A stretch of 64,000 nucleotides of DNA from an uncultured Chlamydiae bacterium (GTDB lineage: Bacteria; Chlamydiota; Chlamydiia; Chlamydiales; JAJFMA01): contig CAVQMM010000001.1 in assembly GCA_963713615.1 (NCBI GenBank), forward strand, positions 3,424,001-3,488,000, given 5' to 3'. Below the pieces are notes generated by a model, which saw only the letters and a program-made list of their open reading frames with translations, was not told the DNA's origin and made no database searches. Shown here piece after piece: positions 1 through 64,000 of this stretch; the first letter of the stretch is position 1; each line of letters opens with the position of its first letter. A program made the position numbers and the translations under genes.

Positions 1-75
1 AAAGAGGTCATTCCCGGGCGCTTAGGACAAGCTCTTGCTGAAAGGATTGTCGACTACCTTCGCGGGGCATGGTAA
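1..75 (+). CDS. 3' end of a gene running in from outside the window (possibly CT548/LptE-like)
   Basis: Frame 1 reads KEVIPGRLGQALAERIVDYLRGAW* ending at TAA 73-75; directly upstream of rsbW as in Chlamydia synteny. Confidence 0.45.
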   Translation, partial: KEVIPGRLGQALAERIVDYLRGAW

Positions 76-121
76 AGTGACTAGTGAGTAGCGTTTTAAT
101 GTCAGTAGCGGATCATAGGCG

Positions 122-535
122 ATGGCCGAACAATTTACCGCTTCCATGGACCAGTTGCCCGGTATGCTTGAGTATATCCTTGCACATGCGCGTTCACAGG
201 GTTTTGATAAGGAGAGGCTTGGTCAGATTGAGCTGGCAGCTGAAGAAGCTCTTGTAAATATCATTGAACATGCCTACCCAAGTCATGAAAATGGCGTTAT
301 ACAGATCTCCTGTGCCGCCTCAGCACCCACCTCGGTTCAAATTGTCATCAAGGATCAGGGTAACCCCTTCGATCCACTAGTAAAGGGAAAGGGATTTGAT
401 CCCGAAGCTGCCGTGCGTGCCGGTGCTGAGGGTGGTTTTGGTATCTTCCTGATGACAAAGATGATGGATGAAGTAAGATACAAAAGAATAGATGGCTGCA
501 ATGTGCTGACATTGACCAAGAATGGTCCCTCGTAA
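122..535 (+). CDS. rsbW: Anti-sigma factor serine kinase RsbW (HATPase_c)
   Basis: EEALVNIIEHAY (N box), IKDQGNPFDP (G1), EGGFGIFLM (G2). Confidence 0.9.
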   Translation: MAEQFTASMDQLPGMLEYILAHARSQGFDKERLGQIELAAEEALVNIIEHAYPSHENGVIQISCAASAPTSVQIVIKDQGNPFDPLVKGKGFDPEAAVRAGAEGGFGIFLMTKMMDEVRYKRIDGCNVLTLTKNGPS

Positions 536-538
536 TCG

Positions 539-970
539 CTACGAAGCCTTCTTCAGCTGATTCAGAGCTTCCTCATTCTCCATGACATCTTGAAGTAATT
601 TCTCCAAGACACGCAGGACGAGTTTTGATGTGTTATACACACCGGTTACACAAAATGCCGTTTCTAGAACAGGTGTTTTGCCTGTATTCAATGCGATATA
701 GCTGAAGGTTTTAGAGACGTTATTGACATTCTCAGGGACGATCCAAATCACAAATTGATCATTCACCAAAGTGATTTTTTCATCCGTTTCTACAACATGA
801 AAATAGCGTGTCAGGGCATCATCCTCCGGAATGCTCTCGTCGTCAAAGTTCAGCAATCCGTAATTCTGTAATAAGGCGATCTCCACCTCAATCATCCCTT
901 CCGGTAGCCATTTGGAGATATCTTTAGTGAATTTCTTGTAGTAAGCCTCGACACGTTCTATGTTATTCAT
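539..970 (-). CDS. Conserved chlamydial hypothetical protein (CT550-like)
   Basis: 143 aa ORF convergent with rsbW; LTRYFHVVET..KITLVNDQFVIWIVP motif and rsbW-dacC synteny. Confidence 0.7.
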   Translation of the reverse strand: MNNIERVEAYYKKFTKDISKWLPEGMIEVEIALLQNYGLLNFDDESIPEDDALTRYFHVVETDEKITLVNDQFVIWIVPENVNNVSKTFSYIALNTGKTPVLETAFCVTGVYNTSKLVLRVLEKLLQDVMENEEALNQLKKAS

Positions 971-1070
971 TGGCTTTTCCTTCTTCGCGCTTGCGTGATG
1001 GCTAGTAAATGCAAATGCCGTGCCACCGTGGAGGAGGAGAGCAGGCTAGGGGAGGGAGGGAGGAGGGGAG

Positions 1071-1558
1071 TTTTTACCACAGAGGACACAGAGACGCCGA
1101 GATAGGAGAGAACGGAAAAAAGAAAATAAAGTCGAGTAATGTTTATTTGCATTTTTAACTGTTTTTGTTTAATAGTTTTCCATATGAGACGATTGCAGAA
1201 TTCCTTGGCCCTCACAATCGTGTCTCGGCGCGCAGCGCTTTGGAGTGCGCGTCGCTCGCGACCGCTTTGGATTTGGGCGAGCCTATTGAATCGCGCACCG
1301 TTCTACGGAGGCTGCCCCCCCCCAACAGTTACCCCTAGAGCGAAAGGTTACGTTTCTTGCAATGCCTAGTTCACCCAAATCCAAAGCGGTCGCGAGCGAC
1401 ACGCACTCCAAAGCGCTGCGCGCCTAATGACTCATGGACGTCTATTAAACAAAAACAAAAAATAAACAGAAAAACCAATAAAACTATTCACTTTCCCTTT
1501 CCTCTTTTTTTTCCTCTCTCTCCCTATCTCGGCGTCTCTGTGTCCTCTGTGGTAAAAA
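1071..1558. repeat. Nested composite palindrome (three concentric inverted-repeat pairs, innermost a REP doublet)
   Basis: 36-bp perfect IR 1071-1106/1523-1558; 16-bp IR 1160-1175/1442-1457; 51-bp IR with one mismatch 1227-1277/1374-1424. Confidence 0.9.
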
Positions 1559-1690
1559 TTCCTAATCCTCTCCTCCTCTCTTTTCCCTCTCACACGCCCT
1601 CCTTCTCCCCCTCTCCCTCTCTCCCCTTTAACTTTTCGGCTAGATCCTCTATGCTTACGCCTCCTCACTAATTAAAAAGAGGGACTTCGC

Positions 1691-2947
1691 GTGACTTGGA
1701 TCATCAGACTGCTGTGCTTGACGTTGTGTGGCTATGTATCTGCAGAGCAGCTGCAAGTGGCGGTCGAAGCCGAAGCAGCTATTCTTATGAATGCTGATAC
1801 AGGAGCTGTCCTCTTCGAAAAAAAATCCCGCGAGATCATGTACCCCGCAAGCGTGACTAAGATAGCCACCGCTCTTTACACCCTTGAAAAAAGTGGCGCG
1901 AAGTTGGACGCTTTAACACTGGCAGACCAGGAGTGTGTAGGGTTTATCACAGAAGCCGCTAAAAAACGTTCTAATTATTCGCTCCCACCACACTACCTAG
2001 AATTTGGCGCCACTCATGTCGTGATTCATAAAGGCGAACGCCTGCCTTTACGGGATCTATTGAACGCGATGATGATCCACTCCGCAGATGATGCCTCGAA
2101 CGTCATTGCGCAGCATGTTGGAGGCTCTATTCCACGCTTTATGCAAGATCTCAACCGTTATCTGCAGGAGCTGGGATGCAAAGACACCTATTTTAACAAT
2201 CCACACGGTCTGCATCATCCTGATCATGTGACGACAGCATTCGACATGGCGACTCTCACAGCTCAAGCATTAAAAAATCGAACTTTTCGTGAAATCGTTG
2301 CTACCACACAGTGCACGCGTCCACGAACAGAGTTTCAAGCAGCCATGACTTTAGTCCAATCCAATCGACTGCTGCGCAAGGGGGAGTACTATTATCCGAA
2401 AGCAATAGGAGTGAAGACGGGCTTTACCGGTGCTGCGCAAAACACCTTCGTGGCAGCTGCACAGAGCAATGGACGAACCCTTGTGGCGGTTCTACTCAAG
2501 ACCAAGGATCGCAAGGATATGTTCAAAGACGCGATAAAACTTTTTGAGACCGCCTTTAATCAGCCTATGCTTGAGCTGACCATTATGCCCGCCGGTGCTC
2601 TACCGTACGTGACAGATGTAAAGGGTGGTTCACGTGCCGTCCAAGCCAGTCTTTTAGAGCCTCTAACGCTGCAGTACTATCCTGCCGAAGAACCCCAAGT
2701 GAGTGCGAATCTGCAATGGCACAATTTGTCGTTGCCCATCGAAAAGGGGCAGGAGGTGGGTCAGATCGTGCTAGCAACCTCGTCGGGGCAAACGTTAAAA
2801 ACCGTACCGATATTAGCAGCCGAATCCGTATCGGGGTCGCTATTAGCCAGAACGAGTCACATGCTTGCAAACATGAGCCTTTTTGGCTGGATCTTCTGCA
2901 CCCTATTAGTTGTTGGCTTAATCGCCCTAATGCGTTGGCGTTCCTAG
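1691..2947 (+). CDS. dacC: D-alanyl-D-alanine carboxypeptidase (peptidase S11)
   Basis: PASVTK (SxxK), SADDA, NPHGL, KTG motifs; signal peptide and C-terminal TM. Confidence 0.9.
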   Translation: MTWIIRLLCLTLCGYVSAEQLQVAVEAEAAILMNADTGAVLFEKKSREIMYPASVTKIATALYTLEKSGAKLDALTLADQECVGFITEAAKKRSNYSLPPHYLEFGATHVVIHKGERLPLRDLLNAMMIHSADDASNVIAQHVGGSIPRFMQDLNRYLQELGCKDTYFNNPHGLHHPDHVTTAFDMATLTAQALKNRTFREIVATTQCTRPRTEFQAAMTLVQSNRLLRKGEYYYPKAIGVKTGFTGAAQNTFVAAAQSNGRTLVAVLLKTKDRKDMFKDAIKLFETAFNQPMLELTIMPAGALPYVTDVKGGSRAVQASLLEPLTLQYYPAEEPQVSANLQWHNLSLPIEKGQEVGQIVLATSSGQTLKTVPILAAESVSGSLLARTSHMLANMSLFGWIFCTLLVVGLIALMRWRS

Positions 2948-3771
2948 CCCTTTAAGAAGGCAAAAGATTCATCAGAAAGCACTGCTGCTACCAATGTTCT
3001 ATGACGCTCTTCTAAGGAACGGTAGTGATTGGCAAATCGCCCAAGGGACCAGCTTCTCTTGCCAAGCTTAATCTGCTTGCCATAGTCGACCTCTGCAGTA
3101 AGACTAAGGCCATGAACTTCCTTGTACACCTGATCCACCAACAGAATCGTTTTAAGCGCCGTCAGAAGCTCACATCCATTCCAAGGCTCGGCAAAATCAT
3201 GCTTACTTTGTCCTGGAAGGGTTTCTTCCACATGCATGAGTTCATGATAGGCCACGATGTGCGGGGGGAGGTAACCCCCATGTTTTTCATTGTTGTGAGA
3301 ATGACGTTCTTCGACGATTGCTTCTACGGACCAACTATTCCATTCATTCTCAATATCGTTAATGAATGTTTTGTTGGACACTAGCCCTGGGGTTCCGGAC
3401 CGAATCCAATGTACTGCATTGTTTTCCCGTATTCCATGGCGCAAGTATTTTGAGATATAACTGTCAAACAAACGCTTGCTGACCACATCGGCCTGGTCCT
3501 TCTTGTCCGGTGGAATCAAATAGATGAGTTCGGACTGGTAAATAGCTTTCTCTAGCTCTACCAGAAGGGGATCTTGCTGCCTTTCTGCTTGAATACGCGC
3601 CAACTCCTGCGCACGGGTTCCAACGACTGGGCTCTTCTTAGAATGCCTACCAGGGTACTTGTGAAAATTAAGCTCGCTTGCCAGATCTGTCTGTGTGTCA
3701 CCAAACAGGCCACTCAAGATCACAAGAGAGAAGGTGATAAAGACAAAGTTTATTAATTGTAAATTGTTCAT
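2944..3771 (-). CDS. Hypothetical exported protein with HExxH motif
   Basis: 275 aa, N-terminal hydrophobic helix, AYHELMHVEE. Confidence 0.6.
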   Translation of the reverse strand: MNNLQLINFVFITFSLVILSGLFGDTQTDLASELNFHKYPGRHSKKSPVVGTRAQELARIQAERQQDPLLVELEKAIYQSELIYLIPPDKKDQADVVSKRLFDSYISKYLRHGIRENNAVHWIRSGTPGLVSNKTFINDIENEWNSWSVEAIVEERHSHNNEKHGGYLPPHIVAYHELMHVEETLPGQSKHDFAEPWNGCELLTALKTILLVDQVYKEVHGLSLTAEVDYGKQIKLGKRSWSLGRFANHYRSLEERHRTLVAAVLSDESFAFLKG

Positions 3772-3897
3772 TAACTTATTTATTCTACTTAATTCTATTA
3801 TAAATCTAAACTAAATTTACGTTAATTATAAATATTTGATGAATATATATCAATATATTATTTCAAAAATGTGGGCGCAAAATAGAAACTTCAAGAC

Positions 3898-4725
3898 TTA
3901 CTGAAGTCGTTCAAATAGAAGAATGAGTTCTTCTAAGGAGAGCTCCTCTGGGCGAGCGAGAGGATTCAGTTCGAGATCAGTTAAGCTTTGTGTTACTGAC
4001 TCAGAAGGATATAACTCGCGTAGCGAAGCCCGCAGCATTTTACGACGGTGTTCGAAGGCTGTGCGGGTCATTTGAAAGAATTTATTGCGATCAGAGACCG
4101 CGCGAGGCGGTTTCAGCTTCAAGTGAACAACGGCAGAGTCCACCTTTGGAGCCGGAATAAAGCAGCGTCGAGATACGACGAAAGCATTGGAGCAAGCAGC
4201 GTAGAAATTTAAAAATACGGTAAGTGAACTATAGGAGGACCTTCCAGGTGGTGAAGTCATTCTTTCAGCCACCTCCTTCTGAACCATCACTGTCACCGTT
4301 TCAAACAACTCGTAGCGTGGGATCATACGCGTTAATATCGGTGTTGTGATGTGATAAGGAAGGTTGGCGATGACCTTGACGCGTTGGCCTCCAGGGAAGA
4401 GGGTAGCAACATCGACTTCTAGAATGTCATTATTAACCACTTCCAGACGATGGTCCGGAGTATCAAGCCGCATTAAGGCTTCGGCGAGAATACGATCTTT
4501 CTCGACCGCCACGACGCGAGCACCAGCTTCAAGCAGCGCCTCTGTTAAAGCACCCGGTCCGGGGCCAATTTCTAAGACAATATCCCCAGGGACGACAGCT
4601 GCAGTAGCGACAATTTTACGAATGATATTGCCATCGATGAGAAAGTTCTGCGAAAGTCCCTTTTTAGGATGAATGCCCAGGCTTTCCAGAAAATGCTGTA
4701 GCTCAGAGGGACGATACAGGGACAT
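3898..4725 (-). CDS. rsmA: 16S rRNA A1518/A1519 dimethyltransferase
   Basis: KGLSQNFL, LEIGPGPGALT, ANLPYHIT, PAPKVDSAVV. Confidence 0.95.
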   Translation of the reverse strand: MSLYRPSELQHFLESLGIHPKKGLSQNFLIDGNIIRKIVATAAVVPGDIVLEIGPGPGALTEALLEAGARVVAVEKDRILAEALMRLDTPDHRLEVVNNDILEVDVATLFPGGQRVKVIANLPYHITTPILTRMIPRYELFETVTVMVQKEVAERMTSPPGRSSYSSLTVFLNFYAACSNAFVVSRRCFIPAPKVDSAVVHLKLKPPRAVSDRNKFFQMTRTAFEHRRKMLRASLRELYPSESVTQSLTDLELNPLARPEELSLEELILLFERLQ

Positions 4726-5891
4726 TATCTGAGCACAAACGGTTCGAAATCATGCGGCACAAGCCGTAGGAGTTGTTCCTTAGTCAAGCCAGCCTGTTTA
4801 CGCATACGTTCCAGATAGGCCTGCGTCTCAACTGCAATGGCTTCGTTGACCAGTTTACTATGGATTTCGTTCTCCGCTTCGGTAAAGGGGATAATCCCAC
4901 CCAATTTCTGCTCTTTAAGGTAGAAAATGCGGTGGACTGTTTCACTCTTGTTACGGCTTTGCTGTGCGATGGGCTGACTAAAGCTATTACTTTCCAAACT
5001 CGCTAAGGTTTCTTTGTAGGCCTCAGAAGCTTCATTTTCGGTTTGTTTGAATTCCTCAGAGAAAGTCACTTTTGTCTCAGGATCAATCGCCTCAATGTTC
5101 GGGTAGTTTTTAGCCAGCTCTTCCAAAGTTGACTGTTGACTTGACAGAAGATCTCGTAAGATAGTCGCTGAGGCCAATCCCTTAACGGGATTAGCATGAC
5201 GTACGGTGATGACTTGATAGACCCATTCCGTAGGGATTCTATTTTTTTGAATATGCTCCAGATAGGCCTTCTTAACTTCGCTTGGAGTAATCCGGCGCAA
5301 TGCCTTCAGGTTGACTCGTTGCATCATCATGCGTCGAATCATCAAATCGCCCTGCAGCATTTCCCTAGCTTCCTCGTAGGTGAGTCCCACCTCATATAGA
5401 CTTGCCATGATATTTGGACCAAAAATGCTCTCTACTTCCTGACGCACTTCCCCTCGGGTCACTTCAAGCTTATTCTCTCTGGCATCGGCTAACACAAGCT
5501 CTTTGTCGATCAATTCATTGAGAATCGGACGCCAATTGACCAAATAAAATTGGTAACGCATTGAGGGTGACGTGGCATATTCAGGGAAGTGGCGGTAGAA
5601 AACGACATCCAATTTCTTCTGAACGTCGACAACGGAGATCACTTTGCCATGAACTTTCGCTAAGATGCGGTTATTTACCGCAATCGTGCGCTTTTCCTCG
5701 GAGGATCCCCCAAAAAGAGCAGGAGCTGCGTCGAGGGATTGCGCCGCACTGATGGCGATGCCTATGCAGACCGCAAGGGTCCAGAAAAACCTTTTTGGGC
5801 CTGTCAATCTATGACTCCCATGGTCGCTATGCATATCATCCATTCCTATCATTGTGCTCTTAATGAGGTGAGATAATAGCGCACACGGCAA
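4725..5891 (-). CDS. SurA-like periplasmic chaperone (CT355-like); true start probably downstream of 5891
   Basis: NRILAKVHGKVIS, LNELIDKELVLADA SurA N-terminal motif; adjacent to rsmA. Confidence 0.65.
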   Translation of the reverse strand: MPCALLSHLIKSTMIGMDDMHSDHGSHRLTGPKRFFWTLAVCIGIAISAAQSLDAAPALFGGSSEEKRTIAVNNRILAKVHGKVISVVDVQKKLDVVFYRHFPEYATSPSMRYQFYLVNWRPILNELIDKELVLADARENKLEVTRGEVRQEVESIFGPNIMASLYEVGLTYEEAREMLQGDLMIRRMMMQRVNLKALRRITPSEVKKAYLEHIQKNRIPTEWVYQVITVRHANPVKGLASATILRDLLSSQQSTLEELAKNYPNIEAIDPETKVTFSEEFKQTENEASEAYKETLASLESNSFSQPIAQQSRNKSETVHRIFYLKEQKLGGIIPFTEAENEIHSKLVNEAIAVETQAYLERMRKQAGLTKEQLLRLVPHDFEPFVLR

Positions 5892-5920
5892 ATAAGCACA
5901 ATCAGCGTAAGTGCGAGCCC

Positions 5921-6490
5921 CAGGGCGATCGCATCTTAATTTCCTTGACTAACGAGTCGAAACAGGAACTCAGCCGACATTTTCATCTTGTTCTGCATTC
6001 TTCGCACACTAAGCTTTCCTCGCGCCTGGTTGATAAGGTTTAATCCAAGTTTTCGTGCTTGTGTCATTATCTCGGGACCATTGTCCTTATATATCCTTGA
6101 AGCGTCTTCATTGAACGTGAGATCAAGAACCCAATGGAGCTTATTTTCTACTTCCCAGTGCGCTCGGATTGCTTGAGCGAGCTGTTTTGCCATCAATCGC
6201 TATGACCTCTTTGCAGGGCTTTTTCAACGTGTTTGTAAATTCTACAAAGCAATGATGAAAGGTCTTTGGATTGAGTCTAGACATTACACGCCCAAATGTA
6301 TCATGGGATGGTACACCATTAGGCAGAGGGACAACCGCTGCAAAAAGATCAAAATTAGCTTCACAATAATCGTGCATTCCCACCCATTCATCAATACCAG
6401 CCATAGCTGAACAGATGGCGATGAAGATAATGCTTATTAAGGGATGTTTTTTTGTGCGATCAATTCTGGGATCTTCAATTTGGGCGGCCA
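5921..6490 (-). pseudogene. ISAs1-family transposase remnant (N- and C-terminal parts fused out of frame; middle deleted)
   Basis: EDPR..KHPL..IIFIAIC, GVPSHDTF, IAIDGKT in one frame; IRAHWEVENKLHWVLD..FNED in another; ISAs1-type end CAGGGCGATCGCAT at 5921. Confidence 0.85.
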
Positions 6491-6502
6491 TTCCCATTCT
6501 AA

Positions 6503-6662
6503 GGCCTTGTTCACCTTTACGGTCAGAATTTCGGTCGGACGAAAAAGGTCGGATGTCGTGGTTTGTGACGAGGGCATAGCGCCAGCTATGTCCGAGGAGC
6601 AAAACGCGACAGACGATCCTTTTGCAGTCGACCGAAAACTGACCGCAAAGGTGAATAAGGCC
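6503..6662. mobile_element. 160-bp MITE with long imperfect TIRs and 8-bp target duplication
   Basis: GGCCTTGTTCACCTTTACGGTCAG...CTGACCGCAAAGGTGAATAAGGCC; CATTCTAA at 6495-6502 and 6663-6670. Confidence 0.85.
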
Positions 6663-6884
6663 CATTCTAAGATGCCGATTGGGGGGCTTGTAAGCGAGCA
6701 GGAAAGGGCGAGGACAACGATGATGTTGAGGCAGAAGTCTCATGCTACATACACCATCGATTGTCCTTAGGGAACTTTACTTTGTCCATTTATGTTCATA
6801 GTGTCCATTATGAGGTAATTGCAGAAGTCCAATTCTCCGAAGTCAATTTCCTGAAAATCGGATGCCGGTGAAGAGAGAGTCATT

Positions 6885-7430
6885 CCCTTCCCAGGCCCGA
6901 AGGGTCGATATTGCAACAGGCCATGGCATCGCCACATAGGCCTCAACCTAAGCCTAACAATCGTATCTCGGCGCGCAGCGCTTTGGAGTGCGGTCGCTTG
7001 CGACCGCTTTGGGTTCCTTGCGACGGTCGTGTGCAACGGCATCACTATAATTCCCTAAGGGTAAAATAGTTAGTACATGCAGCCTTCGACGAATCCATAC
7101 AATGCCGTTTAGCATTGCCGTCCCAAGGAACGAAAAGCGGTCGCAAGCGACCGCACTCCAAAGCGCTGCGCGCCGAGATACGATTGTGAAGTCCTAAGTC
7201 ATTGAGATATAAGCTCAAAAGACCTGTTAGGTTGAGGCCTATGTGGCATCGCCATGGTATATGCCAAAACGGTTTTAGCAGCCTGTAGGGCTGCCATAAA
7301 GCGCATGCATAAATGGTGTTTGTAAACTGGCGTCTTGTAGCAGTCCTTCAGACTGCGAAATCCCTTCCTGGCATATACCATGGCGATGCCATGGCCTGTT
7401 GCAATATCGACCCTTCGGGCCTGGGAAGGG
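6885..7430. repeat. Large palindromic element interrupted by a MITE
   Basis: Perfect 50-bp IR 6885-6934/7381-7430, continued by 7255-7266/7369-7380. Confidence 0.85.
6935..7243. mobile_element. 309-bp MITE (IS4-like CAT termini) carrying a REP doublet
   Basis: 17-bp TIR CATAGGCCTCAACCTAA; 11-bp direct repeat TGGCATCGCCA at 6924-6934 and 7244-7254; internal perfect 54-bp IR 6957-7010/7134-7187. Confidence 0.75.
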
Positions 7431-7634
7431 AGAAAAGCCTGTCTTTCCAGACTGGATAGTGCCATACCACTTAAGCTCTCTAGAATCGCCTTCTCACAAA
7501 AAAAGGTAACCTTTTTTCCCGAGAATCGATTCTCAAGGGCTCAAATAATTTTGCAATTACCTCATTATTGTCCATAAAGTCCATTTATACTCCGGCTGGA
7601 ATGGACATAAGTGGACTTCACTTTTTTCGTCCAA

Positions 7635-8834
7635 TCAGTCCATGGAATCAAGCTTGTTACTTTCGGAAATTGGCGACGCAGGCGGTTGGGGGCTCCAATG
7701 CTCCTTACGCTGCAACACAACGCCATAGAAGCCATCCATGCCACCTTCGGTAGGGTGGCTAACGAATTCCTCTCCCACAACCTCTAAATCATAGGTTTTC
7801 ACAAAATGATCGGTTTGTTGCTCATTCTCGTTCTTTAACAAACTGCATGTGGCATAGACGATTCTTCCCTGAGGCTTGAGGTAGCTCAGAGCTCGCTCAA
7901 AAATCAGACGCTGTAGGCCCTCTATTTTCTTTACCCACTCAGGATCAAAACGCCACTTCATGTCAGGATTGCGACGTAAGGTTCCCGTGCCACTGCATGG
8001 CGCATCTACCAGAACCCAGTCGCAGTTCTTCTTAAGCTTGGCGAGCTTTGGGTCACCATCGATCATCACTTGTGCATTTTGGATGCCTGCTCGGCGAAGG
8101 CGTTTCCGCGCTTCATCGAGGGCATTTTTTCGCACGTCATGCAGATAAAGTTGTCCCTTATTTTTCATCTCCGCAGCGATTGCTAGGCTTTTACCGCCGG
8201 AGCCAGCACAGAAATCCATCACGATGTCGCCTGGCTCGGCTTTCACCAGGGCCGCTACTAGCTGGCTACCCTCATCCTGCACTTCAAATAGGCCATTGCG
8301 AAACTCTGGTAACACCAGAAAATTCAGCCTTTTAGAAAAAATAAAACCATTGGGTGCAAGCTTACAGGGGGTGACTTCACAATGAGTCGCTAACTGCACC
8401 AAGAGCTGTTCACGAGTGGTCTTCAGAGTGTTGGCCCTCGCCGTCGTGGGAGCCGCTGTGTTGCTAGCCAACGCTAAACGCATAGCCCCTTCTTCACCAT
8501 AGTCACAGACCAACAATTCAAATAGATTCTTTGGAAAACTCACGCGAATATGCGCTGGTATATCGCTGCGTTCACGATAGGCCTTGGGATCAAAATCACT
8601 GTAGCATGTTACCCGCTTCTCCCACGTCGGACTTCCTTCAATCACAAAGTCAAGGAGTCCTCGCCAGCGGACCAAGCCGTAGACCGTTTCGACGATGATT
8701 TTGCGGTCTGTTGATCCCAAAGCTTTGTGCTGCCGGCAATAATCCGATAGAAAAAGGTCTAATGGGGCCTCTTGCCGTTCGTAACCTTTTAGGATTTCTA
8801 GGAGATGATACGTACGAAAAACACTAGATTTCAT
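7635..8834 (-). CDS. RsmB/NOP (Fmu/Sun) RNA m5C methyltransferase
   Basis: VQDEGSQL, DFCAGSGGKS, VDAPCSGTG, VYATCS. Confidence 0.92.
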   Translation of the reverse strand: MKSSVFRTYHLLEILKGYERQEAPLDLFLSDYCRQHKALGSTDRKIIVETVYGLVRWRGLLDFVIEGSPTWEKRVTCYSDFDPKAYRERSDIPAHIRVSFPKNLFELLVCDYGEEGAMRLALASNTAAPTTARANTLKTTREQLLVQLATHCEVTPCKLAPNGFIFSKRLNFLVLPEFRNGLFEVQDEGSQLVAALVKAEPGDIVMDFCAGSGGKSLAIAAEMKNKGQLYLHDVRKNALDEARKRLRRAGIQNAQVMIDGDPKLAKLKKNCDWVLVDAPCSGTGTLRRNPDMKWRFDPEWVKKIEGLQRLIFERALSYLKPQGRIVYATCSLLKNENEQQTDHFVKTYDLEVVGEEFVSHPTEGGMDGFYGVVLQRKEHWSPQPPASPISESNKLDSMD

Positions 8835-8906
8835 GGTGAAAATTTTACTTCATGAACGGAAAGTTGTATAAGAAAATTAAACATCGCACGGAGTGGAGGT
8901 ACCCCC

Positions 8907-9338
8907 ATGAAGAACTTTGTCATTTTACTCGCACGCCTGTTTATAAGCGCTATCTTTCTAGTCTCAGCAGTGCAGAAGGTGCTTGCTTGGGATGTCAATT
9001 CCGCTTACATGGCGTCTATGGGCATGCAGATGATACCCATCTTCCTCGCTGCAGCTACTGTAGTGGAGCTTTTCGGAGGATTATCTCTATTGGTTGGGGC
9101 AAGAGCACGTGCAGGTGCTTTAATTCTTGCTCTTTATCTTATACCAGTAACAATTCTCTTTCATAATTTCTGGGCCCTAACTGGTGAAGCGCAAAATCTT
9201 CAGCTAATCATGTTACTAAAAAATTGCGCGATTTTTGGAGGCTTACTTCTTATAGTTGCCAATGGGCCAGGAACACTCAGCGCAGATAACCGTCGTTTGC
9301 GACGTCGTGAAGCAGAAGCTGTGGAGGAAGAAAAATAA
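8907..9338 (+). CDS. DoxX-family membrane protein
   Basis: ARLFISAIF, VELFGGL.LLVG, FHNFW, KN.AIFGGLL..GPG.LS.D. Confidence 0.88.
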   Translation: MKNFVILLARLFISAIFLVSAVQKVLAWDVNSAYMASMGMQMIPIFLAAATVVELFGGLSLLVGARARAGALILALYLIPVTILFHNFWALTGEAQNLQLIMLLKNCAIFGGLLLIVANGPGTLSADNRRLRRREAEAVEEEK

Positions 9339-9462
9339 AGGCTAAGCCGCTCGATATATATATCACAAGCGGGAGCTTTCGCGTTGGTCGAAATGTGCAA
9401 AACCTACCCGCGTGTGGTATAGATTTCCACCTCTTGAACTATTGGTTCAACCCTGGTAATTT

Positions 9463-11205
9463 ATGAGCTTTACACCAAATGTGGTGCCCATGAAATCGGA
9501 TCTTAGTCTTTCGCGTCCATCGCAATTAGGCCTTATTCTTTTGTCCTTTGCGATTACAGCTTTCGGGCAGCCCGCCTGGTATTGGTGGTTAGGGCTCATC
9601 AGTTCCATTTGTGGCATGGCCCTCTTTTGGCGTGTTCTACTCTGCTATGAAAACTGGCGAAAGCGTTTTCTCATCGGTGCCCTTTGGTTTGGCGCCGTTA
9701 CAATGGTTCAATTGTCCTGGGCCGTCTCTCATCCCTACTCTTATATTTATGCCGTCTTGCTGATGTGCTGCTCTTTGACGGGCATTCAGTTTGGTCTATT
9801 ATGTGCCCTAATCACTCCCGAAAGACTGTGGCGCCGCCGTTTTGTTTTCGTCGGGGCTGCCATCTGGACCGTTCTAGAATGGAGCCGCCTATTTTTCTTG
9901 TCAGGATATACCTGGAACCCTTCCGGGCTAGCGCTCACTGGTAGTATCTATTCGTTGCAAAGTGCTTCTCTCTGGGGCGTGTTTGGTCTTACTTTTTGGA
10001 TGACCTTAGTAAATCTACTAGCCCTACGCACTTGGGTCTTCGGTCACTCTTGGTCGCCGCGCTTAGTCTTCACCGCGGCAGCCCTTTTCCCTTACATCTA
10101 TGGTGCTGGCCACCTTGTCTATCACGACTATGCGAGACAACACCAGTCCAGTGGTAGTGAGCTGACAGCCCTGCTAGTACAGCCCTTGTTCCCCGTGGAA
10201 AGTAAAGGAGCTTTCTCTCAGCCAGACCAAGCAATCATTTACGTGCTAGATCAGTGGAGGCACCTGCTACAGCTCACACTGCCCTATCAGGGGCAGCAGC
10301 TGGATTTGATCGTTTTGCCTGAATACGTGGTCCCCTTTGGAACTTATTGGCCCGTGTATAGCCTAGAGTCTGTGAAAGCCATGTTCGCTTCTGTTTTTGG
10401 TCCCGAAAGCTGGAGCAAGTTACCCAAACCTCAAGAGCCTGATGCTGTAGCTATTGAAACAACTGCAGGGCCAAAATGGGTTGTTAGCAATGCCTATATC
10501 GTTCAAGGAATTGCCAATCTATTTAATGCTAGCGTGGTGACGGGCCTGCAAGATGAAGAGGATAGTGAAGATGGTTCTTTTCATGGCTATAGCGCAGCCT
10601 TCCACTTTCTCCCTAATAGCTGCGAGCGTAGTCGTTATGAAAAACAGGTCCTATTACCTATGGGAGAATACATTCCCTTTTCTTTTTGCCGCGATTTAGC
10701 AGCGCGTTATGGGATCGTTGCCTCCTTCACGCCAGGCCCTGGAGCCAAAATTCAGCAGTGTTCTAAGGTTCGCTTTGGGATTTCTATTTGCTACGAAGAG
10801 ACCTTTGGTAACCTGATGCGTCATAATCGAGCCCAAGGTGCTGACCTGCTTGTCAATGTGACGAATGATGGCTGGTATCCCAACTCATTAGTCTCACAGC
10901 AGCACTTCGATCATTCTCGTCTTCGTACCGTTGAAATGGGCATTCCCCTCGTTCGGGCTGCCAACACCGGGGTTACCGGCGCTGTGGATAGCTTGGGAAG
11001 GGTCATCACTCTTCTCGAAAAAGATCATGTCCCCCTGATTAACGACCCGGGAGCCGTTAAGGTCTCCGTTCCCCTCTACCATTATTCCACTCTTTATACA
11101 ATCGTAGGCGATGGACTCATCCTCACCCTCGCCCTTATGGCCCTTATTTTCTCGGCTCGACTCTTTTCTTTTCATTATACAGCACGCGGTAATGATAGAG
11201 ATTAG
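9463..11205 (+). CDS. lnt: Apolipoprotein N-acyltransferase
   Basis: Multiple TMs; VLPE, YEKQVLLPMGEY, ICYEE, TNDGW, RAANTG. Confidence 0.93.
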   Translation: MSFTPNVVPMKSDLSLSRPSQLGLILLSFAITAFGQPAWYWWLGLISSICGMALFWRVLLCYENWRKRFLIGALWFGAVTMVQLSWAVSHPYSYIYAVLLMCCSLTGIQFGLLCALITPERLWRRRFVFVGAAIWTVLEWSRLFFLSGYTWNPSGLALTGSIYSLQSASLWGVFGLTFWMTLVNLLALRTWVFGHSWSPRLVFTAAALFPYIYGAGHLVYHDYARQHQSSGSELTALLVQPLFPVESKGAFSQPDQAIIYVLDQWRHLLQLTLPYQGQQLDLIVLPEYVVPFGTYWPVYSLESVKAMFASVFGPESWSKLPKPQEPDAVAIETTAGPKWVVSNAYIVQGIANLFNASVVTGLQDEEDSEDGSFHGYSAAFHFLPNSCERSRYEKQVLLPMGEYIPFSFCRDLAARYGIVASFTPGPGAKIQQCSKVRFGISICYEETFGNLMRHNRAQGADLLVNVTNDGWYPNSLVSQQHFDHSRLRTVEMGIPLVRAANTGVTGAVDSLGRVITLLEKDHVPLINDPGAVKVSVPLYHYSTLYTIVGDGLILTLALMALIFSARLFSFHYTARGNDRD

Positions 11206-11327
11206 ATCGTCATTCTATTTGATGAATTCGTTCTCAGTGAAATTTCTATAATTTGCATTGAAACTTAATTGCCAATCATCTACGTTAGAAATTCTAAAAT
11301 TCGCAACATTACTATATAGGAATAAAT

Positions 11328-12494
11328 ATGGACAAGCTTAATCAAAATACTGATGGCATTAAAGTTAATGAATGGGTATTAGAGGATTTTGACGCTCTTC
11401 TAAATCCAAACAACAAGAAACGACCATTAGGGGGAATGTCTCCCGAAATAATTAGTGAAATCGGTGCCCCATTCAAAAAGCAGGCAGTTTCTCCTGTAAA
11501 TGACAAAACATGCCAAGACATGACAAATGCTAACAATATTGACCAAACGGTCTTTGAAGCTAAAAGCCCTTTTTTATATAATTCCTATGACAAATTAAGT
11601 GATGTACCGCCCATTCTTATAAGCAAACCTATTACTGTTGAGACATTGAAAACAGTTATAATAGAAAATTGCAAAATAGTTAGTATCAGGAATTGCGGAA
11701 CGGATGAAATGGTTGCTGAGGAAGATTTTCAGACCGCCAGAGGTGTCCTTGAGGTGGAGTTTGAAGGGGGAAACCAATTTATAGGACCAGTAAGTAAGGG
11801 CATTCCTAATGGATTTGGTGTATTAACTCTGAAGGCGCCAGATGAGATTCGTCAGCTACTTCCAAAACATTCTGTCAGCGAATCTGGTATTATTGCAGGG
11901 GATTTTACAGTAGAAGAGGGGCATCTGGTACATCTCCAATGTATTAGACCGCAGAATGTTAGATCGCAGACGTCTTCTAAACTGGAAATGCCTAACAGTG
12001 ACGATATAGATGCCGTTCGCCTGAGTGTTTCTGGGAATATGTCAAACGAGAACAGGATTGGTCATTCGATTAGTCGTGATGATGGGTCTGGGCTGAGATG
12101 TGATGAGCTCGGTCGAAATAGCCGTATTAGTGTGACATCTATTGATAATATAATCTCAATCAATGCGCAATATGCAATTCAATACCCAAACAATACTCAG
12201 TATTTTGGTTCATTACTAAACGACAAGCCTCACGGCCAAGGTGAGCTTTGGATTGACGATTTTGAAGTTTCAGGGCAATGGACTAATGGAGTCTTCCAGG
12301 ATGGGAGGATTATTGCCCCTCCTTCAGAAATGATTGTGAGGATGCGAGAGGTGTATTCTATTCATTATCGCAATGGAGATTTTTATCTAGGTGAGGCAAG
12401 CAAAGATATTCCTGAGGGAAAGGGTACTTTATATCGCGGCGCTAAAGATTACAGAGGGGAATGGCGCCTTGGAAAGCTTCTCCGCAGTATATAA
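11328..12494 (+). CDS. MORN-repeat protein, paralogue 1
   Basis: YPNNTQYFGSLLNDKPHGQG, YRNGDFYLGEASKDIPEGKG, YRGEW. Confidence 0.75.
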   Translation: MDKLNQNTDGIKVNEWVLEDFDALLNPNNKKRPLGGMSPEIISEIGAPFKKQAVSPVNDKTCQDMTNANNIDQTVFEAKSPFLYNSYDKLSDVPPILISKPITVETLKTVIIENCKIVSIRNCGTDEMVAEEDFQTARGVLEVEFEGGNQFIGPVSKGIPNGFGVLTLKAPDEIRQLLPKHSVSESGIIAGDFTVEEGHLVHLQCIRPQNVRSQTSSKLEMPNSDDIDAVRLSVSGNMSNENRIGHSISRDDGSGLRCDELGRNSRISVTSIDNIISINAQYAIQYPNNTQYFGSLLNDKPHGQGELWIDDFEVSGQWTNGVFQDGRIIAPPSEMIVRMREVYSIHYRNGDFYLGEASKDIPEGKGTLYRGAKDYRGEWRLGKLLRSI

Positions 12495-12631
12495 TAGCCA
12501 AGATCTTCGCAGCGCTTTGAAGGAAGGCCACTTCAGGTTCTATGCACACTGTCTTTTATGTTGCGAATTTAATTATTTATCCTATTATTGTTTATTGCAT
12601 TTAATTTTTCTATGTAATATGTTAGTTTGAG

Positions 12632-13696
12632 ATGAGTGTAATAAAAAGGAGTGATATCGTGGATGTAAACAACAATAATAGTAATGGCTATCAACTTGGC
12701 AGCTGTAATCCCTTGCATAGAAATAGCCCTAAAACTACTCCAGGGAATGTTGAAGCATTGCCGAATAGCATTGGGCGGTGCACTTCACCAACCCTTCTCT
12801 CAAAGATAAGAATAGATGCATATGAAGGGGGTTTTTATGACCCTATAATGAATTACACCGTTGCAAACCTTTCCGACAGCAATGTTTATGGCAGCCTTAA
12901 TCGATGTATGATAGGTAAATCAGAGACGCAAAATTCAGACTTGTCCACATATCCTACCATTATTGGGGACGACTCTTCCTCCATACCACCTTTTATGATG
13001 CCTGCTGAATTTAATAGCTCCACTCAATTATCAGATGAAATATTAAACGAAGCAATTTCATTTGACTACCACGATAGCTTTGATTCTGCTATCCGGGCTC
13101 TTGTTCCCATTTGTGGTGAAGACGTACCACGAAGTACTTCTCCTTCTTACCCCGTCGATGAAGATCAACAAAGCAGCAATAATAGGATCTTTGGCGATGG
13201 TCACAATCTGGATCCAATTCAGTCAGGCGATGAAGGTCAAGACTATGAAAAGAGTTGCTTAATACCTTGGAATTTTAACTCGAGACTGATCAAGGATCTT
13301 GCTAACCCTTCCAATCAGAGAGATTTCGTGCGATCGGAAAAGAACACTGTCAACAAGAGGAAAACGTATGATGGAAGAGATTTGGAATTTAATGTCGTAA
13401 AAAAAATTAGCGATGTCGAGACTGTTAAAATCATCGCAATTCCAAATGTCAAGATTATTAGCGTTGGTGATTTCAATGACGAGGCCAATGCGGAGGAGCA
13501 ATTCGTCAAAAATTGTGAACGTGGTATTTTACAGGTGAATTTTGAAGATGGGGGCAAATTCGTAGGAACGGTGCGCAAGGGCCAGCCTAGCGGGTTTGGA
13601 GTACTCACATTGAACGGTCGCACCATTGTTGGAGACTTTGAAATCGATGGTGAAAATCTTGTCCGCCTGGTAAGTAAACCTCAGTCTTCGTCATAA
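12632..13696 (+). CDS. Paralogue 2 (shared core domain only, lacks the C-terminal MORN block)
   Basis: KIIAIPNVKIISV..GILQVNFEDGGKFVG..GQPSGFGVLTL..GDFEIDGENL aligns with neighbours. Confidence 0.7.
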   Translation: MSVIKRSDIVDVNNNNSNGYQLGSCNPLHRNSPKTTPGNVEALPNSIGRCTSPTLLSKIRIDAYEGGFYDPIMNYTVANLSDSNVYGSLNRCMIGKSETQNSDLSTYPTIIGDDSSSIPPFMMPAEFNSSTQLSDEILNEAISFDYHDSFDSAIRALVPICGEDVPRSTSPSYPVDEDQQSSNNRIFGDGHNLDPIQSGDEGQDYEKSCLIPWNFNSRLIKDLANPSNQRDFVRSEKNTVNKRKTYDGRDLEFNVVKKISDVETVKIIAIPNVKIISVGDFNDEANAEEQFVKNCERGILQVNFEDGGKFVGTVRKGQPSGFGVLTLNGRTIVGDFEIDGENLVRLVSKPQSSS

Positions 13697-13726
13697 GGAT
13701 CGGTGACACTCAATATTTAGGGCAAA

Positions 13727-13780
13727 GACTTCTGCAATCACCTCAGCTGCCATCTGGAGCATTTGAGGTAATTGCAGAGA
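13727..13780. repeat. Short inverted repeat whose arm recurs at 6811-6830 and 7551-7564 (MITE end or terminator)
   Basis: TCTGCAATCACCTCA 13731-13745 / TGAGGTAATTGCAGA 13764-13778. Confidence 0.6.
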
Positions 13781-13907
13781 TCCGCGAGCTGCGGAAACCG
13801 GCCTTTAACAAATTTTGATATTTCTATTGAATTTAAATGGATGTGTTTTTTAATATACAATACTTAGCGTCAATAATTTACTACTTTAATAATTACAAGG
13901 AACAAAA

Positions 13908-15149
13908 ATGGAAAATTTTGATATAAACGCCGGCAAAACATCTCCTGACTTAACACATAACCTCGATCAGATCAATAAGGGTCAAAATGCGCTTTCAACC
14001 GAACAAAAACAAAGCTTAGAGGAAATCCTTAAATTCTCAAAGTCTCTGCCAAAAAGAAAGTTCGAATCCAAAAAGACCATCCGCACAACCTTAAATTTAA
14101 GCCAAAGTCATTTGCTTTCAGGCCGTTCCTTTCCAATAAATACATCTGGTGAAAAGCGTACTTCCTATGATCATAAAGACAACTTACAGCCCGATCAAAT
14201 CAAAAAGAGAGCCGACACCGAATTAGCTAAGAAGATAGTCATCGAAAATTGTCGAATACTTTGCGTTACCAAGACCGGAGAAAAGCCAAAAGTAGCAGAG
14301 AGTATCATCATAAAAGAAGAGGGTGTCATTGAGGAAAAGAGTCCTGAAGTCAAAGAGGACCTAGCGAGCGGTGTTTTGACGGTACATTTTGAAGGGAACC
14401 GCCGGTTCGCAGGTGAAGTGGTAGACGGCTTGCCTAATGGATTTGGTGTCTTTGCATCGCCGAAAGACCCATCGAATAGCACAAAGAATTCAGGCCTTGA
14501 AATGAACCTCCTCACTGGAAGCTTTTTGATGCAAGCAGGCAACCTTGTTTGCTTCACCGGTGGGTATTCACCAGTTTCCCCAACCAGGGATCTATCTAAC
14601 AAAGAGTTGCAACCAACACCAACACCAACACCAACACCAACACCAACACCAATACCAACACCGACAATGCCGATAGACAACACGTCTGCCGATAAAGCGG
14701 ATGATTTGACTCCTCTTCAATCTCTCCCTCAATCGAACGTGATTGAGGAGAACGATTCAGAGGAGATAATTTTCGCATATTGCATTGGCCCGGGTGACCA
14801 AGTACTCAAAACCTGTGACATACACTACACCAATGGCGATTATTATAAAGGTTCTGTCTTGCAGAATAAACCTCATGGGCTTGGAGTCTACATGGAAGCT
14901 AATGGAGTGGAACATAGAGGAACGTGGCATCTTGGCAAATTCATTTCTAGTCAGTTTCAGGCTTGTGTTGTTGGTCCGTTCGACGTGATATTAGATGGGG
15001 ATACTATGTTAGTGGGTTATGCGAATGGAGATCGTTATATGGGTCGCTTAGTAGACGGGATGGCTCATGGACACGGCTGTTTGACTCGCAGCGGAAAGCA
15101 ATACCAGGGAAAATGGGAGGAAGGGGTATTGGTTGAACGAGACCGATGA
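13908..15149 (+). CDS. MORN-repeat protein, paralogue 3, with Pro-Thr linker
   Basis: YTNGDYYKGSVLQNKPHGLG, YANGDRYMG..GMAHGHG, YQGKW. Confidence 0.75.
   Translation: MENFDINAGKTSPDLTHNLDQINKGQNALSTEQKQSLEEILKFSKSLPKRKFESKKTIRTTLNLSQSHLLSGRSFPINTSGEKRTSYDHKDNLQPDQIKKRADTELAKKIVIENCRILCVTKTGEKPKVAESIIIKEEGVIEEKSPEVKEDLASGVLTVHFEGNRRFAGEVVDGLPNGFGVFASPKDPSNSTKNSGLEMNLLTGSFLMQAGNLVCFTGGYSPVSPTRDLSNKELQPTPTPTPTPTPTPIPTPTMPIDNTSADKADDLTPLQSLPQSNVIEENDSEEIIFAYCIGPGDQVLKTCDIHYTNGDYYKGSVLQNKPHGLGVYMEANGVEHRGTWHLGKFISSQFQACVVGPFDVILDGDTMLVGYANGDRYMGRLVDGMAHGHGCLTRSGKQYQGKWEEGVLVERDR
14613..14666 (+). repeat. In-frame hexanucleotide tandem repeat (CCAACA)~9 encoding PT repeats
   Basis: ccaacaccaaca...ccaataccaacaccgaca. 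Confidence 0.9.
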
Positions 15150-15205
15150 GAATGTAGGGTAAGGACCTCTGTCTTGATGTTGAATCCATCCGTTTCATTA
15201 TTCAA

Positions 15206-15234
15206 TTGCATTAAAAATGTTAATTATATAAAAT
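15206..15234 (+). promoter_or_regulatory. Sigma66/70-type promoter for MORN paralogue 4
   Basis: TTGCAT-N17-TAAAAT. Confidence 0.55.
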
Positions 15235-15277
15235 TTCACGTTTAAAATGGCAAAAATTATTTTAAACGGTGTAAAAT

Positions 15278-16405
15278 ATGGAAAGACTCAATTCACATGG
15301 CAATAGCATTGATGGTAACTCAATAAATTTTAGCAACCAGAAGGTCTCCCTCCCTCAAATTTGCACGCCTAGAAAACTGAATTTTGGACCTATTACTGTT
15401 GAGAGTACATGCTCAGAAACTAGTCTAGGTCCGTGCGTGAATTTAACTAGTAATTCATTATTAGGTGACAATAATTTTTTTAACTCATCAGATCGTAAAC
15501 GTAATACATACGATCAAAAAAATGATTTACCCGACAACCCTGCAAAAAAAGTTGCGAGCAGCGAACCTCTCAAGACCCTAGTCATTGAAAATACCAAGAT
15601 CGTTTATATGGTCAATATAGGAACAAAAGAATCGGTTAAACATAACGTATTCAAAGAGCAAAACGGCATATTTCGAGTTTATATTAAAGGATTCAGTAGG
15701 TTTTCAGGAATTGTGGTGGCGGGCGAGCCTAATGGGTTTGGAGTACTGCAAATAAAAAAATTGCCAGCGAGTTTATCGAAAAATCCCAATTATATCCCTT
15801 GTAAAATTGGTGATGATTTTATCATTTCCGGAGACTTTGCAATAGAAAATGGTCATCTCTTTAACTTTGGCTGGAATGGGTATCCTAGACACGATCTACT
15901 GCCTAAAGAGGAGCCATTGCCTAGATTAAATGGGATGGAAACTGTTCCTAACCCATTCATGCACGAGCCTGTTGAGGAGCGCAATAGTCCGCCCTATATC
16001 AAAATCTGTCCTAGCTCAATTGTATCAGACGATGTTATCTTGGCTTTTGGATTCACTGAACAGGACACGGTTTACCACATCTATAACATAGCGTATTCAA
16101 ATGGTGATTTATATCAAGGTATGCTGCGAAAAGGAAAACCGCATGGAGAAGGAACCCTCACCAGAAATGGAATGGAAATCTCTGGGGTGTGGAGTGACGG
16201 AAAATTGTCTGATAGGTTGACCCAGGTGGGGAAAACAAAGTCATCGGACAAGAAGCAATTAGCATACTTAGTCCGGTATGCAAATGGGGACCAATATTAC
16301 GGAGAGGCTGATGAGCGGATACCTCATGGCACAGGTACCTTGATTCATGATGGAAAGGAATACAAGGGACAATGGGAACAAGGGGAATTGATCAAGCGAA
16401 TTTGA
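15278..16405 (+). CDS. MORN-repeat protein, paralogue 4
   Basis: YSNGDLYQG..GKPHGEG, YANGDQYYG..IPHGTG, YKGQW. Confidence 0.75.
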   Translation: MERLNSHGNSIDGNSINFSNQKVSLPQICTPRKLNFGPITVESTCSETSLGPCVNLTSNSLLGDNNFFNSSDRKRNTYDQKNDLPDNPAKKVASSEPLKTLVIENTKIVYMVNIGTKESVKHNVFKEQNGIFRVYIKGFSRFSGIVVAGEPNGFGVLQIKKLPASLSKNPNYIPCKIGDDFIISGDFAIENGHLFNFGWNGYPRHDLLPKEEPLPRLNGMETVPNPFMHEPVEERNSPPYIKICPSSIVSDDVILAFGFTEQDTVYHIYNIAYSNGDLYQGMLRKGKPHGEGTLTRNGMEISGVWSDGKLSDRLTQVGKTKSSDKKQLAYLVRYANGDQYYGEADERIPHGTGTLIHDGKEYKGQWEQGELIKRI

Positions 16406-16681
16406 ATTGGCGACCCATGAGACGTCCCTCATAGGCCACAACTTAGCAAGTGCGGTATAACAAAGCGTATAGGCTCGGGCACGAGGAGGAGGGGAGGAAA
16501 CTGAGTTTAAGAAATTGTTTTAATGTTTCTTGCCCTGCTTAAAGCGTTCACAGCCCTTGCTTTTATCCGGTCGTTATATTAGCATGGTGCCTTGCTGCAG
16601 CCCTTTAAAAAAGCTAGCCAAGCTTTTCTTCGGGATGTTTTTGTCTGGCTTGTTAAAACTATTTCGCGAGTATGGGAAAAG

Positions 16682-17569
16682 ATGGGGTCTGTGACCGCTC
16701 TTTATCGTAAGCAACGTACATTGAAGAAGAGGGTCACTTTCTCCGGTATTGGCCTACATACTGGAGAGCTCGTTTCCATTTCTTTTTCGCCTGCAGAGGT
16801 GAATACAGGCATCACCTTCTGCCGCGCCGACCTACCCCAGAGACCGACTATTGCTGGCACCGTAGACAATATCCGAGATACCTCCCGCAACACCACTATA
16901 GGGGTTGGAGATGTTCGTCTACACACTGTAGAACATGTTTTGGCAGCCATTCGCGCCTATGACATCGATAATCTCTTTATTGAGGTTGAGGGAATTGAAC
17001 CCCCAGTTGGCAATGGCAGTTCAGATGTCTTTGTCGAGATGATCGAAAAGGCAGGCATCCATGAACAGTCTGCAAATGTCGCTATCCGGAGCCTCAAATC
17101 TCCCGTCTATCACTCTGAAGGTGATGTTCACCTCATCGCCCTTCCCTGTGATCGGTATAAGGTTAGCTATACCCTCAACTATCCCAATAATGAGCTCCTG
17201 CGCGCTCAGTATTTTTCTACCGATGTCACCACCGAAATCTTCAAAAAAGAACTAGCCTCCTGCCGCAGCTTCGGCCTTTATGAAGAAATTGGCCCTCTTA
17301 TCGACCGCGGTCTCATCAAAGGATGTAGCTTAGCCAACTCCGTCGTCATCAAAGATGACGTCGTTTTCAGCAAAGATGGGCTTTTCTTTCGAGACGAAAT
17401 GGTTCGTCATAAAGTTTTAGATTTAATTGGAGATCTCTCACTTGTGGGATTTCCATTCCAAGCACACATTGTTGCTATCCGTTCGGGGCACGCGTCGCAT
17501 AAGACCTTCTCGAAAAAACTCTGTAACGCTTTTACCATGGAGAAACTCGATGCCGACCACAACAGCTGA
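16682..17569 (+). CDS. lpxC: UDP-3-O-acyl-GlcNAc deacetylase
   Basis: [31 protein letters not shown]; start chosen at internal ATG. Confidence 0.95.
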
Positions 17570-18035
17570 TCAACCTCAAGCCGTCGATCCATCCCAAGTG
17601 CTAGACATTAAAAAAATCGCCAAGATCCTTCCGCATCGATATCCTTTCTTGCTTATCGACAGAGTCCTAAGCGTAGACATCGAGAAAGGAACGATCGTTG
17701 CTCAAAAAAATGTCACCATCAATGAACCTTTCTTTGCCGGCCATTGGCCCGGTGAACCCATTATGCCAGGAGTACTCATCCTGGAAGCCATCGCTCAAGC
17801 TGGTGCTGTTCTAGCCCATCTACGAGCTGTTGAAGATAAAACCGCAGTGCTTCTCTACATCAAGAATGCTAAGTTTCGCTATCCGGTACGCCCTGGCGAT
17901 GTGTTAATCATTCATGGGGTACAGCACCATTTTAGTAGTAAGGGTGGTAGGCTCACAGGCCGTGCTACCGTCGGCGAAAGGGTGGCTGCTGAAGTAGAAC
18001 TAGGCTATGCCTTTGTAGAGCATGGCAAGATTTAG
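17550..18035 (+). CDS. fabZ: 3-hydroxyacyl-ACP dehydratase
   Basis: [33 protein letters not shown]. Confidence 0.95.
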
Positions 18036-18177
18036 TAAAGACCCTGCTTTTGGAGAGGGAAGGGAGACAGTTAATGGAACAACTGCCTGTATCGGGCTGC
18101 CGCTGTCGACCCTTAAAATATCAACATGACCGAATTCCTGTCGCAGGGGTTCGCATTTAATGCGAGATGGATAGTCG

Positions 18178-19068
18178 ATGAGCGAATCTAAGAACAAGTC
18201 AAAAATTCACTCCCTGGCGCTTGTCGAGCCAGGAGCCGAAATTGGTGCCAATGTCACCGTTGAGGCTTTTGCAGTCATCAAAAAAAATGTCACCCTGAAG
18301 GACAATGTCACCATCAAAAGTCATGCCTATATTGATGGCTATACAACCATTGGGGAAGGAACCACCGTCTATCCTGGCGCCAGCATTGGCACCAAACCTC
18401 AAGCCCTAAGCTTTCGTGGTGAAAAAACGTTTGTTAGAATTGGCGCACATTGTGAAATTCGCGAATTTGTGACCATCAACTCTTCCATTCATGAAGACAG
18501 CTGTGTCGAGATTGGTGACCACGCCATGCTTATGGCTTACTGTCACATCGCACATAACTGCACTCTTGGTAACCACGTCATCATGAGTAATAACGCCATA
18601 TTGGCCGGTCATGTTGTAGTCGAAGATTTCGCTATCGTCGGTGGCATGACACCCGTCCACCAGTTTGTACGCATCGGATGCTATGCAATGGTTGGCGGGT
18701 TAAGCCGTGTGACCCATGACGTCCCCCCTTATACCATCGGTGCTGGCATCCCCTTTAAGTTTGGCGGGTTAAATAGAATAGGTCTCAAACGTCGTGGATT
18801 CTCCCTCGAAACCCGCCAAGAGCTTAGCAAAGCCTTCCGCCTTATGTACCGCTCTAAGCTACATGTTCCAGAAGCCCTTGAACGCTCCGAAAGGGAACTT
18901 AAACCCCTCCCAGAAGTAAAGCATTGGATCGAATTTTGCCGTTCCACCAAAAGAGGACTGATCGGCCTGCATGGTGTTATGGCTAATGAAGACATTGTGG
19001 ATGATCTTGATAACGACGAAACAGAACAACTAGTCATGGCACCCGCAGGCGGGGGGATTGTAGTATAA
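18178..19068 (+). CDS. lpxA: UDP-GlcNAc acyltransferase
   Basis: Hexapeptide repeats, IREFVTI, HIAHNC, LAGHV, VHQFVRIG. Confidence 0.95.
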   Translation: MSESKNKSKIHSLALVEPGAEIGANVTVEAFAVIKKNVTLKDNVTIKSHAYIDGYTTIGEGTTVYPGASIGTKPQALSFRGEKTFVRIGAHCEIREFVTINSSIHEDSCVEIGDHAMLMAYCHIAHNCTLGNHVIMSNNAILAGHVVVEDFAIVGGMTPVHQFVRIGCYAMVGGLSRVTHDVPPYTIGAGIPFKFGGLNRIGLKRRGFSLETRQELSKAFRLMYRSKLHVPEALERSERELKPLPEVKHWIEFCRSTKRGLIGLHGVMANEDIVDDLDNDETEQLVMAPAGGGIVV

Positions 19069-19069
19069 C

Positions 19070-20020
19070 TTGATGAAAGTAGTCTTCTTTGGCACCCCCA
19101 CATTCGCAGCTGATATCCTCACATATCTTCTTCAGCATCATGTGGATATCGTAGCTGTAGTTACTCGTCCAGATCGCCCCAAAGGGCGTTCTGGCCATCC
19201 TGCTCCCTCAGCAGTCAAACAGGCAATCTTAGCACATACTCCTCCTATACCCCTGCATCAACCCCCTCGCTGTTCCACACCGGAGTTTGTAGAAATTCTG
19301 AAAGGCTATCATGCTGATCTCTTCATTGTCGTAGCCTATGGTGAGATTGTTAAAGATAACGTTCTAGCTCTCCCTAAAAGGGGTTGTATTAACGTGCATC
19401 CCAGCATCCTTCCCAAATTCCGTGGTGCCGCACCAATCCATCGCGCTATTATCCATGGTGAGACGGAAACCGGCGTCTGCATCATGTATATGGCTCGAGA
19501 AATGGATGCAGGTGATGTCATCACCTGCTCCAAGGCCCCTATAGCACCCGATGTCACTTGTGGCGAACTTGAACTTCAACTCAGTCAAATTGGAGCTCAA
19601 ATATTACTACAGGTGATTAAAGATTTAGAACAAGGCATCGTTATTCGCACCCCTCAAGATCCTTCACAAGTAACCTTTGCAAAGAAATTAGAACTGGAGG
19701 ATTGCCAAATCGACTGGCATCAACCAGCTCTACAGATCCACAACCTAGTCAGAGGCACTAACCCCCATCCAGGAGCTTGGTGCAACGTGATTATCAATGG
19801 TGTCGAAAAACGTCTCAAAGTTCTTCGTACTAAAGTGGAGCCTTACCCCTCAGCTATTCCAGGAGCCTTACTTAGCTATGGCAATGATGGCCTGATCGTC
19901 GCTTGCGGTCAACAAGCCCTGCGCCTTATCGAAATTAAGGCCGAAGGAAAGCGTGCTATGCCTGCTGAAGATATGATGAGAGGCATTTCTCGAGAGCATT
20001 TTAAGCTTAAGCCATCATAG
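19070..20020 (+). CDS. fmt: Methionyl-tRNA formyltransferase
   Basis: VFFGTPTFA, VVAYG, INVHPSILPKFRGAAPI, MDAGD. Confidence 0.96.
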   Translation: MMKVVFFGTPTFAADILTYLLQHHVDIVAVVTRPDRPKGRSGHPAPSAVKQAILAHTPPIPLHQPPRCSTPEFVEILKGYHADLFIVVAYGEIVKDNVLALPKRGCINVHPSILPKFRGAAPIHRAIIHGETETGVCIMYMAREMDAGDVITCSKAPIAPDVTCGELELQLSQIGAQILLQVIKDLEQGIVIRTPQDPSQVTFAKKLELEDCQIDWHQPALQIHNLVRGTNPHPGAWCNVIINGVEKRLKVLRTKVEPYPSAIPGALLSYGNDGLIVACGQQALRLIEIKAEGKRAMPAEDMMRGISREHFKLKPS

Positions 20021-20186
20021 AGGGCCCTCAACCTCTCAATTCCCCATCTTAATGCAATCCTAACAATACTGCGCTATACTATTCGAACTGGTGTAGGGGT
20101 ATGTGAATTGTGTTTACAGAAACGTACGCTTTACGTTATACCAGTCAGCCTTTATCAAGGGCTTAAAGGGGAGAGTGAGGGGAAGG

Positions 20187-21017
20187 ATGAGCTGCTCTAG
20201 TGCAATTCAAAACGTAAATAATTGGTTACCTAGTTTTCCAGGGTTTAAATCCTGTGATAAGCCCGCCGAAAAAGCACACAATAAAACAACATTGTTTGGC
20301 TATGATGTCAAGCAGTTAAGCGATAATCTTGACGCCCTCACCACCACCACGGCGATGACGGAATGCTTTCATAGCACTGTTAAGTTTATGGCTTGCCTTG
20401 CAGGTGCTGTATCACCAGCGCTTATTCTTGATAAACTCGCCATCACGATGATTCAGGTTGACCAATTTATCGACAGCGCACGTTTAATCAGTGATGTAAA
20501 AAAACTCATTAGTCTCAAATATGTCGATGATATCCTCGCTGGGCGTTATCTAAGCGCTGCCAGTGATGTATCCTTTTTGATATCGGACTTTGGTTCCTCA
20601 ATGAGCTTTTTAGGCTACCTTAGGCTTATTGACATAGAAAAAATCGGCGCAGCCGTTGGCAGCATAGGAATATATGGTCACTATGTTCCATCAATTGCCG
20701 TGGATGTATTTGTAGGAACCCTTTCGCTACACGTGCAGACGATTGCATTCATGTTTCTCGGTTTACAGACTGCTTGTGATATAGCCTCCGAGGGTATCAC
20801 AAAAGAAAGAATACTATGGCTTGTGACTTGCATCTTTGAAGTTGTGCACAAAACATTCCTTTTCCTCGCTGGCTCGGCATTGTTAACACCTACTGGTGTT
20901 GTTACAGCGGGTGTCTTGGGCATGATTGCCAACGGTTTTGGTATTTGGTCGGCTTACGAAGATGTCATGATCGAGTCAAAGCCTCCCAAGAGCGCATTAG
21001 TGCCGTTGAAGGTCTAG
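20187..21017 (+). CDS. Hydrophobic Cap1/PEX11-like protein, paralogue 1
   Basis: Cap1 (CT529) syntenic position; shared SD..S..FL..L.LID motif and C-terminal G..G hydrophobic hairpin. Confidence 0.55.
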   Translation: MSCSSAIQNVNNWLPSFPGFKSCDKPAEKAHNKTTLFGYDVKQLSDNLDALTTTTAMTECFHSTVKFMACLAGAVSPALILDKLAITMIQVDQFIDSARLISDVKKLISLKYVDDILAGRYLSAASDVSFLISDFGSSMSFLGYLRLIDIEKIGAAVGSIGIYGHYVPSIAVDVFVGTLSLHVQTIAFMFLGLQTACDIASEGITKERILWLVTCIFEVVHKTFLFLAGSALLTPTGVVTAGVLGMIANGFGIWSAYEDVMIESKPPKSALVPLKV

Positions 21018-21114
21018 GAAAGAATACAAATTTGCCCCCCTTTGCTTGGGGATTGGTTGCTTCGAGGCTCTTAGTTAAGCATCGCTAGGAACTATTAGGA
21101 AGAGGAAGGAGAAC

Positions 21115-22017
21115 ATGTTGAGTTCATTAGCTTTTGTGCCGGCTGCTGCAGGAAAAATTCATGACTGGTGGACGCCACCCAAGCCACCCGAACCGTCATC
21201 GCTTCTTGTCCGCATTCGCCTAGCTATCGTCAGGGCAGTATTTGATATTGTTGACGGGCTGGATCGTATCCGACAAAGCAGCGATGGCTTGGATAAGTCC
21301 CTCAAGCTAATCACCTCCCTTACCACTGGTATGCAGCTAGTGCCGAATGTAAATGTGTCTTATTGGGGTGGGATATCCAAGGAACTTAGAGATATCGATG
21401 GTGTGTTCTCCGCCGTCTCTGTTTTTGGACGCTATAACGAGCTATTCCGCGTCGATAGCAAAGGAAACCGCCTCATCAAGGCTAAAGGCCCTCTTAAAGA
21501 AGCTAGCGTCACTTTTCTAACAATTGCTAAGACCTTTGAATTTGGTAAGCTTCTTCAAACTGTAGGCTTTCTATCTACTAAGGCTCTTGCTAATTTTGAC
21601 TCAAAATATTTAGGCGACGCCGTAGCTTCAATCGGTAATCATTCAGTTGTCGGTCGCATGGCCTTCGACGTTGGTTTAGGAGGTTGTAAGAACTTCTTCC
21701 TAGTTTTTGCTTCCGGCTATGCCATTATCAATTCCGGTATCGAAGTAATTGACTGGAAAGTAGACACCGCTGAAGGTGCCTTCAAAGTTAAACGTGCTGC
21801 TGCCAGCATCGGTGCCGACGCTGGTAAAATCTACCTCGCCGTCGACGCTCTCGTCTCCGCCACATTCGTTGTCAGTCAAACCTGGGTACTCATTGCCTTC
21901 CTCACCGCCGTTTTCTCTCTGACTAAGATCCTGATGGATAGCTATGAAGAAAGCCGCAAGAAGAAAGAGCCCTTCTATCCAGCTTGGATGGATCCCATGC
22001 GAATGGTCAAAGCGTAG
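21115..22017 (+). CDS. Hydrophobic Cap1/PEX11-like protein, paralogue 2
   Basis: IRQSSDGLDKSLKLI resembles Cap1 (TKGMDKTIK, from memory) and PEX11 GRDK motifs. Confidence 0.6.
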   Translation: MLSSLAFVPAAAGKIHDWWTPPKPPEPSSLLVRIRLAIVRAVFDIVDGLDRIRQSSDGLDKSLKLITSLTTGMQLVPNVNVSYWGGISKELRDIDGVFSAVSVFGRYNELFRVDSKGNRLIKAKGPLKEASVTFLTIAKTFEFGKLLQTVGFLSTKALANFDSKYLGDAVASIGNHSVVGRMAFDVGLGGCKNFFLVFASGYAIINSGIEVIDWKVDTAEGAFKVKRAAASIGADAGKIYLAVDALVSATFVVSQTWVLIAFLTAVFSLTKILMDSYEESRKKKEPFYPAWMDPMRMVKA

Positions 22018-22286
22018 GTCGCTAGCCGATCTTGGCTTCTGGGCTCTCATAATTATACCACGCGCTCACAAACGGGTAATGTTGTGTTGCGCCTAACACC
22101 CTTCGGTTGGACTTATTCATACGCCGCGCCCAATATTAGTAGGGGGCGACGAATAAATGCTAATCGTGGGACACTTTCGTGCGGCACAAACTCATTGTGA
22201 CTCCGCGTGGTATAACCATTCCTGAACATTTGTACCTAGTACAATAGAACAGGGATGATAAATACTCATACGGAGGGGTGTGTTCC

Positions 22287-23075
22287 ATGTCATTTGTTGC
22301 AATATCTGTAGCTAGTTCACCTTTAGCTTGGTTTTCGCCAGAAAAGGAAAAGTCACCCCAGACCAAGTCTTGGGCAAAAACGGCATCTGACTCGTTGGAT
22401 ACCTTCACAAGGCTTACATCGGCTGCGGACGGGTTTCAATATATGTCTCGCCTGCTAGCTTGCGTTGCGGATGTCCTATCACCCTGTGTACCGCTGCCTG
22501 CCTTTAAACAGACCTTTAGTGCTGTTGATAACTTTGTCGCCAGTGTACGTATCATCTATGATGCCAAGGTCGCCATTGGACAGAACCTGCTCGATCGAAT
22601 GCGCAGCCAGTATTGGGTTTCATTCGTAGGCTATTACCTAGCCTTCGCCGCCTCTGACGCCGGTGTATCTATCAATTTTTTGAATTCGCTAAATGTCATC
22701 GATGCCCCTGCCATCGCAGCATCGTTAGCATCTACTACAATCTATGGAGCGGCCCCGCTGGCTTTTATGTCACAGATGTGCATAAAGTCTTTTATCTTTC
22801 ATACTGCCTTCCTAGGATACTTTCTGCTAGCTGTAGATGCCTATTGCAAAATCCAAGAGGGCGATACCTCCAGCTTCAATTCCGTTTCCTATGTCAGAGG
22901 ATTGGCCGAAATCGTCAGCCGCACTTTTATTGTTGCTGCAGGGGCCTTCTTGATGACAACTGCCGGTACGTTTATCGCTGCTCTCCTTGCAACTATAGCT
23001 GCTGCAATGGCTGTCATGAATGTCTATGAAAGACTCAAGCTTGAACAGCAGTCTGGCAAGCCCAAAAAAGCCTAG
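22287..23075 (+). CDS. Hydrophobic Cap1/PEX11-like protein, paralogue 3
   Basis: TSAADGFQYMSRL, FAASDAGVSINFLNSLNVID; GGAGG RBS. Confidence 0.55.
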   Translation: MSFVAISVASSPLAWFSPEKEKSPQTKSWAKTASDSLDTFTRLTSAADGFQYMSRLLACVADVLSPCVPLPAFKQTFSAVDNFVASVRIIYDAKVAIGQNLLDRMRSQYWVSFVGYYLAFAASDAGVSINFLNSLNVIDAPAIAASLASTTIYGAAPLAFMSQMCIKSFIFHTAFLGYFLLAVDAYCKIQEGDTSSFNSVSYVRGLAEIVSRTFIVAAGAFLMTTAGTFIAALLATIAAAMAVMNVYERLKLEQQSGKPKKA

Positions 23076-23096
23076 AGGGTTTAAAATTGTGAAATC

Positions 23097-23329
23097 TTTT
23101 TTACCGCCGAGATAGGAGAAAGAAAAAGATTTTTGTTTTTTTGGATTTGTCCATGTCGTCCATGATGTCCATTACTGTCCATATTGTCCACTAGGCCTAT
23201 CCTAGGATGGACTTTAGAATGGACACTATGGACATCATGGACGATATGGACGAATCCAAAACAAAAAACCAAAAATCCTTTCTTCTCTCTCCTATCTCGG
23301 CGTCTCTGTGGTCTCGGTGGTAAAAAAAA
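23097..23329. repeat. Composite palindrome with (T)GGAC/GTCC short-repeat core
   Basis: Arms CCGAGATAGGAGA/TCTCCTATCTCGG shared with 1071-1558; inner gtccat repeats facing atggac repeats. Confidence 0.85.
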
Positions 23330-23545
23330 GCCTCACAATCCTAAACCCTCTTAGACCATTTTCCCCCTTCCTTCCCCTTCCTTCTTCTTCATTCCTCTCC
23401 ATTCGCATTTTTTGCGTGACACACAATTTAAACTTTATTACTAGTATCTGCGATAACCAAGGATTTCATTCGATGAAGATCTCTTTTATGCTTTAATGTT
23501 GTAGTCCTTGGATCGACTCAAAACTTTACAATAGGAGCTCACAAC

Positions 23546-24364
23546 ATGACTACAATGGCGATAATACCTAAAAACTGGTCCTTGAGTCCCTCTGGATGGT
23601 CCCCAAAAATAGGTCACTGGTTTGGCAGCAAGGTTGAGCCGCAACAGCAAGCTTCTTGGTTTGGAAGAAATCTTTGCGCCTTCTCTGCCATGGTATCTAG
23701 CTCCGCTGGCCTTCATACCCTAACTAAGATGGGATTAGCCACCGCACAGATATTTGTCCCCTACCGCTTTATAAGCGGTGAAACACCCTCTCTGGTCCCC
23801 ATCCATAGTTTCTTCAAGGCCGTTGACATCGTTCCCGATATGAACTATTGGCTTGGTGCATGCCCAAAATGCGCTCAGAAGGCTCGTGATTTCCTCACAG
23901 TTTCAGCAAACGCCTTCTATACCGTCAGCGACGCAGCCTGCACCATTAGTTTTGCTAATTTTTTGGGTTTGGTAAACAGCAGCGGTCTTGCATCATCCCT
24001 AGGTGCCTTGTCCCTCTACGGAGTGCAACCCCTTGCCGTTCTCACTAGCGTCTCTCTTGGAACATTTATCCTTAGCACTGCTACAATAGGTTTCTCCATC
24101 TCAACGTTTCAATCCTACCGCGGTCTCGAAGCCGGTAATAAAAAGCTGACCGCATATCTGCCTGTTGTAGCTTCAGCTGCAGAGGTAGCCGTCCGTCTTC
24201 TATTGCTATCAGCTGCAGCCTTCTGCGCTACGGTAACTGGTGTGATCATTGTCGGAACGTTGGGCTTCATCGCTGCGAGTAGCGCAGGGTATGGCATCTA
24301 CCAAGCTAGCCTTGTTAAATGTACACCTGTACCCCCACCACAGGCATTTACAGGAAATAAATAA
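23546..24364 (+). CDS. Hydrophobic Cap1/PEX11-like protein, paralogue 4
   Basis: VSSSAGLHTLTK, FYTVSDAACTISFANFLGLVN, GVIIVGTLGFIAA. Confidence 0.55.
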   Translation: MTTMAIIPKNWSLSPSGWSPKIGHWFGSKVEPQQQASWFGRNLCAFSAMVSSSAGLHTLTKMGLATAQIFVPYRFISGETPSLVPIHSFFKAVDIVPDMNYWLGACPKCAQKARDFLTVSANAFYTVSDAACTISFANFLGLVNSSGLASSLGALSLYGVQPLAVLTSVSLGTFILSTATIGFSISTFQSYRGLEAGNKKLTAYLPVVASAAEVAVRLLLLSAAAFCATVTGVIIVGTLGFIAASSAGYGIYQASLVKCTPVPPPQAFTGNK

Positions 24365-24381
24365 CCCTCTAGAAATATCTT

Positions 24382-24407
24382 AGGGCCATCGATGCAGATG
24401 GCCCTTT
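24382..24407 (+). terminator. Hairpin downstream of the Cap1-like array
   Basis: AGGGCCATC-gatgca-GATGGCCCT-TT. Confidence 0.45.
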
Positions 24408-24419
24408 CCACTACCACTC

Positions 24420-24965
24420 GTGAACATGAATAGTCAGCTGCCTCCCCATGAATGGATTGCCGTAGCTACCATCGCTCTATTGATGGGGTGCTTCGGTGCT
24501 ATCGCCCTCCTCGATGATGAGCCACTAGAATCATCATCCAACAACCATGAAGTGGCCGCCACGCAACGTGTACAGGTTTCTATCTCCGGAGCCGTTCAAG
24601 CCCCCGGAGATTACAACCTCCCCACCGGAGCTACCATGGGCGATCTCTTACGATTGGCACAGCCCCTATCCTCGGCTGACCTGCGCCGCATCAATCCAAA
24701 TGCCCGACTGCGGGATGGTCGTTCCTTGGTCATTCGAGACCGCCCAATGATTACCCTCTCCATCATCGGCGCAGTAGAAAATCCAGGCATCCTGCGTGTC
24801 CCAAAGGGGACCACACTTCATCAACTTCTCAATCAAATCCGCCTGAGCGACAATGCCGACGTCAGCAATTTAAAGGACAGGCGACGACTGCGTGATCATG
24901 ATGTAATCGAAATTCCCTTCGGCCACACGTCTGAAACTCCCGCTAGATCAAGCTCAAAAAAATAA
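24420..24965 (+). CDS. Membrane-anchored tandem SLBB-domain protein (ComEA N-terminal-like, no HhH)
   Basis: Two V.I.GAV..PG...LP.G.T..DLL repeats; ADL..IN...LRDG. Confidence 0.7.
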   Translation: MNMNSQLPPHEWIAVATIALLMGCFGAIALLDDEPLESSSNNHEVAATQRVQVSISGAVQAPGDYNLPTGATMGDLLRLAQPLSSADLRRINPNARLRDGRSLVIRDRPMITLSIIGAVENPGILRVPKGTTLHQLLNQIRLSDNADVSNLKDRRRLRDHDVIEIPFGHTSETPARSSSKK

Positions 24966-25317
24966 ATCCCTGTAACAACTAGATTACTGCCGCCAGCACA
25001 ATAGTATGTTGTTGCTATTCCCTGAAGGCGGTCTAGCCACCACGTTGCATGGAAGGAATGTCGAATTCGCTGTCTAAATAGGGCCTCGGCTGAACATTTG
25101 TCGAAGATTTCTATTGTGAAAAAATAGATCCGTTTGTTAGGCTCTCTGTTTAGCTTTCTACGGATATATTTCATATCCTGAAATGCCCTAAGTGAACTGG
25201 GACTTACACGGAATCGTCAGCTCGCAACAACGAGTTGAGGATGGTCGTCCCTGGTAAATGACCGGTGTGTACAAAAAAAGAAAGCGGTTAACAACTCGCG
25301 TTGTAAGGACTGGAAAT

Positions 25318-26013
25318 ATGGCGCTAAAATTTATGGGCAAGAAGCGGGGAATGATCCAGCTTTTTGATGATACAGGTGCCGCTGTTGTGTGTACCCTCAT
25401 CGAAGCTGAACCCAATGTGATCACCCAAATTAAGACCATCGAAAAAGATGGATATACCGCTGTACAAATGGGCTTTGATCGAGTCAAAGCTAAGGACCCC
25501 CGTCGTCTCGAAGCGCGTGTCCCTAAGCCCCAGCGTGGTTTCTTCACCAAAATAGGCGTTGAACCCAGAAAACATCTTTGTGAATCTCGCCTGGACAAGG
25601 TAGAGGAATTTACCGTAGGACAAGAAATCGGCGTCGACACCTTCGAAAATACCGCTTTTGTCGATGTTACCGGAGTATCCAAAGGTAAGGGCTACCAGGG
25701 CGTAATGAAGAAATATAACTTCCGTGGTGGTCCAGCCTCTCACGGCTCCGGCTTTCACCGCCATGCAGGCTCCACCGGTATGCGCTCCACACCAGGTCGT
25801 TGCCTTCCCGGCGGACCACGTCCTAGCCATATGGGTGCAGAAACTGTTACCGTACAAGGCCTGCAAGTTGTTAAGATCATTAAAGACGAAAACATCATCC
25901 TTGTTAAGGGAGCTGTTCCCGGTGCCAATGGAGACCTCGTCTTCATCAGCGAGGCAGTCAAGCATCAAACGTCCAAGCGTACTAGCGGAGTGAAGCTGTG
26001 GCAACATCAGTAA
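25318..26013 (+). CDS. rplC: 50S ribosomal protein L3
   Basis: GKKRGMIQLF, DGYTAVQ, SKGKGYQG, HGSGFHR. Confidence 0.97.
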   Translation: MALKFMGKKRGMIQLFDDTGAAVVCTLIEAEPNVITQIKTIEKDGYTAVQMGFDRVKAKDPRRLEARVPKPQRGFFTKIGVEPRKHLCESRLDKVEEFTVGQEIGVDTFENTAFVDVTGVSKGKGYQGVMKKYNFRGGPASHGSGFHRHAGSTGMRSTPGRCLPGGPRPSHMGAETVTVQGLQVVKIIKDENIILVKGAVPGANGDLVFISEAVKHQTSKRTSGVKLWQHQ

Positions 26014-26678
26014 AAAAGTTTAGTTTGAACGGCAAAGAAACTGGCAGCGTCGAAATCGCAGATAGCCTAGTCAATGCCGAGGCCAATGGCCAAATGATAA
26101 AAGACTACATCGTAGCTTTGCGTGCCAATGCGCGCCAGTGGTCCGCAAGCACCAAAACTCGTGCCGAAGTTGTGCATACCACAAAAAAACCCTTCGCACA
26201 AAAAGGCACTGGGCAAGGTCGCCAAGGTACTCTTGTTGCTCCTCATCACCGTGGCGGTGGACGAGCTCATGGACCAAGACCTAAATTCGACCAACACATT
26301 CGGTTGAATAAAAAAGAACGTCGCGCCGTCATCCGTGCTCTCCTAGGAGAGAAGATACGCAGCAATAGCCTTACTGTCCTAGATGATACTCACCTCGAAA
26401 AACCCAAGACCAAGGCAATCGCTGGATTTTTACACTCAGCCGGTCTGGAAGGTAGAACACTATTTCTTGGAGAGGGAAACTATCACAAGGATAAAGAAAG
26501 TGGCGTATGCACAAGCGTCACCTGTGATAAACACGACAACTTTATCAAAAGCGTCAATAACCTGCCTAAAGTTGAATTCCTTCTAGCCAAGAACGTCAGC
26601 GGATATGACCTCATGATTGCTAAGGAAATTATCGTTACGGCCGCCGCGCTTCAAGAAATTAACGAGTGGTTGAGTTAA
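25998..26678 (+). CDS. rplD: 50S ribosomal protein L4
   Basis: TKTRAEV, QKGTG, GGG.AHGPRP. Confidence 0.97.
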   Translation: MATSVKKFSLNGKETGSVEIADSLVNAEANGQMIKDYIVALRANARQWSASTKTRAEVVHTTKKPFAQKGTGQGRQGTLVAPHHRGGGRAHGPRPKFDQHIRLNKKERRAVIRALLGEKIRSNSLTVLDDTHLEKPKTKAIAGFLHSAGLEGRTLFLGEGNYHKDKESGVCTSVTCDKHDNFIKSVNNLPKVEFLLAKNVSGYDLMIAKEIIVTAAALQEINEWLS

Positions 26679-26686
26679 GGAAAATC

Positions 26687-27022
26687 ATGACTGCAAAAGA
26701 TCCTTACCAGGTAATTAAGCATCAGCATGTGACCGAAAAGGCCCAGATGCTACACGAACTAAAGAACAGCGAAAGCAACCCCTCGGTGCGTCGTTGCCAA
26801 TCGCCCAAGTACGTATTCGTAGTTGATCCCGATGCAACGAAACAGCAAATAGCTGCTGCCCTTGAGGAAATTTACAAAGACAAAGGCATTCGTGTCGTTA
26901 AGGTTAATACCCTTAACGTTAAATCGAAAGCCCGCCGCGTGCGTGGGCGTCTCGGACGCACTTCAGGCTTCAAAAAAGCCGTCGTGACCCTAGAGATAGG
27001 CGATAGCCTGGATAACGTTTAA
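26687..27022 (+). CDS. rplW: 50S ribosomal protein L23
   Basis: VTEKA, ATKQQI, KKAVVTL. Confidence 0.95.
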
Positions 27023-27039
27023 GAGGAGCCACTAACCGT

Positions 27040-27882
27040 ATGTTGTTAGTCAAGAAATTCAGACCCATGACCCCTGGTACTCGGCAGCTCGTCCTACCAA
27101 CTCATCCAGAGTTGACACGCGTCGGAAATGGTCGGGCTACTGTAAAGCCAGCGAAAGCTCTTTTGGCTACAAAGCGTCGTACCGGCGGACGCAATAACCT
27201 CGGTCGCATCTGTTGCCGTCACCGCGGTGGTGGCCATAAAAGACGCTATCGTATTGTCGACTTCAAACGCGACAAGGTTGATGTTCCCGCCAAGGTCGCC
27301 TCAATCGAATATGATCCTAACCGTTCCGCCTATTTGGCCTTGCTGCACTATGCTGATGGCGAAAAACGTTACATCATCGCCGCAGAGGGTCTCAAAGTCG
27401 GCGATACCGTGAAGACTAGCGATGAACCTCCCTTTAGCGTTGGTTCCTGCATGAAGTTAAAGTTTATGCCACTGGGCTCTACAATACACAACCTCGAAGT
27501 ACAGCCTGGCCGCGGCGCTAAACTCGTACGGTCCGCAGGGCTCTCAGCACAGCTCATGGCCCGTAGTGGTGGTTATGCAACCATTAAATTGCCTTCTGGT
27601 GAGATGCGTCTCATCAATGAAAATTGCCGCGCCTCCTTTGGACAGGTCTCCAACCACGCTCATATTTTGCGTGTCGAGAGCAAGGCCGGACGCGTTCGCT
27701 GGATGGGTATTCGTCCAACAGTTCGTGGTGCCGCCATGAACCCCGTTGACCACCCACACGGTGGTGGTGAGGGGCGTACCAGAGGTAATATCCCTCAGAC
27801 GCCTTGGGCACAGTATACCAAGGGCATGCGCACCAGAAAGAAACCGAATAAGTACCTCGTGAAAGATCGAAGGAAGAAATAA
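27040..27882 (+). CDS. rplB: 50S ribosomal protein L2
   Basis: [21 protein letters not shown]. Confidence 0.98.
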
Positions 27883-27884
27883 TT

Positions 27885-28148
27885 ATGGGTAGATCGCTTA
27901 AGAAAGGTCCCTTTGTTGACCATCACCTACTCAAGAAGGTCGAAAACCAAAATAAGGATGGAGCCAAAAAGGCCATCAAAACATGGTCCAGACGGTCCAT
28001 GATTATTCCTGATATGGTCGGGCACACCTTCGACGTTCATAACGGTCGTAAGTTCATTAGCGTGTTCGTCTCCGAAAATATGGTAGGACACCGTCTTGGC
28101 GAGTTTTCGCCAACGCGAGTCTTTAAGGGACACCCCGTTAAAAAGTAA
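27885..28148 (+). CDS. rpsS: 30S ribosomal protein S19
   Basis: [19 protein letters not shown]. Confidence 0.98.
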
Positions 28149-28159
28149 AGGATCAAATA

Positions 28160-28495
28160 ATGGATAGAGCCAAAGCCATCACCAAATTCGTCAGAGTATG
28201 CCCTCGCAAGGCTCGCCTGGCTGCAGGACTTATCCGCGGTCGCAGCGTGGCTGATGCTTCTCTGCAGTTGACATATGGCAACAGCCGGGGAGCTCGCCTC
28301 CTCAAGAAAACGCTCGATAGCGCTGTCGCCAATGCTGAATCCACCTACGATATGCGACGCGAACAACTGCAAGTGGTAGAAGTACGTATTGATGAAGGCC
28401 CTCGCCTCAAAAGGATTAAGCCTAAAAATCGTGGTGGCAGGCATCCTATTCAAAAGAAAACCAGTCACCTCACCGTCGTTGTCGGTGTGGAATAA
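28160..28495 (+). CDS. rplV: 50S ribosomal protein L22
   Basis: PRKARL, SAVANAE, DEGPRLKR. Confidence 0.97.
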   Translation: MDRAKAITKFVRVCPRKARLAAGLIRGRSVADASLQLTYGNSRGARLLKKTLDSAVANAESTYDMRREQLQVVEVRIDEGPRLKRIKPKNRGGRHPIQKKTSHLTVVVGVE

Positions 28496-28506
28496 GGAGT
28501 ATACGC

Positions 28507-29151
28507 ATGGGACAGAAGGTAAATCCAATTGGGCTGCGACTCCAGATTAATAAGAACTGGCGCTCTAAATGGTTTGCAAATAAGCAAGAATTTGGTAAGC
28601 TTCTCATCGAGGATCATCTGATCCGTAACTTTCTTACCAAAAAAACGAATTTGCAGGGCACCAGTAAGATTAAAATTCGCCGTATGGCTGACAAAGTAGA
28701 AGTCACCATCTGCACCGCCCGCCCAGGACTCGTTATTGGTAAAAAGGGCGCTGAGATTGATGTTCTAAAAAAACAACTCTTCGAGCTAACCGGTAAAAAT
28801 GTCTGGATCGAAGTTGAAGAAATTAAACGCCCTGATCTCGATGCTCAACTCGTTGCAGATGGCATCGCTAGACAGCTTGAACGCCGCATTCCTTTCCGAC
28901 GTGCTATGAAGAAAGCCATGCAAGCCTCCAGAGAGGCTGGCGCCGCAGGGATTAAGGTTCAGTGCTCCGGACGTCTCGGCGGTGCTGAGATCGCCCGCAC
29001 CGAGTGGTACATCGATGGCAGTATGCCTCTACATACCCTCAGAAACGACATCGACTTCGCTAACGGTCGCGCTGAAACCACCTATGGCAGCATCGGCGTT
29101 AAGGTCTGGATCAACCGCGGCGAAGACTCACTAGTCCGTAAGGAGGCCTAA
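28507..29151 (+). CDS. rpsC: 30S ribosomal protein S3
   Basis: [28 protein letters not shown]. Confidence 0.98.
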
Positions 29152-29155
29152 TATT

Positions 29156-29575
29156 ATGACGCTGTTGCCCAAAAAGACTAAGTTCCGCAAAAGACAAAAG
29201 GGCTCTGTGTCCGGTTATAGCAAGGGTGGTAACTTCATCCATTTCGGTGAGTTCGGCATTCAAGCCCTCGACCGCGGATGGATCACCGCCGCGCAAATCG
29301 AAGCCTGCCGCGTAGCCATCAATCGATTCTTTCAGCGCCGTGGTAAAGTATGGATTCGTATCTTCCCCGATAAATCCATCTCTAAAAAACCCGCTGAAGT
29401 TCGTATGGGTAAAGGTAAAGGCGCTGTTGACCACTGGGTGGCCTCCATTCGCCCAGGTCGCGTACTCTTCGAAGTAGGTAACGTCCCTCGTGAACTCGCC
29501 CAAGACGCCCTACGCCGCGCCGCCGCTAAACTCGGCATGAAGACGCGCTTTGTCGAACGTGTAGAACAGGTATAG
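29156..29575 (+). CDS. rplP: 50S ribosomal protein L16
   Basis: [16 protein letters not shown]. Confidence 0.98.
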
Positions 29576-29582
29576 GTACACA

Positions 29583-29789
29583 ATGTTAAAGGCTAAAGAT
29601 CTAATAGACAAGAGTATTGATGAGCTGGAGGCCACCTATCAAGACCTCCGACATGAGCTTTTCAAACTTGTCAATGAATATAAAACGAGCAAGAAGCTGG
29701 ATCAGCCACATCGCTTGAGGGAAAAGCGCCGCGAAAAAGCACGCATCCTCACTGTGCTCCAACAGAAACGCCAGCAACAAAACGCTTAG
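29583..29789 (+). CDS. rpmC: 50S ribosomal protein L29
   Basis: Position; ELFKL, ARILTVL. Confidence 0.92.
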   Translation: MLKAKDLIDKSIDELEATYQDLRHELFKLVNEYKTSKKLDQPHRLREKRREKARILTVLQQKRQQQNA

Positions 29790-29805
29790 GTAAATTGAGG
29801 CAGTA

Positions 29806-30066
29806 ATGGAAAGTAGTGTACGCGGTAAGCGCAGACAGCAAAAAGGCACTGTAGTGTCCAACAAGATGCAGAAGACCGTGGTTGTCAAGGTTGAACATAC
29901 CTTACGCCACCCAAAATACCAGAAGGTAATCACTCGGGCGAAGAAATTCTACGCTCATTGTGAAGAAGCCGACATCAACATCGGTGATACAGTGACGATC
30001 GTAGAAACTCGTCCTCTGTCCAAACTGAAACGCTGGCGCGTTACTGAAGTGGCCCGGCGGAATTAG
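29806..30066 (+). CDS. rpsQ: 30S ribosomal protein S17
   Basis: [19 protein letters not shown]. Confidence 0.97.
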
Positions 30067-30135
30067 ATGTAGTTGTCCTGAGTGACCCTGGTGACAAGAA
30101 TTAGATAAGAGCCGCAGTGCGGGAGATTTGCAACA

Positions 30136-30504
30136 ATGTTACAGCAAGAAACAAAACTTAAAGTGGCCGACAATTCCGGCGCTAAGAGAGTCAAGTGCTT
30201 CAAAGTCCTTGGCGGTTCCAGAAGACGTTACGCCCAAGTTGGTGACATCATCATCTGTTCCGTCCGCGATGCCGACCCACAAGGCGCTACCAAGAAAGGC
30301 GAGGTCGTCCGCGCTGTTGTTGTACGCACCAAACGCTATATTAAACGAAAAGACGGTTCCAAGCTGCGCTTCGATAGCAACAGCTGCGTCTTGATTGACG
30401 AAAAGGGCAACCCAAAGGGAACGCGTATCTTCGGGCCTATCGCTCGTGAAGTACGTGACCGCGGATTCCTCAAAATCAGTTCCCTAGCGCCCGAAGTTAT
30501 CTAG
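30136..30504 (+). CDS. rplN: 50S ribosomal protein L14
   Basis: [21 protein letters not shown]. Confidence 0.98.
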
Positions 30505-30517
30505 TTGAGAGAGTGAA

Positions 30518-30880
30518 ATGAGTAAAAACGAGAACTTACAAAATAAGCGAATCCGCACAGGCGATAAAGTCGTTATCATCGCTGGAAACGACCGTGGCGA
30601 AGTGGGCAACGTGCTTTCCCGCACCGATGACACCGCCATCGTTCAAGGCGTTAATATTCGCAAGAAGCATGTGAAAAAGTCACAGACCAACCCACAGGGC
30701 GGGATCGTTTCTATTGAACGTCCCATTCATGTTTCTAAACTGCAAGCTTGCGGTAAAGATAACAAGCCCGTGAAGCTGAAGGTTAAGACGGAAGATAACG
30801 GCGAGCGTACTCTATACTACCGCAATGGCGATGAAGAAGTGACTGTGCGCTCCATCAGGAAACCTAACCGAGTAAAGTGA
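30518..30880 (+). CDS. rplX: 50S ribosomal protein L24
   Basis: GDKVVIIAG (KOW), PIHVSK. Confidence 0.96.
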
Positions 30881-30884
30881 GATC

Positions 30885-31445
30885 ATGTCCAGGTTAAAGC
30901 AGAGATATCACGACAAGATCAAGGCCGAACTTAAAGAGAAGTTTGGTTATGGCAATGTCATGCAGACACCCAGGCTGCAGAAGATCGTGATTAACATGGG
31001 TATCGCGGAAGCGACAAAGGATAAAAACTCCATTCAGGACTGTGTCAAAGAGCTTACCGCTCTCGCAGGCCAGAAGGCTGTTCTGACTCGCGCCAAGAAA
31101 GCTATTTCTAACTTTAAGCTTCGTGAAGGCCAACCCATAGGCTGCAAGGTTACCCTTCGTGGGCAACGTCTCTGGGACTTCCTCGACCGCTTTGTGAATA
31201 TCGTCTGCCCCCGTATCCGCGACTTTCGTGGTTTTTCGGATAAGTGTGATGGACGTGGTAACTATACTTTAGGTATCGAAGACCAACAGATTTTCCCAGA
31301 AGTGAACCTCGATGAGGTAAAGCGCACACAAGGTATGCATATCACCTTCGTGACTAGCGCTAATACCGACGACGAATGTGTTGAGCTGCTAAGGCTCGTC
31401 GGCGTACCTTTTAAGAACAGACCCATCGTGGTAACCGTAAATTAG
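30885..31445 (+). CDS. rplE: 50S ribosomal protein L5
   Basis: [21 protein letters not shown]. Confidence 0.98.
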
Positions 31446-31457
31446 GAGCTAACGTTC

Positions 31458-31853
31458 ATGGGTTTAAGCGATCCAATTGCAGACTTCCTCACCCGCGTAA
31501 GAAACGCTCTCATCGCCAAGCATCGTTATACCGAAGTGCGCTGGAGCCGAATGAAAGAACGCATGGCAGAGATTCTCAAAGAGGAAGGTCTGATCGACGA
31601 CTATCTCATTAAAAAAGACGGCACCAAAGGTGTTATCCGTCTGTACCTCAAATACACAGGACGCTCGCCTGTGTTGCAGGGTCTGAAACGTGTGTCTAAG
31701 CCCGGCCTGCGCCGTTATGTGACCTCCGACGAAATTCCTAATTTCTTTGGTGGACTGGGTGTAGCTATCGTTTCTACCTCCCAAGGCATCTTGGTCGGTA
31801 AGGAAGCGCGTAAGCGTGGTATCGGTGGTGAGCTACTGTGTTTGGTGTGGTAA
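31458..31853 (+). CDS. rpsH: 30S ribosomal protein S8
   Basis: DPIADFLTRVRN, SKPGLR, GGELLC. Confidence 0.98.
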   Translation: MGLSDPIADFLTRVRNALIAKHRYTEVRWSRMKERMAEILKEEGLIDDYLIKKDGTKGVIRLYLKYTGRSPVLQGLKRVSKPGLRRYVTSDEIPNFFGGLGVAIVSTSQGILVGKEARKRGIGGELLCLVW

Positions 31854-31870
31854 GGTAAGGAGTATCAGGA

Positions 31871-32410
31871 ATGTCTCGTTCAGGAAATAGACCTATCGTT
31901 ATCCCCAAGGGCATAGAGGTCAAAATCGGCGATGGGCTGGTTATCGTTAAGGGGCCTAAGGCAGTTCTTCAGCAAAAGGTCGACAATACTGTCGATATTA
32001 AGCTTGAAGAAGGTCATGTCCATGTCACCATAGCTGAAAACGGCCGTGGGCATAGTCGTTGGCAAGGGCTCTATCGCAGCCTTCTACAAAATATGGTCAC
32101 CGGGGCGCATACGGGCTTTAAGAAAGAACTCGAACTCATCGGGGTGGGTTACCGCGCCAACGTCAAGGGCAAGACTCTTGATCTTCAGCTCGGCTTTTCT
32201 CATCCTACCGAAGTGCAAATCCCTGAAGGGATCACTGTTAAAGTAGAAAAGAACATCATCACCCTCGAAGGTGCGGATAAACAGGCTGTAGGACAACTCG
32301 CTGCCACTATCCGATCCATCCGACCTCCCGAACCTTATCAAGGGAAGGGTATTCGATACGTTGGTGAGTTCGTACGTAAGAAAGCTGGTAAATCGGCTGC
32401 TAAGAAATAA
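31871..32410 (+). CDS. rplF: 50S ribosomal protein L6
   Basis: GVGYRA, LGFSHP, PEPYQGKG. Confidence 0.98.
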   Translation: MSRSGNRPIVIPKGIEVKIGDGLVIVKGPKAVLQQKVDNTVDIKLEEGHVHVTIAENGRGHSRWQGLYRSLLQNMVTGAHTGFKKELELIGVGYRANVKGKTLDLQLGFSHPTEVQIPEGITVKVEKNIITLEGADKQAVGQLAATIRSIRPPEPYQGKGIRYVGEFVRKKAGKSAAKK

Positions 32411-32451
32411 CACGGGTTAATTGAAGTTGCGGCAAAGCGCAAAGGGAAGTA

Positions 32452-32823
32452 ATGAATAAAATCATTAAGAAGAAAAGACTGATCCGTCAAAAGCGCGCAT
32501 GGCGTGTGCGTGGCAAACTACGCGGTACTGCTGAACGTCCTAGACTCTCAGTATTTAAGAGCCTGCGCCATCTGCAAGTGCAGTTGATTGATGATGAAGC
32601 TGGCCAAACAATCGCTGGGATATCAACCTCTGCCAAGCGCTTCAAAGACACTGAGTTCAATCATAAGAGCAAGGAAGCTGCTGCAGCATTGGGTGACTAC
32701 ATCGGACAGGTGGCCAAGGAAAAGAATGTCGGCGAGGTCATTTTTGATCGCGGCCGATTCAAGTATCATGGCGTCATAGCTGCCCTCGCTGATGCGGCGC
32801 GCGCTACTGGACTCAAATTTTAA
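32452..32823 (+). CDS. rplR: 50S ribosomal protein L18
   Basis: RPRLSVFKS, FDRG.FKYHG. Confidence 0.97.
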   Translation: MNKIIKKKRLIRQKRAWRVRGKLRGTAERPRLSVFKSLRHLQVQLIDDEAGQTIAGISTSAKRFKDTEFNHKSKEAAAALGDYIGQVAKEKNVGEVIFDRGRFKYHGVIAALADAARATGLKF

Positions 32824-32841
32824 ACGAAGCAGGACGCTGAC

Positions 32842-33342
32842 ATGGCGAAGAATAAAGAAGGTTTCGAAAAGACCCACGCTGAGAATGAGCTAGAGGAAAA
32901 AGTCCTCTATGTTAATCGATGCGCCAAGGTCGTCAAAGGGGGACGTAAGTTCAGCTTTTCCGCGCTCATCCTCGTAGGTGACGGTAAAGGTCGCGTTGGC
33001 TATGGCTTTGCCAAAGCTAATGAACTTACCGATGCCATTAAAAAGGGTGGTGAAGCTGCTCGTAGGAATATCATCACCTTCGATACCGAAGGTACTACAA
33101 TTCCCCACGAAGTAACTGTATCCTGGGACGGTGCCAGAGTGTTCCTAAAACCCACCCCTAAAGGTTCTGGCGTTATCGCGGGTTCACAGGTGCGTGCTGT
33201 TCTAGAAATGGCAGGGGTAAAGGACGTCATGGCCAAGAGCTTAGGTTCTAGTAACCCAATCAACCAAGTTCGCGCAACCTTTTTAGCGCTTCAGAGACTC
33301 TGCAGCCGCGAAAAGATTAAGCAAAGAAGAGGCGTAGCATGA
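32842..33342 (+). CDS. rpsE: 30S ribosomal protein S5
   Basis: KVVKGGR.FSF, GSSNPIN. Confidence 0.98.
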   Translation: MAKNKEGFEKTHAENELEEKVLYVNRCAKVVKGGRKFSFSALILVGDGKGRVGYGFAKANELTDAIKKGGEAARRNIITFDTEGTTIPHEVTVSWDGARVFLKPTPKGSGVIAGSQVRAVLEMAGVKDVMAKSLGSSNPINQVRATFLALQRLCSREKIKQRRGVA

Positions 33343-33803
33343 GCACCACACTACATAGTCTAGAAAATCCTACTCGTCCATTTAAAAAAAGAAAACGCGT
33401 TGGTCGTGGCTTAGGCAGCGGTACCGGTAAAACTTGTGGTCGTGGTGAAAAAGGTGCCGGATCCCGATCTGGCTACAAACGCCGTCTAGGCTATGAAGGC
33501 GGTCAGTTCCGTCTATACATGAAGCTTCCACAACGCGGTTTTAGCAACGCCCGTTTTCGTACTGAGTATGAAGTCATTAACCTTGGACAAATCGACGCCG
33601 TCTTTAAGGATGGAGCCATCGTCAATGCTCAAACGCTTAAGGCTCACGGGTTGCTCAGTGGCAATCGACATGGTATTAAGCTATTGGGTGAAGGCAAGTT
33701 GACCAAAAAGGTACATATCGAAGTGGATGCTGCTTCCGCTACCGCCAAAGAGGGCGTAGCAAAAAGCCACAGTACGCTGAAGTTATCCAAGGCGTCATCG
33801 TAG
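33339..33803 (+). CDS. rplO: 50S ribosomal protein L15
   Basis: RVGRG.GSG.GKT.GRG, EGGQ. Confidence 0.97.
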   Translation: MSTTLHSLENPTRPFKKRKRVGRGLGSGTGKTCGRGEKGAGSRSGYKRRLGYEGGQFRLYMKLPQRGFSNARFRTEYEVINLGQIDAVFKDGAIVNAQTLKAHGLLSGNRHGIKLLGEGKLTKKVHIEVDAASATAKEGVAKSHSTLKLSKASS

Positions 33804-33871
33804 GACTTCTGGTCCATTGGAAGCTGAGCGCCATTGAACCGAGACACAACTGATTTCTTAACTGCTAGAGA

Positions 33872-35251
33872 TTGACTAAAGCAATGGAAGCAATTCGTAG
33901 AGTATTCCAGTTACCGGAGCTCCGCGCTAAAATCCTTTTCACCCTCGCCATGTTAGTGGTGTGCCGGATCGGTGGGTATATCCCCGTCCCCGGTATCAAC
34001 GGTGAATTGGCCGTCGGCTTCTTTAGGAGCCAGACTGGTGGGGGCCAAAACTTGTTCCAGTTGGTTGACATCTTTAGTGGTGGTGCCTTCTCGAACATGA
34101 CTGTCATCGCTCTTGGTGTAATGCCTTACATCTCGGCGCAGATTATCGTTCAGCTACTCACAGCAGTATTTCCATCCCTCCAGCGTGAGATGCGTGAGAA
34201 TCCCGACCAAGGGCGACGCAAGATGACCAAGATGGCCCGTACGGGTACGATCATCTTAGCATTTATACAGTCTAGCTTGTTCGCCAGATACGCCCTAGGC
34301 ATGAATATCAGCAGCCCTGGTATCATCGGCCCTGAGTTACTCGAGCTGCAGGCATTCGGAGTGCCCTGGTTCTTCTATTTCGTTTTCATCGCCACAATGA
34401 CCACCGGTACCGTCATTCTTATGTGGATCGGTGAACAGATCACCGAACGCGGAATCGGTAATGGCATGAGCCTCATCATTTGCTTAGGTATCGTCTCGCA
34501 GCTGCCCAAAGCGATTGGCCTGATTATACAACAGCTGAACCTGGATAGTCAGTTGCCTGGGCAAATGAACTTCGCCAGCGTATTGTCCCTCGTTGTCGTG
34601 TTCGTCTGCGTGATATGGGGCACCATTATGGTCATTCAAGGTCATCGTCGCATACCCCTGCAATATGCTCGAAGGGTCGTTGGCCGCAAGGAAACCCAGG
34701 GCGGCAACTCTTACATTCCGCTTAAGATTAACTACGCAGGTGTTATCCCAGTTATCTTCGCTTCCGCGTTGCTTATGTTTCCAGCTACCATCGGGCAATT
34801 TGTCGGTGCAGGGAATTGGGTCGGCACGGTAGCCAACTGGCTATCTCCCGGCAATACCGCTCATCTCGTGTTCTATGTCGTTCTGATTATTGGCTTCACC
34901 TACTTCTGGACCGCTACACAATTTCGTCCCGATCAGATCGCCTCGGACATGAAGAAAAATGGTGCGTTTATTCCAGGCATTCGCCAAGGAAAACCCACCC
35001 AGGAATACTTAGAAAACACCATGAGCAGAATTACTCTGTTCGGTGCAGTATCGTTAGCTTTAATTGCTATCCTACCAAATGTGGTGGGACGCATTATGGG
35101 TGTCCCAACGACCATCAGCTATTTTTTTGGTGGGACCTCGCTTTTAATTATGGTAGGAGTCGTCCTCGACACTCTCAAACAGGTGGAGTCACACCTGCTC
35201 ATGAAGCGCTATGAAGGCTTTATGAAGAAAGGTAGAGTGCGTGGACGATAG
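33872..35251 (+). CDS. secY: Preprotein translocase subunit SecY
   Basis: [31 protein letters not shown]. Confidence 0.98.
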
Positions 35252-35367
35252 TAGAGAGATAGCCGAGCAGCCCACAAAAGAGCGGTATATAACAAACCGT
35301 TTGATACTAAGGCGCTCATATGTTAGTATGTTTTCATTGCGATTGAGATAAGGTTAGGAGTTTTTCA

Positions 35368-35736
35368 ATGCCTAGGGTAATTGGTGTCGATATCCCCGAC
35401 AACAAACGGTTGGAAATCAGCCTCACGTATATCTACGGAGTCGGTAGAACGCTGTCAAATGTGATCATTGGTAAGTTGGGCCTAAATCCCAATATGCGAG
35501 CCAAAGAACTCACTGAAGGCGACATCGCCCGTATTAACCAGACTCTTCAGTCTGAATATACTGTTGAAGGTGATCTGCGCCGTCAGATACAAAATAACAT
35601 CAAGCGTTTGATTAGCATTCACAGTTATCGTGGTATGCGACATCGCTTGGGACTACCGGTGCGTGGGCAGCGTACAAGAACGAATGCTCGCACCCGTAAG
35701 GGCCGCAAAAAGACTGTGGCTAAGAAGAAGAAATAA
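35368..35736 (+). CDS. rpsM: 30S ribosomal protein S13
   Basis: [14 protein letters not shown]. Confidence 0.98.
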
Positions 35737-35760
35737 GCTTAAAAGGAGCGTCGTACGCAC

Positions 35761-36156
35761 GTGAAGCAAGCTGGTTCAAAAAAGGTTACTAAGAAGAAAG
35801 TAATGCGGCATGTCACCTCCGGGGTGGCTCATGTCGCTGCTACTTTCAACAATACTATCATTACTATTACCGATCCCGCTGGCAATGTCATTGCTTGGGC
35901 TTCCGCGGGCACCTCTGGGTATAGTGGATCGCGTAAGTCGTCTGCTTTCGCCGCCACAGTGGCTGCGCAACAGGCTGCTAAGTCGGCTCAAGGACATGGC
36001 CTCAAGGAAGTTGAAGTGAACCTACGTGGTCCTGGCGCCGGTCGTGAGTCCGCTGTCCGTGGCCTGCAAAGCGCAGGCTTGCTCATCTCCATTATTCGCG
36101 ATAAGACCCCTGTTCCTCACAATGGATGCCGACCACGTAAGCGTCGTCGCGTTTAG
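35761..36156 (+). CDS. rpsK: 30S ribosomal protein S11
   Basis: [21 protein letters not shown]. Confidence 0.98.
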
Positions 36157-36219
36157 GGTTTCTTTGTCCGGCCTGAAGAGTGGTAATTAAAATAGTCAAA
36201 GTCTTGCAGGAGTGGCTAC

Positions 36220-37335
36220 ATGGCTGTCAAGTATGGCAAGTTTGAAATGCCTAATAACATCACCGTCGATGAAGCATCGATGACCTCTAACTTCGCCCGT
36301 TTTGTGGCGGAGCCCTTCGAAAGAGGGTTTGGTCATACCATCGGCAATACCCTTCGACGTATCTTGTTGAGCTCGTTAGAGGCTCCAGCTATCGTTTCTG
36401 TTCGCATTGAAGGCGTTCCACACGAATACATGGGCGTTGAAGGTATCATTGAGGATATGACCAATATTATCCTCAACTTTAAAGGCGCATTGTTGCGTAA
36501 GCTTCCAAGTGATAAAGAAGACAATCCACGTGAACTAAGACATCTTACCGCTATCGTCGAAGTCACTCAAGAAGACCTCGATGAAAATAGAGGTCAAGTC
36601 TTTGTCACACTCGATGACGTCGTTAAAGAATCCTATTTCGAAGTGATCAATCCTTCACTGCACCTCTTCACCATCACCAAGCCAATGCGTCGTCAAATCG
36701 ACCTCAGAGTCATGATCGGTCGTGGTTATGTCCCTTCCGAACGACACTCTGATATCGAAACAGCACCTGAAGAAATCCTCGTAGACTCCGCATTCTCCCC
36801 CGTGCGCTTGGTTAAGTATACCGTGGAAAATACGCGGGTTGGACAGGACACAGACTTTGACCGTCTCATTCTCGAAGTGACAACCGATGGTAGAGTCACT
36901 CCAGTTGAAGCGGTATCTTTTGCTTCGCAGATCGCTATTCGCCACTTTGAGGCCTTTAACAGAGCAAAGGATTACGTCCTTTCCTTCGAAGAAGCCAATT
37001 CCGGTGGTGATCGTGATCACGATGAGATGATGGAGAAATTGGGTCTTCGTATCGATGAAATCGAACTTTCCGTGCGCTCGGCTAACTGCCTTGCTGGTGC
37101 TAATATCGAGACCATCGCGGAGCTTGTATCGATCCCAGAGAAGAAGATGTTAGACTTCCGTAATTTCGGTAAGAAGTCGCTCAATGAAATTCGCGCTAAA
37201 CTTTCTGAGATGGGCCTTTCCTTAGGCATGGATCTCTCACGTTTCGGTCTTAATTGCGATAACGTCAAAGAAAAGATGCGTGAATTTAATGAGAAGAAAA
37301 AACTCGCCAAAGAAGGCTCCCTCGTAGAGGAATAA
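36220..37335 (+). CDS. rpoA: RNA polymerase alpha subunit
   Basis: [29 protein letters not shown]. Confidence 0.98.
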
Positions 37336-37345
37336 TTGGAGTATC

Positions 37346-37774
37346 ATGAGACACCTTAATCATAGAAATAAACTAAGCCGCACCAGTTCTCACCGCCGCT
37401 GCTTGATAGCTAACATGCTCAAATCCTTGATTCATCATGGACGCATCGTGACAACTGTCGAGAAGGCAAAGGAATTGCGACGCTATGCTGACCATATGGT
37501 CACCTTGGCCAAGAAAAATGACCTGGCTGCTCGCCGTCAGGCTATTGGTGAGTTGATGATTCGCTTCAATGCGCTAACCTCCAAGCAAGCGCGTGCCGCG
37601 AAAGAAGGCGTAACAAACAGTTACAATGCTGACCGTACCATCATCACCACTCTTTTCGGCGATCTCGGTCCCCGATTTGTGGATCGTAAAGGTGGATACA
37701 CTCGCATTGTACGAACTGGACGCCGGGTAGGTGATAACGCTCAAACGTGTATTATCGAGTTTCTTGAGGCTTAG
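37346..37774 (+). CDS. rplQ: 50S ribosomal protein L17
   Basis: [23 protein letters not shown]. Confidence 0.98.
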
Positions 37775-37788
37775 AACCGCCTATTGGA

Positions 37789-37810
37789 GCAGCCTGTCTC
37801 TACAGGCTGC
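37789..37810 (+). terminator. Stem-loop after rplQ (no U-tract)
   Basis: GCAGCCTGT-ctct-ACAGGCTGC. Confidence 0.45.
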
Positions 37811-37915
37811 CATCCATTCCATCACCTCGCCGATCGTACCTCGGTGGTCGACTATTCTATACTTTACTTCGAACGTCGCCTGAAGTATGATGTCGATAGC
37901 TTATTATGGGCTTAG

Positions 37916-38971
<1,056 letters not shown>

Positions 38972-39027
38972 CGCCGTGGTATATACCACTAACGTGTCGA
39001 TAACATTTTAACAGCGGAATTATATAC

Positions 39028-39942
39028 GTGGACTTTACAAGAGAACCCATTATCGAGACTATTATCACCCCCAGAGAGGGGTTCAAGCTCGTCGTAAGAA
39101 ACAGTAAAGGCATTGGACAAGAAGAGTATTTTGTTGAAGCCGTAGAGATCGTCTCCTTCGGCCAAGCTCTCTTCTTTCGTTCCCTAGAGCGTCCTAAGTG
39201 CTTTATGGTTCCTGTGAGCGATTATGAGCTACTAGAGGCCCGCGAAGCGCGAATGGTCCTCAAGAACGTTGGTATGGATAGCACTATCAAAATCGCCGGA
39301 GGACGCGAAGGCGGCCGCCCGCCACGAGCTCCTGCACGTGAGCGCGAACGCGAACCTGTCGAAAAAGTTGAGACCGAAGAGGTCGCTGCTAAAGCTCCCA
39401 ATGGCACCGAAGCGCGTCCTGACAAAAAACGAGAGCGCCGACGCCATTCCCGACGTCGCCGTGGGGGCCGTGATGACCGGCCCGAAGGTAGTAAATCGGA
39501 AGGAGACGAATTTAATGCAGCCGGTGAAGAAGGAGATAGTCCAAACGAACGCATCGAACTACCAGTTCCGCGCGTAGTTGAGGAACAACCCCGCGAAAGA
39601 CGTGCGGACACCGGAACTTTGATGGCAGCAATATTACCTCCTCCGACACAGCTGATTTCAGAGACCTTAGAACGTTATCGTGAAGATGACCTCTTTCGTG
39701 GCGTGTTTCAGACAATTCCTAAAAATGATGAAGCAAGTGCTGATGAAATTCAGACTGAGCTGAAGCATCTGCAAGGCGTTAATGAAACGGCTGATGAGGT
39801 TACCAGTGAAGACGAGACTGCGCCAAAAGCCTCACGTTCTCGTCAGCGTGCTCCTGAGACCTCAGTTGCAATTCCTGAAGAATTAGTGGCTCCGGAAGAA
39901 TTGGCAAATGCATTCCCCGAGGATGAAGACCTCCCCATGTAA
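39028..39942 (+). CDS. grgA: Chlamydial transcription factor GrgA (CT504-like)
   Basis: FTREPIIETIITPREGFKLVVRNSK N-terminus, basic Arg-rich middle, position after gapA. Confidence 0.8.
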   Translation: MDFTREPIIETIITPREGFKLVVRNSKGIGQEEYFVEAVEIVSFGQALFFRSLERPKCFMVPVSDYELLEAREARMVLKNVGMDSTIKIAGGREGGRPPRAPAREREREPVEKVETEEVAAKAPNGTEARPDKKRERRRHSRRRRGGRDDRPEGSKSEGDEFNAAGEEGDSPNERIELPVPRVVEEQPRERRADTGTLMAAILPPPTQLISETLERYREDDLFRGVFQTIPKNDEASADEIQTELKHLQGVNETADEVTSEDETAPKASRSRQRAPETSVAIPEELVAPEELANAFPEDEDLPM

Positions 39943-40073
39943 TTATGGGTATTATATCACTTTTGTGGCGCTGGCATTCCATGCCTGCTGACTTGGTCGC
40001 ACATGTCTCTTTCTGAAGGAAAAAGACATGTGCGGCCCTATCATCTATACTAATAATTGTCGTCAGGTACCTC

Positions 40074-42053
40074 ATGAGTGTGGCTCTAATGACAGGCTTT
40101 GCTGGAGCCCTTCTTCAGGCTAGCCCTTCCCAAACACTAATGTCTAGAGAAGACCTGTTTTGCATTCCTCCTTGTGCCACAATAAGAGTTGACCCCGACG
40201 CCCGGCGACTTGCTTACTTAGGCTCCCACAGGAATGGGGCTTTGAACCTGTTTCTGAGCAAAGACTTGACACTGACAGATGCACGGTGCCTAACGACATT
40301 CGAAGACCCGGACATAGACTCCTTCTACTGGAGTCCTGACGGCAAGAAGATTATTCTGCTGAAAGATAAAAATGGAACTCGTCAGTTTCACCTTTATATT
40401 GTGGATGTAGAGGCGGAACACGCTACCGATCTCATGGCAGCTTTCAAGGATGGTGCGGCCAAAGTCTTTTGTCTAAGCAATAGCCTGAACAAGGCTATGA
40501 TTGGAATCAATGCTCGTAATCCCGAGTTCTATGACTTATATCAATTGGACTTTGCGACTGAAAAGCTCACACACGTATATCAAAACGATCATTTCATAAA
40601 ATTCGTCTTTAATGACCAATTAGAGATAGTAGCCAAGGAACGCCTGAATCCAGACGGTTCACACACTGTTTTGGATGCAAACGATAGACTGATCTTTGAG
40701 CGAAATATTGAAGACTCTTTTCATACCGAATGCCTTGCATATAACCCTCACGATCTCTCCCTACTGCTGATCGACAACCTCGGTTGCGATACCACACAGC
40801 TTAAGACAATTTCGCTAAAAAACCCTCAAGAACGTACAGTGCTGGGGCATGACCCTCGTAGCGATATCTATGAGGTTATCTGCCATGGTGACAAACCCAT
40901 AGCCTACACCACCTATTTCATTCAAAAGCAATGGTACGCGTTAGACAAAGCTGTTGAACCTCATTTGCAGTACCTGGAGAAGCACCTTGGCTCAGGATTT
41001 GAAGTGCTCAATCAATCTAAAGATGGATTGACATGGGTGATTAGAACAAGCGTGCCTGATCAAGGAGTTCACTTTTGGTTATACCAAAGGGCAACACAAC
41101 AACTGCAGCATCTCTATGCACCTTCTGAAGGGCCTCCCTTGGCCAAGATGTACCCGCTTGTAGTGAATTCCTCAGATGGACTTTCGCTGGTCAGCTACCT
41201 GACACTACCACCAGAACATGATCAGGGAGGTCGTCCAGACACCCCCTTGCCTCTAGTAGTGCTACCACATGGAGGACCCTTCATGAGGCGAGATGTATAT
41301 GAATATGACCCCTATCACCAGTGGCTGGCAAATCGCGGCTATGCCGTATTGAGCGTCAATTTCCGACTGTCGACAGGCTTTGGGAAGTCCTTTATCACGG
41401 CCGGAAACGGACAATGGGGTAAGAAGGCGCACCAGGATATTTTGGATGCTGTGCAGTGGTGTGTCGACGCCGGCATAGCGCAAAAGGAAAAAACAGCAAT
41501 CCTTGGCAGCAGCTATGGGGGGTATGAAGCCTTAGCCGCAGTGGCATTTACCCCTGAGGCCTTTGCTGGAGTCATAGCGATGAGTGGCCCATCCCATTTA
41601 GGAAGTATATTGAATAAAATTTCAAATTATTGGGAATTACCACACAAACCCTTCTCTAGCCGAGTGGTATGGTATTCGAGGCCAGCCTTTGTCGCCAGTA
41701 TGGGTGGAGACCCAAATGATTCTTCCACTGTGCCACACCTGGAAGAGTGTTCGCCGCTCAATTACGTAGATAGAATTACGAAGCCTTTGTTGCTGTTGCA
41801 TGGACAAAATGATCCTATTGTTGCTGCATCGGAATCCGATCAGATATTTGATCGAATGAAATCGCGAGGACAGCGAGTCATTTACGTATCATTTGCGGAT
41901 GAGGGACACGACCTTTTGGAGAACATTCCCTGTCTAGCCTATGCAGAGTGGTTTTTGGCACAGATTTTAGGAGGCCAGTACGAGCCTATGACCGAGATGC
42001 AGCAGCAAATACCAACAATAACGGTAAAGACTAGTGGCTGGGAAGCAATATAG
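40074..42053 (+). CDS. S9 (prolyl oligopeptidase/acylaminoacyl) peptidase
   Basis: PHGGP, GSSYGG nucleophile, HGQNDP, DEGH. Confidence 0.9.
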   Translation: MSVALMTGFAGALLQASPSQTLMSREDLFCIPPCATIRVDPDARRLAYLGSHRNGALNLFLSKDLTLTDARCLTTFEDPDIDSFYWSPDGKKIILLKDKNGTRQFHLYIVDVEAEHATDLMAAFKDGAAKVFCLSNSLNKAMIGINARNPEFYDLYQLDFATEKLTHVYQNDHFIKFVFNDQLEIVAKERLNPDGSHTVLDANDRLIFERNIEDSFHTECLAYNPHDLSLLLIDNLGCDTTQLKTISLKNPQERTVLGHDPRSDIYEVICHGDKPIAYTTYFIQKQWYALDKAVEPHLQYLEKHLGSGFEVLNQSKDGLTWVIRTSVPDQGVHFWLYQRATQQLQHLYAPSEGPPLAKMYPLVVNSSDGLSLVSYLTLPPEHDQGGRPDTPLPLVVLPHGGPFMRRDVYEYDPYHQWLANRGYAVLSVNFRLSTGFGKSFITAGNGQWGKKAHQDILDAVQWCVDAGIAQKEKTAILGSSYGGYEALAAVAFTPEAFAGVIAMSGPSHLGSILNKISNYWELPHKPFSSRVVWYSRPAFVASMGGDPNDSSTVPHLEECSPLNYVDRITKPLLLLHGQNDPIVAASESDQIFDRMKSRGQRVIYVSFADEGHDLLENIPCLAYAEWFLAQILGGQYEPMTEMQQQIPTITVKTSGWEAI

Positions 42054-42077
42054 CATCGTGCTTATATCCCAGTGTCT

Positions 42078-42250
42078 TAGGACCTCACAATCATCACTCG
42101 GCGCGCAGCGCTTTGGTCTGAACGAAAGGACCTTGAGGACGATGACGACAATGAGGACCTTAAGTGACGATGTGTTGAATCTTAAGGTTGGATCTAAGTT
42201 CCTGATCATTAGAGTCCTCATAGTCTTCATCGTCCTCAAGGTCCTTTTCT
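42078..42250. repeat. Truncated REP arm plus GAC/GTC-repeat palindrome
   Basis: CTCGGCGCGCAGCGCTTTGG shared with 1224 and 6967; AAGGACCTTGAGGACGATGA / TCATCGTCCTCAAGGTCCTT IR. Confidence 0.75.
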
Positions 42251-42435
42251 AGGTACCATGTATGAACGCCTTGGTATATTCGGAAATTGGCGAAGTCTCT
42301 ATATACCCTGACGAGACGTTGTTTTATTTTGCGTCCGTGGTTCACTTAAATTTCGTTTGACGCTTAACCTTGCAAATAGTATTGTTTGTATTTTATACTA
42401 TTTTTATCTGCATTATTAACATTAAATGAGTAATC

Positions 42436-42732
42436 ATGGAAAGCAAAGATCCTTATCGCTCGAATAACGAGATTTATTTAAACTATTCTAATTATGGCGT
42501 GACAAATAACAATAACAACAATAATTCGCAAAATATAATAGATGATAATTCTAGAAGATTCTATGGCCGTGACTTTAATCGAGTAACGCGCAATTCCCAA
42601 ATTCCCAGCCCTGCCCAATACAGATCGGAAAGTAAGCATACCTCTACACACTCGTTTAATTTTGAGAATAACGAATCGTGTTTGACTGTAGCTGCATTGA
42701 ATGACTTGTCTTTCAACGACCTTTCTTGCTAA
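42436..42732 (+). CDS. Short Asn/Ser-rich low-complexity hypothetical protein
   Basis: 98 aa ORF with poly-N, AT-rich upstream. Confidence 0.4.
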   Translation: MESKDPYRSNNEIYLNYSNYGVTNNNNNNNSQNIIDDNSRRFYGRDFNRVTRNSQIPSPAQYRSESKHTSTHSFNFENNESCLTVAALNDLSFNDLSC

Positions 42733-42766
42733 GGCGGTGAAGCTTCTTTCAAATATAGGGAAATTC

Positions 42767-42795
42767 TTGACTTGGAATAAGAAAAGGCTTATTTT
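42767..42795 (+). promoter_or_regulatory. Putative tRNA promoter
   Basis: TTGACT-N17-TATTTT upstream of tRNA. Confidence 0.45.
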
Positions 42796-42826
42796 TTAAG
42801 GCAATTCTTCGATCTTTTCATCCTAA

Positions 42827-42910
42827 GCTCGGATGGTGAAATTGGTAGACACAAGGGACTTAAAATCCCTCGGGCGCAAGCCTATGCCGGTTCGAGTCCG
42901 GCTCCGAGCA
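42827..42910 (+). tRNA. tRNA-Leu(TAA), CCA not encoded
   Basis: Acceptor GCTCGGA/TCCGAGC, anticodon arm AGGGA-CTTAAAA-TCCCT, long variable arm, GGTTCGAGTCC. Confidence 0.97.
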
Positions 42911-43016
42911 TTTTGACCTTTAAGACGTTACGTCTTGCTACATGACCTCCTAACCATTGAGATCAAAGAACGTGGGTACCTGGTGGGTACCTACAAGAAA
43001 AATGGGAGGTATTAGT

Positions 43017-44102
43017 ATGGCGTACATAGAAAAAAGACCAAACGCGAAGGGTGAAACTTCATACCGTGTTCGCATCAAAGTGAAAGGGGCCCCAAAAAAG
43101 ACGGCGACGTTTCCAACTCGTAAGGAAGCTGCTGCTTGGGCAAGAAAAATGGAGGCTGAGGTCCGAGCTACCAGATATTTTGGTAGAGAAGAAGGCAAAG
43201 AGCGGACATTTTCTGAGTTCATTGATAGATATATTGAAATCGAGTTGACAAAGAACCCTCAAAGCTTTGAAAAGCTGTCCAAGCAATTAAGATGGTGGCA
43301 AAAGCATCTGGGAGAGTATTTTTTATGTCATATTTCTCCTTCGATGATTGCAGGTCTTAGAGATCGGCTCATGACTGAGATAACGTATCGAAAAACGCCT
43401 AGATCTTCATCTACAGCTAACAGGTACATTGCCGCTCTTAATCGCGCTTTTAATATAGCTATATGCGATTGGGGATGGCTAAAGGAGAATCCTCTATCAA
43501 AAGTCACAAGACCGAAAGAAATGAAGGCTAGAGATAGGTATCTTGATAAAGACGAGATTGTTTTGCTGCTGTCTGCTTGCCGTAGAAGTAAGAGCCCCTA
43601 TTTATATCCAGTAACATTATTTGCTCTTGCGACAGGTGCTAGAAAAGGTGAAATAGTAGGTCTGAAATGGGAGGATGTTGATTTTTTCCGAGCTACTGCT
43701 ACATTTCGAGGCACAAAAAATGGTGAAATCCGTACGGTACATTTGAGCCCGTCGATTCTAAAATGTCTTCAAGATGAACAGAAGAAGAGAATTGTTTTTA
43801 GCGTATATGTCTTTCCAGATCAAAATGGTACACAGCCTGCTTGTATAAGAACCGCCTGGGAGCGAGTCATCAAGGAATTAGGCATGAAGGATGTTGTTTT
43901 TCATTCGTTGCGGCATACAGCAGCCTCCCATCTTGCTATGCAGGGATTTTCAACGCTGGAAATCGCGGCTATTCTTGGCCACAAGAGTCTATCCATGGTT
44001 AAACGCTATAGCCATCTGTCAACTTCGTCAACCGCCAAAGCGTTGGATAGGTTGAATGAAATATTTGGGGGATGTCTAGATGACTACGAAAAAGCGCAGT
44101 AG
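43017..44102 (+). CDS. Tyrosine integrase
   Basis: TGARKGE (R), TKNG (K), FHSLRH (HxxR), LGHK, KRYSH (Y); GGAGG RBS. Confidence 0.95.
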   Translation: MAYIEKRPNAKGETSYRVRIKVKGAPKKTATFPTRKEAAAWARKMEAEVRATRYFGREEGKERTFSEFIDRYIEIELTKNPQSFEKLSKQLRWWQKHLGEYFLCHISPSMIAGLRDRLMTEITYRKTPRSSSTANRYIAALNRAFNIAICDWGWLKENPLSKVTRPKEMKARDRYLDKDEIVLLLSACRRSKSPYLYPVTLFALATGARKGEIVGLKWEDVDFFRATATFRGTKNGEIRTVHLSPSILKCLQDEQKKRIVFSVYVFPDQNGTQPACIRTAWERVIKELGMKDVVFHSLRHTAASHLAMQGFSTLEIAAILGHKSLSMVKRYSHLSTSSTAKALDRLNEIFGGCLDDYEKAQ

Positions 44103-44955
44103 TTTTGTGCATTCATCTCGTGAGAAAAAACAGAGCTATGAAGACATTATCGATACCTTGACGAGTTCAGCGCATGATGCTGCGAAATTATGTAGATCTG
44201 CTGCGAAATTGGCTCAAAAATACGCCGAACTGGGAGGAGAGGTCGATAAATATCGAGCCCAAATTGAAAATACGCCTTTTATTATTTCTGTTCCTTTTTG
44301 GGCAAGATATATACAGCATGATAAGGTATTCGGTGGTAGATATCTCGATATGACGGCGCAGTTACTAGAAGTGAACCCAGTTCTGAGGGATGAGAAGTTA
44401 ACCTTTAAAGTTTTTGCGGAAAACAAATACAAACAAGTTCTCGAAGAGATTCGTTGTTACGAGCAGTGGTCATTAGAGCTGCGAGAAGAATTTGTTTCGT
44501 TCTATATTGTTTTTGAGCATTGGTTGTCAGAATTAACTTTTGGCTACTTGCCTAAAGTAGAAGATTACGACAGAAGAGTGACTGAAAGAAAAAAATTGTC
44601 TTTTGATATGTATATTAAGATTCTCAGCAGGCTGGGTGATAGGGAGAAAATACTGGCTAAGTTGTTTTATCTCGGAGGCTATAGAACGCTTGATGAGGTA
44701 CTTTCTGTAAAAATCGAAGACATCGATTTTCAAGAACAATCCCTAGTATTATCAGATGAATCGATTCGATATCCTCAACATGTCTTTAGTGACTTAAAGG
44801 ATTTTATAAAAGATAGAGAAAAAGGGTATGTCTTTTTAGGTCGTCGTGGAGAACGTCTAGACCATACTGTTCCTTATAGGGCGTTGAAAACAGCCATTTC
44901 GAAATTGGACTTAGATTCATCATTCACTTTTAAGGACTTCGTAAATACCCTATAA
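44080..44955 (+). CDS. Chlamydial-plasmid pGP7/pGP8-like tyrosine recombinase homologue, C-terminally truncated
   Basis: REKILAKLFYLGGYRTLDEVLSVKIEDIDF..YP...GYVF; ends FTFKDFVNTL with no HxxR or catalytic Tyr. Confidence 0.65.
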   Translation: MTTKKRSSFVHSSREKKQSYEDIIDTLTSSAHDAAKLCRSAAKLAQKYAELGGEVDKYRAQIENTPFIISVPFWARYIQHDKVFGGRYLDMTAQLLEVNPVLRDEKLTFKVFAENKYKQVLEEIRCYEQWSLELREEFVSFYIVFEHWLSELTFGYLPKVEDYDRRVTERKKLSFDMYIKILSRLGDREKILAKLFYLGGYRTLDEVLSVKIEDIDFQEQSLVLSDESIRYPQHVFSDLKDFIKDREKGYVFLGRRGERLDHTVPYRALKTAISKLDLDSSFTFKDFVNTL

Positions 44956-45050
44956 AGGTTCTTTTTTTTTGCGGAAAATATGCACTAAGTGTTGCGTTTT
45001 TCTGCACATTACGTTACATTCCCTATTGATCTCAATGGTTAGGAGAATGT

Positions 45051-45260
45051 ATGCAAGTTATCAAAAACCTTATCTCTCTCAGTGAATATTGCCACCAAAA
45101 TGAATGGCCAAGAAAGACAATTTGGAGACATTGGATTTATTCCAAAAAACCAATCGCTGTGAAATGTGTCAAAAAGATCGGTGGCAAGTATTTTATAGAC
45201 TTGAAAGCCTTTCAAGACCATATCGAAAGCGCTTCCCTCGAAGAACGGAGGAGCGAATGA
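45051..45260 (+). CDS. Excisionase/AlpA-like small winged-helix protein
   Basis: 69 aa; LISLSEYC..W.RHWI..VKKIGGKYFID; located between integrase and replication genes. Confidence 0.6.
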   Translation: MQVIKNLISLSEYCHQNEWPRKTIWRHWIYSKKPIAVKCVKKIGGKYFIDLKAFQDHIESASLEERRSE

Positions 45261-45263
45261 GCA

Positions 45264-46754
45264 ATGGAAATAGTCGGAACGCCCCCGAACTCAAAAGAGT
45301 CGGAAATGATGGTTTTAGGGTGCATGTTAACAAGTACTCATGCCCTTAAGGTTTCTGTTGAGTTGCTAGACGATTCAGACTTTTTTCACACTCAACACAA
45401 ACCGATCTTTCAAATTCTTAAAGAACTCCATAAATCTGACAAGCCGGCCGACACTCACCTGGTAGCAGAAGAGCTTAAACGACAAAATAAGATTGAATCC
45501 GTGGGTGGCGTCGGTTACTTGACGACGCTGGCCCAGTATGCTGGGACGTCTGCACACATTGAAGCGTACATCGACGTAGTTCGTGATAAGGCAAGTTTGA
45601 GACAACTGCTCGACCTAACTCAATCTATCGAAAGAGACGCTCTCAGTAATGCATCTGATGTTTCCAAAACAATCGAAGATGCCCAATGTCGTCTCAATCG
45701 CTTTAGACAATCAGTTGAACTCGAAAGCAATAACGGACCTTTTTTTGAAAATCTCGGCAAAATTATTGGTGATACAGACTTTGCCCATAGTCTTGACAAC
45801 AGAAATTACGATAGGTTTGAGCGTGAACACAAGCGTCTTTTTTCTTTAGGGGGTTTAATCACTGGATACCAGGAAATAGATGATCAAATGTATTTCTCGA
45901 AAGGGGATTTTGTCGTAGTTAAAGCTCTGAGCAACCACGGTAAATCAACTTTTATGCTGCAACTTGCTTATGAATTCTTAAGCAACGAATCCAATCTAGA
46001 ACAAGATCCTGTCTGCATTTTTGTCACTTACGAATCAATACCGATACGGATCGAAGAAAAAATGATTAACATCATTGGCAAGGATCAATTAGAAGGGCCG
46101 CCTATTTTATACAACAAATCAATGAAAGAGAAATATCTCTACGCAGACAAAAAAAGTTACAGAAAAACGATAATGACATACGACAAACTGTTGTCGGAAA
46201 ATCGGATACACTTACTCAAGGGAATTCCATTGGAGAAGTTAGACCTTTTGGTAAGGCTGTATAAGAAAGAGTATCCTGGACGCACCATCTGCCTTTTTTT
46301 GGATTATATACAGATTATGGAATCCGTGACGGACCTTAATGGTTGGGAAAGGATGAAACACATAGCCTATCTTCTCGAATCGTTAGCCATTAACAGAGAG
46401 GTCATTGTTTTCGCCGCCTGTCAAGTGAATGAGAATAGGCAAACCAGAGAAGGAAGGGATATTTATAATGCGGCTACCACAGTCGTTGACATATTCAATC
46501 ATTCACATGCCTCACTGAAAAATAACCAAGAGCTTGCAAAGCAATACAAACCACCAATATCCAACAAGAACGTTTGTTCATTTTCTGCGGAAAAGCAAAA
46601 ACATGGATCGTCATTCACTCTAGATGGGTATTTCCTGTTTGACGGGTTTTGCTTCAGAAAAAATGAGTCAAAAAGTCAGCACAAGATAGACAGCTTGAAA
46701 GATAGAGAATATGACGACAGCGGAAACCAAATAATATGTAAATTAAATTCATAA
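45264..46754 (+). CDS. DnaB-like replicative helicase
   Basis: PPNSKESEMMVLGCML DnaB N-domain; ALSNHGKST Walker A; FLDYIQ Walker B. Confidence 0.85.
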   Translation: MEIVGTPPNSKESEMMVLGCMLTSTHALKVSVELLDDSDFFHTQHKPIFQILKELHKSDKPADTHLVAEELKRQNKIESVGGVGYLTTLAQYAGTSAHIEAYIDVVRDKASLRQLLDLTQSIERDALSNASDVSKTIEDAQCRLNRFRQSVELESNNGPFFENLGKIIGDTDFAHSLDNRNYDRFEREHKRLFSLGGLITGYQEIDDQMYFSKGDFVVVKALSNHGKSTFMLQLAYEFLSNESNLEQDPVCIFVTYESIPIRIEEKMINIIGKDQLEGPPILYNKSMKEKYLYADKKSYRKTIMTYDKLLSENRIHLLKGIPLEKLDLLVRLYKKEYPGRTICLFLDYIQIMESVTDLNGWERMKHIAYLLESLAINREVIVFAACQVNENRQTREGRDIYNAATTVVDIFNHSHASLKNNQELAKQYKPPISNKNVCSFSAEKQKHGSSFTLDGYFLFDGFCFRKNESKSQHKIDSLKDREYDDSGNQIICKLNS

Positions 46755-46762
46755 AGGGCGGA

Positions 46763-48421
46763 ATGTCGATTTTAGAATGTGACCAAATAAAAAGACAAAT
46801 TTGTGTAATGGGCAACAAGGAAAACACAGGGAAGAAATATGTTTATCTTGCAAATGGTGTACCTATTGGGGAAAGGCTCGTAAAGATCAAAAATGAAATA
46901 GAAGTACCATGCCAAGAAGCAGTCCCAACAACGCACGTGCTGGCGATTCCCCCTAACATTGACAGTGAAGAATTCGTAAAAGTCCAAAACGTCGAAACTG
47001 GCGAGACAAATTTAGTTAAAGTTAACCAAGAACAGACAAAGATTGAATGTTTGAAAATTTTTAATGAAACTAGAAATATGGGAACAATTGCTTGGCTTGA
47101 AAATGGCATCCAAGTTTCTTGCTTATATTATAGAGTCGAAAACGGTCAAGAAGTAATCTGTGAGCCTTCCAATAATGAAAGCTTCCTTTTTGTTCCCCTT
47201 CCAAATGGCGCCCCGGATTTTTCGTCACATATGGGGGATCTTCCCATGTATGACCAGGCCACAGGGCAACTTATAGGGCGCATCAAACGGTCAAATATTA
47301 TCAAAATAAACAAAGAAACCGAGATAAAAATAAAAGACCAAGACAATGAAAGATCAAAGGAAATTTCCACAAAAATAAATGAACTTTCTAATGAAGAAAA
47401 AGAACAAATTATTGAAAGTATTCACAAAACATGTGAACCGGTAACAACCTTAGAAGGGCGACAACTTTTCACCGCAACCGTTGAGCAAGTGGCCGAAACA
47501 ATAGGGAATTTGATTAATGAAATTGAGGAAATTTCATCTGATTTTTATAAAACGGTCGACCCCAAAGAAGAATTTGGAATCAGTCGGGTTGTTGCGGACA
47601 AAATATACAATCTTCCCAGGATATTGGAGAACGCTATTCTGGTAAGACAGGGGGTAACGACAACTTACATTATTCAAGCTGAGTATAAAGACTCTCGTCA
47701 TAATTCCATACGTTTGGAGCATCGTTTGCAGGCCACTTCTCCAGAAGAAGCCGCAAGAATGGGGAAGATCGTTCTAAAGAGGCTTAAGGGCATTCAACTC
47801 AAAATATGGGCGGCATGCTGGAAGATGGCTAATGCTAAGGAAAGGCTTACCTTCACTTGTCGTTTAACCGATCTCATGAAATGCACCAACCCTCGACGCA
47901 GTGCTAATTTAAACTCGGCAGAGAAGCTTGAATTTTACGAGCACTTGAGAAGTCTGGAAAACACCAAGTTTGTGTATACAAAATACTATAAAATAAGAGG
48001 TAAAGATAAAGTCGAATCATATGAAATTCGACTTCTTGAGATTCATCGACGAAGCGGCGATAAAGACGAAGAAACGCCACAAGAACTAACCATGACGGTC
48101 TTGAATGCGCCGGCTCTTCAGAAGCAAAAAACAACATTTGTGGGTGTTGGAGTCAAAAACAAGACATTAGAACTACATGCTGACAATGTCATGCTTGCCA
48201 GTATCATTCAAACCCGTAAGAACCAAATGATGGATGCGTCTCACGTTAAATTTAAGCGGGATGATTTAGTTGAAATAGCGGGTTTGTCTAGGACAAATGA
48301 AAAAAATAAGGCCGAGGCGAATAAACTGTTGTTGGAAAAACTAGAACGCCTTCGAGAGAAGGGTATAATTTTGAACCGTCTAAAACGCGTAAACGACCAT
48401 ATCTCTTTAAAAGTTAGGTGA
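46763..48421 (+). CDS. Putative replication initiator (Rep-like)
   Basis: 552 aa between DnaB-like helicase and iterons; basic C-terminal half; call rests on context. Confidence 0.5.
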   Translation: MSILECDQIKRQICVMGNKENTGKKYVYLANGVPIGERLVKIKNEIEVPCQEAVPTTHVLAIPPNIDSEEFVKVQNVETGETNLVKVNQEQTKIECLKIFNETRNMGTIAWLENGIQVSCLYYRVENGQEVICEPSNNESFLFVPLPNGAPDFSSHMGDLPMYDQATGQLIGRIKRSNIIKINKETEIKIKDQDNERSKEISTKINELSNEEKEQIIESIHKTCEPVTTLEGRQLFTATVEQVAETIGNLINEIEEISSDFYKTVDPKEEFGISRVVADKIYNLPRILENAILVRQGVTTTYIIQAEYKDSRHNSIRLEHRLQATSPEEAARMGKIVLKRLKGIQLKIWAACWKMANAKERLTFTCRLTDLMKCTNPRRSANLNSAEKLEFYEHLRSLENTKFVYTKYYKIRGKDKVESYEIRLLEIHRRSGDKDEETPQELTMTVLNAPALQKQKTTFVGVGVKNKTLELHADNVMLASIIQTRKNQMMDASHVKFKRDDLVEIAGLSRTNEKNKAEANKLLLEKLERLREKGIILNRLKRVNDHISLKVR

Positions 48422-48432
48422 TTGAGTATGGC

Positions 48433-48494
48433 CTAGGGGTTTAACTTAGCCGATCTAGGGGTTTAACTTAGTCGAGTTAGGGGTTTAACTTAGC
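48433..48494 (+). repeat. Iterons, three copies with 22-bp period (putative ori)
   Basis: TAGGGGTTTAACTTAG at 48434, 48456, 48478. Confidence 0.85.
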
Positions 48495-48955
48495 TTTTTA
48501 CGAGAGGAAAATGGGTCATTAAGACCTTAAGTCATTAAATGGCGGCTTGCGCCACCCCGCCTTGACGGCGGGTGGCTAGCCTTCGGAACGAGAAGACCTT
48601 ATCCCCTCAACAAGCTCATCATCTGTCAGCCTTTACCCTCCAAGGCCGACGCATTTTAAGGCACCTAGAATCGCTTATCGTTCGAAATCCGTGATTGTAG
48701 CCATTTTAAGCATCCGGCGCATTCTATGGTCGTTTCTGTGCGTTTTAAGCTACGCCAAGGATTCTCTCCCGTATTCCATCACTCCGAAAAACCTTTCAGC
48801 TTACAAGCCCGCTGCTGTTTCTTCTTTTGTGAAGGTGATGGAGTCTCAGGCACCCAGATGATAAGACACGGACATCTGAAATGAGGCGTCAAAAAAAACG
48901 AAACAGAGAACCTGATTTCTTTAAATCTTTAAATCTGGTAGCATAAAGGAAACAG

Positions 48956-49222
48956 ATGGAGGGTAAAGCTATGTCTGCCAAAAGCAATATATCCCGCATG
49001 ACGATAGATCTTCCCAGTGAGGACCATAAAAGACTAAAAGCTCTTGCTGCCGTACTTGGTAAAAGCATGAGAGAAATTGTCTCTGACTGGATTCACGGGA
49101 ATCTATACAGCGGGAATGTTCCTAATGCTGGAACACTGAAAGCTATAGAGAACATAGAGAAGGGAAAAGACCTGATTGTGTCTACGGACGCCGAGGAATT
49201 ATTCCGAAGGCTAGGAATATAG
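48956..49222 (+). CDS. RHH antitoxin (DinJ/RelB-like)
   Basis: RMTIDLP..HKRLK RHH; PNAGTLKAI..EELF..L; overlaps toxin start. Confidence 0.8.
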   Translation: MEGKAMSAKSNISRMTIDLPSEDHKRLKALAAVLGKSMREIVSDWIHGNLYSGNVPNAGTLKAIENIEKGKDLIVSTDAEELFRRLGI

Positions 49223-49491
49223 TGGTGCTAATCCCAGTCCACCTGCGCTCTTTTGAGCGAGAGTTAGAAAAGCTCAAGAAACGAGGCTATGACATGTCAA
49301 AAATTAAGACTGTCATGCGTGACCTTATCAGCGAAAAGCCTCTAGATAGGAAGCACCGCAATCACCGATTGAAGGGTAACTTCGTCGGATATTGGGAATG
49401 TCATGTTACGCCTGATTGGTTGCTTATCTACAAAAAGGATGATGAGCACATCTATTTCGCTCGAACTGGAACGCATTCCGACCTATTTTAG
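49222..49491 (+). CDS. YafQ-family mRNA interferase toxin
   Basis: H.LKG..WECHV.PDWLLIY..RTGTHSDLF. Confidence 0.9.
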   Translation: MVLIPVHLRSFERELEKLKKRGYDMSKIKTVMRDLISEKPLDRKHRNHRLKGNFVGYWECHVTPDWLLIYKKDDEHIYFARTGTHSDLF

Positions 49492-49594
49492 GCATAACAT
49501 TTCCTTCAGGAATAACAATTTCTTGGATCGCCGCCCCCTGTTGGTCTTAGTCGTGCGCATAGTCGACAGAAAGGAAGTCTACAAGAAGAAGCAC

Positions 49595-50164
49595 TCAAAA
49601 TAGCTGAAGCGGAACGAACAAAGGGAGACCTCCCTGATCGGCTGGATCTTCGTCCTCCTCCTCTTCCTCCTCAGGGTATTCTTCTTTTGTGGCTAGGAAT
49701 TCCCCATACTGCTCTTGTGTGATCATGCCTTGTTGCAGGCTACAGAGCATGAGAGCATCGAAATCATTCATCTTACCGATACCGATTCGGCCATACTTTT
49801 TGAGTGACTCTGTATCGCCAAGGGCTGTTAGATGAAGTTCGAGCTTTAGTTGCAGACTCTCTAAGCTCTGCATTACATCCTCCGGATCCTCACCTTCGAA
49901 CGCTTCCAATTCTTTGATGTATTCGGCTATTTGGCTTCTTGGAAGGCTTTTGGTGTACAACGCATCTAGCACATTTTCCCAGGCTCTAGACTCAGCAACA
50001 CCCCATACCTTCATAAATTTCTTATTGATGTTGGCGATCTTCTCGAATTCGTCTAAGGAAATCCCTTTCTCTTTGAGAAAGTCATTCACCGAAAAGGCAT
50101 CTTTCCGCTGGCTCCACTGCTCTAATTCTAAGAATAATTCTTCATGTTCTGTCGTTGCTTTCAT
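49595..50164 (-). CDS. Hypothetical protein; N-terminus resembles the neighbouring TerS, acidic tail
   Basis: W..F..F..KGI.....KF...A pattern shared with 51696-52136. Confidence 0.5.
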   Translation of the reverse strand: MKATTEHEELFLELEQWSQRKDAFSVNDFLKEKGISLDEFEKIANINKKFMKVWGVAESRAWENVLDALYTKSLPRSQIAEYIKELEAFEGEDPEDVMQSLESLQLKLELHLTALGDTESLKKYGRIGIGKMNDFDALMLCSLQQGMITQEQYGEFLATKEEYPEEEEEEDEDPADQGGLPLFVPLQLF

Positions 50165-50173
50165 AGGACTCCT

Positions 50174-51715
50174 TTAATAGTGACTTACACCTGAAAAGTC
50201 ACCGTAAAGCGGATGCGGCGGCTCATGGAAAGCTGCCATCTGCTTTCGGTACAATTCTTCATCTTCTGCTTGCGTGGTGGCTCTTCTTAGGCTCATCGCC
50301 AGGTACCTAAAAGCATCACTGCCGTTTGAGAAATGATCATGTCTAGGATGGTCACGCCATACACCTAGCGTCTCATTCCATTCTTTTCGATAGTTTTCCA
50401 GGGCTCGGATTCCTTTCTCGCATTTCACCTCATCAAACCAACAACGGTTTAGCAAGTTCCTCACGGCGTCTATACCTTCCTGCAACCCAAGCCTCGGCAA
50501 CACTGCGAATTCAAGCCCAAGATTCCTGGCAATCTGCACACGTGTCAAGCCCGACCCTAGTTCGTGACTGCTGGCATCGTGCGGAGCAAAAACCCTCTCC
50601 GTGACGTATGGTTTCCCTTTGATAACCTTGATATAATGGGCCAGCGGTTCCCCCGAATTTTCGTAATAGTCTATCAACCGCAACTCTGCGCCTAGCTTCT
50701 GATACCACCATATCGCCATAGCATCGTTAAAGCCCAAGTCCATAGCAACAAATACGGGTAAATTCTCATCATGCGGAACATTTCCGATCCGTCTTTCTAC
50801 ACGTGCCTTGGTCATGTATTTACTGTAATAATTCCCTTCAAGGTTGGCTTGGAATGCTTCTTCCGGCGTGCTAGGATACTCCCTTAGCATATCGTCGCCC
50901 TGGGTCTTATACTTGGTGGCATACCAGCCCATCTGTGCCGGTGAAATTTTGATGCCATAGCTTTCTTGAAGCTCTTTGAAGTACTTCACTAAGTCATCTG
51001 GAATGTGCACAGATGCATTGAGGCAATACTCTGGGTGTTTGTGGCAAGGCATAAAATGAAACTTGTAATCTAGCGGTGTAAGTGTTTTGCCGGTATCCCG
51101 CAACTTCTGCGCTTCCACACACAAATTATAAAATGCCCCTTCCCGGCCTCTTGCTGTGCTTTCGATAAAGCAATAAGAACCAGTGGATATTGTATTTAGC
51201 GAGCCAGTGAGGATCTCGTTAGCCCTTTTAATGTCCTCAGCGGCAATTTTGCCGAATTCCGAGATCAAAAGATACTGGAAGGTTGCCGACCGTAAGCTTG
51301 TTCCGACCCTGATTAGGCTGTTGTTGGAAAAGGTTAGTTCCTTAGCGGAGTCAATCTTAGCCTCTACACATGCTTTTAAAGACTCCGGCAAGCAGTCGTA
51401 GGCAAATTTAATCTTACGAAATATGTATTTGGCGTTCTCTTCCGTGTCGGCGACAATACCGCACGAAACGTTAGAGTTGAACAGGGCTATGTCGAGAAAC
51501 AAAAGCGTCACAAAGGTTGTGATACCTAGCTGTCGCGCCTTCAATATGATGTTACAATAGTGCAAGTCGTTGTGTAGCTGCTGCTGAGCCCAGTTTCGCT
51601 TGAATATCTGCTTTATCCCTTGCTTGTCCGTGATGTAGTAGAGATTGTCTATTCTCCAATCCCTATCACCTAGCCGTGACTGGGCTATTTCCAGGTCATT
51701 TTTCATTGCCACCAT
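50174..51715 (-). CDS. Phage terminase large subunit
   Basis: LKARQLGIT Walker A, LLISEF Walker B, IESTARG, EYPSTPEEAF, MDLGFND, HFSNGSDAFRY. Confidence 0.9.
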   Translation of the reverse strand: MVAMKNDLEIAQSRLGDRDWRIDNLYYITDKQGIKQIFKRNWAQQQLHNDLHYCNIILKARQLGITTFVTLLFLDIALFNSNVSCGIVADTEENAKYIFRKIKFAYDCLPESLKACVEAKIDSAKELTFSNNSLIRVGTSLRSATFQYLLISEFGKIAAEDIKRANEILTGSLNTISTGSYCFIESTARGREGAFYNLCVEAQKLRDTGKTLTPLDYKFHFMPCHKHPEYCLNASVHIPDDLVKYFKELQESYGIKISPAQMGWYATKYKTQGDDMLREYPSTPEEAFQANLEGNYYSKYMTKARVERRIGNVPHDENLPVFVAMDLGFNDAMAIWWYQKLGAELRLIDYYENSGEPLAHYIKVIKGKPYVTERVFAPHDASSHELGSGLTRVQIARNLGLEFAVLPRLGLQEGIDAVRNLLNRCWFDEVKCEKGIRALENYRKEWNETLGVWRDHPRHDHFSNGSDAFRYLAMSLRRATTQAEDEELYRKQMAAFHEPPHPLYGDFSGVSHY

Positions 51716-52136
51716 TAATCAGATCCCTTGATTTTCCGTCGACCTGCTGCATTAAGAATGCTAGGGGGTTAGCTGCATCACCTGTGAGGTGTGTCTCTTT
51801 CTTTTCGAAAATCCCGTAATGGTGACCTAAAAGTAGATGGGCCATATTGTAGTTGAATTTCTTCATAAGCCCTCCCTCGATTAACAAGATGCGTTGATGG
51901 GCTTTTGCCTGTCCGTACGCTCCAGCAAACTTTTCGTTCTCAGATGCGAATTTACTAAGCAGATCTGGATTGATTCCTTTTTGCAGTGCAAATCTCTCGA
52001 ACCAGCAAAATTTTCCTTGTTCTAGCCATTTCAGCAGTTCATCGGCTAAATTCTCTATAAATTCCTGGTCGTAAGTTTTCGGCCTTCCTCCTTTCTCACA
52101 GCCTGGATATGGCTCATGTCCTTTAGGCGCTGGCAT
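51696..52136 (-). CDS. Terminase small subunit (P22 gp3-like)
   Basis: MPAPKG..GRPKTY..; directly upstream of and overlapping TerL. Confidence 0.7.
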   Translation of the reverse strand: MPAPKGHEPYPGCEKGGRPKTYDQEFIENLADELLKWLEQGKFCWFERFALQKGINPDLLSKFASENEKFAGAYGQAKAHQRILLIEGGLMKKFNYNMAHLLLGHHYGIFEKKETHLTGDAANPLAFLMQQVDGKSRDLINGGNEK

Positions 52137-52509
52137 ATTCAACTTCCTTCGAGTAGACTCGGTCAAGGTAGTCGCAAAATGTTTTGACCATATCTGCGTG
52201 GATCCAAAATTCTGGATCATCCAGGGAAGCAGCCCCACTGCCTGGGAGGCTGTGAGATCTGTTAACAACGGTCATGGGGTCTAGCAACACTCGCCTGGTT
52301 TCTTTTGAGTGGTCGGCTTCTAACGCCCTTTGCGGCTTATCCAATGCTAGATAAACCCTATGGGCTATGCGTCCATACTTGAACCCGAGAGCACTAAAAG
52401 ACTGATGATCACCAGCCTTATCTGCCACGGCAATTGCTGGCCTGGCTTCCTGTAGTAGTAGATCAATGTCTTCTTGAATCTGAGTTTCCATAAAAAAACC
52501 TCTATACAT
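52123..52509 (-). CDS. Hypothetical protein
   Basis: 128 aa ORF overlapping the TerS start, same strand. Confidence 0.5.
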   Translation of the reverse strand: MYRGFFMETQIQEDIDLLLQEARPAIAVADKAGDHQSFSALGFKYGRIAHRVYLALDKPQRALEADHSKETRRVLLDPMTVVNRSHSLPGSGAASLDDPEFWIHADMVKTFCDYLDRVYSKEVEYASA

Positions 52510-52634
52510 TAAATGTTTACTATAACATTTTTTTTATTCAATTCCATTTCTGAGTGCATATGTCTTCTTTTTAATGGGTGCGCCATTCCGTTAACGAAAA
52601 ATGGTCCACACCCAATGCCTAACGGCCCCGCCAA

Positions 52635-53126
52635 CTAAACTGGTTCAGGTTTAAGTTCTTTCAACAACGATTCCAGGTGACGGATTGTTTCCATTTTGTC
52701 AGTTGGTTTTTGCATCAATTTTCTGGCTGATTTTATTTTTTCTAAGTCCTGTTTAGTTAACTCGTTCTGCCGTTGTTTTTCCCGTTCATCCAAAAATTTT
52801 ATGGCATGGTCATAAGCGGCATTCACTTGCCATTTTGGTGGGATATCTTCCAATCGCACATGTGGTTTATCTCGATGTATTTTAAACAAGTCGTCAGCAA
52901 CATTATCAATATAAACTTGGCGTTCTTTCAAAACTTCAGCCTTCCCTTCATCTGAGTCTATATATTCGCGGATGTCTTGTTCCGGAATGCCTGTGTTCAT
53001 TGCTACGTTCTTGACTGCTTCATCGCTAACCGGGTTTTCAAAATGCCAAAGAGTATTAAAAAATTTGTCACCGAGAGGTGTTGGCCCCATATAATTATCC
53101 ATGAGTTCATTTGTTGTAATTGTCAT
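52635..53126 (-). CDS. Hypothetical protein
   Basis: 163 aa ORF, AAGGAG RBS. Confidence 0.55.
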   Translation of the reverse strand: MTITTNELMDNYMGPTPLGDKFFNTLWHFENPVSDEAVKNVAMNTGIPEQDIREYIDSDEGKAEVLKERQVYIDNVADDLFKIHRDKPHVRLEDIPPKWQVNAAYDHAIKFLDEREKQRQNELTKQDLEKIKSARKLMQKPTDKMETIRHLESLLKELKPEPV

Positions 53127-53208
53127 GACGTGCTCCTTATTAATTTAATGTTTCATTTTTCGTGATTTACCAGATTTAGGCATGGATTTTTCTCCATAAT
53201 GCCACTCA

Positions 53209-54906
53209 TTAACCAACTTTTCGTTTCAGCTCTGCAATCTTCATCATGGCTGCCAGCTTCGACATGCCTTCAGTTTCGACATTGTAACATTTCAAGAAAT
53301 ATCTTTGTTTGTCAGTGATTGGTTCACTTGCCATTGAACGCCTTTGCTTATTTTTCAGAGAAATAATCTTGCGGATTTCAATTGAGGCTTGAGCCTTGGT
53401 AAAGTTGTCATTCCACGCATTTTGGTTTTCAAGGTAAGTCCTTTGCGCTTGGGTTGGTACTTCCTCCCTTCTCATCCAAATTGCTTCTCTCAGATCACAG
53501 AAAGCAATCTTGAGATTCCTTCGGGCATAGTCTTCACAAACTCCGCTGCAATATTCGAGTGGTAGTGGGGTGTTGGTAATGTGGTGATGTGACCCATCTG
53601 GGCGATATAAAGTTGCTGCGTAGTTATTTCCTTCTGGTCTGATGACGATCTCATTTTTTTCATCATCCAGTAGGCTCCATTCATCGCCTACAGGAACCCA
53701 CATAAATCGGGCGCTACCTAGAATGTCGAACTCGTGATCTATCTCCTCAAGTACTTCGATTTTTGGGCGATTGTTGACTTCTTCGCGCTGCTCAGCGGCC
53801 TCTTTTGCCTCTCTGATGATGGAGGCTTCGGGGACGGCTGAGCTTAGCGACATGAGGGTGTCTAGGTTGTGGCCCTGATCGCTAAAGTCTAAAACTAGGC
53901 AATCTTGCTTCCCAGGCCATAGGCGCAAACCTCTGCCGATGCATTGAATGTATAGCGCTGCTGAACGTGTCGGCCTGGCCATGATTACCGCGGTAATGCT
54001 TGGTTCGTCATAGCCCTCGGTTAAAATCCCGCATGATGTTGCAAGCTGAACCTTGCCGCTTTTGAGATCATTTAAAGCTTGCTTGCGATCCGGTGGTTCC
54101 ATATCGCCCCAAACAGCGACGGCGGGAATCCCTGCATTGTTGAAGGCGGCGGCTAGGTCCTGGCAATGCTCGACATTGCAGCAAAAGGCGACGGTCTTCC
54201 GGCCATTAGCATATTCCTGAAACTTGCCGACGATGAATGCGTTTCTCTCCGGGGTGTTGACGGCCTCGGCCAGCTCGTTAATGGCAAAGTCACCGTTTTG
54301 GGTCCGGATTCTTTCCAGAACAAAGCTAGTAAGGATTTTGCGACCAATCACAGGGGAGAGATACCCGGCCCGAATCATTGTACCGATTGAGCGGGAAAAT
54401 GTGATCTTGTCGAAGGTGTCGCCTAATGGTTGTTTGTCGCCCCTGGCTGGGGTTGCTGTGACGCCGACTAAAAGCTTGTCTGTTCCCTTTGAGAATCCGC
54501 AGGCGTTAATGATGCTTTGATAGCTGTCGGCTGCGCTGTGATGCGCTTCGTCTATCATCATCAAGTCGAAGCCTAGACTTTGGAGCTTTTCTAGGCGCTT
54601 CGGCCTGCTGCATGACTGGACGGATCCGACTACGATCTGATGGTGGATCTCATCCCTCTCGGCCATACAAACGCCGATGCTAACGCCTGGCCAAAAGAGG
54701 CGGAATTTGTCCACTGCCTGGGCTATCAATTCCTCTCGATGTGCTAATATAAGAGTCTTTTTGTCTAACACTTTGGCTAGAGCCGCCATGACTATGGTTT
54801 TACCCGATCCCGTTGGAAGGTGGACAAGAAGACGCTTATGGCCCGAATAGTAGTCTTGGAGAATCTCATCTATGGCTTCTTGTTGGTAGTCTCGAATGGA
54901 TACCAT
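53209..54906 (-). CDS. SF2 DEAH helicase (ResIII/RadD-Irc3-like)
   Basis: RDYQ, PTGSGKT, IDEAHH, TATP, EGYD, QCIGRGLR. Confidence 0.9.
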   Translation of the reverse strand: MVSIRDYQQEAIDEILQDYYSGHKRLLVHLPTGSGKTIVMAALAKVLDKKTLILAHREELIAQAVDKFRLFWPGVSIGVCMAERDEIHHQIVVGSVQSCSRPKRLEKLQSLGFDLMMIDEAHHSAADSYQSIINACGFSKGTDKLLVGVTATPARGDKQPLGDTFDKITFSRSIGTMIRAGYLSPVIGRKILTSFVLERIRTQNGDFAINELAEAVNTPERNAFIVGKFQEYANGRKTVAFCCNVEHCQDLAAAFNNAGIPAVAVWGDMEPPDRKQALNDLKSGKVQLATSCGILTEGYDEPSITAVIMARPTRSAALYIQCIGRGLRLWPGKQDCLVLDFSDQGHNLDTLMSLSSAVPEASIIREAKEAAEQREEVNNRPKIEVLEEIDHEFDILGSARFMWVPVGDEWSLLDDEKNEIVIRPEGNNYAATLYRPDGSHHHITNTPLPLEYCSGVCEDYARRNLKIAFCDLREAIWMRREEVPTQAQRTYLENQNAWNDNFTKAQASIEIRKIISLKNKQRRSMASEPITDKQRYFLKCYNVETEGMSKLAAMMKIAELKRKVG

Positions 54907-55050
54907 GGCTAAGTCACAGGTAAGTTAAAATTACAAATGTATGTTATGAAATCGTTTATGTCAACGGCTGTATAACTCCCATTAGACAAAAATCACAGCA
55001 TTGCTGATAATACTCCCATTTACATCAAATGTGATAAATTGGAGCCTTAG

Positions 55051-55749
55051 ATGCGTGTCGTTTTGGTATGCTTGTTGGCGCTAGGATATGCGACGTTTAT
55101 ATTTCTACCTTCATTCTATAGCAATTGGTCTAATGATGAGGCTGTGGGACGTTGGGAAATGGATCTAGCGAATCGTCAGATTGATGACCTTCAAGAGCAG
55201 ATTAGTGCATTACGTGATTCGGAAAAGAAGCAGTGGGATAGCATCGTTTTTTGGTCAAAACAAGGAAATGACCTGTCAAAACAATTTTCTGATCATCAAT
55301 TGAAATATTTCGAAGAAAAGAGACAGCTTGTTGCTGTCCTTAACGCCAAGGAGTCTGCTTTTCGGACTATTCACTCATGCGATTGTGTGTTCTTTGTCAG
55401 CATCAAAAGCGTTAGCCATTACCTAGATGGGTATAAGGTTCTTTTCAAGATAGGGAATACATCGAACGTTACGTTCACAAATCCAAAAATCAAAATCGAA
55501 TGGAACACCTATCCTACTTTTGATGTTACCCTGTCTCTTGATGAAATATTGAAGCGCAATGACGAATGGAAGAAAGCAAACAAAGAAAAGACATTCTCTA
55601 TTGCAGGTAACCTTAATCCAGGAGAATGGTCTAATGTAGAGCTATTTCTAAGCCCTTGCAGCGAGCAGGAACTGGAATATATCAGATTGTCTATAGAGCC
55701 CTCTCCAGCACAATTAAATGTATCTGCACAAACCTTGATTAGTCTGTAA
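55051..55749 (+). CDS. Membrane-anchored coiled-coil protein (DUF3251-like C-terminus)
   Basis: N-terminal TM; VSIKSV..YLDGYKVLFKIGN..IEW. Confidence 0.5.
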   Translation: MRVVLVCLLALGYATFIFLPSFYSNWSNDEAVGRWEMDLANRQIDDLQEQISALRDSEKKQWDSIVFWSKQGNDLSKQFSDHQLKYFEEKRQLVAVLNAKESAFRTIHSCDCVFFVSIKSVSHYLDGYKVLFKIGNTSNVTFTNPKIKIEWNTYPTFDVTLSLDEILKRNDEWKKANKEKTFSIAGNLNPGEWSNVELFLSPCSEQELEYIRLSIEPSPAQLNVSAQTLISL

Positions 55750-56062
55750 GCTTCACAGGCCTTCCACTTGTGAGCTCTGCTCCACGCTTAGGGAAGGGCT
55801 CTTTTCGTGCCTTCTCAAGCTTGTCTACAGCGATAGAAAGGGCCTCTACAGCCAAGGACGTCAGCGTCAAACCTGGAGTCCAGTAGACGGCGTTCTTGAC
55901 GCGCTCAATGACGTCGACGGAGATCTGCACGGTGATCCGTTGTTTTGCTTGCGATGCGCGGTTGATTTGTGGTGCCTCTTCCATGACAGCGGTATTCCCG
56001 TTTTGCTTGGGAGTAAGCTTGTTGTTGTGTGGGTTGCTTTCGGTATTGAATTTCTTGGCCAT
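55739..56062 (-). CDS. RHH DNA-binding protein (CopG/ParG-like)
   Basis: KQRITVQISVDVIERVKNAVYWTPG. Confidence 0.6.
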   Translation of the reverse strand: MAKKFNTESNPHNNKLTPKQNGNTAVMEEAPQINRASQAKQRITVQISVDVIERVKNAVYWTPGLTLTSLAVEALSIAVDKLEKARKEPFPKRGAELTSGRPVKLTD

Positions 56063-56323
56063 GCTAATTCCTATCTATCTCTGCGTTGGTGGCGTCTGAA
56101 ATGCTGCCATTTTCAGCAAATAAAGTATAGAGGCTCTTTAAGAGGTGACGATATTCTAGCAAAGTACCTCCGTAAGTTAGTGGACTAGGCTCATGAAGAG
56201 CATTCTCTGTTCATTGTCACTGCCCGGTGGCGTAACAAAGCGGTTGCTTCATATTGCATGCAATGGATAATGTGTCTCCCACTAAAGCGCATTAACGACT
56301 GCAATTGAGCAAAACGGAAAATC

Positions 56324-57001
56324 ATGAGCTTGCTGGTTTATACACGGGTAAGCACTGAGGCTCAAACAGATAGCGTGGCTGGCCTCGAAGCACAACTAGA
56401 TGCTTGCGAAAGCTATGCGAAGCATCACGGCCTTACCATCCCCAAAATTTATCGCGATGAGGGCATCAGCGGAGCTGTTGAGATGGAGCATCGCCCTGGC
56501 CTTATGGAAGCGCTGAATGGGCTTAAGAAAGGATAACATCCTACTTGTAGCAAAGCGAGACCGGTTGGCCCGTGACACATACGCCGCGGCGTTTATCAAA
56601 CGCACTATAGAGAAGCAGAAAGCTCGCATTGTTTCCGCCGCTGGCGAGGGCACGGACCAGAACGACCTGGCAAGCCGAATGTTAACCGGTATTATCGACG
56701 TTTTTGCTGAATATGAACGCGATGTTATCAAAGCTAGGACTAAGGCGGCTCTCCAAGCCATGAAGCGCGAGGGCAAACGCGTAGGGCATATTCCCTTCGG
56801 GTACCGGCTAGCGCCATGTGGAGTGTATCTGGAGAATCGTTGGAAGAACAATATATTCTTCGGCACATGTATGAACTTCGCTCGCGAGGACTTTCAATCC
56901 GCACAATCGCTACAGCATTAAATGAACAAGGAGTCTTTAATAGAAGACAAGCCAGATGGAACAACGCAAGCGTGCATCGGGTAATGATAAAGGCTGCATA
57001 G
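56324..57001 (+). pseudogene. Serine recombinase (resolvase family) split by two frameshifts
   Basis: YTRVST..DEGISG..RPGL / DRLAR..FAEYER..PFGY / SIRTIA.ALN in three frames. Confidence 0.85.
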
Positions 57002-57228
57002 CAATGAAACTGGGTAAATTTGCTAAGACCACTTCAGCTGCCGCTGGTGAACTTAAGCAATCGATGAAAAAAAGTGGCAAAAAGTGGGATTTGTCGGCAC
57101 AATACGCGTTGTATCTTGGCATGTTATCTTTGTTAATAGCAACTTGCCTCAGTTTTTTGACCTTACAATCGAATTGAAATCCCAGTCGGTTACGGTTCGC
57201 CTTCGTCTCTGGGCAGCTTTCTAATGCG

Positions 57229-58383
57229 GTGGCCTTCATGAGTATTCCATCCTTGTATTATCTCGATACCACCGGTGTGGCTTTATTTTGCAATGGTGAG
57301 CATGTAGATAAATATTTTTCATTGATAGCGCCTAGCTATCGAACTGAGATCTCTGCAATTCTTAGATTGGGTTCCATTGTCATTACTCCTTATTGGGTTC
57401 TTGAAGTTTTGGGGGTTCGTCTTAAATTAATTAATCAAGCACTTGAGCAAAAGTTGCGCGAGAAACAGGATCTTCAAATAAATCTGAAATTGTCTGATTC
57501 TGATGAGGCTTGGCTAGAGAAAATTGCGAATATCCATTCGTTTGCGGATGATTACTATAACCAGCATCCTTTGCTTAGGGACCAAGAGTTGAAGGCTCTG
57601 CTTGGGGCGGCACATTCAAGAATATTCCCTGTGAACCATTCGTCTATTTTTAGCTATAGGATCTGGCAAGGTTTGGAAGGATGGCTTGACCGGCCGGGCG
57701 CACATGCGGAGTTATGTAAGTGGTTGACGTACTCAGTTCCGGAAAGGCACATAGATTTGCTAATCCCAAAGCATATTCATCAATCTTCTGAAATAAGACA
57801 GCGCTTACAGAACCATTTGATGGCGGGATATGTTACAGCTTGGAAAAAGGGGATTAATATGAGCGGATGTGAAGGATTATTGCATAGTCTTGCTGTTCTT
57901 AATCGAAAGCCCTCAATTGATTTCCGACCAAAAAATCGAGACGGTCTGCCGATAGAAGTTAAACCGTTTCGCGCATTCAACGATAGGGCCGATATTGATG
58001 TCGTGCAGATGTTGACTATGGGAGCTTTTGGCACTTTAAGTAGGCTCGAAAAAACTGCGGTGTTTTCAGTAGAGGCAGAAGAAAATATTGTTGCTAGAGT
58101 ACATCCATATCAAACTTTATTTGCTTACGCTAAAGAAAAATTTTCGTCTAACAAGCATCTACAGCTACCCTCTGATTTGAAACCGGGGGTTCGTTACCAG
58201 GTCGTTATTGATAAAGTTGAAGGAGATGGTCGATATATCGCCAAGACACAGTTTCTGGAAACTCGATACAATGCTGATACGTCTCAGGTGGCATGGGACT
58301 GGAAGTCAAAGAATATGGCTCAAGAAGGGTGCAGTAACAACCTCGCAGAGTCAACACCAGTTGTCCCCGATCTATCGGCCTAA
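57229..58383 (+). CDS. Hypothetical cargo protein
   Basis: 384 aa ORF, no recognised motif. Confidence 0.55.
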   Translation: MAFMSIPSLYYLDTTGVALFCNGEHVDKYFSLIAPSYRTEISAILRLGSIVITPYWVLEVLGVRLKLINQALEQKLREKQDLQINLKLSDSDEAWLEKIANIHSFADDYYNQHPLLRDQELKALLGAAHSRIFPVNHSSIFSYRIWQGLEGWLDRPGAHAELCKWLTYSVPERHIDLLIPKHIHQSSEIRQRLQNHLMAGYVTAWKKGINMSGCEGLLHSLAVLNRKPSIDFRPKNRDGLPIEVKPFRAFNDRADIDVVQMLTMGAFGTLSRLEKTAVFSVEAEENIVARVHPYQTLFAYAKEKFSSNKHLQLPSDLKPGVRYQVVIDKVEGDGRYIAKTQFLETRYNADTSQVAWDWKSKNMAQEGCSNNLAESTPVVPDLSA

Positions 58384-58540
58384 TACTGCAATTTTTTTTG
58401 TCTCCTGCGCAGGTTTGGGTCCGATGTAAATTTTATCCACTATTTCTAAAGAGCTTAGTCACTGCGTCATAACTTCATGATTATAGACAGCTTAAGGAGT
58501 TTGTGGCATTATACTCTACCTTAACCTATGCGGAGGCATT

Positions 58541-59257
58541 ATGAAGAGGTTTATTACGCTATTGGTTATGCCGTTGGCTATAAATTCAGTAATTTTAGGC
58601 GATGATGGAGATGCATGTTTAAAGGCGGGCATTAACTGCACTGAAATTGCGTATTTAGACACGGTTCGAAAAATCGAAGAAGAATTTCTAAGCCTTCCAC
58701 GTGAATTTCTTGTTAACGAGTCACAATGCAACGATGGAAGCTATGAAAAATTTAATAAACGAATCGAAGCATTTGGGGAACAATATGAAGCATTAGGAAA
58801 CAAGTTTGAGGCCTTACTAAAAGAATTAAACTTTGCACCATCCAATAATAGCTTACACAGAGTTTATAGTGAGTATGATTCTTTTTTTGCGAAGCTCAGA
58901 GAGATCATGCGCACTAAATACTGGAAAGATTATCTTTTGAATCACGGCATGAGAATAGTCAACTCTGGCCTAGGGGATACCTACAAAGTTTTCTTTGAGG
59001 AAGAACGCCATATCCCTTGCGAAGGGAAAAAAACAATCAGATATCGGATCTCCCCGCTCACCGAGCTTAGGAGCTTCTGTGAAGATATCAAAAATGTTAA
59101 TATTCTGCTGCTGAACGAGAATAAATTCGAAGTTTTCAGGTTTTACGTGGGAGCTGTTTCAAAAGACAATGAAACTACAGGTAAGTTTGAAATTCCAGAA
59201 TCATATTATCAAGAATTTAATGAAATCACCCTGGTCGGTGACACAGCCACAAGGTAG
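58541..59257 (+). CDS. Hypothetical exported protein
   Basis: 238 aa, signal-peptide-like start, GGAGG RBS. Confidence 0.6.
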   Translation: MKRFITLLVMPLAINSVILGDDGDACLKAGINCTEIAYLDTVRKIEEEFLSLPREFLVNESQCNDGSYEKFNKRIEAFGEQYEALGNKFEALLKELNFAPSNNSLHRVYSEYDSFFAKLREIMRTKYWKDYLLNHGMRIVNSGLGDTYKVFFEEERHIPCEGKKTIRYRISPLTELRSFCEDIKNVNILLLNENKFEVFRFYVGAVSKDNETTGKFEIPESYYQEFNEITLVGDTATR

Positions 59258-59470
59258 TTTTGTGCTGATCGCATAATACGGGCCTGGGGCAAGCGGTCTA
59301 TGTTTAGGGTTTTTGTAATGGTTCTGGGGGCCCTGGCGGGCCCGAACGGGGCCTAACATCCCATATTTTCCCGTAACTTTCCAGAGCAAATCTCTGTACT
59401 CAGATCTAGCAAAATGCTAATCTTTTGCCCGTAATGTACTGGAGAATCATGTAGCGTTCTGAAAGAACCG

Positions 59471-59528
59471 GGGACTTAAAATCCCTCGGGCGCAAGCCTA
59501 TGCCGGTTCGAGTCCGGCTCCGAGCATT
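59471..59528 (+). repeat. attR (duplicated 3' part of tRNA-Leu)
   Basis: Identical to 42855-42912. Confidence 0.95.
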
Positions 59529-59655
59529 CTTATTTCAAGGGGTTTAGATCATCGCTGGTTTAAGCTCGTTTTCTTGTAGGCGAATTCTGTCCAACCCCTG
59601 TCCAACTTTTTAGGGGCAAGTGAGTCTTTCCTAGTGTGTGAAATGGGGAGATAAA

Positions 59656-60099
59656 ATGTTGGATCCTCTTGCTGTGCTGACGTCGATTCAAGGGGCCATT
59701 AGCATCACCAAAGCCATGTTTGCTGGTCTTAAGGCTGTAAAAGAAACCAATCAGGCGCTATCCGCACTCGACTTGCAGACACAGGTGGTGGAGATCAGTC
59801 AGGAGTTATTGAATGCGAAGGAAGTGATTATTTGTTTAATGCAACAGAATCAGGATCTGCGTGCTCAGTTGAAAGTGACGAGCGAGCTTGAGCATGACCA
59901 GGCCAGCAATGTGTTGTGGAGTGTCGAAGATGGGAAGAAGCGCATTCCATATTGTTCAACATGCCATGGCGCAGAGGCCAAACTCATTCCACTTTCTGAA
60001 AGTGAGCCAGATTCGTGGTTCTGTCCAAAATGTAGAAATCATTTTTGTACAAAGAGGTGTCGGGATGAACGGCATCTAAAGATGCAAAGTTTAATGTAA
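59656..60099 (+). CDS. Coiled-coil protein with C-terminal Zn ribbon
   Basis: CSTC..CPKC; GGGGAG RBS. Confidence 0.6.
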   Translation: MLDPLAVLTSIQGAISITKAMFAGLKAVKETNQALSALDLQTQVVEISQELLNAKEVIICLMQQNQDLRAQLKVTSELEHDQASNVLWSVEDGKKRIPYCSTCHGAEAKLIPLSESEPDSWFCPKCRNHFCTKRCRDERHLKMQSLM

Positions 60100-60199
60100 A
60101 CCCAGCTAGGAAGATCTTTTTAACCTGTGCTCCAAGTAGATGAAAGTCTATTTTTACCAGGTTAAGTCATGTGAAAAATAGCTTGACAAGGGGAAAAGA

Positions 60200-60850
60200 A
60201 TGAGTAGTGCTGGAGGTTTTTGTAGAGCCAAAACGGAACTTCGTTGGATGAGGTTTGTGGATGGTGAGAATATGGTTCATCAAGGAACCAAGTTCCTTGA
60301 AAGCCACTTCCCGCATTCCGGCGGGCCTAGCAGCACATCGCCATTTTTCGAAAAGGGGCACTTTCTTTGGCTTCCTGCGCAAGGCTGGAGTGCGGTTACC
60401 AACTACCACTTGTCAGCACACTGGCCATCGGCAAGAAACGAAAATAGTCAGACTCCCGAGGCTATCAGAGCATATTATTACACTGTTGTAACTGGTTCTA
60501 GGGAAAAAGTTGTGCCGACTACCGAAAGAAAAATATGGGAAATAGGATTCACGCCGCGCGTTCTTTGGAAGGCGAAAGCAACACAAAAGTCTAAGACGGT
60601 TGATTCATTAATCTCTATCGACATGCTGTCTGCTGCATACGAGGATCAGTTTGATCTGGTTGAGATTTGGACGGGCGATGCGGATTATATTCCTCTGATT
60701 AATGCCGTTAAAAGGCTAGGGAAAATCGTGGTTTGTTGCTTTTTGGGAGAGGAGCATGGACTAAGCAGGGAATTGAGGATTGCTAGTGATCGCTATTGTG
60801 ATATCACGGACCTCATGATCAAACGCTGGGAAGCAGATCTTTCCAAGTAA
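60200..60850 (+). CDS. NYN-domain (PIN-like) nuclease
   Basis: FVDGEN, KTVD..I.IDM, TGDADY..L..LGK.V. Confidence 0.8.
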   Translation: MSSAGGFCRAKTELRWMRFVDGENMVHQGTKFLESHFPHSGGPSSTSPFFEKGHFLWLPAQGWSAVTNYHLSAHWPSARNENSQTPEAIRAYYYTVVTGSREKVVPTTERKIWEIGFTPRVLWKAKATQKSKTVDSLISIDMLSAAYEDQFDLVEIWTGDADYIPLINAVKRLGKIVVCCFLGEEHGLSRELRIASDRYCDITDLMIKRWEADLSK

Positions 60851-60894
60851 CTTTGAAGATAAACATGACAGGTGGCAAGTTTGTTGCTATGACA

Positions 60895-62610
60895 CCTCAT
60901 TTCCCGTGAAAATTGTAACTAGGTCTGGCCCGGCAACGCAATTTTTAGACCCTGTAAAATTTCCCTCTGTGGTTTTGTAACCTCGGTGAGGATATGGCCG
61001 TACTTACCAGAATACTTTATTTTAGTCAGTGTATCCATTTCTTGTAGAAGCTCCCGAACCGTGTATCGTTTAATAAGACCAGACTGTCTCATTTCTTTGC
61101 GCAGAGCGCTCATGTAAATAAGGGCAATGAATTGCACAAAAAGCCTGCCATCAACAGTTGCTGAACTATGCATGCGTAAGCGTTTCATATCCAACTGATT
61201 TTTCAGGTCATCAAAGCACTTTTCTACCACATCTTTGTCTCGGTAGATTTGCAAGGACTCCACCGGATCCTTAATACTATTGGTCAACAGCGCTTGGAAT
61301 CCAGCATAGCGGTTGATGTACTGACTCACAGCTTGATCATTGTACGAGACTCGTATGCCTCGCTTGCGGGTGGTCTTTATCACAAAAAATGCGTCGTACG
61401 CATCTTGATGCGCGTTAATCAAATCTCCTGATTCCAGTTCCTTCTTATACCCAACCAATTCTTCAGTAAACTGATCGACGGCGGTGGCTCGTGCATGAGC
61501 ATTGTAGTAGAGGTGTAGATAGCAGCGACGCTTGTCATCCCCCCATGGGTACAGACGAGAGTGAACATATAGGATCTCATTATCAAGCTTTTGGTATCCC
61601 TCAGGCCCATGGATCACCCCATAAATGTCATTTATAGCGAGTTGTACCCACTTGTTCTTCAGAGGGATTGATAGAGTAAATCTGTCCCTGGCAGCAAGCA
61701 GGTGATCAACATTTTTTTTGCTGTAGAACCCTTTGTCCATCACGTAGTGAAGTTTCTTTATCTCCAGAGCTTTGAAGGTCTTCAAGAGGTTGTGTAATGT
61801 AGTCACATCGGTGATGTTGCCCGGAGTCCGTTCGAAATACACTGGCAAACGTCCCTTCTGGCCGAAGAGTATGGCAAGATTCAGCTGTGGTAACTTATCC
61901 AGGTCGCGGTTGTGGCCGTATTTGATGTATTCATTGAGCTCAGAATATGAGGAAATAGAAGTGATGTCGTAACAGAGATAATCATCCTCTAACACTTTAT
62001 TCATCCACTTGGTGAAAAAGGTTTGCTTCTTATCGATGCTAATGGCGCCAAGGATTTCGCTAATCCTCTGGCTGGTTAAGCACTCAACGGAAGGCACATG
62101 GTTCTTGCACCATGTCCCGCAATAGCTCAGAGGCCCTCCTTGAATGGCAAGATAATAGGCCATTGCCTGAATCTGTTGGTACTCCTGAGGGAAGCAAGAC
62201 CTCAACAACTGTTTCAGGCCTAACTGCTCGGTAATAGCATCGAGCACGATCGAAGGTCCCACAACTTCAGCAGATGCAGTGACCGCGGGATCTCGAATGA
62301 CTGCCTGTTCAGGTTTAAGACGCTTGGAGGGAATGAACTCTCCGGTGACTGGATCGAGCTTACCCACACACACTTGCTTATTACGAGACTGTTTTTTCTC
62401 TTTATCCCAGAATGAGGTGTATTCGTATACGTAGGTAACGCCGGTAGTCTTGTTTATATGGTTGACTCTGCATGGCATACACTATTTCCTTCCTTAAATC
62501 GTTACAATTGTAACGATGAAAAATGAAAAAATCCAGCATAAAATGTGCGCAACAGGCTTTTTTTTAGTGAATTACGACAGACCTAGTTACAATTTTCGCG
62601 GGAAATGAGG
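60895..62610 (-). mobile_element. IS1634-family insertion sequence, intact
   Basis: 33-bp TIR with one mismatch (CCTCATTTCCCG[T/C]GAAAATTGTAACTAGGTCTG); 6-bp TSD ATGACA 60889-60894/62611-62616. Confidence 0.92.
60919..62478 (-). CDS. IS1634-family DDE transposase
   Basis: YDITS, YGHNRD..LPQ, PGN.TD, MDKGF, Y..K..VEKCF..LK. Confidence 0.9.
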   Translation of the reverse strand: MPCRVNHINKTTGVTYVYEYTSFWDKEKKQSRNKQVCVGKLDPVTGEFIPSKRLKPEQAVIRDPAVTASAEVVGPSIVLDAITEQLGLKQLLRSCFPQEYQQIQAMAYYLAIQGGPLSYCGTWCKNHVPSVECLTSQRISEILGAISIDKKQTFFTKWMNKVLEDDYLCYDITSISSYSELNEYIKYGHNRDLDKLPQLNLAILFGQKGRLPVYFERTPGNITDVTTLHNLLKTFKALEIKKLHYVMDKGFYSKKNVDHLLAARDRFTLSIPLKNKWVQLAINDIYGVIHGPEGYQKLDNEILYVHSRLYPWGDDKRRCYLHLYYNAHARATAVDQFTEELVGYKKELESGDLINAHQDAYDAFFVIKTTRKRGIRVSYNDQAVSQYINRYAGFQALLTNSIKDPVESLQIYRDKDVVEKCFDDLKNQLDMKRLRMHSSATVDGRLFVQFIALIYMSALRKEMRQSGLIKRYTVRELLQEMDTLTKIKYSGKYGHILTEVTKPQREILQGLKIALPGQT

Positions 62611-62970
62611 ATGACACTCAACATGGTGCGTGGTTGGGTTTTTCATCTGGCGTCAGTGAGTCGGTACCTTACTCATCGTTGACACGCGATTGGTGGTTGG
62701 AATGCTGTTTAGTGGAGGAGAGTCGTTCGCTACCGTTGTTAAACGACAATGCATCGCAGTTGGAGCGTAGTCTTACATTTTTTGACGAACGATAGACGGC
62801 TTGATTTTAAGGTGTCCTTATTCGATCCAAGAGTTCTCGTAACGATTCTGGTTGGCATAGCTCACATTCCCTTATAACCACTACTCGCCAGCCCGTGTCC
62901 CTCCCGTGAGCGTGCGTGAAAAAAATATTCCGCCGTGGCATGATACCCCTCATTAACGTGGGAGGGTATC

Positions 62971-63387
62971 ATGTCCTATCTGGATAAACTGGCTAAAGTC
63001 GAGGCGCTTCTTCAACGTGCTTCCTCTGAGGGAGAACGCCACGCTGCCGAGCTTGCCAAGCAACGAATCTTAGCCAGAATTTCCGATATACACACCAGTC
63101 GGCCCATCGAGTACAAGATCTCTCTGGATAGCCCGTGGAAAAGAAGGCTATTTGCAACGGTCTGCTCCAAACATGGTTATAAAACCTATCGGTATGCCAG
63201 GCAAAAACGCACCACAGCTCATGTGATGATTGCTAAGAATTTGATGGAAGAAGTGCTTTGGCCTGAATTTTTGCGGTATGCAAAAATTCTGGAAGAACTC
63301 GTTGAGGATATATTAAAAGACTTAACGGCTAAGATCCATCATGTGGAAGAGGAAGAGTTAGAAATTGCTGGCGAGATCGCACATTGA
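62971..63387 (+). CDS. DUF2786-like hypothetical protein
   Basis: LDKLAKVEALL..A.SEGERHAA.. Confidence 0.55.
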   Translation: MSYLDKLAKVEALLQRASSEGERHAAELAKQRILARISDIHTSRPIEYKISLDSPWKRRLFATVCSKHGYKTYRYARQKRTTAHVMIAKNLMEEVLWPEFLRYAKILEELVEDILKDLTAKIHHVEEEELEIAGEIAH

Positions 63388-64000
63388 GGAGGAGCAAGAT
63401 TGTGTGAATAATTCCAGGGCAACCAAGCCTTGGGATCCTCTAGAACACTTTCAGTATTCTTTTGGATTGCTGTGAGATAGTTATAGGGATTGATCTTATT
63501 TAGAGTGCAGGTTTCGATGACACTCATCAGAATATCAGCAATTTTGGCTCCAGTTTCATTTTTGAAAAAATAGGCGTTCTTACGGTTAAGTACGGCCCTT
63601 TTGAGTTGACGTTCGTTGTCATTGTTTGAGATTGGAACTCCAGGAATACGTAAGAACAGGGTCAGCCCCTCCCAGTGATTATCAAGATACTGAATAGCCC
63701 TCCCAAAACTGCTATTGGGCTCTATTTGCTTGGAGTCTATAAGGTCTTTGCAATAGGCTCTCATCTTGTTCATGATCGGAGCACTTTTGTCTTGGTGCCA
63801 CTTTAGCCTATCTTCAGGAGTCAGGCTTTCTTTTTTTGCTATCTTGTCGTTCAGAAACACTAAGTCAAAGGACGAGACTACATTCACGCACTCATTAGGC
63901 CAGTGTGACGCGAGCTCATAAAAATTACGTCGTGCATGGGCATTGCAATAGGCTAGTTGAGTGGAATGATTCTTTGGAATGTTCCTGGACAAAGCGTCAC
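63339..64000 (-). CDS. IS66-family transposase TnpC, C-terminal part (runs off window)
   Basis: CNAHARRNF, AIQYL..HW, ISNNDNER..RKN, S.IETC.LN..NP..YL, LPWN. Confidence 0.9.
   Translation of the reverse strand, partial: DALSRNIPKNHSTQLAYCNAHARRNFYELASHWPNECVNVVSSFDLVFLNDKIAKKESLTPEDRLKWHQDKSAPIMNKMRAYCKDLIDSKQIEPNSSFGRAIQYLDNHWEGLTLFLRIPGVPISNNDNERQLKRAVLNRKNAYFFKNETGAKIADILMSVIETCTLNKINPYNYLTAIQKNTESVLEDPKAWLPWNYSHNLAPPQCAISPAISNSSSST

Follow-up and report, generated by a model that had tools for sequence, protein, structure and literature searches.

A tRNA-Leu island of an uncultured Chlamydiota bacterium as a candidate PICI-like phage satellite with its own terminase pair

An island of ~16.6 kb at a tRNA-Leu(TAA) gene of an uncultured Chlamydiota bacterium is probably a PICI-like phage satellite that brings its own packaging motor (probability about 0.68), with excision, packaging, and transfer predicted from its gene content. 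The island is located in a 64,000-nucleotide stretch of DNA, hereafter the window. A satellite had been proposed in the first-pass annotation of the window, and this reading is supported by portal-less relatives, by purifying selection, and by candidate helper phages.

Boundaries and gene content of the island

The island is delimited by two copies of a 58-bp direct repeat, an attL core (42855..42912, + strand) that constitutes the 3′ part of the tRNA-Leu(TAA) gene identified with ARAGORN as the integration target (42827..42910, + strand) and an attR core (59471..59528, + strand). The repeats had been described as perfect and are indeed 100% identical, with a spacing of 16,616. The GC content is 43.3% in the island and 39.9% in its left arm, versus 47.1% in positions 1-42800 of the window. 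ORFs fill 89% of the island, the biggest gap (535 bp) being at the iterons, and a 384-aa orphan is the only ORF of more than 300 aa without an assignment. Past the end of the window there are two further att copies, and downstream of the island are IS elements and a pair of islands in tandem that look younger. Promoter and terminator scans yielded chance-level counts (32 vs 30.3 and 21 vs 16.4, respectively), and a repeat scan of the genome for CRISPR returned mostly tandem repeats. Eight shallow public read runs contained short pieces of the island (shares ≤0.10) and no att joints; neither a circular form, nor an unoccupied site, nor a copy packaged in virions came to light, a result that decides neither way. 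At three tRNA sites of same-genus genomes synteny was too poor, two sites held other island genes, and no clean empty attB was found.

The left arm begins with a tyrosine integrase of 381 aa (42957..44102, + strand; PF00589 E 6e-32, phrog_1) that is 63% identical to the integrase of the G095 island and 59% to that of the G403 island. Its catalytic motifs, which we take to be of the R-K-H-R-H-Y type, are present, and the gene is intact as annotated. It is followed by a pGP7/8-like protein with an integrase fold (44080..44955, + strand), whose C-terminal catalytic half is absent and which occupies the same position in the G095 and G403 islands. Its earlier designation as pGP8-like holds in that all 54 matching plasmid records are from Chlamydia, Simkania, or Rhabdochlamydia and is weakened by identities of only 24-26% in the best 20 of the 54; the protein is likely a DNA-binding regulator. 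Two 20-bp sites forming a perfect inverted pair are located upstream of int (42947..42966, + strand) and upstream of the HTH gene (45026..45045, − strand). Both are conserved in position in the G095 island, where they differ by 1 and 3 nucleotides, and no further copy was found in the host chromosome when up to 3 mismatches were allowed; the pair, which had been overlooked, is a likely candidate operator. The 69-aa HTH protein (45051..45260, + strand) is 50-57% identical to ORFs at the same position in G095, L366, and G403, and by this position it likely has an Xis/AlpA role. The Xis-like gene claimed earlier thus stands as a small HTH gene in the expected place, and the name is positional because the sole domain match is HTH_17 at E 0.048. 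No divergent repressor was seen in the island.

A DnaB-type helicase (45264..46754, + strand) matched both the N and C domains of DnaB, as had been claimed. Its N-terminal part is close in sequence to the host DnaB (42% over 234 aa), and residues 145-478 are 87% identical to the DnaB of L392, a plasmid-like contig with DnaB split across both ends that also carries ParA, SF2, TerS, and TerL. The next ORF, of 552 aa (46763..48421, + strand), had no match in Pfam, PHROG, NCBIfam, or plasmids, and its profile, like that of TerS, matched no PDB sequence. The structural model of this protein matches RctB domains 2-3 (Foldseek E 1.5e-4; VIA Z 9.0, rmsd 3.5, 137 aligned), with lower scores for Pi, RepA, and RepE, and it is therefore predicted to be an iteron initiator (Rep) with the tandem winged-helix fold of RctB/RepA; pGP2 was ruled out (hhalign 0.1%). 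Three 22-bp iteron-like repeats directly after rep (48433..48498, + strand) form the predicted origin. Rep homologues are encoded in 14 other of 401 genomes, 3′ of a helicase gene in the mapped intact ones, and 5 of 12 rep-homologous loci have three to four repeats of 22-23 bp immediately 3′ of rep. The Rep-like gene and iterons of the first-pass annotation are retained in this form, with an initiator other than pGP2. Domain matches also substantiated the type II toxin-antitoxin (TA) pair, composed of a ParD/RelB-like antitoxin and a YafQ toxin (48956..49491, + strand).

The plasmid-like right arm contains an SF2 (DEAD/ResIII-type) helicase (53209..54906, − strand), again in agreement with the earlier domain call and 44-73% identical to the SF2 proteins of plasmid-like contigs and the G403 island. 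Beyond it are genes for a 232-aa predicted membrane/exported protein (+ strand) and a 107-aa ParA-partner-like protein (− strand) (55051..56062; PrgO E 0.003), with homologues in identical order on L176. This circular 14-kb plasmid contig (77-nt end overlap) shares with the island, identically ordered, the genes for Rep, DnaB, and SF2 as well as two of the cargo genes, and it supports the proposed part-plasmid origin. ParA was found in plasmid-like kin and in the G403 island, and tblastn with the ParA of four relatives gave no match in the island. A serine recombinase pseudogene (56324..57001, + strand), overlooked in the first pass, consists of three ORFs in different frames with Resolvase/Recombinase Pfam matches; the broken recombinase and missing ParA are signs of decay in this copy. 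The cargo (57229..59257, + strand) comprises the 384-aa orphan, 72% identical to its counterpart in the G403 island, and a 238-aa predicted exported protein, 30% identical to cargo of the G033 island. PADLOC returned generic helicase matches only, and a defence role was rejected.

Terminase genes and the search for virion genes

The claimed terminase pair was recovered on the − strand as a large subunit, TerL (50174..51715; phrog_2 E 9e-33), with intact ATPase and nuclease motifs, and a P22 gp3-like small subunit, TerS (51696..52136; PF16677 E 3e-5), which is 146 aa long from the ATG at 52136 (the ORF caller starts it at the TTG at 52268). TerL is 81% identical to the TerL of the phage contig L001, and TerS is 62% identical to the TerS of the G228 island and 31-32% to that of L001. 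The first-pass annotation had named a lack of excision together with relaxed selection on TerL, or portal/capsid operons in relatives, as evidence against a satellite. TerL is under purifying selection: of 19 pairs, 6 were saturated, 12 portal-less ones gave dN/dS of 0.03-0.11, and the only phage pair that could be measured gave 0.08. Both motifs are intact in 23 of 23 aligned portal-less TerLs. The gene after terL (49595..50164, − strand), overlooked earlier, encodes a 189-aa protein with a TerS-like N-terminal half. It aligns with TerS over 51 columns (hhalign 70.8%, E 3.8e-5), and among 48,161 PDB chains its top match was Sf6 TerS (Z 6.5, rmsd 4.8, 87 aligned), with P22 TerS third (Z 5.3). 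The protein has a dN/dS of 0.18-0.24 versus G403 and had no relative among viral contigs, its BFVD matches were all non-significant, and its homologues in G124 and G403 are encoded 3′ of an HGGxSTG cassette with no TerL. It may be a second, divergent small terminase or a decoy. Upstream of terS are two ORFs of 128 and 163 aa with no assigned function (52123..53126, − strand), the former likewise upstream of terS in G095 and L364 and the latter with two homologues. A second terL, truncated, is located elsewhere in the chromosome.

The island had been described as devoid of portal, capsid, tail, lysis, and conjugation genes, and none was recognised, with Pfam, PHROG, NCBIfam, and chlamydial-type phage proteins used for the virion and lysis genes. 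No portal was matched and no ORF of portal size is free; no head-tail adaptor or connector was matched; no capsid morphogenesis gene was recognised, the 128-, 163-, and 384-aa ORFs being without sequence assignment; and the major capsid protein gave no sequence match, the 384-aa orphan being judged by sequence alone. Matches of the island to phage proteins were limited to TerS and TerL, besides a weak integrase match, and other genes of L001 or its kin (Erf/RecT, YqaJ, RusA, repressor, and structural genes) are absent. Such absence calls have limits because a single-protein portal search missed the divergent portal of G014 and PHROGs missed the capsid of L001.

Portal-less relatives and candidate helper phages

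Among 401 genomes of the same phylum, 14 of 20 mapped relative regions have TerS-TerL between tRNA-type direct repeats, at eight tRNA types, with sizes of 10.0-29.9 kb (median 16.1 kb including the window island). These 14 and the island of the window all encode TerL and TerS (15/15 each), with a tyrosine integrase in 13 and a small HTH cluster in 12, and their replication genes are of at least five unrelated kinds, true primase-helicases being present in many relatives. The synteny int-pGP8-DnaB-Rep-TerL that had been expected of relatives gave way to a family core of int, small HTH, any replication module, TerS, and TerL. Portal/capsid operons are absent from all 14 bounded relatives: 291 island ORFs had no portal, capsid, or tail match to chlamydial-type phage proteins, and 150 further ORFs had nothing structural among PHROGs, with only domain-level HNH and NUDIX matches (4 of 154 ORFs, by eye a host-type potassium-transport operon, were excluded). 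Similarly, an L001-type portal was matched in 6 of 400 genomes, and these include none of the 25 other genomes with a TerL at E<1e-100. Short portal-less contigs count as weak evidence, as the portal is up to 8-10 kb from terL in some phages. The satellite family occurs in ~6% of the sampled genomes (about 24 of 401), and no description of such a TerS-TerL family was found in the literature searched.

In the TerL tree, a 19-row clade with 99% local support is portal-less throughout (four duplicate contigs dropped), and the TerL of L001 is sister to that of the island in three trees; these are quick and FastTree trees, in which several portal-less labels are based on a replication gene plus <1 kb of downstream DNA. 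A single origin of the portal-less TerLs was rejected (AU p 6e-15, 28 rows), which points to an exchange of terminases among phages and elements. The G403 sister island, at the same tRNA and with the same backbone, has no TerL, which indicates that a hybrid of island and plasmid acquired the terminase and that this is not a remnant of prophage decay. That the backbone persists without TerL is also a point against the satellite reading. Several relatives carry long genes in the DNA-ejection position that are homologous to phage genes (47-58% for G095 versus the G252 phage); the name ejection protein was rejected, as Pfam and PHROG gave no support past LPD38 domains and position.

The chlamydial phages met in the literature searched are ssDNA Microviridae. 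For the tailed helper, left nameless in the original proposal, P22-like candidates are now available: such phages were found in 5 of the 400 Chlamydiota genomes and on numerous contigs from metagenomes. L001 (34.9 kb) has a P22-like portal (PF16510 E 1.5e-69), and of its 52 ORFs, 21 have matches in prophage loci of Chlamydiota genomes, as compared with 5 for 76 non-chlamydial loci. The G284 prophage is on a 137-kb contig with adjoining genes 43-79% identical to those of this host in 8 of 9 matches (29% in the other). Host range is read here from MAG contigs, for which mis-binning is possible, with flanking genes checked for G284 and a decayed G086 remnant. In these phages, one portal family occurs together with several families of TerL, so that a motor supplied by the element itself might work with many helpers. 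The suggested search for a helper prophage in the host's own genome (99% complete) found none, and no P22-type or HK97-type portal and no HK97 capsid was detected, with positive controls for three of the four families (phrog_1357 had none); the gene-transfer agent (GTA) offered as another possible helper therefore found no support.

According to the model we favour, helper infection would cause the HTH/regulator switch to release the integrase and the dnaB-rep operon, upon which the island would excise and replicate from its own plasmid-type origin, with Rep binding the iterons and then loading DnaB. TerS, diverged from the helper TerS, would recognise the element's own pac site, TerL, so similar to a helper's, would dock on the helper portal, and this motor would pump element DNA into the empty heads that a P22-like phage of chlamydiae provides. 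As no gene for shrinking capsids was recognised, a head of 35-40 kb would be expected to take up about two element copies, and the TA pair would stabilise the element between helper infections. The island is probably a hybrid of an integrating left arm and a plasmid right arm that acquired the terminase pair. In this model, the TerS-like gene behind terL either is left over from a packaging cassette that had no TerL or works as a decoy directed at the helper.

Alternative explanations and relation to known elements

The terminase pair might be kept not mainly for self-transfer but for interference or host-DNA transduction, jamming helper packaging or starting headful packaging of adjacent chromosomal DNA, with the element itself travelling as a plasmid or by some other means. 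PICI-driven lateral transduction has been published (PMC12829572), TerL is optional in the backbone (G403 island), the extra TerS-like gene suits a decoy, and purifying selection is compatible with any function. We nevertheless consider this explanation unlikely, as a decoy would not need the ATPase and nuclease motifs, terS-terL adjoins the replication genes in fixed order, no conjugation gene was seen in the island, and PADLOC pointed to no defence system. In addition, the ejection-position genes of relatives, if their position reflects their role, make sense only if element DNA enters particles. Terminases located outside GTA clusters are known, and a chromosomal GTA or other particle served by this terminase would fit a genome without a helper prophage. 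Such a particle is the least credible of the alternatives given the portal and capsid results above and the patchy distribution of TerL (40 of 401 genomes), which resides in mobile islands at many tRNAs.

Only a little less probable than interference is that the satellite family is real and this copy is a stranded, partly decayed, immobile plasmid-island cointegrate. Its broken recombinase and lost ParA, the younger-looking islands and IS elements downstream, the genome without a helper, and the eight read runs of short pieces without excision are in keeping with this view. Against it, the att repeats are still identical over 58 bp, int, dnaB, rep, terS, terL, and the SF2 gene are uninterrupted, the lost genes are those dispensable to an integrated element, and the genes measured have dN/dS of 0.03-0.24 versus their nearest relatives. 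Deletion of the portal-to-tail block from a prophage would account for a TerL so close to that of a full phage, for portal-less TerLs that arose more than once, and for relatives in which terL is directly followed by ejection-position genes. This origin is largely refuted and very improbable, since the island has none of the recombination, repressor, or structural genes of L001 kin, its backbone resembles plasmids and a TerL-less island, and the 19-member portal-less clade is under purifying selection.

As a putative PICI-like satellite, the island shares with SaPI and Gram-negative PICIs a tRNA integrase, a small HTH gene, its own replication module, TerS, cargo after the packaging genes, a size range (PICI median 9.5 kb from int to last core gene), and the lack of tail and holin genes (PMC10085698). 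It differs in encoding TerL, listed there as a component specific to cfPICIs, in replicating by DnaB and an initiator of predicted RctB/RepA fold in place of a primase-replicase, in having no capsid-morphogenesis gene found (optional in type B), in belonging to a family with plasmid forms, and in its host phylum, which goes unmentioned in the main text of that paper. cfPICIs likewise have their own TerS and TerL and a PICI-like left arm (PMC10085698; bioRxiv 2022.09.08.507074), whereas the island, without portal, head-tail adaptor, connector, or recognised capsid, would take both heads and tails from a helper. VEIMEs resemble it in having no capsid gene, an integrase, a primase/helicase, AlpA (a positional candidate here), and a TerS similar to those of co-occurring phages; their concatemer packaging in full-size heads, observed there, is the model borrowed for the predicted packaging of the island, and they are marine, mostly smaller (under 5 to 16.8 kb), and use a helper-supplied TerL (PMC9618062). 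Chlamydial plasmids, with their "phage group" genes, share the pGP7/8-like recombinase, DnaB helicase, TA system, and ParA partner (PMC7846284), whereas the island has neither pGP2 nor ParA/pGP5 of the Chlamydiaceae type. A terminase was noted on two such plasmids (PMC7846284) and in PnaK_GI2, a 15-kb tRNA-Thr island of Protochlamydia naegleriophila (PMC5010888), where the passages on these elements list it as a phage-derived gene and describe no satellite family or helper phage. From P22-like chlamydial prophages the island differs in having no portal, capsid, tail, or early recombination genes, and from GTAs in that no chromosomal HK97-type head cluster was found.

With its own TerS-TerL and a borrowed head and tail, the predicted satellite design would lie between PICIs (TerS only) and cfPICIs (whole head), and current satellite finders would take it for prophage debris or for an incomplete PICI. 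One and the same backbone visibly switches between cassettes with TerL and cassettes without it. On balance we lean toward the broader view that environmental Chlamydiota host a hitherto undescribed tailed-phage system of 35-45 kb P22-like phages and a satellite class, in tRNA-island and free-plasmid forms, that brings its own complete motor and sometimes its own ejection proteins, swaps terminases with helpers, and may be a main route for plasmids, TA pairs, and cargo from one obligate intracellular bacterium to another. For the poorly understood movement of DNA among obligate intracellular chlamydiae, the island suggests a route through tailed phages, with candidate helpers to hand.

Island architecture and replication arm

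The island at 42855..59528 is bounded by a 58-bp perfect repeat (42855-42912 and 59471-59528) copying the 3' part of tRNA-Leu(TAA), and the modules described in the first-pass annotation lie between its copies. The order from the left end is a tyrosine integrase, an integrase-fold protein without the catalytic half, a 69-aa HTH protein, DnaB, a 552-aa ORF, three 22-bp repeats, and an antitoxin-YafQ pair. An opposite-strand block follows (189-aa ORF, TerL, TerS, two small ORFs, and SF2 helicase), and then a 232-aa ORF, a 107-aa ORF, a serine recombinase frameshifted into three pieces, and two cargo ORFs. The coding share is 89% and no gap exceeds 535 bp. Plasmid matches of the second ORF were exclusively chlamydial (54/54 records), and the three nearest named TerL records are from Parachlamydiaceae or Chlamydiales (85, 79, and 74%); both results point to a host within Chlamydiota. 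TerL is closest to a phage TerL and that of a third element (81-85%), and TerS to that of another island (62%).

Family searches with the 552-aa ORF gave no match. The best match of its predicted model (pLDDT 68.6) in both structure searches was RctB domains 2-3 (Foldseek E 1.5e-4; VIA Z 9.0, rmsd 3.5, 137 residues), with Pi, RepA, and RepE ranking lower amid generic winged helices. An assignment of this Rep as pGP2 was rejected on profile comparison. Homologues occur in 14 other genomes of 401, and 22-bp to 23-bp repeats in 3-4 copies follow rep in five of 12 homologous loci. Based on the RctB-like predicted fold, the homologues, and these repeats, the replication arm is probably an iteron-type plasmid replicon. 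Contig L176 (14,088 bp, 77-nt perfect overlap of its ends) carries Rep, DnaB, ParA, and the 107-aa, 232-aa, and SF2 genes, arranged as in the right arm of the island. In L392, a metagenome contig of 14.5 kb, DnaB is divided over both ends (87% to the window DnaB, 334 aa), and ParA, a pGP8-like recombinase, SF2, TerS, and TerL are also encoded; the contig had no portal match and no end overlap and is likely a circular plasmid carrying a terminase. The 12-kb contig L113 (G112:C25), encoding ParA, a pGP8-like recombinase, a primase-helicase, a family A DNA polymerase, and TerS-TerL, is a candidate plasmid-like satellite with its own polymerase.

Database searches with the 189-aa protein found 38 relatives. 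Its profile scored 70.8% against the TerS profile (E 3.8e-5), and TerS proteins were the next-best match of its HMM over the ORFs of the regions studied (E 0.001-0.009). When its confident predicted model (pLDDT 85.6) was compared with 48,161 chains, Sf6 TerS ranked first (Z 6.5) and P22 TerS third (Z 5.3), both modest Z values. The gene occurs without TerL in two other genomes, G403 and G124. Its putative role is either that of an older PICI-style TerS or that of a decoy.

Several further elements were observed in the same genome (contig G000:C1). Beyond the island, its tRNA-Leu has two more tandem segments delimited by att copies (3483471-3501413; window 59471-64000 and beyond; copies at 3490885 and 3501358). 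They contain an NYN protein, a split integrase, and a small HTH, along with IS elements and TA pairs. At 3725370-3726436, a truncated second terL (97% aa, 89% DNA, 913 bp) and a broken TerS-like copy, with no integrase near, are the trace of a close relative's visit. Two tRNA islands of ~15 kb (Met, 1435752-1450540; Thr, 2918635-2933826) have the integrase, small HTH, and primase-helicase of the terminase-island family, without terminase. A 39-bp inverted repeat unit at window 42083-42247, present in dozens of copies in the chromosome, is a small repeat element of the host that has no relation to the island. Window 60895-62610 contains an IS whose terminal inverted repeats are 33 bp long and whose DDE transposase has 519 aa; a second copy is near C1:1456000.

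Terminase islands across Chlamydiota

TerL was matched in 40 of 401 same-phylum genomes, its own included (E < 1e-100 in 25 others). Forty retrieved regions were mapped, and 20 regions were extended for att analysis. In 14 of these 20 regions, tRNA-type direct repeats enclose TerS-TerL (10.0-29.9 kb; Leu, Met, Ser, Thr, Tyr, Phe, Asn, and Lys tRNAs, two islands having no complete tRNA in the contig); in the other six, no repeat closed off the region around TerL. Together with the window, the bounded islands carry 15 TerL, 15 TerS, 13 tyrosine integrases, and 12 members of one small HTH cluster. Replication modules differ across the 15 elements, comprising DnaB + Rep (two families), P4-type, TOPRIM, and DUF-type primase-helicases.

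The absence of recognisable virion genes noted in the first-pass annotation extended to these relatives, none of which had a matching portal or capsid operon. When the 291 ORFs of these elements were compared with the proteins encoded by 18 chlamydial-type phage loci, none matched a portal, capsid, or tail protein, except that two G095 island genes resemble genes of the G252 phage (47 and 58%). PHROGs assigned no head, connector, tail, or lysis function among 150 further ORFs, the only stray matches being HNH domains that hit a TerS profile and one NUDIX domain that hit a segment of a portal profile; PHROGs missed the capsid of phage contig L001, yet named two homologous capsids.

Nine portal-less elements (L115, L125, L157, L160, L288, L366, L377, L390, and L395) have 1-3 genes directly after terL that are similar to phage genes at the DNA-ejection position, and the long ones among these element genes contain LPD38 domains. 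Elsewhere (L122:722-9330, L126, L127:11181-20000, and L118:11179-18107), the cargo genes that follow terL include those for acetyltransferases, for an ABC transporter, and nucleotidyltransferase-like ones that resemble resistance genes, together with a set of type I restriction-modification genes and an operon resembling those for potassium transport.

All 28 aligned TerLs (23 portal-less, 5 phage) retain Walker A, Walker B, the coupling motif, and the first nuclease motif, and 26 of them retain the last acidic residue. Relaxed selection on TerL was not borne out: dN/dS was 0.03-0.11 in 12 measurable portal-less pairs (6/19 pairs were saturated) and 0.08 in one phage pair. Several measured pairs fall in a 19-row, entirely portal-less clade. 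In a FastTree phylogeny of 92 rows (41 portal-less, 35 with portal, 11 undetermined, and 5 outgroup), the portal label switches nine times, five forced by strong branches, versus 25.4 in shuffles. A single origin of portal-less TerLs was rejected (AU p 5.6e-15; 28-row subset, LG+G4). The window TerL is the sister of that of L001 within a clade of four portal-less rows, and two other trees agree.

Candidate helper phages

L001, a 34.9-kb IMG/VR contig, encodes a TerL 81% and a TerS 31% identical to those of the window, followed by a P22-like portal and then scaffold-, capsid-, and tail-position genes. Its portal matched six of 400 scored genomes, five strongly; these have comparable sets of phage genes, including phrog_156 portals and, in the two tested, phrog_1357 capsids. 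Twenty-one of the 52 L001 ORFs match Chlamydiota prophage loci, versus five matching 76 non-chlamydial TerL loci. The phage copy in G284 lies within a 137-kb contig, where nine flank genes match the host of the window island, eight at 43-79%. Viral and metagenome scans yielded many further phages of this kind. The genome carrying the island (99% complete) had no helper, P22-type portal, or HK97-type portal or capsid. Candidates for the proposed tailed helper lie in other Chlamydiota genomes and in metagenome contigs.

Chlamydiota-linked P22-like phage genomes of 35-45 kb include L001/G401, L148-L152, L167-L174, L289-L301, and L363-L397. One of their portal families combines with several TerL families, several of the phages have the portal kilobases away from terL, and the G284 terL is interrupted by an insert of small genes. 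A literature search, with most subscription papers outside it, returned no description of such a satellite or of tailed Chlamydiota phages. Phage-like particles have reportedly been seen in old electron micrographs of Neochlamydia.

Proposed packaging by a helper and alternative explanations

We favor, at a probability of roughly two in three, a PICI-like route in which the element's own TerS-TerL packs it into helper proheads, with helper tail and lysis. The helper would induce excision, the island would replicate from its iterons, and its terminase, acting at a pac site and docking on the helper portal, would load about two-copy concatemers; the helper would then supply tail and lysis, with transfer as the presumed outcome. 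This reading builds on the observed parts, their integrity, the selection, the family, and the candidate helpers. The island would work similarly to PICIs, but its own TerL breaks one defining PICI trait, and the portal and connectors of cfPICIs are absent (PMC10085698); VEIMEs, unlike the island, leave TerL to the helper (PMC9618062), and EPIPs carry TerS and a tape measure (PMC12822802). Terminase genes on two chlamydial plasmids (PMC7846284) and in a 15-kb tRNA-Thr island (PMC5010888) are not read as satellites in the portions available.

A terminase under the selection measured might instead be kept for interference or host-DNA transduction, which we consider unlikely. The window island may be a stranded copy, a slightly less likely reading; its own genome has no recognised helper, while its integrase, dnaB, rep, terS, terL, and SF2 genes are uninterrupted. 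In eight public runs depth was too low for an att junction. Service to a GTA is the least probable explanation. A deleted prophage is also improbable: except for the TerS-TerL pair and a weakly matching integrase, the island showed no resemblance to chlamydial-type phages, and its terminase appears to have been gained rather than left by decay. In G403, a genome from the same family, a 19-kb island occupies this tRNA and shares the integrase (59%), SF2 (73%), 189-aa gene (78%), 384-aa orphan (72%), and pGP8-like, HTH, and DnaB genes; it also encodes ParA and a further recombinase. The place of terS-terL is taken there by an HGGxSTG gene together with a 154-aa gene. Because the same backbone carries other genes in that place, terS-terL is a cassette that can be exchanged on a hybrid of island and plasmid.
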